A stretch of 64,000 nucleotides of DNA from the IMG/VR virus record IMGVR_UViG_3300027672_001796. The stretch is one strand, 5' to 3'. The translations under genes were made by a program, and so were the position numbers. Under the pieces are notes generated by a model. It made no database searches and had not been told where the DNA came from. It saw nothing but the letters and a program-made list of their open reading frames with translations. This document shows positions 1-64,000 of the stretch, piece after piece (the stretch's first letter is position 1; each line of letters opens with the position of its first letter). Source of the stretch: a virus. Taxonomy: Duplodnaviria; Caudoviricetes.

Positions 1-597
1 CCAGTATATTTTTTCTACTGTGTCTAGGTACGGATCGAATGTTTCTAGGAAGTCTGTTGATCCTTTTTTGATTTGGTGTATAGCCTGCGTTGGAGTTTTA
101 TTAAACTGACTGTCCGTTGCATCGTTAAACCATAAGCTACTTAAATCAGGCCCACAGGATCTACATCTCATGTTACAGATATTACTAAAGCGAATATCCA
201 TGTATGTCATGTTAACACCGTCGACGGTACCGTCTTCATGTGTAGCCTTTACTGCTTCGAACTGGGCAGTACCATGCTCGTTATTCTCCAGCATAATGTA
301 CTCGCCATTGCTTCGCTGTCTTAAAGTTTGATGTCCGTGTGACTCTTGTTCGTAACATCTATTACAGTTAGAAAGTTTTTTATGGTTAAGCATGTCTAGC
401 CTAAACTTCTTCAGCTCATCACCGTTCCACACTTCTTCTAGAGTTTGTTCATTTAAGTTGCCAACAGGAGAATGCAGTTCACTTAAACAGCAAGTAAACA
501 CTCTACCATCGGGCCAAGGGTGCATGTGTATCCACGGTATCACGCAGAATGCTTCGCTTTCCATTAGTTCTTTTTTTGATAGATCTTTAAAACTCAT
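1..597 (-). CDS. N-terminal twitch-domain radical SAM protein, paralogue 0 (partial, runs off the window start)
   Basis: Not in the ORF track; translated by hand from the ATG at 597: MSFKDLSKKELMESEAFCVIPWIHMHPWPDGRVFTCC...NCNRCY...DIRFSNICNMRCRSCGP (CxxxCxxC). ATGA overlap with the desaturase stop codon. Confidence 0.9.
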   Translation of the reverse strand, partial: MSFKDLSKKELMESEAFCVIPWIHMHPWPDGRVFTCCLSELHSPVGNLNEQTLEEVWNGDELKKFRLDMLNHKKLSNCNRCYEQESHGHQTLRQRSNGEYIMLENNEHGTAQFEAVKATHEDGTVDGVNMTYMDIRFSNICNMRCRSCGPDLSSLWFNDATDSQFNKTPTQAIHQIKKGSTDFLETFDPYLDTVEKIYW

Positions 598-1370
598 TTG
601 CTTATTACCTTTATTATCAATCCGTTTAAATCCCACTCCCACCATTTGTTTCCTTGGTATGCTAGACTAGGATCATTGTGATGATTATTATGCCAACCCT
701 CACCGAACGTTATTATATTTACCAGCCAATGGTTAGTACTCTTGTCGTTAGTGTCATATGTTCTGTAACCCATCCATGTAAGCCCTTTACCATGACCCCA
801 TGTATTAAACGCACCGGTGGCCCAAACACATAAACTTACAGGAGCCAAGTACGCATACAGCACTAGCAATGGATCTATTAATGCTAAAACTACAATGTAT
901 ACTAGTATGTATCCAAAAAAGTAGTTATGCGAGTGTAATACTGCGTTGTTCTTTAGCCAATCTTTAGCAAGTCGTATGTTATATTTTTCATCCTTTAACC
1001 CTAATGTCCAGCTCTTCCACAAGCTCATGTGGTGCGGACTATGAGGATCACTGTCGCTATCAGATGCTTTGTGGTGTTCTCTATGCTTAACTATGTAACC
1101 AAACACACTACTTAAACTTGCTAAGGTGCCTGTTACGTTAAGTACATTTTCCCAAAACTTGTTAGTCTTGAAACTCCTATGTGCAAAGTATCTGTGTTGC
1201 CCAACGAATATTCCTATGCTACTAAACCAAAAGTAAACAATAGCAGTTACCCACAACAGTTCACTAGGACCTATAAGCAGTACTGCTAGTAGTCCGGCAT
1301 GAGCCAGCCATCTAAGACTGTCTCCTTTAGTTTTAGTATACGCTAGTATGTTCACTTTGCTCCACTGCAT
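594..1370 (-). CDS. Membrane fatty-acid (acyl-CoA delta-9-like) desaturase
   Basis: Three histidine boxes (HRYFAH, HREHH, HNNHH), hydrophobic segments and a GEGWHNNHH motif. Confidence 0.9.
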   Translation of the reverse strand: MQWSKVNILAYTKTKGDSLRWLAHAGLLAVLLIGPSELLWVTAIVYFWFSSIGIFVGQHRYFAHRSFKTNKFWENVLNVTGTLASLSSVFGYIVKHREHHKASDSDSDPHSPHHMSLWKSWTLGLKDEKYNIRLAKDWLKNNAVLHSHNYFFGYILVYIVVLALIDPLLVLYAYLAPVSLCVWATGAFNTWGHGKGLTWMGYRTYDTNDKSTNHWLVNIITFGEGWHNNHHNDPSLAYQGNKWWEWDLNGLIIKVISK

Positions 1371-2577
1371 CTACTAACTTAGTAAATGTATTTCTCCATT
1401 CGCTGTTATCGTTGTTGTCTAGTAAATCGTTAAAGCGACAAAACTGTTCCCACTTTAATTCATTCCACTCATCGTTATTAAACATGCTAAGTAAAGTGCC
1501 TAATTTATGATCATTGCCCAACGCTTGTCTAAATTCTGTATGTATCAACTCTCTTGCCTTAACAGGTATAACTGCAGGACTTAGGTAATCAGGATCATAC
1601 ACGAAGTTCATATCAACTTCTATCCCAATGCTATCGGCCCATTTAAAAAATTCAGGCAATGTAGCATAATTGTAAGCACTCACTGTTTGTGTAATTCTTA
1701 ATGTTAATGTATCTTGTAATGGTAATAATGTATTAATAGTTTTTAATACGGCTTCCCATTTTGTATTAGTTCTTATAAAAGCATTCCTATCTTCTAAGTC
1801 ATCAATACTTAAACATATTCTTGCTTCTTTAAAGTGGGGCCATAGTTCTAATGCAATTGGAGGTAGCATAGTACAGTTAATGTTATACCACAGTATAATA
1901 TCTTTTGCTCTGCCACTAGCTACTAATTTCTTTAAGTAAGTCCAATGCTGTTTAATCAATGTAGGCTCTCCACCATTGATATAAATTACTTCTAAGTTTG
2001 GAGCGGAGTTATATAGGTCGTCATAAAAATTATCATCCTCTGCCCATTTAAAATCTTCAGGAAAGTTAAGTCCTAAGTAACCTTTATTTACGAAGTCAGC
2101 TTTCTCCACAATGTCTTTATAGTCTTCAAGCCACTTTGAACTACTTGCCGGATTACATGTACGGCACCGAACGTTACATACATTGCCAAGACGAAGCTCG
2201 ACAAAGCGGAGATCCATATCAATATCGCCACCTTCCCTAGTAACCCCACTCGCCCAATCAAGGGTGTTCTGTGGAAAAACAGATTGTTCATGTATTCGTT
2301 TGGACTTGATTCCGTTATCTTCTTCATTGTAACACCTCATGCAAGCCTTTGGCTTTTCATCGTTGAGCATCTGTAGGCGAACTTCTTTATAGTAGTCGCT
2401 GTTCATCTGCTCTTCGATATTGTTTTTGTTTAAGTCTAGGAACTCATCGTAATCATCCTTATAATTTCTAGCTCTGTTTTTGCCATCAGTGTGGTCACTG
2501 ATGCAACACAATGTGATACCACCGTGAGGATGGGTGGCTAAGTGTTGCCAAGGTAGAGGACAATATGTAGAACTCAA
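1333..2577 (-). CDS. N-terminal twitch-domain radical SAM protein, paralogue 1
   Basis: YCPLPW..LCCI..ACMRCY at the N-terminus, CNVRCRTC core and GGEP motif. Confidence 0.92.
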   Translation of the reverse strand: MSSTYCPLPWQHLATHPHGGITLCCISDHTDGKNRARNYKDDYDEFLDLNKNNIEEQMNSDYYKEVRLQMLNDEKPKACMRCYNEEDNGIKSKRIHEQSVFPQNTLDWASGVTREGGDIDMDLRFVELRLGNVCNVRCRTCNPASSSKWLEDYKDIVEKADFVNKGYLGLNFPEDFKWAEDDNFYDDLYNSAPNLEVIYINGGEPTLIKQHWTYLKKLVASGRAKDIILWYNINCTMLPPIALELWPHFKEARICLSIDDLEDRNAFIRTNTKWEAVLKTINTLLPLQDTLTLRITQTVSAYNYATLPEFFKWADSIGIEVDMNFVYDPDYLSPAVIPVKARELIHTEFRQALGNDHKLGTLLSMFNNDEWNELKWEQFCRFNDLLDNNDNSEWRNTFTKLVDAVEQSEHTSVY

Positions 2578-3938
2578 TTTATCAACTCCCTGGTGCTATG
2601 CTGTTTGTAACCATTTGTCAACACTTCCTCATATTCTTTCGTGTAATCGAAGTCTTGTTTTATCAACTCGTGTAACTCGGGAAAGACTTCTGTAAAGTTC
2701 TCTTCTCGATAATGGTCTCCTCCTGCTATTTGTGATTTAAATATTTTCCATTTGTTTTCTATACTTCGTTGGTCAAACATTAATAGTTTATCCTCGGAAA
2801 CTTTTGCTCGTAGTTTTTCATCTACGCTGGCACCATTCTCATATAACGGTGAGTTAAAGTATTTTAGTAATGCTACTACTTCACTCTCATAGTCACCTGA
2901 CCATGTGTGCTCTTGTAATTGTTGTGTGATTATTTTCTTAGCAAACGCTGGTAGTACATTACATGTAAGCCACTTAGGATAATGTGCAATGTTATTCCAT
3001 ATTTTAAATGTAGGATAGTGTTTGTGGAAGTAATCGTGGAACTCAGGCAAGTACATTATATTTAATGCTGTAACAGTATGTGTTATTTGCATGTGTACTG
3101 GATAGTCGCCTGTGTGTAGTTCGTAAAAATAATCTAAGTTCTGTTTGACCTCGTCCCACTTACCAGGGTGCCTTAAGAATTCAAATCTGTCTCCGATGCC
3201 GTCTATACTAATACTAAACGATAACTCTTTAAAGTTACTTGCCATACGTTGCAAGAACACAGGGTCTGCTATTGTGCCGTTAGTACTTAACGTCATGCTA
3301 ATGTTTTGTGAATAGTTCTCATTAATAAGTTTGTCAACAAACTTCTTGAACTCTTTCATATAGAAAGGTTCGCCACCCATAATCTCTAATCGTCTTATGC
3401 CAGGTAGCCACTCATCCATTGTAGTCCAAAACTTACTGTTCTCCATATCGTTCATGGGAACCTTCGCACTAGTTTCCCAATACGGTATGTGTCTCTCTTT
3501 AGCTTCTGCTAACCACTTACTACTGTAGTTTGCATTACAACTTCTACATGCTAAGTTACAAGTGTTATCAAATATTAATTGCATGTCCATTACTGCTGTA
3601 GGTTTAGCAGTCCATTCGAATGTTTCCATCCAGTTAGGGCCATACCAGTTATCGTAGTAGTCATTGTATTGTTGGCGTTTACTGTATTTGCCATTGTCTT
3701 CATCGATCCAGCATGTTTCACAGTTAGCTGGCTTACCGCCATCGAGGATCTCATTTCTTATACGTTGATGGTTATCACTAGTAAATATATCTTGTACAGC
3801 ATCATCGCCTAAGGTGTAGCTTGTACCATGGTGGTCCTGTAGTCTATCTTTTGCGATACAACATGTGCGGATACTTCCACCTGGCTCGTTGCTCAAGTGT
3901 GTCCATAGTAATGCACAATATTTTTTATCTTCGCTCAT
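2574..3938 (-). CDS. N-terminal twitch-domain radical SAM protein, paralogue 2
   Basis: YCALLW..TCCI..NCETCW, CNLACRSC and MGGEP. Confidence 0.92.
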   Translation of the reverse strand: MSEDKKYCALLWTHLSNEPGGSIRTCCIAKDRLQDHHGTSYTLGDDAVQDIFTSDNHQRIRNEILDGGKPANCETCWIDEDNGKYSKRQQYNDYYDNWYGPNWMETFEWTAKPTAVMDMQLIFDNTCNLACRSCNANYSSKWLAEAKERHIPYWETSAKVPMNDMENSKFWTTMDEWLPGIRRLEIMGGEPFYMKEFKKFVDKLINENYSQNISMTLSTNGTIADPVFLQRMASNFKELSFSISIDGIGDRFEFLRHPGKWDEVKQNLDYFYELHTGDYPVHMQITHTVTALNIMYLPEFHDYFHKHYPTFKIWNNIAHYPKWLTCNVLPAFAKKIITQQLQEHTWSGDYESEVVALLKYFNSPLYENGASVDEKLRAKVSEDKLLMFDQRSIENKWKIFKSQIAGGDHYREENFTEVFPELHELIKQDFDYTKEYEEVLTNGYKQHSTRELIN

Positions 3939-4812
3939 ACTGGTCCTGTATTAATTTGCTGATACATAGTCTAGTAGTATCATTGCCTCTGTTGTAGTCA
4001 CTATACTTATCGTCATTGCTCGTAGCAAACAATATGCAGTTAGTGGCATCAACACCAAGGTCCTTGCACACTTGTTGCTGTACGGCCCTGTACTTTGTTA
4101 CTATGAAGTCTGCAGAGTATTGCTCTATGCAATGCAGTCCTACTAATGCTCCAAAGTTATTTACAATGCCATGCTGGTTAGCAAATGTTACAGCATCGTC
4201 TACTTCTGTTCTTTGGTATCTTACTCCGCACCTACTACCTATAATAGGAAACGTTTTCCCTAAACTGAATGTTACTTCTTCTATACACTTATAATTTAAA
4301 TCAATTTCCATACCGTAGCACATACCAAAGTATGCACAATCAATTAGTACTGGAACATTTAATGCTGAACATTTCTCTAGTAACTTAATGTGCTGTGGGT
4401 GTGCTGTACCAAAGTCACTAAACGGTATGCTTATAATAACCGCATCGCCTACAGTAATTTCATTTGCATCATATATCCACTTCCAATTGTTACCCATAAC
4501 ATTGCTGGCAACCTTATGCATCATGAAGTCACCTTTTAAGAATCTAAAGTTCTTATCATGGTGTCTCATCATAAACATTTGGAATGCTTCACTAGTACCA
4601 TGTGTCATAGTACCATGCTGAAAGTTTTCTAAACCAGTGAGTGTATTTTCTGTACTGGACCAAATCCAGTTTCGCATTTTATCTACGAACTGTTTCTCTA
4701 ATCCAGTTACACCGTCAGCAACAAAAAAGTTATTCCATACTTCTGGTTGAGTAACATACTGTTGTAAACTAGCAGTTATCTCTATGTCTTGTATAGCGTA
4801 AGCACCCTTCAT
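3925..4812 (-). CDS. PLP-dependent fold-type I enzyme (aminotransferase-like), compact
   Basis: LIDCAY (PLP-binding Asp), FSLGKTF (Schiff-base Lys) and a GSRCG Arg motif. Confidence 0.7.
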   Translation of the reverse strand: MKGAYAIQDIEITASLQQYVTQPEVWNNFFVADGVTGLEKQFVDKMRNWIWSSTENTLTGLENFQHGTMTHGTSEAFQMFMMRHHDKNFRFLKGDFMMHKVASNVMGNNWKWIYDANEITVGDAVIISIPFSDFGTAHPQHIKLLEKCSALNVPVLIDCAYFGMCYGMEIDLNYKCIEEVTFSLGKTFPIIGSRCGVRYQRTEVDDAVTFANQHGIVNNFGALVGLHCIEQYSADFIVTKYRAVQQQVCKDLGVDATNCILFATSNDDKYSDYNRGNDTTRLCISKLIQDQYERR

Positions 4813-5597
4813 TCGTCACCGTCCAATTTGCCATGCCCGTATTCATTTTCTAAATGGTATGGCTGATCAGCATCTTTATCATACCAGTATAAACTTTTGT
4901 GTGGAGGATCTCTCCAATCATGTTTACTATCTGCTATGTAGTAAAATAATCTAAAGCCTACTCTAAACTTGTCATCGGGACAAGCAATTGGATTAGGATG
5001 TCCATGGAAGCCACGTTTGTGATATTTCCAAATGACAACGTTACCCATCTCTGGTAGATAACTTACTACCTTGCCTTGCTTATCGAAATCCCAAAACTGT
5101 AAGTCGCCGTTCCATTCTTCTTCCCACTCAGGAGTAAAATATAATATTAAACTTAATGCTCTGTGTGTTTGACATTCTTCATTCCAGTTAAAGTCGGAAT
5201 GTATTTTAAGACTATCTCCCTTATAACTTTTCATATACCCTGCACCAACTAAATACGGATCGGGTAGTAGGTGAGGAACGTCACATACTTTTCGTAGCCA
5301 TTCTAAAAACTCTGGACTATGTAAAGCACTAACAAGTTGTCTAGCCACCGGTGCATGTTTTAAATTCTTACACTCTTCCATATAGCTATCGGCTCGGGTA
5401 AACGTAGTCCAATACTTTTCAGGTATCGTAATACTCTCTTCATACAATGCGTTTGGGAGACCGTCAGGAATAAAATCTTTTAAATGCAAAGTAGGATAAG
5501 GAGGCGTATAACGATATTGTTCGTTAAGATTACGCATTTCCTTTTCGCTACCCCACTTGTCGTGTATGTAGTTTATTATCTTCTGGTCCCAGTTCAT
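4809..5597 (-). CDS. 2OG-Fe(II) oxygenase
   Basis: HSD...H facial triad (LKIHSDFN, GFHGHP), WxxxWxGxL motif and a distal Arg. Confidence 0.88.
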   Translation of the reverse strand: MNWDQKIINYIHDKWGSEKEMRNLNEQYRYTPPYPTLHLKDFIPDGLPNALYEESITIPEKYWTTFTRADSYMEECKNLKHAPVARQLVSALHSPEFLEWLRKVCDVPHLLPDPYLVGAGYMKSYKGDSLKIHSDFNWNEECQTHRALSLILYFTPEWEEEWNGDLQFWDFDKQGKVVSYLPEMGNVVIWKYHKRGFHGHPNPIACPDDKFRVGFRLFYYIADSKHDWRDPPHKSLYWYDKDADQPYHLENEYGHGKLDGDE

Positions 5598-6889
5598 TAT
5601 TTCTTTACCCTAGTGTTACCATAGTGAACAACTTCAACGCCCTCTATGTCTGGAGTTTTTCTCCACGGATCAACAACTATACTACCTAGTGCAAAACTAA
5701 GTTCAGTGCCATTACCCGTTCTAACACTTAATGCTTCATCGCATGATGAAGGAGAGTGCTGTTCGTACCACCCTGGTACTGTATCTAATTGTTCGCCGTA
5801 TGTAACTTGTGGATTATGTGCTAGTAAATATACTGCTGGATTGTTTAATACATACTCCGGTGGCATGTCACCAGTTTGTTCGTCATAGTAATACAATGGA
5901 TGCCCTTGGGCAAGAACATAGTGACCTACCAGCATACTACTAGAACCACTTTCATATGGCACTAATGGTTTGTATGCTTTACCTACAATAACTATAGGTA
6001 TGTCATTTGCTAAGTCTAGCAATCTCTTTGCCATGTTCTCTGCCTGCTTTTCTCTCGAAAGCATTACAGCATCAAACAAGTCGTAGCCTAAGTCTAGTTC
6101 TTCTGCCATCCAACGTAGTGCGATATTATCTCTTGGGTGACAAGCACCACCATCGCCCATGCCTGGCTTCATGTACCCAGGTCCCATAATACGCCTTCCA
6201 GAATTTGCCAAAGCATCACACACAACTTCTGCGTTAATGTTGCCTGACGCTTCTGCTACGTCTTGTATCATGTTAACTAAACTAACTTTTGCTGATATAA
6301 ATGTATTGTAAAATACTTTAATGCATTCACATTCATCCCATGTACCTATAACATACTTGGGATCGTTCTGCATTATTGTTTTATAAAAGTCTACAAGTTC
6401 CTTTGCGTCACCTGTTTCATTTCCATCTTCTGTTCCAATCATTACCATTTCTGGATTAACCATATCCCACTTCACAGTACCCATAGCAATTAAGTATGGG
6501 TTGTATATAAAGCGAGTGTTGGGTAATAGTGGTACAAGTTCTTTTCGAACTGTGCCGGGTAAGACTGTGCTTATAAGAACAACCAGTTGTTCCTTTGTTG
6601 CGACAGCATTTACTTGAGAAAGAACTTTCTTTACTATTGTGTAATCAAAGTCTTTGTTTGGTAAATGGCTGGTAGGTGCTTTGCCGTCATACTGTGGATC
6701 ATGCGGAGTAGGTGCGGCTACAAAGATAATATCTTTGCCAACTACAGCTTCTTCCATCGTGTTAACCATTGCAAAGTTTTCAGGCTTTACATCGTTAATA
6801 TCGTATCCAACAGTATAATGAACTTCAGCGACCATTTCGGCGCAGGCTTGCCCTAGCTTGCCTACCCCAATAAATCCGATTGAGGCCAT
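5597..6889 (-). CDS. UDP-glucose/GDP-mannose 6-dehydrogenase family protein
   Basis: GxGxxG (GVGKLG), STVLPGT, IKVFYNTF..KVSLVN and catalytic-Cys motif GDGGACHPRD. Confidence 0.9.
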   Translation of the reverse strand: MASIGFIGVGKLGQACAEMVAEVHYTVGYDINDVKPENFAMVNTMEEAVVGKDIIFVAAPTPHDPQYDGKAPTSHLPNKDFDYTIVKKVLSQVNAVATKEQLVVLISTVLPGTVRKELVPLLPNTRFIYNPYLIAMGTVKWDMVNPEMVMIGTEDGNETGDAKELVDFYKTIMQNDPKYVIGTWDECECIKVFYNTFISAKVSLVNMIQDVAEASGNINAEVVCDALANSGRRIMGPGYMKPGMGDGGACHPRDNIALRWMAEELDLGYDLFDAVMLSREKQAENMAKRLLDLANDIPIVIVGKAYKPLVPYESGSSSMLVGHYVLAQGHPLYYYDEQTGDMPPEYVLNNPAVYLLAHNPQVTYGEQLDTVPGWYEQHSPSSCDEALSVRTGNGTELSFALGSIVVDPWRKTPDIEGVEVVHYGNTRVKK

Positions 6890-6948
6890 TATCTATCTCC
6901 TAATTTTATTGTGTGTATCGTATACTGTACTATTTATGCAAATTTCTA

Positions 6949-8280
6949 TCAGCTATTATAGAATTCTTGCATTTGTTTATACCGGTCAGTATCTTCGACT
7001 ACCCATAAATAAGGATCTGTGTTAACTAATTCAAGGAATCGTGCCTTGTTACGTTTTAATTTTGCTTGTACATCTACACTATGATATAGCTGATGTGTTT
7101 GTTCTATTGGTATTTGGGCTAATGCAGTAATGTTTTCTTTTACCATTCTCATGCGTTCGCCTGGGTGAGCTGTACTATCATATGTTTCATCAAAGAACTC
7201 AGGGAATGTTTCAAAGCCTAAATCTTTAAATGCTTGGAGACACCCTGCATACCCAACAGATAATAACGGTAACTCGTAGTAAGCACTTTTTAAACTCTTC
7301 TCAGATACCCAGCCTGATAATGGCATAGTCATTGCCTCGAGTTCCCATTGGTCTATTGAAGTTTCAAATATAGTTGTGTTATTGTTTGGAGGGAATATTG
7401 AAAACCCAAACCTGAACTCTTGTGCCCAGTGTGTTTCTGTTGCTATGTAAGTATAGCAATTGTCTACTACATCAGTGTGTATAATATCTTGCCACTCACC
7501 AATAGTAGTCATATGATGGTCACCGTCTGCTAGAATACATAAGTCTAAATCATTTGGTCTAAGATAACTTAGATGTGTATGTGGCAGAAGTTCTTTGCGA
7601 TATTTTATAAATTTTACTATCTCAGTCCTATGTTCTTTCTCATAGTTATTTAAACATACGAATATTTTTTCTCTTCTAACTTCACCGCCAGGACTAACAT
7701 ACAGTTTTAGTTTTGCTTCAATATGTCTGCCTACAATTCTATTAGGATACACAGAGTAGTATTGGACATCTGCCGCCGGGAATAGTTTCTTATGTATTTT
7801 TACTTCAGTAGTATTACCTAACCAGAAGTGCAATCGGTCACCGTAAATTTTCTTTAATTGTCGCTTGATTACTTTAGTTCGGTCATGAAGTAATTCCGGC
7901 ATATCTGCAGAACCCTGGGTTTCGAATACTCTGCTACTATACATATCCCAACCACTTGAAAACAATAAATGTATATTTTTATATTCCTCTATTGTTTCAA
8001 CAACTTTCATTAACAGCGGACCGTCGTCTAAGTACGAGTTTACACTTAATCCTAATTCTAGTATGTGTGTTATACCACCGTCACGTTTAGCACTAGCTAT
8101 AACATCGTAAATATTATCGTAATGCACTACCAAAGGAGCTTGTCCAGGCTGTGTGCTTATAAGGTCAGGCATGCTATTAGACCTGCATGGTATGCCGAGT
8201 GGTCTGTCATTAGCAAACGTATCGAATGCATCTTCAGGAGAGAAGAGACATCGTACTATGCATAGCAATTTATTACTCAT
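6949..8280 (-). CDS. Putative glycosyltransferase (GT-B/GT10-like), paralogue A
   Basis: CLNNYEKEHR, IATET...VSEKSLK and GFETF..FDETYD motifs shared with 9083..10324; the E-T...(T/S)EK pattern resembles the GT10 donor-binding motif. Confidence 0.5.
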   Translation of the reverse strand: MSNKLLCIVRCLFSPEDAFDTFANDRPLGIPCRSNSMPDLISTQPGQAPLVVHYDNIYDVIASAKRDGGITHILELGLSVNSYLDDGPLLMKVVETIEEYKNIHLLFSSGWDMYSSRVFETQGSADMPELLHDRTKVIKRQLKKIYGDRLHFWLGNTTEVKIHKKLFPAADVQYYSVYPNRIVGRHIEAKLKLYVSPGGEVRREKIFVCLNNYEKEHRTEIVKFIKYRKELLPHTHLSYLRPNDLDLCILADGDHHMTTIGEWQDIIHTDVVDNCYTYIATETHWAQEFRFGFSIFPPNNNTTIFETSIDQWELEAMTMPLSGWVSEKSLKSAYYELPLLSVGYAGCLQAFKDLGFETFPEFFDETYDSTAHPGERMRMVKENITALAQIPIEQTHQLYHSVDVQAKLKRNKARFLELVNTDPYLWVVEDTDRYKQMQEFYNS

Positions 8281-9086
8281 AATGGTTTCCTCCCAATGAG
8301 GCCACGGACCGAGGTTACAAGATCGATAATATCGTTAACTTCGCTCATACTAGTAAGTTTCATCTCTATGATCATTTTCCAAACATTTGCAATATCGGTA
8401 AACCTGTTTCTGTACCAAGCATAATCAGAACCAAGTAAATTCATATATGCCAGTGTAACTAGCCGCACTTCATCTGTGAGTGATTGATTTATTCTAAGCA
8501 TTGAATACATAAACGTATCATTTGCTTTATATGGTATGGGGTTCGCTCGGAGATCGCTGGCAGTCTTATCACTAATGTTTGGAATGATGCCGATAGAGTC
8601 GGGACTCATTGTGTTATGAATCATGACTATTGAATTAGCAACTACCCTTTCATTATTGTCACCGTGCTCTGCAAAACAATTTAAAATTGATATGCACCAT
8701 CTAGGTGTTATGTTATAAATTATATCGTTCCAGTCCGTTGAAATTAGTTGTCTTAGTACATCAATATCCCATTCCTCTCTCTTGGGGTCGAAATCTAATC
8801 CATTACTATTTCTGGACAAAATAATACATGCTTTAGTACGCACAATTGAGTTAGGGTGATTAATTGCTACATAACTTAATATTTCGATTCGGGTAGAATT
8901 CCAGTCTTTAAATCTTGGATTGCTATAATAGTTATAAAAGTGCTTAGGCAATACTAGTGAATTGCGTGAGGATCCATGCTCGGCGGTTTCATCATATGCG
9001 TCTTTGAACTGCGTGGCGATGCTAGTATGTAAAATTTCATCCCAATTGGTTAAGTCCGGCTTGTTTACATGATTGATGGCGGTCAT
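8277..9086 (-). CDS. Hypothetical protein (269 aa)
   Basis: Long ORF with 4-nt overlaps to both neighbours in the operon; no motif recognised. Confidence 0.75.
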   Translation of the reverse strand: MTAINHVNKPDLTNWDEILHTSIATQFKDAYDETAEHGSSRNSLVLPKHFYNYYSNPRFKDWNSTRIEILSYVAINHPNSIVRTKACIILSRNSNGLDFDPKREEWDIDVLRQLISTDWNDIIYNITPRWCISILNCFAEHGDNNERVVANSIVMIHNTMSPDSIGIIPNISDKTASDLRANPIPYKANDTFMYSMLRINQSLTDEVRLVTLAYMNLLGSDYAWYRNRFTDIANVWKMIIEMKLTSMSEVNDIIDLVTSVRGLIGRKPL

Positions 9087-10324
9087 AAGCTAAATTCTGG
9101 TGTGTCGTTTACTACTGTGTTGTATTTAGTTATTAATTCTTGCGTGGGGATAAAACAATGTGTTCCATATACTGCTAAGTTATGGTCTATAATGCTTTGA
9201 CATTCGGTGCTATTGTAATAAGAATGTATGTCTGCTATATCGATATCTGTTAATCGTTTTATTTCTACATACAGTTTCTTTAAACGTAATAACGGATCAG
9301 GCTCAGAATCAAACGAATAGTTTATGAAGTTATCAAACAATTTAAATCCTAAGTCTTGCATTAGTTTATTAGCACCCGCAATCCCTGATATTAAAAACAG
9401 TTGTCTAAAGTAAACTGGTTTAAAACTTTTTTCAGTAACATGTCCTTGCATCGATAGTCTCTCGCCATCTAGTTCTATTACTGATCTAACATCGTAGCCA
9501 TGCATAGTTTCATTCACAATATTAATGTAACTATCATTATAATAATTCTGAGGCAATGAATCTTGCCATATGGCTATGTCGGTTTGTGATAGCGTTATGT
9601 CTTGTTGTAACTTAATGTCTTTACCTAAGTACGACACATAACTACTGTCTGGAGGCATTCGGTCTACAATAAATGTTCTGTGTTTCTTCTCTAAATTATT
9701 TAAACATAAAAAATGTTTTGTACGTTGATTCGAATGGTGTTCAATTTGTTCTCTATTAAACTGTTTTATTCTATTGAAGTAAAAAGCCATGAACTTTGCA
9801 TCTACATCAGGGCGTTTAGTTTTAATAGCATCTACAACATATTTGTTACACAGGTAAAAATTAAGTCTCTCATTATCAATGTCTTTTACACTATCCAATA
9901 TATAATCTACAGCATTAAATCCTGCATGTTCATAGTGCCCCAGGTCCCATGTGTTTGAAAACATAAAGTTAACTTGTGGGAAAGGCTCGAATGTTTTTAT
10001 TAGTTTATGTAATGTATTAGCATCATCTTTAATAGCATGTATGTATATAGGAAATAGTAATAGTATAACAGGCGTACCATTAATTCTTCTTAACTGTTTT
10101 TTAATAGGCAAGTTTAAATCAATGGTTTCAGTACGATGGCCCACTGGTGTATAAGTAGGATATGTTCCATCTGCTCCTACATTTTGTGTATCATCATCAT
10201 GGTTTGTGTGCCAATCTGCGTTAGCAAACTTTGGCCCGGGCGGCTGACTGTCGTTCCAAACATTAGAAAGCTTCGGCCCCATTTCGTAATTACCTAAATT
10301 TTTAAATTGTAGAAATACTATCAT
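9083..10324 (-). CDS. Putative glycosyltransferase (GT-B/GT10-like), paralogue B
   Basis: FLCLNNLEKKHR, INIVNET...HVTEKSFKPV and GFKLFDNFINYSFD; paralogue of 6949..8280. Confidence 0.5.
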   Translation of the reverse strand: MIVFLQFKNLGNYEMGPKLSNVWNDSQPPGPKFANADWHTNHDDDTQNVGADGTYPTYTPVGHRTETIDLNLPIKKQLRRINGTPVILLLFPIYIHAIKDDANTLHKLIKTFEPFPQVNFMFSNTWDLGHYEHAGFNAVDYILDSVKDIDNERLNFYLCNKYVVDAIKTKRPDVDAKFMAFYFNRIKQFNREQIEHHSNQRTKHFLCLNNLEKKHRTFIVDRMPPDSSYVSYLGKDIKLQQDITLSQTDIAIWQDSLPQNYYNDSYINIVNETMHGYDVRSVIELDGERLSMQGHVTEKSFKPVYFRQLFLISGIAGANKLMQDLGFKLFDNFINYSFDSEPDPLLRLKKLYVEIKRLTDIDIADIHSYYNSTECQSIIDHNLAVYGTHCFIPTQELITKYNTVVNDTPEFSL

Positions 10325-10326
10325 TG

Positions 10327-11745
10327 CTATCTCGAGTTATGTTTCGGATCAGGGCGTGTGTACCAATTGTATAATTCCTCGTCTGCTTTATAAATTTCTT
10401 CTATTGTTAATGCTTCGCCTTCAGCGCCATCGTTTCTAATAGTAGCAATAGTTTGTTGCCATTGTCTGCCATTAAAGAACTGATCCTCATGTGTATCTGG
10501 AAACTGTTCGGCGAACGTAGGAGTGTTTAGTATTGTTTCTAGTTGAGTTATTACTGTGCTTTGTTTCTCAGTTACAATAGGACGCAAATCATCTAACAAA
10601 CTGTTTACTATTCTATCTAGTATATGTCTGGGCCAACTCATAAATGTAAATACTACGTCAGGATGGAATGCAAACATATTCTTAGTTTCAATTTTAACAT
10701 TAAGGTCTAGTGAGTACTGTACGAAGTCACGTAAGCCAAATAGTCCAGGACCTGTTAGTGTTAAGTCCATAAGCATTTTACTATCGCCACCAGGACATGC
10801 AACACCTTCTCTAAAGTTCTTATCCCACTCTTCCCATACTAAACCTGTGCGTATGAACTCGCCTATCTTTCCTATGCCGTCGATACTAGCACACATAGTC
10901 CAGTCCTTTGCTTGTGGCAACCAGTCGTACAAGTAGTGCTTACCAAAACGTACTCTACTTAGGTTACTGTTATAACGTAAGTGTACTTTGCGTAAGTTAT
11001 CATCTTCGGATAGTCTAGCCATGCTCTTCCAATGTATATCATACATAAGTGGCTCACCGCCAACCCAGTATATTTCTTCCACCGTGCCTGACTTAATTGC
11101 TTCCCAAAATTCTTCTTCTACTACTTCCTTTTGAAACTTTTGTATAATCTTTTTATTTTCTGGAACCATGAACGGTTGGCTCTCTGGAGTCCAGTGGTCG
11201 TTCTGTCTCTTCTCTGTTTCCCATGCTGAACTAAGTTGCTCACCGCACATACGACATTTGAAGTTACATAAGTTACTAACCCTGTAATCAAAACTAATAG
11301 GATTCATTGTAGTAAAGCCATCGTCGTCTGTACTATCGAAGCACTCGTCTATTTTATCTTCAAATAAGAAACCAGTAAACCATTGACGGTATGTACTTTG
11401 ACTTAGTACACTATCGTTGCACACATTACATTGTGGTATCTCTTCACCTGCCATTAACTTCTTACGGATGTCCATCATATATGGACTGTTCCAATGTTCT
11501 TTTAAACTAATAGGCTTATAGTCATCGATGGTCCCGCTCTCTTTAAACTTGCCAGTACTTTCATCATTACTTGCATCGATGTATTGCTTTTGGAATTGGT
11601 GTTCTTCTCTACTAGCACAACACATACGTCTCTCTGACTGCGGACTAATATAAGTATGTGTCCATGGAGCAGTACAGAAAACTTTGTTCTCTGAGTCTTC
11701 GACCATACTGCCATGAGCCCATTTAGGCTTAATTCTATTACTCAT
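10327..11745 (-). CDS. N-terminal twitch-domain radical SAM protein, paralogue 3
   Basis: FCTAPW..MCCA..QCNVC, CNFKCRMC and VGGEP. Confidence 0.92.
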   Translation of the reverse strand: MSNRIKPKWAHGSMVEDSENKVFCTAPWTHTYISPQSERRMCCASREEHQFQKQYIDASNDESTGKFKESGTIDDYKPISLKEHWNSPYMMDIRKKLMAGEEIPQCNVCNDSVLSQSTYRQWFTGFLFEDKIDECFDSTDDDGFTTMNPISFDYRVSNLCNFKCRMCGEQLSSAWETEKRQNDHWTPESQPFMVPENKKIIQKFQKEVVEEEFWEAIKSGTVEEIYWVGGEPLMYDIHWKSMARLSEDDNLRKVHLRYNSNLSRVRFGKHYLYDWLPQAKDWTMCASIDGIGKIGEFIRTGLVWEEWDKNFREGVACPGGDSKMLMDLTLTGPGLFGLRDFVQYSLDLNVKIETKNMFAFHPDVVFTFMSWPRHILDRIVNSLLDDLRPIVTEKQSTVITQLETILNTPTFAEQFPDTHEDQFFNGRQWQQTIATIRNDGAEGEALTIEEIYKADEELYNWYTRPDPKHNSR

Positions 11746-12730
11746 CGTCTTCCCATACAGCGATATCGCTAATGTAAGGACATGCTTCTAATTTGGTTAT
11801 AATACTTTCGAACGTTTCATTTTGTAACGCTCCTAGTTTAGCTCTGCCTATGGCATGTTTAGGCTCTGTGTGGTCAATGCCATATTTAGAAACTTCGTTG
11901 GCTTCACACCATTGATGCAATCTTCTATTTAAATGTGTTTCAACCTCAGCATCAAATACTTGAAACGAGGCTTGATTCAAACCAATACATGCACTACCGG
12001 ATATTAATGTTTGAGGTTTAACCTCTTTACGTTTTATTAATTCTAAATCTTTTGATGCATAAGCATGACCTAAATCTTTGCCTACGGTAAAGAAGTCTAA
12101 AAACAAATCACCTGTATAGTATTGACTTTGGAATTGTGCGTAGTCGTCATCTGTTAATTCTATATATTCTGCTTCTGCATTAGGACTAAAATGTCTTGCT
12201 ACTATAAAGTATTGCTTCTCATCTAATTCTTCTACTGCAAAGAAACGAGATATGTTTGCTTCTATTTCGTGTACCGTTTTATTTAAACGTTCCAATATCT
12301 CTACTTCCGGATGAGATTCTTCTGTGTAAACAAAGCCTGAAACTTCTGTTAACTCTACTAATTGTTTTTCAAAAATAAAATGTACTTCGTTTAATTTGTC
12401 GTGCATTTCTTTTGTAGTATCTGTTATAGATAACTTTAGATCCGGATCGGCTCCTTGCGAATCTATATCAGTATTTAAACTATTAATTAGTAGTTGCATG
12501 TTTACACTTTGATTAGCGTCATACAAATTCCAATGTAGCCATCTATATTCATCAGCTATTGCTGTTTTTGTAATGTTATAAAACTGATTACCAATATGCG
12601 TGTCTGCTAGTTTCCAAACAAGTTCTTGGTTGCCACCTTTAAAACTACTCTTGCCTATTACATTAGTGCCACCACTATCCATTACACCTACGGGTGTTGG
12701 ACTTAAACTCAGTTTGTAGTACTTACTCAC
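11738..12730 (-). CDS. Hypothetical protein (330 aa) between radical SAM genes
   Basis: Long ORF overlapping both radical SAM neighbours; LNEVHFIFE and LNKTVHEIE helical His/Glu motifs. Confidence 0.75.
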   Translation of the reverse strand: MSKYYKLSLSPTPVGVMDSGGTNVIGKSSFKGGNQELVWKLADTHIGNQFYNITKTAIADEYRWLHWNLYDANQSVNMQLLINSLNTDIDSQGADPDLKLSITDTTKEMHDKLNEVHFIFEKQLVELTEVSGFVYTEESHPEVEILERLNKTVHEIEANISRFFAVEELDEKQYFIVARHFSPNAEAEYIELTDDDYAQFQSQYYTGDLFLDFFTVGKDLGHAYASKDLELIKRKEVKPQTLISGSACIGLNQASFQVFDAEVETHLNRRLHQWCEANEVSKYGIDHTEPKHAIGRAKLGALQNETFESIITKLEACPYISDIAVWEDDE

Positions 12731-14403
12731 TCGTCTACTGCTCCGCCAAGTCCATCAGTGTCTGTGTCCCAACCAATGCTACTACCAGCACGTTTTTTAA
12801 TATTAGGATTAACTCCTTCTATTTCATTTTCGTATTTGGTATCATCATAGTCATCGTCGCTCTCACCTGTTTGGCGTCCACGTACTTTCATTTCTACAAC
12901 TTTAACTTCGCCGTCCTCTGTAACAATACGTTTGGCATACAATGTATTAGTTACACCTACACTATCTGGTGCTTGTATGTCGTGGTCATCGCTAATGTCT
13001 AATACATCAATGCTGTCGTACCAGTCTACTAGCCTAGGGAATGTTGTTCTAAAATTATGTCCACGTCTCGAATCGTACTGCTCGTAAAACACTTTGAAGT
13101 CATGGTCTAACAAGTATTGCTCTGCTGTATTCCTGTGTGGAGTTTTAACAACATCTAAATATTCTATTAGTCTGCTTATTTGATCTTGTTCCCATGCTTG
13201 GAGTAATTCTACGCCATGCATATCTCTCTCGCCTTTATTTCGAGTATCATCTAACCACTCGCTAAGTTCATCATGATACATTTTACGCAAGTCATCTGGC
13301 AATGTTAATGGACTTTGGAAACTAGGGAAACGTAATATGTTTACACTAATACCCGGAACGTGATGTCCGTATTTTCTCTTCATAGACAATGTCCAATCTA
13401 AGAATTGACAAATAGTATCTAAGCATAATGCATTGACAGTCATCATCATGTGTACGCCTTCGTATCTTGCCTCTGTGGCAAAACGTTCAAACTGTGCTGT
13501 CCATATTTCCCAATCTAATCCGTCTCTGATATATTCTGCTTGGGCACCAAAGGCTTCACAACTGGTATACACATGGAAGTGGTCAATGTGTTGTGTAGCA
13601 TCAATAAACTTGTTTAGTAACCCAGGCTTAGCCATTAAGTTACTGTTAATAGCCAAACGCATCTTCTTAGCATTGGGCTCATCTGTTTCTTTAAACCAAT
13701 CGAACAGTTTGTAGATACTAGGAGTCATTAATGGCTCACCGCCAGTAACACGAATCTCTTCTAGCTCTTTACTTAGCTCGGGCCACCATCTCCAAAATGC
13801 ATCTACATAAGGATTGGCTGTACCGGCATCGTACGGTTCGGCATACGGAGCATCATCGATAAAGTGACCTCTTGCATCTGACTTAATACCTTGATACCCA
13901 CCATTGGTTCTAATGTCTTTAACCCATGTACTACTAAACGCAGGATTGCAATAACTACATGCTAACTGGCATGTTCTATCAAATGCAACCTCACAGGTTT
14001 TTAAATTAACATCAGCGTTAGGATCTAACGTTGCAATGTGTTGTAAGTCTCTATCTTCATATATAACTGTTTTATATACTCTGTCGGACACAGCTTCATT
14101 GCCGTCCGAGTCTTGCCCCATGTCTTCAATCTTCCAACAGTACTCACACTCTTTGGGCCGTGTGCCTTCCTGCATCATTTGACGCATCTTCTTTTTGTGT
14201 CTGCTGTTGTGAATAGCACTAGGGTTTTCTTTAATGTCTTCTAAATCTATTTGGTGTGCTGGGGGATGATGACAACTAGTTGTTCCACCATGGCCCAACC
14301 ATATAGTAGCATTGTACCATTTGGCGCCGCAAAAGGAATCTGATACTGGATCTATCATCCTTGCTTTAAATTCTCTGTGAGTCTCGTCTACCTTCCTAAC
14401 CAT
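12727..14403 (-). CDS. N-terminal twitch-domain radical SAM protein, paralogue 4 (acidic C-terminal extension)
   Basis: FCGAKW..SCHH..ECEYCW, CQLACSYC and TGGEP. Confidence 0.92.
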   Translation of the reverse strand: MVRKVDETHREFKARMIDPVSDSFCGAKWYNATIWLGHGGTTSCHHPPAHQIDLEDIKENPSAIHNSRHKKKMRQMMQEGTRPKECEYCWKIEDMGQDSDGNEAVSDRVYKTVIYEDRDLQHIATLDPNADVNLKTCEVAFDRTCQLACSYCNPAFSSTWVKDIRTNGGYQGIKSDARGHFIDDAPYAEPYDAGTANPYVDAFWRWWPELSKELEEIRVTGGEPLMTPSIYKLFDWFKETDEPNAKKMRLAINSNLMAKPGLLNKFIDATQHIDHFHVYTSCEAFGAQAEYIRDGLDWEIWTAQFERFATEARYEGVHMMMTVNALCLDTICQFLDWTLSMKRKYGHHVPGISVNILRFPSFQSPLTLPDDLRKMYHDELSEWLDDTRNKGERDMHGVELLQAWEQDQISRLIEYLDVVKTPHRNTAEQYLLDHDFKVFYEQYDSRRGHNFRTTFPRLVDWYDSIDVLDISDDHDIQAPDSVGVTNTLYAKRIVTEDGEVKVVEMKVRGRQTGESDDDYDDTKYENEIEGVNPNIKKRAGSSIGWDTDTDGLGGAVDE

Positions 14404-14998
14404 TATAATTTCCTACGTCGAAGCTCAAGCTTCTTACCTGTACCTGATTATTTAGTCCTATTATCCATTCTAACATCTCCGCTACACTATCAGCAGTCAT
14501 CATATAATCTTCTGCAAAATCTTTAAGCCATGCTGTGCTATCAGTGTCAACCATGCCTGGCTTAATGTTCGTTACTCTGCACTTACCTTTCTGGAACTGA
14601 TTACTTAGTTGTAAACTTGCCCAGTCGAGTCTTGCTTTGTCACTAACATACGGAGTCCAGTCTTTGTTGTAACCCATCTGTGCAAAGTTATGTATACTGT
14701 CGCTACTTGTTGCACCCATATTAATTATTTGCCTAGGCTTGTTTTCCCATGCTTCATAGAACAGGTATAGTAGTCTGACTTGGCTACCGGGTGCGTATGC
14801 GTTGTTAACGAATATATCAGCTTTCCATTCTAATGCTTCTTTAACAATACGTTTGCAAGTACTCTCTTTCATAATATTGTAGCCATTGCTTTTACTAAAG
14901 CCCATGACTTCAATACCCTGAGCTTCTAGCCTTTCAACTAGATACTTTCCGATGCCTCTTGTGTGTCCTGTTATTGCAACTCTTTTTGTGTGTGCCAT
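14396..14998 (-). CDS. Short-chain dehydrogenase/reductase (SDR)
   Basis: TGHTRGIG (TGxxxGIG), NNA, YVSDK (YxxxK) and PGMVDT. Confidence 0.88.
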   Translation of the reverse strand: MAHTKRVAITGHTRGIGKYLVERLEAQGIEVMGFSKSNGYNIMKESTCKRIVKEALEWKADIFVNNAYAPGSQVRLLYLFYEAWENKPRQIINMGATSSDSIHNFAQMGYNKDWTPYVSDKARLDWASLQLSNQFQKGKCRVTNIKPGMVDTDSTAWLKDFAEDYMMTADSVAEMLEWIIGLNNQVQVRSLSFDVGNYNG

Positions 14999-15003
14999 AC
15001 TAC

Positions 15004-15010
15004 TATTTAC
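15004..15010 (-). promoter_or_regulatory. Putative late promoter GTAAATA, 5 nt before the SDR ATG
   Basis: Minus strand reads GTAAATA-GTAGT-ATG; T4-like late consensus is TATAAATA. Confidence 0.6.
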
Positions 15011-15020
15011 CTGCTTTTTT

Positions 15021-16121
15021 CTAGTTATTAAACAAATCTACGCTTTCCCAAGGTAAATCATCTTTACCGAAGTGCCCGTAGTTAGTTGTCCTTGTTAAGT
15101 CTAGATTAAACAAATCAAAACGTTTAATAATTCCTAGTGGTGTTAAGTCAACATTATCACGGAAGTAGTCTTCAAACTCCTTTCTAACAATGCCATCTGC
15201 GTACACATATATACTAGTAGGTTCTTTAACACCGATAGCATAACTTAGTTGCACTACACAGTTTTTAGCCTTGCCACTAGCAACAACATTCTTTGCTAAG
15301 TAACGTGCCATGTAAGCACCGCTTCTGTCTACTTTAGTACAATCCTTGCCACTAAATGCTCCGCCACCATGTGGGGCATAGCCACCGTATGTGTCTACAA
15401 TAATCTTACGTCCTGTAAGTCCTGTGTCTCCATCTGGCCCACCTATAACAAATTTACCTGTAGGGTTAATATGCCATACTGTTTTTAGTACGTCTACTTT
15501 ATCTTTGATAACCGGCAATATAATGCCTAGTACACGTTCTCTTACTTCGTCTATGCTTAGTTCGTCGCTATGTTGAGTACTACATACAACTGTCTTAATG
15601 TATGAAGGCTCTCCTAGTTTTTTGTATGCAAATGTTACTTGACTCTTTGCATCCGGTCCTAACCAATCTGCACCGTTGCGTCTTGCTTCTTCTAGTGCTT
15701 GTAGTATTTTATGACTGTAATGTATTGTGCTAGGCATAAAGTTATCTGTTTCGTCACATGCGTAACCAAACATAATACCTTGATCTCCTGCTCCAAAGTC
15801 GTCAGTGCCTAAGGCAATGTCTGAACTTTGTCCATGCAGTTCGTTGTATACCACTAATCTTTCCCAATGGAATCCGTCTTGTTCGTAACCAATCTCTTTT
15901 ACTACGTTGCGTATTAGTGATTCAACTTCCTCTTTACTAATGAGTTTGTCTGACTTATATTCGCCTGCTACTGTAACCATGTTAGTTGTAACTAATGTTT
16001 CAACTGCCGCTCTATTATTAATGTTACCATCGATAATAAATGTTGCTACTGTATCAGAGATTAAGTCGGCTATTTTATCCGGATGTCCGTTACTCACGCT
16101 TTCGCTTGTGAATTCGTACAT
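15021..16121 (-). CDS. metK: S-adenosylmethionine synthetase
   Basis: FTSESVSNGHPDK, GAGDQG, GPDGDTGLTGRKIIVDTYGG, GGGAFSGKD and KVDRS signatures. Confidence 0.97.
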   Translation of the reverse strand: MYEFTSESVSNGHPDKIADLISDTVATFIIDGNINNRAAVETLVTTNMVTVAGEYKSDKLISKEEVESLIRNVVKEIGYEQDGFHWERLVVYNELHGQSSDIALGTDDFGAGDQGIMFGYACDETDNFMPSTIHYSHKILQALEEARRNGADWLGPDAKSQVTFAYKKLGEPSYIKTVVCSTQHSDELSIDEVRERVLGIILPVIKDKVDVLKTVWHINPTGKFVIGGPDGDTGLTGRKIIVDTYGGYAPHGGGAFSGKDCTKVDRSGAYMARYLAKNVVASGKAKNCVVQLSYAIGVKEPTSIYVYADGIVRKEFEDYFRDNVDLTPLGIIKRFDLFNLDLTRTTNYGHFGKDDLPWESVDLFNN

Positions 16122-16158
16122 AATCCTCTCCTGTTGTTTACTTCATATAGAAGTGTTC

Positions 16159-16194
16159 TATTTATATTATAACATGAATTGCTTAATAAATCAA
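16159..16194 (-). promoter_or_regulatory. Composite promoter for metK: sigma70 (TTGATT-17bp-TGnTATAAT) abutting late motif TATAAATA
   Basis: -35 at 16189-16194, -10 at 16166-16171, TATAAATA at 16159-16166. Confidence 0.7.
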
Positions 16195-16514
16195 GCAACA
16201 AATAATCCTTTCATGCTTTTACCTTTTGACATATCACCGTTGAATGTCATTTTGCCACCCATAACTAATTTAACTGGGTCAGCGCCTTTAGTAAACATCT
16301 CAATCATTGTATCTTTGCTAACAAATCCTACAGTGATGTCTGCTTTATCTAAATGCTCGTTACACAGAATACATTTCTTATCGTGTACACTAATAGAAAA
16401 CTTACCATTAGTTTCACTAATAACATTAACGTTAATATCAATATCAATGCCTTCTGATTTTTCTTTCTGAAATTTACCTTCTAAGTCTGTTTTAATTGTG
16501 CCAAAGTCTAACAT
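16191..16514 (-). CDS. SCP2 sterol/lipid-carrier domain protein (~107 aa)
   Basis: C-terminal DPVKLVMGGKMTFNGDMS matches the SCP2 pattern. Start moved from 16568 to 16514 because AAGGAGG precedes that ATG. Confidence 0.75.
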   Translation of the reverse strand: MLDFGTIKTDLEGKFQKEKSEGIDIDINVNVISETNGKFSISVHDKKCILCNEHLDKADITVGFVSKDTMIEMFTKGADPVKLVMGGKMTFNGDMSKGKSMKGLFVA

Positions 16515-16542
16515 ATTATCCTCCTTTTGGATATTAAGTTTT

Positions 16543-18177
16543 TCATAGCAATGCTTCTGCCTCTTCACATTGTTGCCAAAATTGATGCATCTCTGGAAAT
16601 GTTGCTAAGAAATTTGTGTCTCTTCTTGCGTCATGTTCGCTAAAGAATTTAAAAAAGTCTGCTCTGTCTCTTCTTAACTTATCACTATCGATGTCTTGTT
16701 TCATTATATCTAAGTTACGTTTTGCTTTAGCAATTTCAAAATCTTTAAAACCTCTGTAGTCTACATAGTCTTCAGTTGCTTTGTTATCTTCCATAAATTG
16801 AATTGCTTCCTGCATGTAGTCACAATACTCGCTAGGTAGTACATGTATACTTTGCCATGCTGGTGCTCTAAGCAATGGAATGTCAAACCATATACGTTGC
16901 TCCGGAACTTCCCAACCCATTGCAAACTGGTTCTCTTTACTCCACTTATCTCTAAGGTCTAATATTCCTTGTAGGAATTCTGTAAAACTTGTAACACTTA
17001 AACAGTTAAACGTGTTAATAAAATTAATACTAGTAAATCTAGTTTCGTCTAAAAACCTATGACAGTTATTCCACACAGTATCAAATACCATACCATTACG
17101 CATATACTCTGCTTGTTCGCCCCAACCATCTAAACTACAAAACACACTAAAGTTATGATATGCTTTGTCGTTGTATTCGTAAATATATGTGAAACTATTG
17201 TTATCCTGTTCTTCGCATTGTCCAACTTGCATAAACGTTTGCGGTATCTCTTCTCGTTCTATTACTGCTAAGTTGCTGTCGTGATAACGTTTTGCATCAG
17301 CGCCAATTATAGCATGATCCCATGTTTGCCAATCTGTGCCGTCTAGTGGATCTGCTACATATACTTCTGCACCATGTTGTACATTATCTAATCTCTTAAC
17401 TGAATCTAAAAACTTTACAAACAATGCATCGTTGGCAGGACACATGTTTGTTGTTATACTTAATTCTAAATCTTTATTTGGATTTGCTAATACATAATCT
17501 AATACTTTAAAAGTATTCTTATCCATTAATGGCTCACCACCAGTCATACGAAACACACGAAGTGTTTTATACATCTCGGGCCACCACTTCCAAAACGCTG
17601 TAACGTATGGATTAAGATCCTGTTTTACTTTTAATGGCATTAAGTTTTTTAGTGCAAGACTGTCAATATTATTATGTGGAGCAGTAGTTGGATATTCCCC
17701 AAACTCGTCTATCTCTTCTTGCCATGCTGTACTTAAATGTGGAGAACAATAACTGCACTTGAAGTTACATGCTTGATTAAAGTTTACTTCTACATAACGT
17801 GGATTGATGTTGCCACTAGCACCAGCATCTAAAATATCTTCTTTACTTTCTTGTGCCCAATACTCGCCACTGCGATATACTCGGTCACTTCTTGCACCCG
17901 TATCTTCTATGTCCCAACAATAACTACAGCCATCTGGTCTCTCGCCTTTAAGCATTTGTCTGCGTTGTTCTTTCTTTTCTTTTGTGTTATGTAGTGCTGT
18001 TGGATTATCTTTTAACTCATCTAACGGAATTGAATGTGTAGGCGGATGATAGCAACTGTGTGTTTGACCATTTGTTAAGTGCATAGATACCTGAGACCAT
18101 TTAGCATAACACATGCTAGGACTAATATTATCTAGTTGCTCTTTAGCCTTATCAGCGGCTTGGTCGTATATGCTCAT
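16543..18177 (-). CDS. N-terminal twitch-domain radical SAM protein, paralogue 5 (internal insertion)
   Basis: MCYAKW..SCYH..GCSYCW, CNFKCSYC and TGGEP. Confidence 0.92.
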   Translation of the reverse strand: MSIYDQAADKAKEQLDNISPSMCYAKWSQVSMHLTNGQTHSCYHPPTHSIPLDELKDNPTALHNTKEKKEQRRQMLKGERPDGCSYCWDIEDTGARSDRVYRSGEYWAQESKEDILDAGASGNINPRYVEVNFNQACNFKCSYCSPHLSTAWQEEIDEFGEYPTTAPHNNIDSLALKNLMPLKVKQDLNPYVTAFWKWWPEMYKTLRVFRMTGGEPLMDKNTFKVLDYVLANPNKDLELSITTNMCPANDALFVKFLDSVKRLDNVQHGAEVYVADPLDGTDWQTWDHAIIGADAKRYHDSNLAVIEREEIPQTFMQVGQCEEQDNNSFTYIYEYNDKAYHNFSVFCSLDGWGEQAEYMRNGMVFDTVWNNCHRFLDETRFTSINFINTFNCLSVTSFTEFLQGILDLRDKWSKENQFAMGWEVPEQRIWFDIPLLRAPAWQSIHVLPSEYCDYMQEAIQFMEDNKATEDYVDYRGFKDFEIAKAKRNLDIMKQDIDSDKLRRDRADFFKFFSEHDARRDTNFLATFPEMHQFWQQCEEAEALL

Positions 18178-18821
18178 ACGGTAATTCCGTGCGTTTTGAA
18201 GAACGATTTCATGAGATGGCTGATTAATGTTACTTCACCATTCATAGTTTCGTATTCGGAGTCATCCAGATCTCCATTGATAATTCTAGCAGTTGCCTCA
18301 GCCCAGAGCTCTGGTGCCTGGTCCATGCCGCCAGGACATATTCCGTATGCGTTGTTGTTAGGCTCGATTGCAATACATTTCATTAGTTGTTGCTCTGCCG
18401 ATCTAAGATACCTGTATGAAAGGTTCTCGAAGCCATACTCTCTTCTACCCAAAGTAACAGAACTAGTGATAAAAATAAATTGTTTACAATGACTTAAGAT
18501 ATCATATATAGCTAATTTGCCATACATTGTTTGTTGTAGGTTGTCGTCATTTTCCTTTTTAAAAGTTTCAACATGATCTAAGTAATATGTGTCGGCAACA
18601 TTCCTACGCTTATATTTTGGTGTAGCACCACCAACAACTCTCTGATTAAATACTACAACATCTGGATCAGGGTATTTACTAAACTCTGTTTCCATCTGTG
18701 CCGGGTCAGTATAGTCGAGAGTATCTCTACCTAATTTAATAACGTTGTGTCCGGAACCCGTTAGATAGCCAGCAATTGACAAAGGATATTGTGTTGTGGA
18801 TCCTATTAAGTATATAACCAT
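18174..18821 (-). CDS. Degenerate SDR/Rossmann-fold protein
   Basis: N-terminal beta-alpha-beta, FIFITSS and ICPGGM segments; has YRYLR in place of YxxxK. Confidence 0.5.
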   Translation of the reverse strand: MVIYLIGSTTQYPLSIAGYLTGSGHNVIKLGRDTLDYTDPAQMETEFSKYPDPDVVVFNQRVVGGATPKYKRRNVADTYYLDHVETFKKENDDNLQQTMYGKLAIYDILSHCKQFIFITSSVTLGRREYGFENLSYRYLRSAEQQLMKCIAIEPNNNAYGICPGGMDQAPELWAEATARIINGDLDDSEYETMNGEVTLISHLMKSFFKTHGITV

Positions 18822-18826
18822 GTTAG

Positions 18827-19822
18827 TTACAGCAATCCTTTTTCTAAAAGTTCTTGTATTTGTTTTTCTCTAACCATTGCACCCCAACGTTTAGGATTAA
18901 CAAAAGTCTTCTTAAAGAATTTACACATGTTAGGATTTGGATCGAACAACATCATATCATTAATTTCTTCGTTTAATGTTACACCGATATCCTTGATTGC
19001 TATCTCTAACATCTCAGGATCATGTGATACTTTAGTGTAAGGGCAAACGACATTGCCTGGGAAACGTGGTAGCACTTGGTTACTAAAGAAATCACTAAAC
19101 CAGTCATAGTCTGATATTAAATTAGTATCCCATTCAGTTAATACAGTCATTTGGCATCCAAGCCTTGCTCCGTATATAGCCCACATGCCGTTGTCAATAT
19201 CACTTCCAATGTTACACCATGTTTGTAATCTGTTATAGTTCTGCCACCATATCTTATCTTTAAATTCATCTGGCTTTACACGAACACCTTGGTCGGTACT
19301 CATTTTAACGCCTTCTCTAAAGCCTGCTCTGAAGGCTTGAAACGGACTTGCTGTTTGATGTACTTCACTGAATGTGTCGTTAAGTTGTATGTAATCTAGC
19401 TTCCAACAAAACTCCATACCCTCACCATCTTGTGCGGACTCATGAGTGTTAATTGTTTTAGTATATTCTGTGGGCCAACATTTAAGTCCACCATTACCGT
19501 ACACTAAACCGTTTAGAATGTTTTTAGCATTCCAACTAAAAATACATTTACTGATATCATTACCATCATGATCTGTCTCAGGAACATCTAATACTTGTTC
19601 GAAGAAATCATCCATAACAATATTGTCACCGTCTACTGTGATAAATCGTTCTGTTTCTGATTGGTTAGCACATGCCTTGTGAGCGGCATCGAATCCTGTA
19701 ACTCCGTGTACTCGTTTAGCCCATGGGACCTTGTTTAACAAGTCTGCCCAATGTTCTTCTGCATTTGGCTCGTCATAGCTGATGTAAAAGATATCTAATT
19801 CTGTTACGTCTATTTTCGCCAT
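18827..19822 (-). CDS. Putative GT-A glycosyltransferase-like phage protein
   Basis: FYISYDEPNAEE and a TVDGDN (DxD) motif. Confidence 0.55.
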   Translation of the reverse strand: MAKIDVTELDIFYISYDEPNAEEHWADLLNKVPWAKRVHGVTGFDAAHKACANQSETERFITVDGDNIVMDDFFEQVLDVPETDHDGNDISKCIFSWNAKNILNGLVYGNGGLKCWPTEYTKTINTHESAQDGEGMEFCWKLDYIQLNDTFSEVHQTASPFQAFRAGFREGVKMSTDQGVRVKPDEFKDKIWWQNYNRLQTWCNIGSDIDNGMWAIYGARLGCQMTVLTEWDTNLISDYDWFSDFFSNQVLPRFPGNVVCPYTKVSHDPEMLEIAIKDIGVTLNEEINDMMLFDPNPNMCKFFKKTFVNPKRWGAMVREKQIQELLEKGLL

Positions 19823-19847
19823 ATGATGTATCCTGTGTTAGTGTAGT

Positions 19848-20465
19848 TTATACTCTAACGTATTTATCATATATTTTGGAGGTGTATATACTAATGTCGG
19901 TAAAATTAGCAAGTGTATGGGGTAATGTAACTGTTTTATCTTTGTGTAATGCAATACCGTCGACTATAAATTTCTCTATTACAAAATGCGGGTCGCCTTT
20001 TTCTGTTGCATAAAATTTTAAATTATGCTTTGTTTTATTCTTTTTAATTGTGTTAGCATGTATCTTTACTGTAATCTCTTTTGCAGTCAGGCTTACTTTT
20101 ACATCAAACGCACTGCCATTAAAGCCTACGTGGGATTTAACTTCAGTTAAAAAGTTTCCGTTAGTAGTAACTTTGTCACTAGTGTAAGTCTTTAATATAA
20201 TATGGCAAACACCATGTTCATCTCGTTCTATACTGAACTGGGCCATTCCCTTTTTACGTTCATCAATAATTTTACAATCAATAGTTTTAAGTTCTGCAAC
20301 AGCATTGTCACCGATAGATTTTGCTTCAGGCGGCTTAGTACTTTTATATAATATGTCACCATCATCATTGTATACCAAATAAGTAGTATCGTTTTCTGAT
20401 GCAATTACTTTTGCTAAACTACCTTTCTCTTGTTTAAGTAGAGCTAATCGTTCACCTGGAGTCAT
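19848..20465 (-). CDS. Hypothetical protein (205 aa)
   Basis: Co-oriented ORF filling the operon. Confidence 0.7.
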   Translation of the reverse strand: MTPGERLALLKQEKGSLAKVIASENDTTYLVYNDDGDILYKSTKPPEAKSIGDNAVAELKTIDCKIIDERKKGMAQFSIERDEHGVCHIILKTYTSDKVTTNGNFLTEVKSHVGFNGSAFDVKVSLTAKEITVKIHANTIKKNKTKHNLKFYATEKGDPHFVIEKFIVDGIALHKDKTVTLPHTLANFTDISIYTSKIYDKYVRV

Positions 20466-20474
20466 AATGTTTTC

Positions 20475-21338
20475 CTATTGGAGATAGTCGCTTTCTAGCT
20501 GTGCAACCATATCCTTTGTTAGCCATTCCTTTGAAACATAATGAAACGGGTGTGTTATTTGGAAATTGCCTATCTTAAAATCTTTGTAAGACTTATAATA
20601 TGTAGGCAATGTTTCAGTCCAATCGGTGTGTACTAAACTTGTTGGAATATTTTGTACTTCGCTTTTCATGTGTATAAACGTAGGTAGTTCTGTCATGTGG
20701 TCTGCTGTACACTTATCTTTTATTCCTAAGATATGCATAGCAAGGCTGAATGCCACATCTGCACTTAGCCAGTCTGGTTTTCCTTTTGGCATATACTTAA
20801 AGTACATACGTTCCCAATTATGGAATATAATCTCTACCATCTTGAAAAACTCTGTTGCAAGGTCTGACTTTTTAAAATAAAAGAATGCTGTATAAACATT
20901 TGGCATATCATTTAGTTTTAAGGACTGCCTGTAGTGTGTATCGTATACATGTTCGTCTCTATATGTTTTTACATTAGTACAAGACCATATATCCTTTTGT
21001 GCTAAAATATCCCACCACTGACTTACATCTGTAGGGAACAACATATCAGTGTCTAGTATTACTGTCTCATCATACGGAGTCATGTAATAGTATTTCCACT
21101 TGTTATTAATTTTCCATTCTTTATCTTCAGCATCATCTTCCCAAGGTATATCCACAATGTGATCAAATACTTTTTTGTGTTTTGCTGTAATAAGTTTTTT
21201 AGTCCTAGCGTCAATACACACCGTAAGATTGTTTACAATGCCCTGTGTTAGCTTTAAGTTCATTGCGAGTGCATACGCCTGCTCTAGATAATCTACAGTG
21301 CCGTTGTTTTGTGCTATTACAATGTAACCCTTACTCAT
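20475..21338 (-). CDS. Glycosyltransferase, GT-A (GT8-like)
   Basis: KGYIVIA, YMTPYDETVILDTDML (DxD) and a C-terminal FHY. Confidence 0.72.
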   Translation of the reverse strand: MSKGYIVIAQNNGTVDYLEQAYALAMNLKLTQGIVNNLTVCIDARTKKLITAKHKKVFDHIVDIPWEDDAEDKEWKINNKWKYYYMTPYDETVILDTDMLFPTDVSQWWDILAQKDIWSCTNVKTYRDEHVYDTHYRQSLKLNDMPNVYTAFFYFKKSDLATEFFKMVEIIFHNWERMYFKYMPKGKPDWLSADVAFSLAMHILGIKDKCTADHMTELPTFIHMKSEVQNIPTSLVHTDWTETLPTYYKSYKDFKIGNFQITHPFHYVSKEWLTKDMVAQLESDYLQ

Positions 21339-22017
21339 TTTCTAATAATCTCTGTGTGTCTTTCCAGTTTGTAACTGCGAACACTTGTTCTGGTTGTAGT
21401 TGTACTGCTAGAGGATAATCATTTCCTGCAGGGTCAACTCTGTCGCCATAAAATTTAATTGAGTCTATGTCGAAGTCTTTTAATATTTGAGACTTATCAC
21501 ATCCCTTTTTAAATATATCTATACCTGTCTCACCGCCAACTTTTGCACTTAGCTCTGGGAAACGTGTATTAAATCTTTCAGCAATAGCAGTTCTTTCTTG
21601 CACTATTAAATCGTATTGATAGTAGTGTTCTCTTTGTTGTTTGTTTGCATGTCTACCCACAACACTAAAGTTAACCATGCCGGTTCTCTCTTCTATGTGT
21701 AAGCCTGTTTGTGTTTGCCATTTGCTGTTATCTAATTCGTTTACTAGAAAGAAGCCTGATTCAGCTGGCAACTTCCAATCATTATGACTAAGTTGCTCGT
21801 CTTTAGCATACACATCATTACCACTACAGTTATAAACTCTCATACATGCGTTGTAAACATCATCGCCAATTTGTTCTATTGTCTTTGGTCGGTCACTGCC
21901 TGTTACTAAAATTACACTATGGGTTTTAGCAAACTCTAAAAACTGTTGTTTAAACTCAGCGTCTATTGTTCCTCTACTAGGAGTTAGTGTGCCATCTACA
22001 TCAAAGATATAATTCAT
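21331..22017 (-). CDS. Phosphomannomutase, HAD superfamily (eukaryote-type PMM)
   Basis: FDVDGTLTPSR, VTGSD, ERTGMVNFS.VGR and YGDRVDPAGNDY. Start reassigned to MNYIF at 22017. Confidence 0.85.
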   Translation of the reverse strand: MNYIFDVDGTLTPSRGTIDAEFKQQFLEFAKTHSVILVTGSDRPKTIEQIGDDVYNACMRVYNCSGNDVYAKDEQLSHNDWKLPAESGFFLVNELDNSKWQTQTGLHIEERTGMVNFSVVGRHANKQQREHYYQYDLIVQERTAIAERFNTRFPELSAKVGGETGIDIFKKGCDKSQILKDFDIDSIKFYGDRVDPAGNDYPLAVQLQPEQVFAVTNWKDTQRLLENE

Positions 22018-22121
22018 GTGTGTGTTACTTCTTTTTTCTTTTATTGAACTGTTTATTAGCATTACGTTGCCAACTCCATTCGAAGAATTTACTAATTGCG
22101 TTGCTTATCATTCGTTGTAAT

Positions 22122-22349
22122 TCAAACATCTTTCTTCCACGTTGAGGGATCGCCCCAACTAATTAAATCGTTTATAGCAGACTGGCATCCGTGAATGTAA
22201 TCTCTATCTTCTTCGCTTAGTACTGACCAAGCGTAGGTAACTTTGTCTATCATCGCTGTTACTTCTTCTGGATGATCCAGGTGATAGTTGCTTTCCATAC
22301 ATGCTTGAATCTCATCCATTCGCTTGTCTAGTTTTTCTCGTAACTTCAC
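22122..22349 (-). CDS. Hypothetical protein (~75 aa)
   Basis: GTG start overlaps the TGA of the upstream small ORF (GTGA); helical sequence. Confidence 0.65.
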   Translation of the reverse strand: MKLREKLDKRMDEIQACMESNYHLDHPEEVTAMIDKVTYAWSVLSEEDRDYIHGCQSAINDLISWGDPSTWKKDV

Positions 22350-22513
22350 TTTACTGGTTTCCAATCTTCTTTAAATAAACAAAATCTAGTTTGCCCATCC
22401 TTTGTTTCGTACACAAACTGTGTTGCTAATAGTTGTACAACTTTGCCCGTGTTAGTTCTATTAAACCCAGACTCGTGATGCACTATAACATCTTTAAGAT
22501 TTGGCTTTTTCAT
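22346..22513 (-). CDS. Small hypothetical protein (55 aa; not in the ORF track)
   Basis: MKKPNLKDVIVHHESGFNRTNTGKVVQLLATQFVYETKDGQTRFCLFKEDWKPVK*; preceded by GAGG and coupled to the next ORF. Confidence 0.6.
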   Translation of the reverse strand: MKKPNLKDVIVHHESGFNRTNTGKVVQLLATQFVYETKDGQTRFCLFKEDWKPVK

Positions 22514-22631
22514 CTTGTTCCTCTTCTCGTAAGTCTTCGCCTTCCTTACCTCTAGTGCGATTACCGTCCGAATTTAATTCTGTTAAATCTTGTTGCTTGT
22601 TTTTTTGATTGTGTTCTTCTTCACATGACAT
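22494..22631 (-). CDS. Small acidic hydrophilic peptide (45 aa; not in the ORF track)
   Basis: MSCEEEHNQKNKQQDLTELNSDGNRTRGKEGEDLREEEQDEKAKS*; overlaps both neighbours. Confidence 0.45.
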   Translation of the reverse strand: MSCEEEHNQKNKQQDLTELNSDGNRTRGKEGEDLREEEQDEKAKS

Positions 22632-23520
22632 GGCTTAGTAACTCCTTACTTACTCTATTTATCGCCCACTTGTTCATAACATGTATATCTACGCCACGCC
22701 ATCTACATAACATAAAGTCGCCTAGACTTTTTGGCTTCTCTAAGTAGAATATTAATTCATTTTTCTCTGGAGAGGAATGTACATCGTCGGTATCAAATGT
22801 TTTATAAAGTGCAGGCACCGGAAGTTGTGGAACTCCTTTCTCTACAAATCCGGATAGCATGTGTGCGGCTACACTAAAACTGTAATCATTACGATATAAG
22901 CCACCGGGCCATCTATACAGTTCTTGGTAGTATTGAGTGTTGTCTCGTACATGTCGTACGGTATTAAAAAACTGTTGTGCATAGTTAGACTTTTTAAAGT
23001 AAACTACTGTAGCCCAATACATAGTGATGCCAACAGGACTCAAACGTTTAAGTGAATCGTCATTACGTTCTGACATAATGTCTTCGTAGTTCCAGTTCAT
23101 CATTAATTCGTTGTCGTGTCCCCAACACTGATTTAATACATCACTCATAACTAAGTAGTCTGCATCTATTAGTATTGTTTCATCATATGGACTTAGGTCG
23201 TAAGCATCACATCTATCTATGTTATAAAACGGAAGTGATGTACTTTTGTGGCTCGTATCTTTGTATGAGCGTCTGTTAATGTTCTTGAATGCTTTGTCTT
23301 TAGTTGTTATAACAATATTTGATATAGCATTGTGTATGAAATCGTAACCCATTTCATCTAAGTTATAATCATAACTGTATTGGTTTGTAACAACTGTGAT
23401 ATTATCTATACCTAAGTTTTCTTTGATATAGTATGCATTTATAGTTGCTAACTTTAGATAATCTATTTCCTCATTGTTATGAGCAAATATTAATATGCCT
23501 TTACTTGGAGTTGTCATCAA
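22621..23520 (-). CDS. Glycosyltransferase, GT-A (GT8-like), paralogue of 20475..21338
   Basis: KGILIFAHNN and LSPYDETILIDADYL (DxD). Confidence 0.72.
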   Translation of the reverse strand: MMTTPSKGILIFAHNNEEIDYLKLATINAYYIKENLGIDNITVVTNQYSYDYNLDEMGYDFIHNAISNIVITTKDKAFKNINRRSYKDTSHKSTSLPFYNIDRCDAYDLSPYDETILIDADYLVMSDVLNQCWGHDNELMMNWNYEDIMSERNDDSLKRLSPVGITMYWATVVYFKKSNYAQQFFNTVRHVRDNTQYYQELYRWPGGLYRNDYSFSVAAHMLSGFVEKGVPQLPVPALYKTFDTDDVHSSPEKNELIFYLEKPKSLGDFMLCRWRGVDIHVMNKWAINRVSKELLSHVM

Positions 23521-23869
23521 GTTCCATATCCACCAGCTTATGAACTTTTCTGCTTTTCTTTATTTTGGAATATTCGTAATGATATTCGTTGGTAGCTTCA
23601 AAGTACCTTGATAGAATCTCTTCTAAGAAATCATCTAGCCCGACAATTTCAATTGGATTGTTATACACATCTAACAGTACTGCTTTAGTGTGCCCTTGTG
23701 TTATTAATGTCTGTACAAACGATATAAGCATTTGAGAAATCTCAAACGTACCACCGTTAGTACTGTAACTTAATAGTGTTTGCACTTTAGATCGAAGTGC
23801 GTTGTGTTGTACGTTTAGAGTTAATCTATAGTTCGCGAACTCTAATGCTTTGGTTAATTTAGAAGTCAT
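23501..23869 (-). CDS. Hypothetical protein (122 aa)
   Basis: First gene after a late motif; helical sequence. Confidence 0.75.
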   Translation of the reverse strand: MTSKLTKALEFANYRLTLNVQHNALRSKVQTLLSYSTNGGTFEISQMLISFVQTLITQGHTKAVLLDVYNNPIEIVGLDDFLEEILSRYFEATNEYHYEYSKIKKSRKVHKLVDMELDDNSK

Positions 23870-23874
23870 AGCTA

Positions 23875-23881
23875 TATTTAT
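23875..23881 (-). promoter_or_regulatory. Putative late promoter ATAAATA, 5 nt before ATG
   Basis: ATAAATA-TAGCT-ATG, immediately downstream of a terminator. Confidence 0.65.
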
Positions 23882-23886
23882 CAGTC

Positions 23887-23918
23887 AAAAAAAAGCCAGT
23901 TACTGTGAACTGGCTTTT
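23887..23918 (-). terminator. Rho-independent terminator after the 348-aa structural gene
   Basis: 11-bp stem AAAAGCCAGTT/AACTGGCTTTT with a 6-nt loop, ending in 8 U on the minus strand. Confidence 0.85.
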
Positions 23919-23932
23919 AAATTTATATCTTA

Positions 23933-24979
23933 TTACAAGTTACTTATTGCTGATGTACCAGGTTGTGCTAATGTTATACCATTGTTTGCTCGTTTAGTAG
24001 TACAAGTACTTGAAACTGTACCGTCTACACTATCAACATAACCGACTGAGTCATCACTGTTACCGTCAACACCATCCGCTCCAATACCATCGCCTAATGC
24101 GTGATCATCTCTAAGTGTTGCTTTGAATGTTATAGCTGTTGGGTTAGTAGTGCTGTTAACTTTAGCAACTAATTGGTAGTAGTTACTTGCATATGAACTA
24201 GAACCATACTTGATATACATCTGTACATACGAAGTAGTCAATTCATAAAAGCCTTTACCGGCACTTGTACCTGTTGAACCTGAACTAGTTAAGTTGTTCA
24301 AGTTAAAAGTAAGTGTGCCCATTGCACTTAATAGTGCTGTCCAGTTACTATTTTGTGAACCAATTGTTCCTGCGGCTGAACCTGATGTTCCTCCTGATCT
24401 TGAAGAAGAAAAATTAATTTCTCCACCTGCATTAAAGAACGCTCTACATTGTGCTTCACTGGCAAAGCTCACTGAAAATTCATGTGTTACTTCTGGTGTT
24501 GATGAGCTTCCCCATCCTGCTGTTCTACTTGAGGTTGCTAACGATTCTGAAGTTAAACTTCCACTTGGTACACTAAATCTGCTATCAAAACATGATTTAG
24601 CATCTGCCATTAAGTTAGACCAGTCAGTTGATGAAATACCATCACCTGCCGCTGAATCTGAAGTACTTGAAGAATTTAATGTTAAGCCAAGGAATGTACC
24701 TACCGCTTGAATCTCATCCTGTAAATTTTTATATCCATTGTCTGTGCTACTTGCTCGGATAAGCTCTCCGCCTGCGGCATCCAACGAACCAATTGATTGG
24801 TCGTAACCATAAATTGAACTTGCTGTGTATGTGCCCAATGTATGATCTGCAGGAGTACTTAACTGCCTGTAGACATTGTTTTTCATTCCATCGTAATCAG
24901 CGTTACCGATTACATCACCAGCGACCACTTGGGTCATTGTGTGTCCACCGGATACTGTTAAAGTGCTTCCACTTGCCAT
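23933..24979 (-). CDS. Ser/Gly/Thr-rich virion structural protein (tail-associated)
   Basis: Composition, position in the tail module, and upstream AGGAG plus late motif. Confidence 0.65.
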   Translation of the reverse strand: MASGSTLTVSGGHTMTQVVAGDVIGNADYDGMKNNVYRQLSTPADHTLGTYTASSIYGYDQSIGSLDAAGGELIRASSTDNGYKNLQDEIQAVGTFLGLTLNSSSTSDSAAGDGISSTDWSNLMADAKSCFDSRFSVPSGSLTSESLATSSRTAGWGSSSTPEVTHEFSVSFASEAQCRAFFNAGGEINFSSSRSGGTSGSAAGTIGSQNSNWTALLSAMGTLTFNLNNLTSSGSTGTSAGKGFYELTTSYVQMYIKYGSSSYASNYYQLVAKVNSTTNPTAITFKATLRDDHALGDGIGADGVDGNSDDSVGYVDSVDGTVSSTCTTKRANNGITLAQPGTSAISNL

Positions 24980-25006
24980 ATTAAACTCCTACTAGTTTCT
25001 TACTTA

Positions 25007-25013
25007 TATTTAT
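25007..25013 (-). promoter_or_regulatory. Putative late promoter ATAAATA
   Basis: Immediately after the upstream TAG, 27 nt before the ATG at 24979. Confidence 0.55.
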
Positions 25014-27179
25014 CTATCTAACACCGATAACTGCTTCTACTATGCCTTCACCGCCGTCATTTTTATCTTCTAAACTTCTTCCTACAATAGCCCTTGTGTC
25101 ATACTCATCTTCCATACTTGCCCATGCAACTCCTGGAACATCACTAGAAACTAAACGTTGTCCTTTCTTAATTTTGCCAATTACTTTAACAGGTACTCTT
25201 CCTGCTAATGCTACTGGTAAACCTTCTGCTTCACTGTTCATTAAGTAAGCAGGGTTTGTTGATATAACACCAAACACATCTGTGTCTGCATGTTCTAAAG
25301 TCATTGTAATTTCAGCATCGCCACCAATTTTAACTACTGTGCCTGCCTCGTAAGTTGCGTCAGCTGAGTATATCTCCGCCATATCCGCGTACTTAGCCGA
25401 ACTTGCCACACCAGTAAATGTTGTTGCAAATACTTCTGCGTATTTGAAACTTGCCGAACCTAAGCTAACTGCATTATCTGTTGCTGGTGTAATATTATGT
25501 GTATGCGTGTCTGCCGCATCGCTTCTTAAGAAACTTGCACTACTAATACTATCTAATGTATCAGCGTCTACGTTTAAAGCATCGATTACAGTCTTAGTTA
25601 CTTGACTGTCTACATACCCTTTAACTGATTGTTGAGTTGGAATAAGTGTAGCACTATTGCTAGACATATTATCTTCGTCAACGAATGCTGTTGCAGTAAT
25701 TGTACCATCAGATAATGAACCAAACTTAACAGTAGTTGAACCTGCATCAACACCTGCTGTTGCGAGTAGCTCAGATGTAAATGATTTTGCACCACCTAAT
25801 GTTTGCGTACCTGTTGTTCTAATAACTGTGTTGTCTACAGCAACTGAACCAACTACTCCGCCGTTGTATGTAAAGTCTGCAATACCATCGCCGTCTGTTA
25901 GTGCATTGCTTAACGATGTATTCTGCAAGTTACCTGTACTAGCATCAAAAATAACTGTGCCATCTGTTGCTTTTAAGTCAAATCCTTTAACACCGTTAGT
26001 AGTAATATTCTGTGTAGCTGTTACTGATACATTACTTAAATGTGCTGTATCCATCGGGTTAGCTGTAGAACCAATTGTTTCAATTGTGTCTGCTCCAAAT
26101 CCTATAATACTTCCCGACATGTGAATGTCGTCTACATATAATGTTTTAACAGGCTTTGCTGTTGTACCAACTGAAAGTTTTGATTGACCGCCAGCATCAG
26201 TAATAGTATGTATAACTTGATCAGCCGCTGATGAACTACCAATTGTAATCGATCCACCTAAAAATGCATTATTAAATCGTTGTGTTGAAGTACCTAACGA
26301 AGCAGTATCTGTATTAGTTGGAATAAGATTTGTACTACCTGTGTGGTAGAAGCCTGCTGATGGAGTTATGGATCCGGAAATTAGTAATGCATTAGCCGAG
26401 GTAGCCGAAGTGGCTAAGTCCGCTAATGGTACTGATGTATCACTATATGCTCGTCTTAAATTCATACCTGGCTTAATAACTAAGCCAATACCTAAACCGC
26501 CCGAGTCATTAAATTCGCTGGATAAATCTACAGATGCACTGTCGTTATCTCTATAACTCGTTCCTAATGTAGCGTCTGTTACAGTGAACTCTACGTTATC
26601 ACTAAAGATAGCCATAACAGTTTCAAGTCCTGACGGAGTACCAAAAGCGGTACCACTGTCATTAACATATACTAAGGCTATAACTGCTCTTTTAATACTG
26701 TTGTTGTCTGTTAAATATAGTGTTCTTAATCTTGTTCCAAAGTTAGGACCGCCTGACTCTGATTGCCATCTACTTGTTACAGTACCTGGGTATGAAACTT
26801 CACGCCATGCTGTACCGTCATATAATTTTTCTTTGTTGTCAACTGTATCGAAGTAAGTTGTGCCGGCGGCTAAGTCTGATGTCGGGGCCGAAGAAGCAAT
26901 GAGAGGAGTTTGCCTTCTCCATGCCGTGCCATCATATACACGCATAGTGTTGTCAGATGTATTATACCAATGCTGACCTACTAATGCTGTTTTGCCTCTA
27001 GCAACTGGATTACTAGTAGAAGCAAAGTTCTCTAGCATCCATAAAGTGTTTTGTACGAAAAATTGACCATAGCCTGATACGTTCCTGCCTACAAGTGCTA
27101 CACCATACTTAGTGCTTACCTCACCTGTTGCGACGGTAATAGTACTGCCTTCGTCTGTCGTTTTTACTGAATACGTCAT
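25014..27179 (-). CDS. Tail fibre-like protein with C-terminal chaperone/autocleavage-type domain
   Basis: N-terminal LVGRN..YGQ..VQNTLWMLENFA anchor, T/S/G-rich shaft and C-terminal KYADMAEIY...GRVPVKV.G. Confidence 0.75.
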   Translation of the reverse strand: MTYSVKTTDEGSTITVATGEVSTKYGVALVGRNVSGYGQFFVQNTLWMLENFASTSNPVARGKTALVGQHWYNTSDNTMRVYDGTAWRRQTPLIASSAPTSDLAAGTTYFDTVDNKEKLYDGTAWREVSYPGTVTSRWQSESGGPNFGTRLRTLYLTDNNSIKRAVIALVYVNDSGTAFGTPSGLETVMAIFSDNVEFTVTDATLGTSYRDNDSASVDLSSEFNDSGGLGIGLVIKPGMNLRRAYSDTSVPLADLATSATSANALLISGSITPSAGFYHTGSTNLIPTNTDTASLGTSTQRFNNAFLGGSITIGSSSAADQVIHTITDAGGQSKLSVGTTAKPVKTLYVDDIHMSGSIIGFGADTIETIGSTANPMDTAHLSNVSVTATQNITTNGVKGFDLKATDGTVIFDASTGNLQNTSLSNALTDGDGIADFTYNGGVVGSVAVDNTVIRTTGTQTLGGAKSFTSELLATAGVDAGSTTVKFGSLSDGTITATAFVDEDNMSSNSATLIPTQQSVKGYVDSQVTKTVIDALNVDADTLDSISSASFLRSDAADTHTHNITPATDNAVSLGSASFKYAEVFATTFTGVASSAKYADMAEIYSADATYEAGTVVKIGGDAEITMTLEHADTDVFGVISTNPAYLMNSEAEGLPVALAGRVPVKVIGKIKKGQRLVSSDVPGVAWASMEDEYDTRAIVGRSLEDKNDGGEGIVEAVIGVR

Positions 27180-27192
27180 TTCTTAAATTCCT

Positions 27193-27813
27193 CTAATTTA
27201 ATTGAACTCGAACCGTATAAACGATTTCAATTTCTCTGTTTTTACTTTTTTGTACTGGGTGAAATATAACATGTGTCAGTAATATACTGTCGTCAATATC
27301 ATCAGCATAAGATAATAATCCTAACTCGTCGAATACATACGATCCATCTTGTGTTGTGCTGGTGTCAAATGCATCAGCATCACTTGGTTCGTTGTACCCC
27401 AATGTACAAGTAATTTTTAAGTCAGTGTAACTCGGTCCTGGGATAACTTCGATTTTATCCGTTGTCGTGTTATTACTAACTACTTTTTGGTAAGTCCTTG
27501 AGTACAATGTTCCACTGCTCTCATAACTTTCGCTAACTCTTGGAGATTTGTAAATTACTTTACCTGCTGTGTCGACACTGGTTGCTCCGTTGCCAAAGCC
27601 CATCCATTGAACATAGTAATTACCTAATTTATCTGTAATTGCCCTAGCAATCATATTCGCCATGTTGCCATAGTGAATAGCATTACGTTTGTTTACTAGT
27701 TCTTCGCCAGTTTCTTTATCCTTAATAAGGATATGACCTGACATTTTTAGACCCATTGTATCATCCACAGGACTCTCCGCTTGTTCTTGGTTAATTATCT
27801 CTTTATCTTCCAT
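27193..27813 (-). CDS. Tail/baseplate structural protein (~206 aa)
   Basis: GHILIKD..TGE, GFGNG and FDELGL...IEIVYTVRV, typical of fibre-attachment proteins. Start moved to 27813, just after the late motif. Confidence 0.65.
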   Translation of the reverse strand: MEDKEIINQEQAESPVDDTMGLKMSGHILIKDKETGEELVNKRNAIHYGNMANMIARAITDKLGNYYVQWMGFGNGATSVDTAGKVIYKSPRVSESYESSGTLYSRTYQKVVSNNTTTDKIEVIPGPSYTDLKITCTLGYNEPSDADAFDTSTTQDGSYVFDELGLLSYADDIDDSILLTHVIFHPVQKSKNREIEIVYTVRVQLN

Positions 27814-27818
27814 GCTGT

Positions 27819-27825
27819 TATTTAT
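27819..27825 (-). promoter_or_regulatory. Putative late promoter ATAAATA, 5 nt before ATG
   Basis: ATAAATA-ACAGC-ATG. Confidence 0.6.
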
Positions 27826-27850
27826 CACTTTTCTTTAAAAATAGTTTTAA

Positions 27851-30800
27851 TTAAGTACCTTGTATGAATCCTACTATACTATTAACGTCAGTTGAGCCCG
27901 ATGTATCACTTAAACTTGTAGTAACATAGGAACTATCACTGTCATCTGCTAACCAGTTCAGGTCTTGTGGATCTCTATAACCAGCCAATTTAATATTTTG
28001 TGTTTCTTCACCGTTGTATACTTTACTGCTTACTGCAATAATTGGGTTAGCCGTTGTACCTCTAGTACCACGTATAATGCCTAGCAACTTATTACTTATT
28101 GAGTCAATGCCTGTATACTCTATTCTTTCTGAGTTAATCCATATAACACCTTTATTACTAGCGGATGCGTTTGGTAAAACATCAGCATCTGCTACTGTAA
28201 TGGTAGTATCCCACTCATTAACTATTGCTGTAACTGTTGTTAATCCTGATGTCGAACTTCTATAAAAGTCTGTTCTTCCAAATAGATCCATAAACACAGT
28301 ATGTCTAACTGGTTTAGAACTTGCTGTTCCTATTGCAATATTGCCATGTGAAACGTTACTTGTATAAACATTCATAACTAATGTTTCAAATGGTTGTATA
28401 ACAATAAGTTCTTCCGGTCTGTCTGGTCCGTATCCTGACTTAGTAAATGTTACTGCATCAAATCCGTATACTGTTTCGTTGTTAACTCTATAGTTTACAG
28501 CGCCTTGACTATCAGTATCAAACACACCGTGGAAGTTATTAACTGTTACATCTTTATCCCAAACTTCTTCATCCCATGCAAAGAAGTCAAAGCCTCTTGT
28601 ATTAGTGTAGAATGTAGTTGGGTGTGTGCCTGGAACAATATCCATAAACACATTAGCATCTAATATCTCGCCGTTAAAGTCTCCGCCAACTGCTGTCTTA
28701 ACTAAACTTAATGTATAGTTTAGGTTGCCATCGTTAACCATGTTAGTCATAATAGCTTTATTAGTTGTTATAGTTGTATTTGCTCCTGCGCCAGTGCCGT
28801 GTGCTGAATCCATAGCATGTACAAATGCTGTTCTAATATGTGTATTGAACTTAAACTCTCTGTCACTTGCTCTCCAATTAACACTAGTGTTGCCCATTGC
28901 GGCTTCTGTTGTGCCTTCAATACTTATAATGTTTTTAGCAATACTTTCTTTTAATGTTTCTTTAGCAGGGTTAAAGCCGTGTACTGATTCAAAGTCAAGT
29001 ACATCACCTACTTGTATTCCACCTAATGTTGGATTGTCTGTGTATGCTTTATTAAACTCAATTTTGTTATCTGCAATATTATATGTCCAGTTAGTAACTG
29101 CGCCGGCTAGTAACGTACTAGCACTAACGTTTGGTACTACTACGTCATTATGCCTAACTGTTAAACTAGAAACATCACTTGCATCAGTAATGTAAGGTAT
29201 GAAGTTAAATGGTACTTCAGTTAAGTTACTGGATGCTATTACTCGCTGTGTCTTTGTTGTAAGCGAATTTTGATACAAGTCTGAATTAACTCTATCAATT
29301 ATAATCTTAGTGTTTATTTTTCTTACTGGAGCATTACTACTTACAAATCCTGCGTATGCTGTATCGCTGTTAAGTATAGTTGCATCAGCTGTAATACTTG
29401 CATCTAGTATACGAACAGATGTTGCATCCTCATCAAAGTATGGAGGTCTATCAAAGTCACTAGTTGATCCCTTCAATATTTCTACTGGAGCTTTCTTAAT
29501 ATCTCTATAGTTTCTAATCTTACTACTGTAAGGTTTAACTTCATTGAAGTATTCAACTGCTTTGCTAAAGTTATCAACTTTTAATCCTTTAAATTGGATT
29601 AAGTCAGTTTCTTCTTTTTGTACATTTAAGTATGTAGATTTAAACGCCCAACTCAATTCTATTTGTTCGCCTATTGCAAACTTAACCATACTAAAGAATA
29701 ACTTGTTCCAGTAAAGTTTATGTGTGCCTATGAATACTTTAGTGTACAAGTGATGTAGTATTTGTCTAATCTCTTTTCCGATTTCAAGTTGTTGCTTATC
29801 AGTGTATACCTTTTTATTCCACTGTACCGTTTCGTTTTCCATAGCAATCAGTGTAAACTTGTTATCTGTTTTAGTGTATTCGAATAACTTATATTTAGAA
29901 GTAGCAGTATCTTGTACTTGTATAATACTCTTGTCTAGTAAGTTTTTTATTAACTTTAATTGCTTTTCAGTTTTAACTCGTCTAAGTGGTCTATAATCTT
30001 CGTTATAATAAATTTTAGTATTTTTTACTTTGTTAGTTCGTAGTAACTTAAACCAGTTAGAAGTTATTAAATGAGGAGTTGAAGTTGGTAGCCCAACTCT
30101 CCAATCTGTAAATACTGTGTCCATTTGTAGTTCTGAGAATATGTCGTTCATTGTTTCGAACATTTGCTTTCTAGCCGCTAAAATATCCTTAAACATTGTT
30201 TGTCTAGGTCTAAACTGTGAACCGTATCTCTCGCCTTCACTAAGTCCTGCAACAGGAACAATTTCGTTTATAGCATTGTATCCTGCTAAACTGTCCATAA
30301 CCTTAATACTTAGGTTGTGCGGAATAGTTGCATTAGTATTGCCTTCACCTGCTAAAGTCCAGCTGGTGTGCTTCTGCGATAATCCAGATTCTTTTCTTCT
30401 AAAGTTTAAACTTACAATAGAGTCTTCAGTTTTAATTAAATCGCCTAACTTATTAATTGTCATTGCTTCCGGAGAAACAAGTGCAAAATAAGGCATTCTG
30501 TTTCCTTCAGGATTATCTAACAACTGTTCAAGCTCTTGTGTACTTTTGTTTCTATTGTATTTCATCATCGCATCGTTAGATACTTCACTTATGCCTCTAA
30601 CCCAATAGTAGTACGAAGTTATTGTTTTGCCTCGTTTGTTTATTGCTTTCTCATCAATGTATGCACCACTGTCTATTGCTGTTCCAGGTCCTGCATATTC
30701 TATTGGTGGTACAGTATTTCGTGTCCACTCGTAAATTACAATTTCACTTCCTGGGAATTTAGAACCCCAATCATTGTTTCGTTGCATATTATTGTAAGCA

Positions 30801-33800
30801 AATTGTCCGTATGTTCCTTTACCTTGCTCGTACCAGTTATATCGTACTTTACTAGTATCCCACCAAGTTTGTCCTACTTGCTCTTCGCCAAACTTAGTAT
30901 ACGCTGGATCATACACAATAGGATCATTCTCTACTTTGTAAGTAATGTCCTTATCTATGAATCCTGGTATAATACCTTTGAATGGATCGTATAAGTTAAT
31001 ATCAAATTCTTTTACAGCCGTATCAGCATCGTAAGTAATTACGTCATCTATGAATGCAATGTCTGTTAATGTTTCTTGCTTTCTTATTACTGTACCGCTT
31101 TCTAAATATGCCCAGCCGTTACCACCGTAGTTATCAATCCATACATTGGCATGGTCGGCTAATGTTAATCCTGCTTCAGTGTCATATCTCATGCTCTGTA
31201 ACAATAATGGTTTAACGTCTTGCCTTGTGAGGTTCGTGTTAGTAAACACAACAGGGCTAGTGCCGTCTACTCCTCTAAGTTCGTATTCATACAAGTTTGC
31301 TATTGTACTAGCATTACCTAATCCCATTCCTAAAGTAAAGCCTTGCGTCCATGGAAGGTTACCTTGCCAACCGCCGCCACGTCCTAATAATCCTGCTGTA
31401 CTGTTAGCGCCTGTTAATGCAGAACCAGTAACGTCTAATTGAGGATCAATGCCAGTGGAGTCGATGTTCTCAAAGTTTGGATAAGTTCCACACACATAGT
31501 CACCATCTGTAATGCCTAATAACTGTAGTAGTCCTGGGTTAAGTTCATCACCTAGTCTTATACCACTAATGTTTGGTCCGCCCATAAGTAGTTCGCCGAA
31601 ACTAGCAAGGTCGCCGTCACCGCCGTCACCGGTGCCGCCGGCTCCGCCTAATCCTCTGCTACCGTTTCTGCCGTCTCCGTTATTATCTCCATCTGGATTT
31701 AAAGGTCGTCCGTCCGGTCCGTATTGTACTTCGTCTGCTCCGAACCAAGGGTTACCATTTTCGTCTAATGGACTCCATAAAGTAATGTCATCTGCTAATT
31801 GTCCTAATGGGGAACGCGGAAGAATCATGCCATTTGGCAGTCCTAAATCGTTGAGTGCATTACCGGCTTCGCTACAGCTAGGAATATCTCTTGCTGTTAA
31901 GAATACTCTACCGCCTGAACCTGCACCAGGCTTATTCAATGTGCCCAAAGTATCACTGTCGCTTACACCTGTTGTTTTACGTTTAATATCGTACTGTATT
32001 GGTACGCCAGCGTCTAAGTCACTTGGGAATATTTTGTATATGCCTCTATCAATAACTTGTATATCTGTTATGCCGCCATAGCCGTCAACGCCTGTAATAA
32101 CAAACTTAGCAGGTCTCTCCATAACTGGCCCGGGTTTAAGTCTCGCGGACACTTCCGCATCTCTACCTTGTCCTCTAACAGTAATAGTTGGAGGATTATC
32201 TATGCTATAGCCAGAGCCTCCTAGTTTCAAGCCTACTGAAACTATTCCGCCATTTGAATCGTAAGTGATTGCGTCATAGTCTACTAATGCTCCGCCACCT
32301 GGTTCGCCACGTTGTCCAATCTTAAACGTTATAGGTGTAGCCATTCCATTTGTAAGGTAGCCACTGCCTGGGTTATTAACTGTGAATTCCTCAATTGGAC
32401 TAACGCCTTGACTTACTACAGGTGTACCACCCATAAGTCTCATTATGGCTCCGACTTCGTAACCTGTACCTGCTGTAATACAAATACTGCTTTTAACAAG
32501 AGCTTGTCTGTTTTGTTCTGCTGTTACAGTATTAGTAGTATATGATGTAACATGTGTAGCAACATCCAACGTACTTGACGTGCCGCTGACAGTATGTCTA
32601 GTTGCGCCTGCGCCAGTTGTAGTTGGTGTTACTGTTGTTTCTTTATTAAAGCATACTTGATTATCTTGCTTAATAGAATAGTCTAACACTTCTTTATATA
32701 TTCCGCCTGCACAACCATTTCTAATTATCATTGGATCTGATAACTTGTTTCTGATCATTAAGCACTTTTCTTTAGTTGCTGAATCTACAGTAATAAGAAC
32801 GTTAACTGATGTTGTTTGACTTAGTATCTCTTTCTTAATTGCTGTTAATTTAGTTGAGCCACTTAGCAATATGCTATCACCGTTAATAAAGAACGAGTCA
32901 CCGGCGCCAACCATTTTAGTTTGTCCACATATTTTAACTCTAGCTTTAGGCTTACAAATTGGTACATTAACTGTTCCACTTACTGGAGCAACTGTGCCTG
33001 ATGTTGAATTCTTCTGTAAAGCTGTTAATGAAAGATAGCTAGTACTTGCTGTATTGTTCTGTTTCTGATTAAGACCTACACCAGATACTAAACCAGTTCC
33101 GCCAAATATTGCTCCGCTGGTCATATTGCCGTTAACACCGAACTGAGGAACTCCTGATGGTGCTTGGTTAATAGGGTATGTTTTGTATATTGGGAGATTA
33201 ATAGATCCCATTCCACCATAGCCGCCTGAGCCTCCTAGGTGTACCATGTTCTGTCCTACGTTTAATCTGCTATTAGAATAGCCACCTATAAAGTTATGCG
33301 CCATGCCTGCTATGGGTGGGTATAAAGGAAAGCCGTGTATCTGTGTTTGGTTTGCCAATGTTACCAAATTAGTATTCTGATTTCCGTTTGGAGGAGGATT
33401 ACCAACTCCAACTGATCCCTTACTTGGGTAGCCGGCTCCGTTAACATCGTCTGCTGGATGTTCCATGTAATATTTAAATGCTGTACTTGTCTTCGAATCT
33501 TTGTCTAGAGTAATAGTAATATATCTGCCTTTACTAGCATCATATGTAAATGATATTTTGCCATTTTCTTTAACAAAGCCGTTACCATGTTCTGAATAAC
33601 CTTGATTTAATAACTGACCAGGGCCAACATTATTTTGTTGCCACGGTGTCATTCCAGCTGATATTTGCCATTTAACACCTGACCATGCATGTATATCTAC
33701 TTTGTCTATAGGACTTAATGTACTTGCAACGCCTGTGCCTGCAATCTTAGATCCAGTCGATCCTGCATGAGTACTTTGGTAAACTGTTAGTCTATCTTTA

Positions 33801-36800
33801 GCACTATACATATCAAACAATATTCTAACTGGATATGTTTGAGAAGTGTCTTCCGCAAACTTGTACTTAAATGTTTCTGTTTGTCCTCTGCCCTGCGTGT
33901 TCATCTCATTTACAAATACAGATGTAACTGGTGGTACCGGAGGTTTCGGTGGTACCGGAGGAGGTGGAGGACACGGATCATCGTGCTGTGTAAGAGATAT
34001 TAACGGTGTCCAGTCAACTACAGTTGTGCCTGTAGTTGCCACACTTGCACCTGGGCCTGTCTGTCCCTTGCTAATTGTTGATGGTGGAACAATTGTTTGA
34101 ATCGGTTGTGGCGGTAGTGGGTTGCCAGCTGGATCAGTAAAAGGCCACCCTTTGTTTGGTGGTGGTGTCGGTATCGGATTCGCTATCACCGGAATACTAA
34201 CGCCTGGAGCAGGTGGATTCGATGGCATCTGAGGATAACCAAGTCCTGTATGTACAAGCTGTTGCTGTAAAGTATTATATGCTACACCTCTGCCTACTGC
34301 AGAAGGTATAGGATTTTGTGTTGTTATGTTAGGAATAATATTATTTACTAGAGGTGTTCCACTCACAAATGGAAGCACTGGTAAAGAATGACCTATACTT
34401 GAATTTGGTTTACCGGCACCGCCCATGCCTGCGCCGCCTTGTTGGAAATACGGTGTGCCGCCCTTCGACGCTGAACCGCCCCTCATCAGTTTATTTACTT
34501 GGTTCATTATTCCAGTAATTCCTGTTAAGGACATATACATGGAATCACATTGTACTAATGCTCCCGACTTAATAGCCATCTGTCTATTAATCTCATCTGC
34601 ATATTCTTGTGAAGTATGCATTGGGAACGCTGTTGCAACTTTGGCTCCATTAACCATAATATCGCCATCATGTTTTGATATTAAGTATGCTTCTGAATCT
34701 GCGCCACCTGTTGTTGGCAATGTATCTGTGCCGTGTACTTTATATTCTTTTTCTGAAACATATCTAATTCCGCCTGTTGCGTACGGATGGTCAAACCCAA
34801 ATCCTTCTAAACGTATAACAGTAGAGCTAGGTACAGATTCAACTTTCCATGCCCAGTTATAATAGTTCGGTTCCATGTCAACAATGTTTATAACTTTGTT
34901 TACAATTGTGTCTGTTCCATCTGTGTCTAAAGTATGTGCTTCTTCTAAAGTAACTTCTACCTGGTCTGTCATCATAGTTGCATTGCCAAATGCATTATCC
35001 TGGAATGTAAGACTTGCTGTGCCTGTCGCTGTTGCATTTTGAGATAGTACCACTCCTGTTACTGTAACTTCTGCAACTGTTGTGCCTCCAGTAATGCCTG
35101 CGCCACTTACTAGCATACCGGATGTTACTACTGCATTCGGTGAAGCGATAGTTGCCGTTGTACTGCCACTAGTTGTACCTACTGAAACTACAACACTTGT
35201 AGGCTCTACAAAATCTCCGTACACACTAATTGTAGTTGCTGATTTCCCAACAACTCTGTATACACCTGAATAGTAACCTGCGTTGTTAATTTTAACAACT
35301 CCTAAGTTTGCAACTGTTGAAGTGTTCATGTCTGTTGTAAATACTAAACCGTTATTAACTGCTAAACTTAATGCACTTGAACTAACATTTGAACTAAAAG
35401 TACTTTCAGTAACTGTGAATGTTGTTATAATAGAATTTGCTGTACTGTAATTATTTGTTCTCTTAGAGAACTGTATAGTCGCACCGTTTGACATTGTAAC
35501 TGCTGTGTCTACTACCATTGTAACTGCATCAGTTATAGCAGTAACTTTAGTGTTAGCTGGTATCCCAGAGCCACTTACAACATGTCCAACTTGAATAGTG
35601 TTATCGCCTGCTGTAATGATTATAGTAGTTGCACTAGATAATGCACCATTAATTGTTGTGGAATAAATTCCTGTATCAGTTGTATCAACTAATGTTGTTG
35701 CCATTGTAGACGGACTTACTGTAACATTACTTGCTTTATAAGTATTACCGTTTAAGGCACCTGTACTTGAATCTGTGAACGTTATATACGAGCCTTCTTC
35801 AAAGTCGTTCATTGAAGTAGTGCCTGTATAAGTTAAGTTAACTGTGTTGCTAGTACCAACGTTGGCATCTAGAGCAAACGTTTCTGAAGTATTAATATAA
35901 TAGTTTACTGCTGAAACATTACCACTTACTGTTGGCTCAATTTTTTCTATTAACAATCTTAACGGCTCTTTATATCCAATGCCTGAAATTGTTACAGAAT
36001 TTTTAACAACTTGATCTTCATTTAAGAAGTATCCAACCGGAGTATTAACTTCCATAATAGTGTTATCAAACATCTTGTCACCATCAGCAAGTTCGATATT
36101 TGCATAATAACTATCTAGTGCAATGCCTTCACGTTTTAATGCTATAACATTATCGTAATAGTTTGTAATGTTTGCTTCGTCTGTTAAGTAGTTTGAGTTA
36201 GCATAAGCATCTAAACTTATGTCAGTGTACAACATTGTTGTACCTAAATTATCGTTGAATTTAATATAAGCAACATTACTAGTAGCATCAAATCCTGTGG
36301 GTTGAACTAACTTGTATGCATTAAAGTCTGAATGCTCACTAACAGCAAAATGTACTACATCATTTTCTTGAGGTATCTTATTAGCTGGACGAGAATCAAT
36401 ATCAAATAATCCTGTAAAATCATTTAAGTTCATTGCTTGGTATGCCACGTTGTACGAGGATATGTAACCTGCGTTTGGTAGTGGAGTATACTTGCTGTCA
36501 GTAATACCTGTGAAGTCAACATTTTTAGTAGTGGGCCACAAGTCTTTAGTTTTCATATCTGTTGGTCTATGAATAAATCTTGTGCTATCATCTACGTCAA
36601 TTAATATAGTCGAATCCGATAAGTCGTCTGGTGTTATTTCTAATGTTCGTTGTTGTTTTAGTCTTGCCGCTAATGCATCCTCGGCTTTAACTTTAATATT
36701 TAATGTGCTACCAGGTAAGTCACCTTGATATGCTTCTGCAAAATCTACTGTTGCTCTTTCAATAATTGTGATAGGAGTATTTTCGTTTAACTCTCCACCC

Positions 36801-39800
36801 GGTAGTTTAGTTACATCATAAAATGTAATAGTAGAATTATGAGTACCAGCATTATTATCTATTGCAAAACCGTTTGTTCCGTCTGTCTCTAAAGCATCAC
36901 TTATTAGTGTGCCGTTAATAAGCACTTCTATATGCGGATAGTTACCGTTTATAATTTGTAAGTTGTCTATTGCAATGTTACCTGCTTCCGGAGTTGCTTG
37001 ACTAGTTACGTTGCCTGACTCAGGAGCAAAAGTAAATGCTAATGATCCAGATGTTGTTCTTTCAGTAGGAACAATAGTTGATCTGCTACCAGAATCGAAT
37101 TCCCAATTAACAGTATTGTCTTCTTCTACGGCTACTACTGTTGTGCCATTGATATTAACAATAACGTTAGTGTTCGTTGTGGCGTTTGCAGTTTCAAAAC
37201 TGTATCGCTGTCTAGGTTGGAAACGCTTAGAGCCAGTATTAAGAATAATATCTGCTGAGTTATCTAATTTTAATTTGTTTACAAGGTCATCTTTTTGTGC
37301 ATCGTTGGCACTACTTACAGTAAAGTCGTTACCTGAAAGTTGTAACTTGTAGTTAGTGGACGCCGCTGTGCCCAGTGTAAGTACTGATGCTGTAACGTTA
37401 GCGTTGGTATTAGCGTTGGTGTTAATTGCTTCTGCAACAAGTGTAACATTACTAGACGAACTGAGGTCAATGAACGATGCCGCATTTGCGGAGAAGTTAT
37501 CTGTTATGCTTATACCAGTTAACACATTAGCACTAAAGGATCCTGAGCTATCTAAGAATGCATTACTAACAGCATACGGCTTACTGAAGTAAGTTGTAAT
37601 ATTTGCAGTAAGTAACTGTGCCGCTACAACTGTTACACTAGGATTAATAGTATAACCATATCCTGGTTCAGTAACTGTAACATCTTTAATAGTACCGTCT
37701 GTGTTCAAGTTAACAGTTGCTTCAGCAGTTGTTCCACCTGCGTACATAAATGATCCTGGGATCTCTGCTGGTGGTCCTTCAATTTCTAAAACAGGTACAC
37801 TATAGAATTTAGTAGTTGCACCTAGTAGTTCCACTTCACTAATTACACTAACAATATCTTCCGGATAAACAATTTGTATTAATTGATTTTCGCTTGTAAT
37901 TTCTGAATCTTGTATTTTAATATCTAGTCTCTGGTTGTTTTGAACGTCACCAAAATCTCCAGACTTAAGAGCCCACTCGTCGTATACTGCTATACTACCA
38001 GGAACTAATACTTTATCACTGTTAAGTAATTTTTCAATACTTGCCTTAGTACCCTTGTCTCTAATCATACCATTGTAGAAATCGAATTGGTTATCGTCTA
38101 CAAGTTCAAACTCTCTTAGATATTTTCTTTCGGTGTAACCATACTGTCGTCTACTTGCTTCGTATACTTGTCTTTCAACTGGTACATGACCGATCTCATT
38201 GTATCTACCCATGTCTTGTGCAAGTGTATCGTAGTTTGGCTTTAAGCCATCTTCAGTAATTAAGAAACCTTCACTCATTAACGAGCCTGTCCAGTTTGCT
38301 GTTCTCTTACCTTTAACTTTTAATCTTTTTTGTCTATGCCCAAACACTGTGTCGTAAATTGTATCTCCAAACACAGTCTTATTATTAATAAGCATAGCAT
38401 GTTCTATACTATTTGTATGGATAATAATTCCAAAAATCTGCGAGTTAGTTGGTGGAGTAACTTCAATAGTACTTCCTTCTCTAACAATTAAACAGTCTGT
38501 TGGTAAAATCTTTTTACCAGTTTCGTCTAATATACTAAACTGTCCTTTAAATGATTCTGCAATCTCGCTTATTCTACCTTCAATGGAAGTGAACTTAATT
38601 TTTCTTGCCATTGGACTTAGGCTTAATGTATTACCAGTTGCCCACTTACCTAAACTCCAGAATAAAAATTGCTTGCCTGAATATACCCAGTCACTAACAT
38701 CATTTATTTCGTTGTTGAAGTCGTTAAAGTCGTAGCCTTGTGTTTTCTGCTTTCTTCCTAACTCAGTTAAGAACTCAAATACTTCGCCTATAGTTTTATA
38801 AACTGTGCCGTATTCTACACGTTCTGTTACGCCAGTTCCTTCTAAGTAGTAAGTTGCTTCAGCGGCATTAACCATTGGCAATGAGCTGAGCCTTTGATAA
38901 AATTCTGTATTAGTTACTGCTGTTGCTTTTGCAACTGCACTTTTTGCCTGGTAGTAGTTGTATCCAGACTTAACAATATCGCCTGCGTTGTATGAGAGTG
39001 TAGCCCCGTAATTTGAAAAGTCTGCTGGTTCGCCTCCAACACTTACTTCTGTACGTTGCCCTTCTTTATTAGAAGGCTCAACTTCAAAGAATCTCTTAGT
39101 ACTGCTGTATCCTGAAAGTTTGTAATACCCGTCTGCTGTAAGCTCAACTATTACACCAGTGTATTGGTTTGTAGTTGTGTAAGGTCCAACGTGAACACTT
39201 ACTTGAATATCTTCGTGTGGAAGAATTAAACTTGAACTATTACCTGTTATGCTGTAGCTATCGCTGAATACTGTCATAGTATCTTTGTCAACAAAGCCAG
39301 CAAACTTATGTCCTAGTTTACCGTTAACTGATTTAAACGGAGTAGCAAATTCTGTTTTGGTGTTTATACCATGGAATCGTAAGTACGAATCAATAAATTG
39401 TGTATACCCTGTGTTAGTAAGTAATGTTTTATTGTCAGCGGCAGTATTACCGTGTACAATTGCATCTTTAACTTGGTAACGTTTAAATGTTGTTTTGTCA
39501 AGTAGTTGTAAAGGGTTTGCTGAACTTCTAATAATTTTTTCTGGCTCTGCAAACACACTAGCAAACTTACCTGGCTTTGTGAGGAATAATGCTTCTGCTA
39601 TTGCAAAAGGATATTGCTCTGACATCTTCCAAGCATTCTCTACTGGAGCTCCATCGCCAAATTTCCATTCATTAGCAACCTTTGTAACGTCACTAGTGTA
39701 TGTAGTTGTCTGTGTATTAACTAATGAGTAATTCTCTGTGCCTGCTGTAGCAAATGTGCCTGCACCTAATATGTTGTTTGCAAGGTCAGTTGTAGTAAAT

Positions 39801-42800
39801 CTAAACTTAGGACCTACGGTGTACGGATATGCTGGAGCGCCAGCAGTATCTATTGTGGCAACATACGCCCATACGCCACTTGGAAACTCTGGAGTTACCA
39901 TAAAGCGTCCATTAAATTCGTCTAAGTCACCTGTTGCAGTATCGAACACATAGTCCTCTATGAACTCGCCTGTAGGTATTCCGCCTACTCCTAGTGCATA
40001 AGTATCTCTTGCGTTTGTTTTTAAACTATAACTAGATACTAAACGTTTAATATCACTAGTATCGTTTAATCTGTCTGTATATCCATATGGCCCGTAAATT
40101 GGCAAACCATCAAATGCCCAACCAATTATTGGACTATGCGTTGATGTACTCCATGCACTAAGCCCAACTGTTTTTGGACTAGGCTGTACATAACCATAGC
40201 GGTTATTTGCATCTGGGTTTCCACCTGCTGTATCTCTGCCTACTTCGTTTCTGTACATAGCATTGTAATGCCAATTGCTAGTAGTATCAATAGTAACACC
40301 TGTGTTGCCGTTAAATACTAAACCTCCGTTAACTGCAATACCTGTATGCGTTTTAGCAGTAGTTGTGGCTGTAACAAATTGTGCCGCTGTAGATGTACTT
40401 GCATCTGAGTAATGATTGGCGTCGGTAGCATCTGCTATAACTTTTATTGTATATTTCGATGTCTTGTCTTCTACAAAAGCAGTACTATTACTAATAGGGA
40501 ATGTTCCAATAACATGATTTAATAAGTTACTTGTTGTTACATTAATGTGCGTAGTGGTGCCGTCTGTTCTTTCGTTTATATGTAAACCGTCTGTAGTTCC
40601 TACAAACGAAGTTGCACTAGCTGTTGCTGTGCCAAGCTCTGCTTGAGTCCATACTGTGGTTCTAGTTGTGGACGCTGTGCTTGAAATATTTGCTGGTGCT
40701 AATAACTTAGCATCTGCGTCTACTGGTAACATACTCTTTAATCCAATACGTCTGTAAGGATTATTAATTTTGTATGCTGAATTATCTACATTCTTTGTGG
40801 TGCCTTGCCTAATGATACCGTTTTCAATATCACTCCACATTGGTTTGTTGCCACTACCATAATTAGTATTTGTTGTTGTAATATATTGAGTGTCCCACCA
40901 GCTTGGCTTTTTAACAAGTCCCAACATTTCCCATGGATGCGTATGTGGTCTAGCAGTATCAAAACTATCTTCAAAAATGCCTCTCCAGTACCCAGCGTTT
41001 GCTGTGCCTGAGTTATAGTTCCATGTAAACGGTTTATCAACATCGTAATATTCGTTTTCAACAAAGTCCGCTTCGTTTCTTGCAATAAATTTGTTAAAGT
41101 TTTCTCTTAAAATGTTGTAGTATGCAGTTCTAGAAATACCAGTATTTCTAAATGTTCCTGGTCTAATATCGTGTACATTTAAATCTGGATAATTTAGTTT
41201 GTCTCTATAAACTTGTTGTACGCTGTTGTAAACTCTCTTTTCAAATTCTAATAAAATTTCATCTTGCTTATCGTTGTCTGCAACTGTTCTACTGCCGTCA
41301 TGTCCAACTATAACGTTAATTGCTTCTGCAAATGATGTATCAGACATAATTTTTGGTAACTGTACAGGTGTAATACCCATAGCAGATGTAGTTGGAGGAC
41401 ATTGAGCACTTTCTCTATTTTTGTTAAAGAATCTAACTTTAATAGTATTGCCTAATGTTAACGTATATTCTGTTGTAAATGATAGAGTACACACGCCGAG
41501 TTTGCCAGCCATTGTATAATCTTTATCTATTAATAATAATACATCATTGCCTTTAGCATCTTGATCATAAACATGAATAGCATTTTCTATTTTATCTAAA
41601 TTTAAGAAGTTAGATAGTGTGTATTCTTTTTGTACAATATTATTAATAAGAAGTAATTCTTCATCATACCTGTCGCCTAATGCTAACATGTAACTGTAGT
41701 CAAATACTAGTTTACCTGGATTGTATGCTATGACGTTTTGTAGAACGTCTTCCAATATTGCATGGTCTGTCATTACTGTTGTATCGTTAGCATCGATATA
41801 GCGTTTAATTTCTTTCTTTAATCTGTTTTTATATTTTAGATACTCATCGCCGTTAAACTTCATTGCATCTACAATGTTAAATTTATCGTTGCTTACAAGG
41901 AATCCTGCCATCTGCAAATCGTCGTCTGTTTGCACAATTTTGTTTGCAAGAGTTTTATCGTCATCTAGGCTAGCAAAATTGTTATCACCTAAAGCATTAC
42001 CAACTATGTTAGTTTGCTCTTGGATATAGTCCTTAACATGTTCTAAATACTGCGGTTCACTAATAGTTAATACATCAGATTTTTCAGTATTAGCATACCA
42101 GCCTAACGGTAATTCATATCGCCCGGTTCGTTTCTTGTCTTGTATTATTCCAGTAGTTGTTGGAGTAGTAATTCTAATAGTATCATTCTTTACTACATTG
42201 AATGTTGTAAACTCTATTGCTTTTAACGTAGTGTTGTATGTCCAGTCTGCTCTACGAATTCCATTTACTTTTACTCTAATTTTAGTAGCATCAGACGGTA
42301 CAGTAGTAAGGTTCCAGAGTGTGCGTTTATTGTCGATGTCAAGTTGCGATACTTCAAAATCGTCTTCCACTTTCTGTTTAAATGAGTCTTTATGTCCACG
42401 CCATGCTGTGTCGTAAGTAATTACTCCGTCAGTATCTGTCTTCTTATAATAACTATAACCTTTTACAAAGCTAGTAGTTGTGCCGCCGAAAGGTGTGTAA
42501 CTAATTACATCACTAGACATGTTATTATCAAACACAATTTCACTAAAGTTATTAAAGTTTTTATATTCTAATGGGAATCCTAATACACTGTCGTTAGTTG
42601 AACTAGTAAGTGCGTCCTTATAGGAAAATAACTTAGTTCCTTTGAATGATGAACTTGGATACGTTACTTCGTTGCCAACAGATTTTTTACTAGAGTCGTA
42701 TGCCGCAAATAATGGCGCTGAATTAACTTTTGTCTTTCTTTGACCAACAATCCATTTTGTTCCAGACCAGTAGTATTCTTTACCTTGATGTTGCACTCCA

Positions 42801-44449
42801 AACAGAACAGCTACAATGTCGCCTGTTACTGGAGTCCACGGAACAAAGTTTGAGTCGCCGTCAACTGCTCCAACTGGATTAGTTGTTGGATGTGGCATCC
42901 TTGTTAATTTTATTCTGTTATTAAAAGTTAATGCTACACCGTCTGCAATAGTTTCTGCTTGACTTAATGTAATAGTAAGTGTGCTAGTATTAATTGTTTT
43001 TACTGTTGTATCGACACCACTAATGCCTGTGCCTTTAACTAAAGCACCAACGTAAACATCTGCCATACTATCTAGTACAACAGTAGTGGAACTAGAAACA
43101 GCACCGTTAACAGTTTGTGTTTGCGTATCCTCTACAACATAAATGTATTTTGATATGGTTGCATCTTCGTCTGGTAATAGCAGTTTGTTAGCAAGTTTTA
43201 ATCCTTGATTATCTAGTAAAGCACTAACGGCTCTGCCTTGCACTTCATTTTTAGTATAGCCTGTGCCACTTAAATCAGCACTGAATGTTGTTCCTTTACT
43301 TCCAAAGTTATATAATTCTAAATTTCTATCAAATTCTAGGATCGGTCTTTTTGCTCTGTAAGCCTTATCAGGCAATGCAGTAGCCGATTCTGTAAATCTG
43401 TCCTTGTGATGCCAAAAGTTAATCCTACTCCAAGTATTGTTATCTTCAGCGGCCCTTTGCATAATCAAGTAGTCGGGTACTATCTGGGTGTTGCCGCCAT
43501 CCCATGGATCAGCATCAAAGCCTGCAGTACCTGTGTTCATGTATGAAAGAAACTTGCCAGTGCCTGTAACATATCCTTTCCAGTAAGTTTCACCAGTTAA
43601 TGTTATATCATCTAATCCAATAAAGAATTCGTTGTCAATTTTCTTTCCTAGTGCGTCATAGTATTGTCTAGCAGTGCCGTTGTCTTCTAATAATAATGCG
43701 GCGGCTGTAATTGCACCTGATGGTATGTTAGATGCTATAAGCGTTGATTCCGCCGTTATAACTTCATCGTCCCACGGCGTAAATGCTGGTGTTGAAAATA
43801 TAGCACTAAAGTTTTGATCCTTAGCATATAACACTATGCTATCGCCTACACCTTCTACGATGTATCTGATTCCTAAGTACGTTGCTGGAATAACATGTGT
43901 GCCTGCAAATTCTATAACAGCGCCGTTTTTAAGTTCTATGCCATTAGGTGAAGTATAAAACTTCTTGCCTATTATATCTTTTAAAACATTAATAGTTGTT
44001 GCACTAGTTCCGTTAACTGTAATCTTGTTTGGGCCGTCTGTGCTCCAGAAATATTCCTGGAAGTTAACTAGCTTGTCGTAATCAATTGGAGGTAAAAAAC
44101 TATAAAAATTTGTGTCAAACAATACATTTTCGTTTTTAGTATCTACGCCATAACTCGATAATTGGTTAACAAAGTCTTCGTAGAATAATACATTTGTTGC
44201 TTCGCCGGTAGATCCATCAATTGTGTTTACTACTGGCTCTAAACTGTATTTTTGTCTGCTTGGATTTGGTTCAACAATGTAGTGGTCTTGGCTGGAGTTA
44301 AATTGATCTGGCTCCTTACGTCCAATGTATGCGGAAATTGTTTCAATGTTACTTTTACTGAATAACTGTTCTACGGTACTTTCAAAAAAGTTCTTTAATA
44401 CCGTGGTCTGTAATGCACCGGGTAACTTACTTATTTGCTTATCAGCCAT
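27851..44449 (-). CDS. Giant virion structural protein (5532 aa), baseplate wedge-associated
   Basis: Uninterrupted 16.6-kb ORF directly after the gp6-like gene; PGxGY beta-repeats, a YHYH-like insert and a Pro/Gly-rich centre. Confidence 0.85.
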   Translation of the reverse strand: MADKQISKLPGALQTTVLKNFFESTVEQLFSKSNIETISAYIGRKEPDQFNSSQDHYIVEPNPSRQKYSLEPVVNTIDGSTGEATNVLFYEDFVNQLSSYGVDTKNENVLFDTNFYSFLPPIDYDKLVNFQEYFWSTDGPNKITVNGTSATTINVLKDIIGKKFYTSPNGIELKNGAVIEFAGTHVIPATYLGIRYIVEGVGDSIVLYAKDQNFSAIFSTPAFTPWDDEVITAESTLIASNIPSGAITAAALLLEDNGTARQYYDALGKKIDNEFFIGLDDITLTGETYWKGYVTGTGKFLSYMNTGTAGFDADPWDGGNTQIVPDYLIMQRAAEDNNTWSRINFWHHKDRFTESATALPDKAYRAKRPILEFDRNLELYNFGSKGTTFSADLSGTGYTKNEVQGRAVSALLDNQGLKLANKLLLPDEDATISKYIYVVEDTQTQTVNGAVSSSTTVVLDSMADVYVGALVKGTGISGVDTTVKTINTSTLTITLSQAETIADGVALTFNNRIKLTRMPHPTTNPVGAVDGDSNFVPWTPVTGDIVAVLFGVQHQGKEYYWSGTKWIVGQRKTKVNSAPLFAAYDSSKKSVGNEVTYPSSSFKGTKLFSYKDALTSSTNDSVLGFPLEYKNFNNFSEIVFDNNMSSDVISYTPFGGTTTSFVKGYSYYKKTDTDGVITYDTAWRGHKDSFKQKVEDDFEVSQLDIDNKRTLWNLTTVPSDATKIRVKVNGIRRADWTYNTTLKAIEFTTFNVVKNDTIRITTPTTTGIIQDKKRTGRYELPLGWYANTEKSDVLTISEPQYLEHVKDYIQEQTNIVGNALGDNNFASLDDDKTLANKIVQTDDDLQMAGFLVSNDKFNIVDAMKFNGDEYLKYKNRLKKEIKRYIDANDTTVMTDHAILEDVLQNVIAYNPGKLVFDYSYMLALGDRYDEELLLINNIVQKEYTLSNFLNLDKIENAIHVYDQDAKGNDVLLLIDKDYTMAGKLGVCTLSFTTEYTLTLGNTIKVRFFNKNRESAQCPPTTSAMGITPVQLPKIMSDTSFAEAINVIVGHDGSRTVADNDKQDEILLEFEKRVYNSVQQVYRDKLNYPDLNVHDIRPGTFRNTGISRTAYYNILRENFNKFIARNEADFVENEYYDVDKPFTWNYNSGTANAGYWRGIFEDSFDTARPHTHPWEMLGLVKKPSWWDTQYITTTNTNYGSGNKPMWSDIENGIIRQGTTKNVDNSAYKINNPYRRIGLKSMLPVDADAKLLAPANISSTASTTRTTVWTQAELGTATASATSFVGTTDGLHINERTDGTTTHINVTTSNLLNHVIGTFPISNSTAFVEDKTSKYTIKVIADATDANHYSDASTSTAAQFVTATTTAKTHTGIAVNGGLVFNGNTGVTIDTTSNWHYNAMYRNEVGRDTAGGNPDANNRYGYVQPSPKTVGLSAWSTSTHSPIIGWAFDGLPIYGPYGYTDRLNDTSDIKRLVSSYSLKTNARDTYALGVGGIPTGEFIEDYVFDTATGDLDEFNGRFMVTPEFPSGVWAYVATIDTAGAPAYPYTVGPKFRFTTTDLANNILGAGTFATAGTENYSLVNTQTTTYTSDVTKVANEWKFGDGAPVENAWKMSEQYPFAIAEALFLTKPGKFASVFAEPEKIIRSSANPLQLLDKTTFKRYQVKDAIVHGNTAADNKTLLTNTGYTQFIDSYLRFHGINTKTEFATPFKSVNGKLGHKFAGFVDKDTMTVFSDSYSITGNSSSLILPHEDIQVSVHVGPYTTTNQYTGVIVELTADGYYKLSGYSSTKRFFEVEPSNKEGQRTEVSVGGEPADFSNYGATLSYNAGDIVKSGYNYYQAKSAVAKATAVTNTEFYQRLSSLPMVNAAEATYYLEGTGVTERVEYGTVYKTIGEVFEFLTELGRKQKTQGYDFNDFNNEINDVSDWVYSGKQFLFWSLGKWATGNTLSLSPMARKIKFTSIEGRISEIAESFKGQFSILDETGKKILPTDCLIVREGSTIEVTPPTNSQIFGIIIHTNSIEHAMLINNKTVFGDTIYDTVFGHRQKRLKVKGKRTANWTGSLMSEGFLITEDGLKPNYDTLAQDMGRYNEIGHVPVERQVYEASRRQYGYTERKYLREFELVDDNQFDFYNGMIRDKGTKASIEKLLNSDKVLVPGSIAVYDEWALKSGDFGDVQNNQRLDIKIQDSEITSENQLIQIVYPEDIVSVISEVELLGATTKFYSVPVLEIEGPPAEIPGSFMYAGGTTAEATVNLNTDGTIKDVTVTEPGYGYTINPSVTVVAAQLLTANITTYFSKPYAVSNAFLDSSGSFSANVLTGISITDNFSANAASFIDLSSSSNVTLVAEAINTNANTNANVTASVLTLGTAASTNYKLQLSGNDFTVSSANDAQKDDLVNKLKLDNSADIILNTGSKRFQPRQRYSFETANATTNTNVIVNINGTTVVAVEEDNTVNWEFDSGSRSTIVPTERTTSGSLAFTFAPESGNVTSQATPEAGNIAIDNLQIINGNYPHIEVLINGTLISDALETDGTNGFAIDNNAGTHNSTITFYDVTKLPGGELNENTPITIIERATVDFAEAYQGDLPGSTLNIKVKAEDALAARLKQQRTLEITPDDLSDSTILIDVDDSTRFIHRPTDMKTKDLWPTTKNVDFTGITDSKYTPLPNAGYISSYNVAYQAMNLNDFTGLFDIDSRPANKIPQENDVVHFAVSEHSDFNAYKLVQPTGFDATSNVAYIKFNDNLGTTMLYTDISLDAYANSNYLTDEANITNYYDNVIALKREGIALDSYYANIELADGDKMFDNTIMEVNTPVGYFLNEDQVVKNSVTISGIGYKEPLRLLIEKIEPTVSGNVSAVNYYINTSETFALDANVGTSNTVNLTYTGTTSMNDFEEGSYITFTDSSTGALNGNTYKASNVTVSPSTMATTLVDTTDTGIYSTTINGALSSATTIIITAGDNTIQVGHVVSGSGIPANTKVTAITDAVTMVVDTAVTMSNGATIQFSKRTNNYSTANSIITTFTVTESTFSSNVSSSALSLAVNNGLVFTTDMNTSTVANLGVVKINNAGYYSGVYRVVGKSATTISVYGDFVEPTSVVVSVGTTSGSTTATIASPNAVVTSGMLVSGAGITGGTTVAEVTVTGVVLSQNATATGTASLTFQDNAFGNATMMTDQVEVTLEEAHTLDTDGTDTIVNKVINIVDMEPNYYNWAWKVESVPSSTVIRLEGFGFDHPYATGGIRYVSEKEYKVHGTDTLPTTGGADSEAYLISKHDGDIMVNGAKVATAFPMHTSQEYADEINRQMAIKSGALVQCDSMYMSLTGITGIMNQVNKLMRGGSASKGGTPYFQQGGAGMGGAGKPNSSIGHSLPVLPFVSGTPLVNNIIPNITTQNPIPSAVGRGVAYNTLQQQLVHTGLGYPQMPSNPPAPGVSIPVIANPIPTPPPNKGWPFTDPAGNPLPPQPIQTIVPPSTISKGQTGPGASVATTGTTVVDWTPLISLTQHDDPCPPPPPVPPKPPVPPVTSVFVNEMNTQGRGQTETFKYKFAEDTSQTYPVRILFDMYSAKDRLTVYQSTHAGSTGSKIAGTGVASTLSPIDKVDIHAWSGVKWQISAGMTPWQQNNVGPGQLLNQGYSEHGNGFVKENGKISFTYDASKGRYITITLDKDSKTSTAFKYYMEHPADDVNGAGYPSKGSVGVGNPPPNGNQNTNLVTLANQTQIHGFPLYPPIAGMAHNFIGGYSNSRLNVGQNMVHLGGSGGYGGMGSINLPIYKTYPINQAPSGVPQFGVNGNMTSGAIFGGTGLVSGVGLNQKQNNTASTSYLSLTALQKNSTSGTVAPVSGTVNVPICKPKARVKICGQTKMVGAGDSFFINGDSILLSGSTKLTAIKKEILSQTTSVNVLITVDSATKEKCLMIRNKLSDPMIIRNGCAGGIYKEVLDYSIKQDNQVCFNKETTVTPTTTGAGATRHTVSGTSSTLDVATHVTSYTTNTVTAEQNRQALVKSSICITAGTGYEVGAIMRLMGGTPVVSQGVSPIEEFTVNNPGSGYLTNGMATPITFKIGQRGEPGGGALVDYDAITYDSNGGIVSVGLKLGGSGYSIDNPPTITVRGQGRDAEVSARLKPGPVMERPAKFVITGVDGYGGITDIQVIDRGIYKIFPSDLDAGVPIQYDIKRKTTGVSDSDTLGTLNKPGAGSGGRVFLTARDIPSCSEAGNALNDLGLPNGMILPRSPLGQLADDITLWSPLDENGNPWFGADEVQYGPDGRPLNPDGDNNGDGRNGSRGLGGAGGTGDGGDGDLASFGELLMGGPNISGIRLGDELNPGLLQLLGITDGDYVCGTYPNFENIDSTGIDPQLDVTGSALTGANSTAGLLGRGGGWQGNLPWTQGFTLGMGLGNASTIANLYEYELRGVDGTSPVVFTNTNLTRQDVKPLLLQSMRYDTEAGLTLADHANVWIDNYGGNGWAYLESGTVIRKQETLTDIAFIDDVITYDADTAVKEFDINLYDPFKGIIPGFIDKDITYKVENDPIVYDPAYTKFGEEQVGQTWWDTSKVRYNWYEQGKGTYGQFAYNNMQRNNDWGSKFPGSEIVIYEWTRNTVPPIEYAGPGTAIDSGAYIDEKAINKRGKTITSYYYWVRGISEVSNDAMMKYNRNKSTQELEQLLDNPEGNRMPYFALVSPEAMTINKLGDLIKTEDSIVSLNFRRKESGLSQKHTSWTLAGEGNTNATIPHNLSIKVMDSLAGYNAINEIVPVAGLSEGERYGSQFRPRQTMFKDILAARKQMFETMNDIFSELQMDTVFTDWRVGLPTSTPHLITSNWFKLLRTNKVKNTKIYYNEDYRPLRRVKTEKQLKLIKNLLDKSIIQVQDTATSKYKLFEYTKTDNKFTLIAMENETVQWNKKVYTDKQQLEIGKEIRQILHHLYTKVFIGTHKLYWNKLFFSMVKFAIGEQIELSWAFKSTYLNVQKEETDLIQFKGLKVDNFSKAVEYFNEVKPYSSKIRNYRDIKKAPVEILKGSTSDFDRPPYFDEDATSVRILDASITADATILNSDTAYAGFVSSNAPVRKINTKIIIDRVNSDLYQNSLTTKTQRVIASSNLTEVPFNFIPYITDASDVSSLTVRHNDVVVPNVSASTLLAGAVTNWTYNIADNKIEFNKAYTDNPTLGGIQVGDVLDFESVHGFNPAKETLKESIAKNIISIEGTTEAAMGNTSVNWRASDREFKFNTHIRTAFVHAMDSAHGTGAGANTTITTNKAIMTNMVNDGNLNYTLSLVKTAVGGDFNGEILDANVFMDIVPGTHPTTFYTNTRGFDFFAWDEEVWDKDVTVNNFHGVFDTDSQGAVNYRVNNETVYGFDAVTFTKSGYGPDRPEELIVIQPFETLVMNVYTSNVSHGNIAIGTASSKPVRHTVFMDLFGRTDFYRSSTSGLTTVTAIVNEWDTTITVADADVLPNASASNKGVIWINSERIEYTGIDSISNKLLGIIRGTRGTTANPIIAVSSKVYNGEETQNIKLAGYRDPQDLNWLADDSDSSYVTTSLSDTSGSTDVNSIVGFIQGT

Positions 44450-44457
44450 GTTTTTTC

Positions 44458-47400
44458 CTAATATCCGCTGTTGTCTGTTGAGCTACTAGAGTTGCCCACA
44501 GAATTATTTAGGGTAATTGTATTACCCAATGTAGTGTTTGCTACACTTTGATCCAGTACATAAGTACCATGGTAGTATGTTACACTGTTAGGCATGTAAA
44601 ATACTTGCCCAAAGAATGTGTGCGTCATACTTGTTCCGTCACCTGCAAAGTTTGCCGCTTCAGCTGAAGCATATAACGGATAGTAACCATTAATAGCATA
44701 AGGACCCACAGAGCTGTCAACACCATTGTATGTTGTTAATAGTCCGCTACTAGTCTTGTTAGGCTTAATGTTACCATGTGTTAATTTGTCTACAACATCA
44801 ATTTCGTCAATGCCGGCTGTACTTAAAAATAGTTCGTCTGCATCTGCTTTAACTTGGAATAAGTCTCCAAAAACACCACTTGCTTTTGTAGGCACAATAA
44901 CAATACTGCCTATAGCATTTCCAACTTGCTGATGTATATAACTGCTTAGTTCTGTGAAGTAAAAAGTATCGCCGAAGTCCCAATTATCTACATTGAAATA
45001 TTGGTTAATTGCGCCAATAACTTTTGTTTTAATTTCGTTATCACTTAAACTTGTTCCAGGCAATCGAACAACTTTGAATTTTGCTTGTAGCTCATCAGTT
45101 GCATCATCGCCAAATATTAATTTAAATCTTCCACTCTTGAATACTAATTGGTCACTAGCAGATTTAAAGTCTTGTAAAATAGCAAATTCGTTTTCTAATT
45201 CTGAACTAGTAGGTGCTGTTGGGAAATCTGTTCCTGGCACTTTAATATAAGATTGCATGTCTTCCCAGTACGAAGAAGTAAGTACAAAGAATTCATGTAC
45301 GTTACTAACACTAGGATCGATTCGCATACTATTGTCTGCAACGTGAGTCCATTTAAATACTACACCGTTTTGTCTGAGTGACTTAGAATTCTGTGTAAAA
45401 CTTCTGCCTTTTTTAGCAAAGTGACTTGAACTTTCGTAGTTGCTAACACTTGCTAAGTTTGTGCTACTCTTAGTTAAAATAAATACCTTCCCAGTATCTT
45501 TAGAATAAATCTTTTTATTATGCATGCCACCAGTAGTTTCATTTTTACCTTGCTGGTTATTAAATAAATCAACAACAGTTTTGTTTCTAACTAAGTAGAA
45601 TTCGTAATCAGCAGTATTATACGGCACACCAGCGGCGCCTGTCACAGTTGATCTATCTCCAGCAAACGTTAGTGTTGTTTCTTTTCTTAAATCTAATATG
45701 CCTGTTTTAACTGGTCTAGTATAAGTGTAGCCATCAAAGTCTTCATAATTTTCAAATAATATAATGTCGTCTGCGCCAACAAAATGTTCAAACTGGATTG
45801 GATTATCTGGACTATCTGATGATGCTGTATTAACAGGAGTAACTTTAACCTTCTTAGGATCAGTATATCCGTCTGGGTAACTAAAGTTTCCTATAGCACT
45901 ATATACTATCGGAGCATCAAGTCTAGAGTTGTCGTTAACATACTTAACTGCAATAGTATCACTTCTGTTATTTCTAGCAGAGTTGTCTATAGCATAGTGA
46001 TGTCTTGCTTCAAAGTCAACTACAAGTGTTCCTGTCTGTGCCGCATAGTTACTAGTAGCTAATTGGAAAGAAGCGCCAGCTACTGTACATGAACCGCCTG
46101 CCGCCAGTGTTAAGTTCTGATTATTATATCTGTATGCAATGCCGCCTGTAGCATTTAAAATTGGTCCACCGAATGTGGTACCATCAAACGCTATAGTTAT
46201 TTTTGGCAACTTATAAATTACGCCAGTGTCTGCAACTACTACTACTTTGTCAGTAACAGTTGTTGATGCCGATGTGCCTAATTCAATTGATGTTGGTTGT
46301 ACAAAAGCCCCTATGGCTCCATTTTGATAAATTCCTAAGTTAGATATAACTGAAACTGCTATATCGTAATGCTTAACATTTCTGGAAATCAACGGTATAT
46401 TAGAAAAGTAAGATCCTGTAGTACCTAAATACCACTTGTCTCCAATTATTACACCGTCTTCGTCAACCCATGTAAATGATTCTGTGAAACTAGGCTTAAT
46501 GTTTAATGTTGGTAATTCAATTGAATCGTATTTTGCTAAACCTGTTGCGTTATCCTGTAACCTGTTTTCATTGACATTATAAAATCTAACATCGTCTAAA
46601 CTTTCGAACACAAATTGTGTTCCTCTAATTTCAATATCATATCTGTATGATAATGTATCTACATTAACATATTTAAATTTTAATATCCAACTTGCATCTA
46701 ATCCTGTTCCTGATGAATCTCCGGTATACGAAGCACTAAAGTCTTTAGCAGTACTTAAATTATTATTCTCTATAATATAGAATCTATTTTCGCTAGGCAT
46801 AAATCTTACGCCAAATGTTCTTCTAGAAGCCATTGCCGATTTTAATTGCTGTTCTTCTAATGCAAATAATGTTTTTCTTAAAATAACAATTACTTCATCA
46901 CATTTCCAACCATTTGTAATTTTCTTATTAAGTTTAACTGGGCCATTTGATGTACTACTAGCCGAGTTTCTAACACCGTTGTTATCCATACTAACAATCT
47001 TAGCCCATTCATATTTTGTTTTATCAGTGGGATCATAGAATTTTAACATATAGCCAGGCTGTATAATTTTAAACAGCGTATTAGCTACATTAACGTCAGT
47101 AGGTGTTCCACCAGCTGTATATGTCTCAGACATATACCCAAACACACCTGTAGCAATTCTTGGCAATGTATTCCATGTTATGCCGAATAATGAAATATCA
47201 AACATATCAGTATAAGCAGGAACTTCTTTAACTTTAGTTCTAAATGTGCTGTAAATAAAATCATTAAGTTTTAAGTTCTTAATAATAGTTGGAAACTTTG
47301 TGTTAATAAAATCTTGTGTAGTATTCGTAGTTGTTACTTTAAATGCATCACTAGAGTTACTAGGCTCTTCATACAATGCGCCATCTTCTGCGATACTAGT

Positions 47401-48831
47401 TGTGGTCTGGAAAGTACTAGTAGGATCTGTAATATCAATATATCTACTGTGTCCAGCATGTGTTTTGTTAGTAACTTTTAATTTTTTAATGTTTGTGCTT
47501 TTAGCTAAAGGAAGTACTTGGTAGTCTTGAGCTGTAACCATTCTGTCTTGAGCATAATATGCCTGTGGTGCTCTTTCCTTAATGCCAGCAAGTGTTTCTG
47601 CAGGTAAACTGTTTGATACCTTGCTTTCTAGTTTTGATGTAATTGTTAACTGATGCGATTTACCATCTCCTGTAAAGTATGGTATAGTTGTTACAACAGT
47701 TCTAACATCATCTGGCTGTAGTGCAAATCTTTCGTTGTCACTAACTCTGTACTGAGCTTTAAATGATCCCATAGGTACGTTTGCAAAGTTACCGTCTGCA
47801 AACTGTAGTCTAATACCACCTTGTCCTACATTTTGTACAGCATATAATAACGGAGTATTTTTAGCCTTAGTGTTATACATTAAAGTCTGTCCAACAGTGT
47901 TTGGAACTTTAACCCACTTAGTTAATACTTTATCATTACTATCTACTTCTGACAAATATACATCTGTTTCATTAATATTATCAACAGCAATTGCTTGTTG
48001 TCTGTTTTCAATTGGTGTAGTAAAATCGAAATTTGATGATCGCAATGTGCCTTGCTTAAACATCATAAAGAATCCAGTATTTTTACTTAATGATCCTAGT
48101 CCGTCATTTCTATGAAGTATTGAAAAGTTGTTTGTGCTGTCTGGATGCTTTTCTGCAAACACACCGGCATCTTCAAAATCAACATTCACAAATTCAAATG
48201 CTCTGTCAACTCCGTTAACATTTACATCAAAGCCGTATGTTTGCGATGCAGTGATTGGAGTGTTAATATCGTATCTGTCTGTTATGATTCCACCGACAGT
48301 TCCTGTTTTTACAGGCTTACTAAATCTGTTAACATTACCAAATGCACTATTCATTATAGTTAAAAATTGTTCGTAACTGTCTGGATTGTTTGCATCGTTC
48401 CAGCTAATAGTTTTATCGTTTATACTTGCACCCGAACTATCTGTTAACGCCTCTGAAGTTGACACGCTTACAATTTTCATTAATCCACTTGCAGGCATAT
48501 TTCGTTTTGGATTGTATCCAAGTTGTCTAGCAAGTTTAAATACCGAGTCTCTTCGCTCAGCAGTTTCTAAAAAGTTTTCTCTTGTATTAACATCCATTCT
48601 GAATGCAATACTTTGCCCGAGGTAGGCAAGCAATTCTATGATTGCTATGAATTCTGAACTTTCAATATAATCATTGAAGTTTTCTGGAAAATTAGATTTG
48701 ATATATTCGACCATTGCATTTCTAATAGTGTCAAAGTCGTATGCTTGAAAGTCTACTTGACTATATGCCTGATAGGCTACTGACCAATCTTCTGCCGCGA
48801 ATAAATTATTTTGTCTGCTATTAACTGCCAT
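44458..48831 (-). CDS. Baseplate wedge subunit (T4 gp6-like, 1457 aa)
   Basis: DFDTIRNAMVEYI..NDYIESSE, FLETAERRDSV..LARQLGY and RMVTAQDY. Confidence 0.8.
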   Translation of the reverse strand: MAVNSRQNNLFAAEDWSVAYQAYSQVDFQAYDFDTIRNAMVEYIKSNFPENFNDYIESSEFIAIIELLAYLGQSIAFRMDVNTRENFLETAERRDSVFKLARQLGYNPKRNMPASGLMKIVSVSTSEALTDSSGASINDKTISWNDANNPDSYEQFLTIMNSAFGNVNRFSKPVKTGTVGGIITDRYDINTPITASQTYGFDVNVNGVDRAFEFVNVDFEDAGVFAEKHPDSTNNFSILHRNDGLGSLSKNTGFFMMFKQGTLRSSNFDFTTPIENRQQAIAVDNINETDVYLSEVDSNDKVLTKWVKVPNTVGQTLMYNTKAKNTPLLYAVQNVGQGGIRLQFADGNFANVPMGSFKAQYRVSDNERFALQPDDVRTVVTTIPYFTGDGKSHQLTITSKLESKVSNSLPAETLAGIKERAPQAYYAQDRMVTAQDYQVLPLAKSTNIKKLKVTNKTHAGHSRYIDITDPTSTFQTTTSIAEDGALYEEPSNSSDAFKVTTTNTTQDFINTKFPTIIKNLKLNDFIYSTFRTKVKEVPAYTDMFDISLFGITWNTLPRIATGVFGYMSETYTAGGTPTDVNVANTLFKIIQPGYMLKFYDPTDKTKYEWAKIVSMDNNGVRNSASSTSNGPVKLNKKITNGWKCDEVIVILRKTLFALEEQQLKSAMASRRTFGVRFMPSENRFYIIENNNLSTAKDFSASYTGDSSGTGLDASWILKFKYVNVDTLSYRYDIEIRGTQFVFESLDDVRFYNVNENRLQDNATGLAKYDSIELPTLNIKPSFTESFTWVDEDGVIIGDKWYLGTTGSYFSNIPLISRNVKHYDIAVSVISNLGIYQNGAIGAFVQPTSIELGTSASTTVTDKVVVVADTGVIYKLPKITIAFDGTTFGGPILNATGGIAYRYNNQNLTLAAGGSCTVAGASFQLATSNYAAQTGTLVVDFEARHHYAIDNSARNNRSDTIAVKYVNDNSRLDAPIVYSAIGNFSYPDGYTDPKKVKVTPVNTASSDSPDNPIQFEHFVGADDIILFENYEDFDGYTYTRPVKTGILDLRKETTLTFAGDRSTVTGAAGVPYNTADYEFYLVRNKTVVDLFNNQQGKNETTGGMHNKKIYSKDTGKVFILTKSSTNLASVSNYESSSHFAKKGRSFTQNSKSLRQNGVVFKWTHVADNSMRIDPSVSNVHEFFVLTSSYWEDMQSYIKVPGTDFPTAPTSSELENEFAILQDFKSASDQLVFKSGRFKLIFGDDATDELQAKFKVVRLPGTSLSDNEIKTKVIGAINQYFNVDNWDFGDTFYFTELSSYIHQQVGNAIGSIVIVPTKASGVFGDLFQVKADADELFLSTAGIDEIDVVDKLTHGNIKPNKTSSGLLTTYNGVDSSVGPYAINGYYPLYASAEAANFAGDGTSMTHTFFGQVFYMPNSVTYYHGTYVLDQSVANTTLGNTITLNNSVGNSSSSTDNSGY

Positions 48832-48832
48832 G

Positions 48833-49204
48833 TTATATCTCTACGTTTTCCCTAGCATACTCTACAAATAGTGTGTCTTCCGATAAAAACGGTTTAAACT
48901 TTAAGTGTAATGTTATGCGAATTGTGTGGTCTAATACATCAGTGAACATATCGGTCATTTCTACCCTGCTGTCCTTCGATACAATACGCTCTATATCTTC
49001 TTTGATTTCTGCAACAACGTATTGGTCTAGAGGGTTCATTATAATATCCCAAATTCTAGTACCATATGTAGGTCTCATTACTCGCTCACCTCTTTTGGTA
49101 TAAAGTTCGTTAAGTAAGTCAGCTTTTATAAGTTCACCATCAATTAGCGTATAAGGTGCCCTTACCTTGCCTGTTGTGCTGAATCCTCTGTATATATTTG
49201 CCAT
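48833..49204 (-). CDS. gp25: Baseplate wedge subunit, gp25-like
   Basis: YRGFST, GERVMRPTYG and DSRV motifs; adjacent to the gp6-like gene. Confidence 0.85.
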   Translation of the reverse strand: MANIYRGFSTTGKVRAPYTLIDGELIKADLLNELYTKRGERVMRPTYGTRIWDIIMNPLDQYVVAEIKEDIERIVSKDSRVEMTDMFTDVLDHTIRITLHLKFKPFLSEDTLFVEYARENVEI

Positions 49205-49209
49205 ACAAC

Positions 49210-49216
49210 TATTTAT
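49210..49216 (-). promoter_or_regulatory. Putative late promoter ATAAATA, 5 nt before the gp25 ATG
   Basis: ATAAATA-GTTGT-ATG. Confidence 0.65.
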
Positions 49217-49269
49217 CCTAAAGGATTAAAACTAGTTATAATAAACACCATAATAAGCCTAAAAAAATG

Positions 49270-49298
49270 TTGACTTTTCAATAGAATGGATACATAAT
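49270..49298 (+). promoter_or_regulatory. Sigma70-type promoter TTGACT-17bp-CATAAT with upstream A-tract
   Basis: Direct sequence match; drives the plus-strand island. Confidence 0.7.
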
Positions 49299-49347
49299 AA
49301 CATAGTAGGAATTATCTTGCTAATTTTATAAATTTATAGGAATAACA

Positions 49348-49623
49348 ATGAGAAATATCATTGAACGATTCGACAGCATTTGCAAAAAAGCAGACGCAGT
49401 TAACAAGCAGTTAAAATTAACTGATCAGTCTTCTGGGTACGGACCTCGTTTCCAAAAGATGATGTCGAAAAAACAGAATCGTCTACATTCCGTAGGCATT
49501 TACGATTACCACACTAAGGGCTATGTATTGTTCGAAATGGTTAATCTTGTAGGTCAGAAGGGCAAAGTACCACAGGAATTCTATGACATGGAATCTATGC
49601 TCAAGAATGCCGTTACCGCCTAA
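49348..49623 (+). CDS. Hypothetical protein (91 aa)
   Basis: AGGA RBS downstream of the sigma70 promoter. Confidence 0.7.
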   Translation: MRNIIERFDSICKKADAVNKQLKLTDQSSGYGPRFQKMMSKKQNRLHSVGIYDYHTKGYVLFEMVNLVGQKGKVPQEFYDMESMLKNAVTA

Positions 49624-50233
49624 CAAAAATATTGTTTTTATACATGGTAGTGGCGCCTCCACGTTAAGTTTTAACTTTTTACAAATATTCTTGCCAGAAC
49701 ATAACGTACTTTATATAGAGTACGACACGCAAGAGCTACCGGAAACATTAGTAACTCGTATCAAAATGGAAATACTCGATGAGTTTGGGCATGAACCATT
49801 CTCCGTAATAGCACATAGTTACGGGTGTTTGCTAGGATTAAAAGCGGTACAGGCATTTGCTAACTGTGAAGTATTTTTAGCCATGAGTGCTCCGTGGGGC
49901 GGTAGTAGAACAGCAAAATGGTTATCGTATGCATTCAGACACAGCAAACTTTTTACAGCACTAAATCCAAAGAGTACGTTTATCACTGCATTACAAACTG
50001 TAAACAATGATTTTAAGATAATTAACATAGTAACAACAGGAACTAGAGGAGCCGGAAATGCTCTTGCTGGTATGGGTGAATCTAACGATGGCACTCTAAC
50101 TGTTAAAACACAGAAATCTGTTCCTAGTAATTTTAATAATTTGAAACAGATTGAAATGGGTACTAGTCACAACGAAGTGCTAGTTAATTTTGAAACGGTT
50201 GAAATTATAAAAAGGGAGATGTTTGGTGAATAA
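49607..50233 (+). CDS. Alpha/beta hydrolase (lipase/esterase-like)
   Basis: VFIHG oxyanion motif, AHSYG nucleophile elbow, APWGG, NDG Asp and SHNEV His. Start probably 49607 (ORF track gives 49583). Confidence 0.82.
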   Translation: MPLPPNKNIVFIHGSGASTLSFNFLQIFLPEHNVLYIEYDTQELPETLVTRIKMEILDEFGHEPFSVIAHSYGCLLGLKAVQAFANCEVFLAMSAPWGGSRTAKWLSYAFRHSKLFTALNPKSTFITALQTVNNDFKIINIVTTGTRGAGNALAGMGESNDGTLTVKTQKSVPSNFNNLKQIEMGTSHNEVLVNFETVEIIKREMFGE

Positions 50234-60150: not shown

Positions 60151-60310
60151 GATATCGCATTAATTAACTAATTAGAAACTTTCTAACAAGAACTGAAATG
60201 AATGTAATGAATGAAGTTAGTAGTTGGAAAAGATACGAAGTATCTAAAAAGCTAATTGTAATTAATTGTAACAAACATATATAAACAGTTCTAGAACTTA
60301 TCCAATTAAG

Positions 60311-60317
60311 ATAAATA
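60311..60317 (+). promoter_or_regulatory. Possible late promoter ATAAATA upstream of the monooxygenase
   Basis: Motif match 78 nt before the ATG, but in an AT-rich context. Confidence 0.4.
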
Positions 60318-60395
60318 TATGTAAGAATATAACATAAGGTTATATTAGTATTAGAGCACTCGCTCGTAGTTGATACGCAATCCAAAGGAAAAAAC

Positions 60396-61673
60396 ATGTA
60401 CAAGTATATACTCACGGCTTTTTTAGTCACTGTGTCTACATCATCATGGGCAACAGACTATGTGTCAGGCGTTGCTGATATTATTAATAACAATTGTGTA
60501 GTATGCCATAGAGCAGGTGGCATAGGACCAATGAGTTTTGAAACGTACGAACAAGTTAGACCATGGGCTCCTCTTATAAGTTATAAAGTAATGACAAGAG
60601 AGATGCCTCCATACGCATACGATCATGGAATTGGCATACAAGACTTGCAAGGAGATTGGCGTCTATCTCAAATGGATATAGACACAATTGTGGAATGGGT
60701 AGATAAAGGAAGCCTACGAGGTGATCCTGACATAACGGTGCAGACAGCACAACTACCAGATCCAGAAGCATGGAGTTTCACTGAGCAGTTTGGCTTACCC
60801 GATACAGTTATACCCAGTGTAGCAATAGACATTCCTGCAAGTGGTAACGACTTATGGCATAAGCATTTAGTTCCGACTGGACTAACAGAGGATCGTTGCA
60901 TAAAAGCAGTACAAGTTAAGCCACGTGGCGAAGCTAAAGCAGTAGTACATCACGCCAACAGTAGTATTATAACTGAGAGCGGTAACCAGGGCATGTTAAC
61001 AGAATATGCAATGGGTAAATGGGGTGAGATAGTACCAGAGGGTGTGTGCAGGACTATTCCAGCAAATGCAGAAGTAAGTTGGGACATTCATATGTACCCA
61101 GGTGGATTAGGCGCAATGGCTCCTGGGAGTGTAATCAAAGACAATGTAGTAGAGATAGGACTTTGGCTATACTCACAAGAAGAAAGTGAAACATTAAAGT
61201 ATAAGCAAGACTTATCGTTGTATCGCTTAGGTGACCAAGACGATATAGTTATTGCTCCGAACGGTTATCACATGACACAAGGCTTCCACAGTTTTGACCA
61301 TCCTGTGAGATTAGACAGTTTTCAACCACACGGGCATTTAAGAATGAATGCCGCAAGTTTGGAAATATTCTATCCTATCACAGGCAAAACAGAACAAATT
61401 AGCCAAGTATCAAATTGGAGTGCAACATGGCATCACAGTCATTTATATGCTCCAGATGTAGCACCGCTAATTCCAGCTGGTGCAGTTATTGTATTGAAAC
61501 AATGGTACGACAACACATCAGATAACCCAAACAACCCAGACTCTGATATGTGGGTAATGGGCGGTAGTAGAACAGGGGACGAAATGACCCACGCCTGGTT
61601 AGCTATAACACACTTAGACGAAGAAGGATACACATCACTATTAGACAAACGGAGAGAAAACGGTGCTGACTAA
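60396..61673 (+). CDS. Secreted cytochrome c-fused copper type II (PHM/DBH-like) monooxygenase
   Basis: Signal peptide, CVVCH heme motif, and HH (VVHHAN), H (WDIHM), HxH (PHGH) and M (GDEM) copper ligands. Confidence 0.82.
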   Translation: MYKYILTAFLVTVSTSSWATDYVSGVADIINNNCVVCHRAGGIGPMSFETYEQVRPWAPLISYKVMTREMPPYAYDHGIGIQDLQGDWRLSQMDIDTIVEWVDKGSLRGDPDITVQTAQLPDPEAWSFTEQFGLPDTVIPSVAIDIPASGNDLWHKHLVPTGLTEDRCIKAVQVKPRGEAKAVVHHANSSIITESGNQGMLTEYAMGKWGEIVPEGVCRTIPANAEVSWDIHMYPGGLGAMAPGSVIKDNVVEIGLWLYSQEESETLKYKQDLSLYRLGDQDDIVIAPNGYHMTQGFHSFDHPVRLDSFQPHGHLRMNAASLEIFYPITGKTEQISQVSNWSATWHHSHLYAPDVAPLIPAGAVIVLKQWYDNTSDNPNNPDSDMWVMGGSRTGDEMTHAWLAITHLDEEGYTSLLDKRRENGAD

Positions 61674-61857
61674 AATAGCAAAAACTTTAATACTAGTAGT
61701 AACTTTAACGGCATGTAGTAGTGTGCCGTTAAAGTTTTCAATAAATCAACAATCACAGTTTGATTACATGCCAGATCCAATAACATGGAATAGGAACATC
61801 TTCACTTGTAGAGCTCAGCCACAATGTAATGCGGCTGATTTGTTTAACAGGTTTTGA
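61663..61857 (+). CDS. Small lipoprotein (64 aa)
   Basis: Basic N-terminus, hydrophobic stretch and lipobox LTAC. Confidence 0.7.
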   Translation: MLTKIAKTLILVVTLTACSSVPLKFSINQQSQFDYMPDPITWNRNIFTCRAQPQCNAADLFNRF

Positions 61858-61955
61858 TGACTTATGGAATTATGATGTCGCTATGTATTTTTATTAACAT
61901 TGCGGTATATGTAATGATAGGCATGTATTTTGAAGGACATGAAGCTTTTAATTAA
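61857..61955 (+). CDS. Tiny single-TM protein (32 aa; not in the ORF track)
   Basis: MTYGIMMSLCIFINIAVYVMIGMYFEGHEAFN*; TGATG coupling to the lipoprotein gene. Confidence 0.45.
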   Translation: MTYGIMMSLCIFINIAVYVMIGMYFEGHEAFN

Positions 61956-62502
61956 TTATGGTATTTAAATATGCTACGGTATCGAAATAGTTCATCCGTA
62001 AATTAATTGAAAACATTTTAGAACTTACATCGATATCTCTGTGGTCACATCCATGTGATAGTTGTACATTTAATGCCATGACTTGACCTGGCATAATATA
62101 CTTAGATTCATTTTCCTTCCCATGCGTTATATAGATAGGGTGATCCTCTAGATTGAATAACATATTGCACTTACGAGTAAATGGATTGCCCCAACCTAAC
62201 AGATAGTCATTATGATTTATAACATGTTCGTTTGCAGGAACAGTTTCAAATCCAATACTATGCTCCGCTAACACTTGTATAGGACTTAACAGTTCTTTAA
62301 CTTTTTCCAAACACGATAAATCTGAAAGCATTAGTATGTCTTGTACTATGTCTGTACGATCTGGATCCTTGTGCATGTAGTATTTGCTTTCGGGTATAGT
62401 GTTAACAACTTCCTGCTCTAGTTCTAGTATTGCAGGTATGTCTAATTTAAAATTATATACGGTGCTGAACTTACTCATTGATGTTGTCTCTCTAGTGTAC
62501 AT
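61948..62502 (-). CDS. Cupin/2OG-Fe(II) oxygenase-like protein (184 aa)
   Basis: HND...H pattern (VINHND, LSHGC); late motif ATAAATA 6 nt before the ATG (62509-62515). Confidence 0.55.
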   Translation of the reverse strand: MYTRETTSMSKFSTVYNFKLDIPAILELEQEVVNTIPESKYYMHKDPDRTDIVQDILMLSDLSCLEKVKELLSPIQVLAEHSIGFETVPANEHVINHNDYLLGWGNPFTRKCNMLFNLEDHPIYITHGKENESKYIMPGQVMALNVQLSHGCDHRDIDVSSKMFSINLRMNYFDTVAYLNTIIN

Positions 62503-62578
62503 TAACTGTATTTATATGCACGGAGACTAGCTATTACCGATTTTTTAGTAAAAGTTACCAGAAAAACTGGTAAAAAAC

Positions 62579-62607
62579 TTGACATAGAAGCAGTTTCCTA
62601 GTATAAT
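62579..62607 (+). promoter_or_regulatory. Perfect sigma70 promoter TTGACA-17bp-TATAAT
   Basis: Exact consensus, with the inverted repeat TTACCAG-AAAAA-CTGGTAA (62555-62573) just upstream. Confidence 0.88.
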
Positions 62608-62638
62608 ATACACTTAGTTTAGCAAAAAGGATAACACT

Positions 62639-62956
62639 ATGATAGAGATACTACAAGAAGTAACTGACTGGGGCAAGTACTCTGTTAACAATGGGATTTA
62701 CCATGTTAATGGTGCTGGGCAACTAGTTGCATACAAGCCATCCGAAACTGCTGAACTTAAAACGTTTAAGAATCCGTTAAAGCAGTTTAGCAAAAGCAGA
62801 CGTAAGTTTGTTAAGTTAGGTGAGGCAGACGAGCAATTAGCAGATGATGTTGTTGTTGTTCAAGGCAGTAACGGTAAGACTTACACGATACAGGACGGTA
62901 AATGTAGTTGTCCTGGCTACACATATAGGGGAAATTGTAAACATGTTAACAAATAA
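62639..62956 (+). CDS. SWIM zinc-finger protein (early gene)
   Basis: CSCPGYTYRGNCKH; AAGGA RBS. Confidence 0.8.
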   Translation: MIEILQEVTDWGKYSVNNGIYHVNGAGQLVAYKPSETAELKTFKNPLKQFSKSRRKFVKLGEADEQLADDVVVVQGSNGKTYTIQDGKCSCPGYTYRGNCKHVNK

Positions 62957-62972
62957 AAAGGGGAATACGCAA

Positions 62973-64000
62973 ATGATTAATTTCTGTGCAATACTTTTAT
63001 CATTAGGCTTAGGTGCATGTGCAAGTGGCGGCGGCAGTACAACTGCACCCACCCCAACTGTAGTAACACCTCCAACAACGGTTACTACATCACCTGACAA
63101 GCGAATACAGTTTGAGACTTTTTCAGATAACTTTGAAAATACTAATAGTGCGTTAGGTTATAACAATGTGTCTTATGGTGTAGGCGATTATAATGATACA
63201 ACTTGGGTTAACGGCAAATACACTGTTGAAGACTTTGCATTTTTGCAAGTTACTATTAATGGTAGTCACGGCGGCAAAGACTTAAACAATCCAGACTCAG
63301 ACGAATATACAGGTCCAGGTGCTTGGATGACCAATGCAAGTTATGTTATAGAAAATGATATCAACCAAGATGGACATAACGACTTTGTTGTGTGGGTACA
63401 AACATTCGGTGACCGAAATACGATACCTGGCACACGAGCATTACAATTTATTAATGACGGCGAAGGACACTTTGCATTAGATTGTAGTGTGTTTGATAAC
63501 GGAGTATGTCCGTTAGTGTATGGACAAGATTCGACTATGACTAACATGGGTTGGTATAACGGAGAAGATGCGCCTGTACAAGAATACAACATGGGTATTG
63601 CACACCAATACGATTTAAACGGCGACGGTAATAAAGACTTGTTTAACACAGGTAACTTGTGGTTAACTGATAATGGCAAATTTATAAAGTCGCATGATAA
63701 CTTGCCAGACTTTATGCTTTCAAACAAAAATAAAGATGGGGTCGAAGTTGGATTGATGGTTCATGACCATGCTGTAGGTGATTTAAATGGAGACGGCTTT
63801 AATGACATCTTTATGCCTAACACAATACCCGTTGCTGATATGGGTACGAACGGTGGGAACGGATACAAGTTCTTTATGCTAAATGACGGATCAGGTAACT
63901 TTAAAGACACTAGGTTCAAAGTAGGTCATGATACTCACTTTGCGACATCTACAACAATAGCAGATTTTGATGGTGACGGTTTTGGAGATATTGCACTAGG
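62973..64000 (+). CDS. FG-GAP/VCBS-repeat lipoprotein (partial, runs off the window end; not in the ORF track)
   Basis: Hand translation gives MINFCAILLSLGLGAC (lipobox), a Pro/Thr linker and four DxxxDGxxD repeats (DINQDGHND, DLNGDGNKD, DLNGDGFND, DFDGDGFGD). Confidence 0.82.
   Translation, partial: MINFCAILLSLGLGACASGGGSTTAPTPTVVTPPTTVTTSPDKRIQFETFSDNFENTNSALGYNNVSYGVGDYNDTTWVNGKYTVEDFAFLQVTINGSHGGKDLNNPDSDEYTGPGAWMTNASYVIENDINQDGHNDFVVWVQTFGDRNTIPGTRALQFINDGEGHFALDCSVFDNGVCPLVYGQDSTMTNMGWYNGEDAPVQEYNMGIAHQYDLNGDGNKDLFNTGNLWLTDNGKFIKSHDNLPDFMLSNKNKDGVEVGLMVHDHAVGDLNGDGFNDIFMPNTIPVADMGTNGGNGYKFFMLNDGSGNFKDTRFKVGHDTHFATSTTIADFDGDGFGDIAL

Follow-up and report, generated by a model that had tools for sequence, protein, structure and literature searches.

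Radical SAM enzymes of the SPASM/twitch type usually function in the maturation of proteins and peptides. The archetypal twitch enzyme, the butirosin 2-deoxy-scyllo-inosamine dehydrogenase BtrN, acts on a sugar-like substrate and carries one auxiliary [4Fe-4S] cluster with a four-cysteine pattern (C...C...CxxC). BlsE, DesII and AprD4 are radical SAM enzymes that act on nucleoside- or nucleotide-linked sugars and aminoglycosides, and known phage DNA hypermodification pathways include both radical SAM enzymes and glycosyltransferases. A family in which the Cys-rich module is N-terminal is catalogued in NCBIfam (NF033640, N_Twi_rSAM); the model names this architecture alone, without an attached reaction, substrate or structure, and a literature search found no paper mentioning the family. 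The T4-like environmental viral genome TARA_ERS488813_N000010 has 12 radical SAM genes, which were placed in phage Fe-S metabolism (Nishimura et al. 2017, PMC5332604). The family, as a catalogue entry, and radical SAM-rich T4-like genomes, noted in 2017, are thus already known.

Results

Permuted radical SAM proteins in a marine phage

We analyzed a stretch of 64,000 nucleotides (the window) from an uncultured giant marine T4-like myophage. It encodes six intact N-twitch radical SAM copies, all on the minus strand (Table 1). The original prediction was that a Cys-rich module precedes the radical SAM core in each of them, and it proposed a search against N-terminal-twitch models. This search bears the prediction out: all six ORFs match NF033640 with 169.8-345 bits (curated cut-off, 170 bits), the lowest score being that of the edge-cut rSAM_F, which covers model positions 1-178. 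No other family scores above 37 bits, the MoaA, viperin, QueE and activase models included, and the copies group with neither MoaA nor activases. In Pfam, four copies begin with SPASM (PF13186), followed by Radical_SAM (in rSAM_F, SPASM spans residues 34-98, 2e-13). Four N-terminal cysteines (C..C..CxxC), the CX3CX2C motif and SxxW are invariant across the six-copy alignment and GGEP is found in five of the five complete copies; no copy lacks the SAM-binding motifs.

Individual copies have features of their own. The start of rSAM_F is at 645 or at an alternative ATG at 597, the choice of the original prediction, and the genome G001 encodes a 432-aa orthologue of it. An insertion of roughly 85-100 aa within the barrel of rSAM_A, seen in the alignment, is also found in G001 and G004 and is missing from 511-aa orthologues. 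rSAM_B has an acidic C-terminal tail, and rSAM_E yields an AF2 model with a pLDDT of 94.7. The nearest solved structures are peptide-modifying enzymes (anSME, SkfB, CteB, SuiB) level with small-molecule enzymes (BlsE, viperin, MoaA), in matches (Z 11-13) that cover the generic core only.

The six diverged copies in 18 kb are confirmed as a minimum, because the window edge falls within copy F and a further two copies, G and H, lie past F in the closest near-complete relative (in full: A, B, C, D, D2, E, F, G and H). The phage of the window probably has eight or nine copies in total; about 9-12 matches were found per relative.

Table 1. Features of the radical SAM island and its surroundings.
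Feature	Coordinates	Strand	Evidence or remark
rSAM_F, N-twitch radical SAM	1..645	-	C-terminal half removed by window edge
Fatty-acid-desaturase-family di-iron protein, membrane	594..1370	-	PF00487 4.6e-14
rSAM_E, N-twitch radical SAM	1333..2577	-	NF033640 345 bits
rSAM_D, N-twitch radical SAM	2574..3938	-	NF033640 309 bits; viperin model just 37 bits
Aminotransferase-like protein, weak assignment	3925..4812	-	PF00155 1.9e-5, partial match
2OG-Fe(II) oxygenase	4809..5597	-	PF13640 2.5e-12
NDP-sugar 6-dehydrogenase (UDP-glucose/GDP-mannose dehydrogenase family)	5597..6889	-	PF00984, PF03721
GT-B-fold protein (443 aa), probable glycosyltransferase	6949..8280	-	AF2 pLDDT 88.1, pTM 0.90
269-aa protein	8277..9086	-	no Pfam, PHROG or NCBIfam match
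GT-B-fold paralogue	9083..10324	-	27% identity to the 6949-8280 protein; invariant residues in common (alignment)
rSAM_C, core trio	10327..11745	-	NF033640 294 bits
330-aa protein between B and C	11738..12730	-	no family match
rSAM_B, core trio, CxAKW/SCHHPP subtype	12727..14403	-	NF033640 318.6 bits
Short-chain dehydrogenase/reductase (SDR)	14396..14998	-	PF00106 4.4e-9
S-adenosylmethionine synthetase (MetK)	15021..16121	-	three of three MetK Pfam domains, 1e-27 to 1e-54
T4-type late-promoter motif TATAAATA	16159..16166	-	45 bases upstream of metK
SCP2-like carrier protein, small	16191..16568	-	PF02036 1.1e-6
rSAM_A, core trio, CxAKW/SCYHPP subtype	16543..18177	-	NF033640 327.3 bits, two stretches
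215-aa protein, N-terminus Rossmann-like by eye from sequence	18174..18821	-	no Pfam or PHROG match
GT2-like (GT-A) candidate glycosyltransferase, 331 aa	18827..19822	-	nearest Atlas clusters "Glycosyltransferase 2-like", score 0.99
Two conserved genes, 205 aa and 287 aa	19848..21338	-	syntenic in all relatives; sole match PHROG 1903
Phosphomannomutase, HAD type	21331..22062	-	PF03332 1.2e-22
299-aa conserved protein, DADY (DxD-like) motif	22621..23520	-	syntenic in all relatives

Two deep subtypes with the same cluster cysteines

Two motif subtypes had been described, and they hold up: copies C, D, E and F carry CxxPW/CxLLW...CC...CxxC and copies A and B carry CxAKW...SC[HY]HPP...CxYCW, patterns kept in 56 of 57 orthologues from relatives. 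In the tree, A/B and the rest are deep clades (stem branches of 2.3-2.5 changes per site, 100/100 support). The accompanying suggestion that the subtypes differ in auxiliary ligation is possible but not indicated: in A/B, which keep H-P-P-x-H instead, serine replaces only the first cysteine of the "CC" pair, and the four cluster cysteines are invariant in both subtypes, which makes a second mode of ligation unnecessary. A BtrN-like four-cysteine site would fit both subtypes alike.

Paralogue age and distribution

Bdellovibrionota orthologues in groups A, B, C and E share about 40-57% identity with the phage proteins (45-57% for rSAM_B, 45-51% for rSAM_C, 35-43% for rSAM_E), compared with 21-33% among the window paralogues. 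As each of these groups contains Bdellovibrionota members, the paralogues are ancient and not recent duplicates. Judged by their sequences, the window genes are members of an ancient set of about eight N-terminal-twitch radical SAM enzymes (orthologous groups A-H) with intact motifs. Those Bdellovibrionota have roughly 5-20 full-scoring copies apiece.

The expectation that the family is known mainly from uncultured aquatic sequences is broadly right: its Atlas clusters are 97-100% viral. At 50% identity and E<=1e-30, the family counts 7,832 clusters. We also found members in the Bdellovibrionota chromosomes and in the cultured phages Ralstonia RsoM2USA (gp202, 50% identity to rSAM_B) and Vibrio K566.

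The A-B-C trio follows the same genes in 23 of 23 related viral contigs, and rSAM_C occurs in each of the 23 related viral loci that are of sufficient length. Such synteny may stem from the general collinearity of T4-like phages and need not mean functional coupling. Natural fusion proteins combine two or three copies in one chain. An assembly line acting on one scaffold, as originally proposed, is plausible and indirectly supported by these fusions and by the co-inheritance of ancient groups; the gene context points to sugars.

A sugar-building gene island

The radical SAM array lies within a sugar-building gene island that adjoins tail-fibre and baseplate genes. Neighboring genes overlap the starts of copies: the aminotransferase-like gene that of rSAM_D (14 bases), the SDR gene that of rSAM_B (8 bases) and the 215-aa gene that of rSAM_A (4 bases). 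The aminotransferase-like gene, whose product has no PDB sequence match, is conserved upstream of D in relatives. The NDP-sugar 6-dehydrogenase matches UDP-glucose and GDP-mannose 6-dehydrogenases in the PDB (about 1e-19) and is 78-86% conserved in every relative having D-H; the 330-aa gene is present in some relatives and not in others.

The GT-B-fold model (443 aa) finds GtfA, TarM, SdgB and PimB' by Foldseek at probability 0.99-1.0 with low TM scores (0.28-0.39). The GT2-like gene, the most conserved neighbor of the trio (73-93% identity among relatives), encodes a VDGDN motif; its product has no Pfam or PDB sequence match. An earlier assignment of the 299-aa protein as GT8-like was not upheld by any Pfam, NCBIfam or PDB match.

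For the motif TATAAATA, 9.2 exact matches would be expected in the window and only two occur, and ATAAATA precedes the genes that end at 24979, 23869, 19822 and 6889 by 12-48 bases; these late-promoter motifs are consensus matches only. We infer that this accessory island is expressed late.

Sugar-related genes also recur beside arrays on independent contigs, where they include sugar nucleotidyltransferase, DegT, 4,6-dehydratase, carbamoyltransferase and sulfotransferase genes. One contig carries at least six radical SAM genes with a carbamoyltransferase, an APS-kinase-like gene, DegT and an NDP-sugar epimerase/dehydratase; another carries seven with a sugar nucleotidyltransferase and a carbamoyltransferase; a six-gene array elsewhere has an NDP-sugar epimerase immediately upstream. 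In an NCBI MAG, a triple-fused A/B-type protein adjoins GT1, GT2, DegT, PMT_2 and E1 dehydrogenase subunits. A Bacteriovoracaceae chromosome region contains GDP-mannose dehydratase/epimerase, carbamoyltransferase, GT1, GT2, SIS, cytidylyltransferase and ABC-2 transporter genes. One E-type copy is fused to a Stf0-like carbohydrate sulfotransferase domain, and in Vibrio phage K566 four family members are interleaved with a weakly GT8-like gene.

Discussion

Proposed radical tailoring of sugars

We put at about even the chance that these enzymes are made late and carry out radical tailoring of nucleotide-sugars or glycans. Each enzyme would reductively cleave SAM at the CX3CX2C [4Fe-4S] cluster, and the 5'-deoxyadenosyl radical would take hydrogen from a single defined carbon atom of a sugar that is nucleotide-activated or already attached, with the N-terminal four-cysteine twitch cluster handling electrons as in BtrN. 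Outcomes could be oxidation, dehydration/deoxygenation, epimerisation or decarboxylation (compare BtrN, AprD4, DesII and BlsE). The SDR, aminotransferase-like protein, 2OG oxygenase, NDP-sugar 6-dehydrogenase and phosphomannomutase would supply sugars and finish intermediates; transfer of the products would fall to the GT-B-fold and GT2-like proteins, and the phage MetK would replace the consumed SAM. The simplest acceptors would be virion proteins, whose genes adjoin the island, or a polymer on the host surface.

The presence in the island of the 6-dehydrogenase, phosphomannomutase, GT-like, SDR, aminotransferase-like and MetK genes argues for sugars. So do the weak outside similarities (viperin, MoaA, BlsE, DesII, BtrN), whose substrates are nucleotide-linked or sugars, and the late-promoter-like motifs ahead of several island genes suggest late expression. 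The main evidence against a sugar substrate comes from five Bdellovibrionota genomes, in which GT1/GT2 genes lie within 10 kb of three of about 33 strong loci, no excess over background (12% in one complete Bdellovibrionota chromosome; P=0.77). Also against it, some arrays are isolated amid housekeeping genes (TsaD, KsgA, SmpB, LeuRS, deformylase), peptide-modifying enzymes tie in the structural matches, the GT calls for the 331-aa and 299-aa proteins lack sequence-level support, and the GT-B TM scores are low.

Alternative substrates

The isolated arrays would be expected if a protein substrate were encoded elsewhere, and many bacterial arrays lack partner enzymes. This raises the possibility, which we consider unlikely but not negligible, that the enzymes are maturases introducing cross-links or epimerised or oxidised residues into virion proteins (tail fibres, a 5,532-aa protein) or an unrecognised precursor. 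The family belongs to the SPASM/twitch branch, its best structural matches include anSME, SkfB, CteB, SuiB, ChlB and EpeE (Z 10-13), an Asp/Arg hydroxylase-family gene adjoins one array, and both the adjoining tail-fibre/baseplate genes and the late-promoter-like motifs would suit such a role. However, these structural matches are limited to the generic core, Pfam and NCBIfam detect no PqqD/RRE-type leader-recognition domain in the six window proteins, no gene stands out as a precursor (the small ORFs at 22122-22631 are not Cys/Ser-rich repeats), and sugar-nucleotide enzymes recur beside arrays on unrelated contigs.

The desaturase-family gene conserved between E and F in relatives and the SCP2-like gene adjoining A could instead mean that the radical SAM enzymes modify lipids of the host membrane, or lipid-linked glycans, in partnership with these two gene products, a membrane protein and a carrier. 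We regard this as improbable: the A-B-C-only lineage and the bacterial arrays lack both genes, and most recurrent neighbors are sugar enzymes. GDGT-MAS and GMGT synthase are among the distant structural matches but do not rank above other radical SAM cores; a PagP-annotated gene about 5.5 kb past the K566 cluster would also fit a lipid substrate.

Modification of free NTPs, as in viperin, or phage DNA hypermodification with the glycosyltransferase-like genes is very improbable. In its favor, prokaryotic viperin (E 1.8e-9), MoaA and QueE are the best, though weak, non-family matches, radical SAM enzymes and glycosyltransferases do co-occur in known hypermodification pathways, and T4 beta-glucosyltransferase ranks 49 among the GT-B matches. 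Against it, viperin, MoaA and QueE score far under their own cut-offs, no thymidylate-synthase/dCMP-hydroxymethylase family gene was found in G001 (91% complete) or G002, which thus lack the hydroxymethyl-pyrimidine route by which DNA is usually glycosylated, and the late-promoter-like motifs and structural-gene neighbors fit poorly with a replication-coupled role.

Comparison with known systems

The six ORFs agree with NF033640 end to end, the Cys-rich module coming first and the CX3CX2C core after it. TARA_ERS488813_N000010 is likewise a marine T4-like phage rich in radical SAM genes; its account is a gene count only, with no family, orthologous groups, context or function assigned (PMC5332604).

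The best core alignments are with anSME, SkfB, CteB and SuiB (Z 11.8-12.9, about 206-217 residues, rmsd 3.5-4.8), at 12-15% identity. These enzymes have C-terminal auxiliary domains, with two additional clusters bound in anSME, CteB and SuiB; in the window, by contrast, we found neither a leader-peptide recognition domain nor a precursor gene. The four-cysteine pattern of BtrN resembles that of the family, and its twitch region (chain residues 196-258) is aligned, weakly (E 0.01-0.03), by the N-terminal module of the family profile, although the twitch is C-terminal in BtrN and N-terminal here and overall identity is negligible. BlsE (Z 12.3) is level with the best structural matches and DesII reaches Z 11.2; neither they nor AprD4, which is absent from all search results, show a specific sequence relationship to the family. 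The combination of radical SAM, reductase and aminotransferase-like genes may nevertheless recall the logic of AprD4/AprD3 and of BtrN with its aminotransferase.

Six permuted radical SAM proteins of a single family

The window encodes six radical SAM proteins, lettered A to F along the direction of transcription (see the table). NF033640 (N_Twi_rSAM), the NCBIfam model for 'twitch domain-containing radical SAM protein', matched all of them at 169.8-345 bits, in agreement with the original prediction of an N-terminal-twitch family. The curated cut-off of the model, a whole-protein score of 170 bits, is reached by the five complete ORFs, and the truncated F falls just short of it. The six ORFs are correct as placed, because they combine NF033640 and Pfam matches with intact motifs; the observation is real and its statistics are beyond doubt.

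The auxiliary module had been predicted to precede the catalytic core, and it does so. Pfam places SPASM at residues 6-110 in four copies, with Radical_SAM starting at about residue 125. In the alignment, four N-terminal cysteines (C...C...CxxC) are invariant in all six window copies and in 56 of 57 relatives. The CX3CX2C and SxxW motifs are invariant across the window copies, and GGEP is present in the five complete copies as well as in every full-length relative aligned. Neither Pfam nor the alignment revealed a Cys-rich C-terminal domain in any of the six, and none of them looks inactive. The match to A is in two stretches because of an insertion of roughly 85-100 amino acids within the radical SAM barrel (residues 265-350 approximately), which is also found in the related viral genomes G001 and G004 and is absent from the 511-aa orthologues of G002, G003 and locus L018.

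Affinity to MoaA-like or activase enzymes, which would have spoken against the prediction, is absent, with no score above 37 bits. The best scores were 37 bits for viperin (equivalog cut-off 180), 33 bits for MoaA (cut-off 284), 21 bits for QueE (cut-off 260) and 18 bits for the glycyl-radical activase NrdG (cut-off 131).

Features of the window, with coordinates and matches
Feature	Coordinates	Strand	Match or description
rSAM_F	1-645	minus	NF033640, 169.8 bits (model positions 1-178); truncated at the window edge
rSAM_E	1333-2577	minus	NF033640, 345 bits
rSAM_D	2574-3938	minus	NF033640, 309 bits
rSAM_C	10327-11745	minus	NF033640, 294 bits
rSAM_B	12727-14403	minus	NF033640, 318.6 bits
rSAM_A	16543-18177	minus	NF033640, 327.3 bits
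NDP-sugar 6-dehydrogenase			Island gene
Phosphomannomutase			Island gene
443-aa protein and 413-aa paralogue			GT-B fold (model pLDDT 88)
331-aa protein			Nearest Atlas clusters named GT2-like; DGD motif
SDR			Island gene
Aminotransferase-like protein			Island gene
2OG oxygenase			Island gene
MetK			Island gene
Desaturase-family protein			Island gene
SCP2-like protein			Island gene
Intergenic gap	22063-22620		558 bases; three small minus-strand ORFs (80, 55 and 45 aa)
5,532-aa ORF	27851-44449	minus	Single ORF between a 211-aa gene and a baseplate-wedge homologue (1,457 aa, PHROG 10646)

The copies fall into two motif types, as predicted. A and B carry C-x-A-K-W ... S-C-[HY]-H-P-P ... C-x-Y-C-W, and in C to F the pattern is C-x-x-P/L-W ... 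C-C ... C-x-x-C. Among sequences from relatives, all 18 of the A/B type and 38 of the 39 others keep their signature. The A/B proteins form one clade with 100/100 support and a long stem in a maximum-likelihood tree. The suggestion that the subtypes ligate the auxiliary cluster differently is not needed to explain them. It is the second cysteine of the 'CC' pair that aligns throughout, and therefore both subtypes keep the same four candidate ligands. Given the extra cysteine of C to F and the conserved histidine of A and B, ligation may possibly still differ, and the sequences do not demand it.

A compact sugar-gene island and its likely function

The first 24 kb of the window form one tightly packed minus-strand block, in which most adjoining genes overlap by 1-52 bases or have spacers of 2-69 bases between them. 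There is a single sizeable gap, and Rfam gave no match in positions 1-28,000, the gap included. The GT-B model of the putative glycosyltransferases (see the table) matches GtfA, TarM, SdgB and PimB' with probability 0.99-1.0 and low TM. PDB sequence searches returned nothing useful for the aminotransferase-like, 299-aa and 331-aa neighbours, and seven island proteins have no match in Pfam, PHROG or NCBIfam. In a more distant phage lineage that has A, B and C only (loci L017-L024), an opposite-strand protein of 1,000-1,284 aa (about 14,600-19,000, minus strand) has a domain that shares 23-27% identity with the 331-aa GT2-like protein.

The T4 late-promoter motif TATAAATA lies 45 bases upstream of metK, and ATAAATA occurs 12-48 bases upstream of four other island genes. 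Exact copies of TATAAATA number two in the whole window against 9.2 expected from shuffles (at least two in 100 of 100 shuffles), which suggests that the motif is avoided outside promoters.

Because of these neighbours, the late-promoter-like motifs and the sugar contexts that recur elsewhere, the likeliest function in our view is that the enzymes tailor nucleotide-sugars or glycans by radical chemistry, with roughly an even chance of being right. The simplest guess for the acceptor is virion proteins, because of the position of the island, beside tail-fibre genes, and its apparently late timing.

The main rival is that the enzymes modify proteins or peptides, because this branch of the superfamily consists mostly of peptide maturases. 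We judge it unlikely. Pfam and NCBIfam detected no RRE/PqqD-like leader-recognition domain in the six proteins, and no precursor-like small ORF was recognised, although precursors can be encoded elsewhere or missed. Lipids as the substrate, a reading that draws on the desaturase and SCP2 genes of the island, are improbable given that both genes are lineage-specific. Modification of nucleotides or DNA is very improbable despite weak viperin, MoaA and QueE similarity, since a near-complete relative lacks a thymidylate-synthase/hydroxymethylase family gene and the island looks late; the lack of PF00303 in G001 and G002 led us to give less weight to DNA glycosylation via hydroxymethyl-pyrimidines.

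A larger copy set in related giant phages

The remainder of the window carries genes for hub and wedge proteins of a T4-type baseplate, for tail-fibre-like proteins, for a gp55-type late sigma factor and for a gp46/47-type nuclease. The G+C content of the window is 35-40%. Megablast of positions 1-18,900 against isolated phages found no near-identical phage, and 23 related contigs are present in IMG/VR. In one of these, the 340-kb G001 (estimated 91% complete), the island is divided between the two ends. The order there is A, B, C, a stretch of other genes (several GT-like, then dehydrogenase, methyltransferase-sized, 2OG oxygenase and aminotransferase-like), D, the additional copy D2, E, a desaturase-like and a 397-aa gene, F, and two further groups, G and H. 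The same radical SAM groups occur in G002 and G003, and the E and F proteins of G001 are 86% and 69% identical to the window copies, respectively. The window ends within F, and G and H follow F in its closest relative; these two copies therefore very probably lie beyond the left edge.

In every related viral contig, the trio A-B-C is preceded by the same conserved genes: first one for a tail-fibre-like protein of 721 aa, and then those for proteins of 348, 122, 299, 287, 205 and 331 aa, in this order. The C-terminal 95 or so residues of B form an acidic low-complexity tail that includes a stretch of the DDDYDD type. All phage orthologues conserve the length (553-558 aa), except that the orthologue of the Ralstonia jumbo phage RsoM2USA is shorter, about 460 aa.

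Ancient paralogues shared with predatory bacteria

Loci of relatives were retrieved with an alignment of E-type homologues. The eight groups A to H were resolved in a maximum-likelihood tree built from 57 sequences, and groups A, B, C and E each include sequences from the Bdellovibrionota. The window proteins are 40-57% identical to their Bdellovibrionota orthologues versus 21-33% to one another. The paralogues are ancient. The bacterial copies are genuinely chromosomal: one pair directly follows tsaD, ksgA and smpB in a complete 3.72-Mb Bacteriovoracaceae chromosome (G005), and another set is near leuS and def. Five Bdellovibrionota genomes have roughly 5-20 above-cut-off copies each, often in tandem arrays of two to six. 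Bdellovibrionota genomes also have many further, more diverged radical SAM genes whose products begin with a SPASM-like module but fall short of the NF033640 cut-off, as in G005 (1,112,000-1,124,000 and 654,000-675,000) and loci L035-L037. Those of G005 are clustered and, unlike the strong copies, lie within about 7 kb of GT1/GT2 genes in six of the nine cases listed.

A profile search of 1.84 billion representative proteins yielded 7,832 predominantly viral clusters (50% identity, E<=1e-30), and the nearest ESM Atlas clusters are 97-100% viral. Fusions are common among the proteins found, many of which combine two or three family domains in a single chain. Among metagenomic proteins of 770-1,413 aa (P0121-P0138, P0132, P0136), two or three complete N-terminal-twitch units occur per chain, with TPR-like linkers in some and, in one, a 520-aa N-terminal domain that has no PDB match. 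For two fused proteins, P0136 and P0145, PDB sequence searches with the N-terminal portion gave nothing useful.

Cultured phages also carry the family. Two copies occur in RsoM2USA, of which one shares 50% identity with B, and the KVP40-like Vibrio phage K566 (L040) has four diverged copies in a single cluster (5678-12414). Three of the four are annotated merely as 'radical SAM domain-containing protein', and a 361-aa gene of K566 gave nothing useful in a PDB sequence search.

Recurrent sugar-gene context

Sugar-nucleotide or glycosyltransferase genes accompany the family in the window, and the same association recurs in six or more independent contigs. One array contig encodes a carbamoyltransferase, an APS-kinase-like protein, DegT and an NDP-sugar epimerase/dehydratase; another encodes a sugar-1-phosphate nucleotidyltransferase and a carbamoyltransferase. 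A triple-fused A/B-type protein in a MAG is surrounded by GT1, GT2, DegT, PMT_2 and E1-dehydrogenase subunits, and a six-gene array has an NDP-sugar epimerase directly upstream. An E-type copy is fused to a Stf0-like sulfotransferase domain, and on the Bacteriovoracaceae chromosome the family also occurs with a polysaccharide-type region.

Across the five Bdellovibrionota genomes, GT1/GT2 genes were within 10 kb of only 3 of about 33 strong loci, against a background of 12% at chance positions in the complete chromosome (P=0.77), in a test weakened by short MAG contigs and by covering two GT families alone. This result does not support the sugar reading and counts against it; it would fit a substrate present in every cell.

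A possible glycan-editing system and its significance

More tentatively, the family may constitute an undescribed multi-enzyme system for radical glycan editing, in which about eight paralogues would each carry out a different reaction at an unactivated sugar carbon, yielding rare sugars on virions or cell surfaces. The paralogue set would be inherited together, at times fused into one polypeptide, and would be common to giant marine phages and predatory Bdellovibrionota. The original interpretation is borne out in part, for the architecture, the family and the subtypes, and the idea of an assembly line acting on one scaffold gains indirect support from co-inheritance and fusions.

Neither the family nor the richness of marine T4-like phages in radical SAM genes is new. 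Nishimura et al. 2017 noted a marine T4-like genome with 12 such genes, which were not analysed further (PMC5332604). We found no paper on NF033640 or on N-terminal twitch/SPASM enzymes. The present analysis adds that the paralogues fall into eight ancient orthologous groups, that predatory bacteria share them, that sugar genes recur around them and that culturable test systems exist.

In giant marine phages, which are abundant, arrays of up to ten copies occupy several per cent of the coding capacity and are accompanied by a phage SAM synthetase; the cost to the phage is therefore real. If the glycan-editing proposal is true, NF033640, with its roughly 8,000 sequence clusters, would be a large class of radical enzymes new to carbohydrate biochemistry. 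Sugar tailoring would extend that field by a set of radical reactions. It would also mean that the glycans made by marine phages are elaborate, which would matter for host recognition, resistance to grazing and the stability of virions. An ancient paralogue set common to phages and predatory bacteria is an unexplained evolutionary link. Since K566 and RsoM2USA are cultured, function is testable at the bench, and K566 is a practical system for knock-outs.

Comparison with characterised radical SAM enzymes

The AlphaFold2 model of E (pLDDT 94.7, pTM 0.90) aligns with PDB structures over the generic core alone, with Z scores of 11-13 over about 190-217 residues. The tied matches are anSME, BlsE, SkfB, CteB and SuiB, followed by viperin and MoaA (Foldseek TM 0.31-0.41); judged from the model, no characterised enzyme is specifically close to E. 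All AlphaFold DB clusters at TM 0.7-0.8 are unnamed family members.

The SDR gene overlaps the start of rSAM_B, and the aminotransferase-like gene overlaps that of rSAM_D. AprD4 and BtrN work with reductase or transaminase partners, and by analogy the overlapping genes recall such pairs. The four-cysteine C...C...CxxC pattern, which Grell and colleagues (2015, cited in PMC5332604) are said to have assigned to the single auxiliary cluster of BtrN, is the pattern of both subtypes in the window. Position sets these proteins apart. Canonical SPASM/twitch enzymes, reportedly as defined in the same work, carry the auxiliary-cluster domain C-terminal to the core, whereas in the six copies of the window it is N-terminal.
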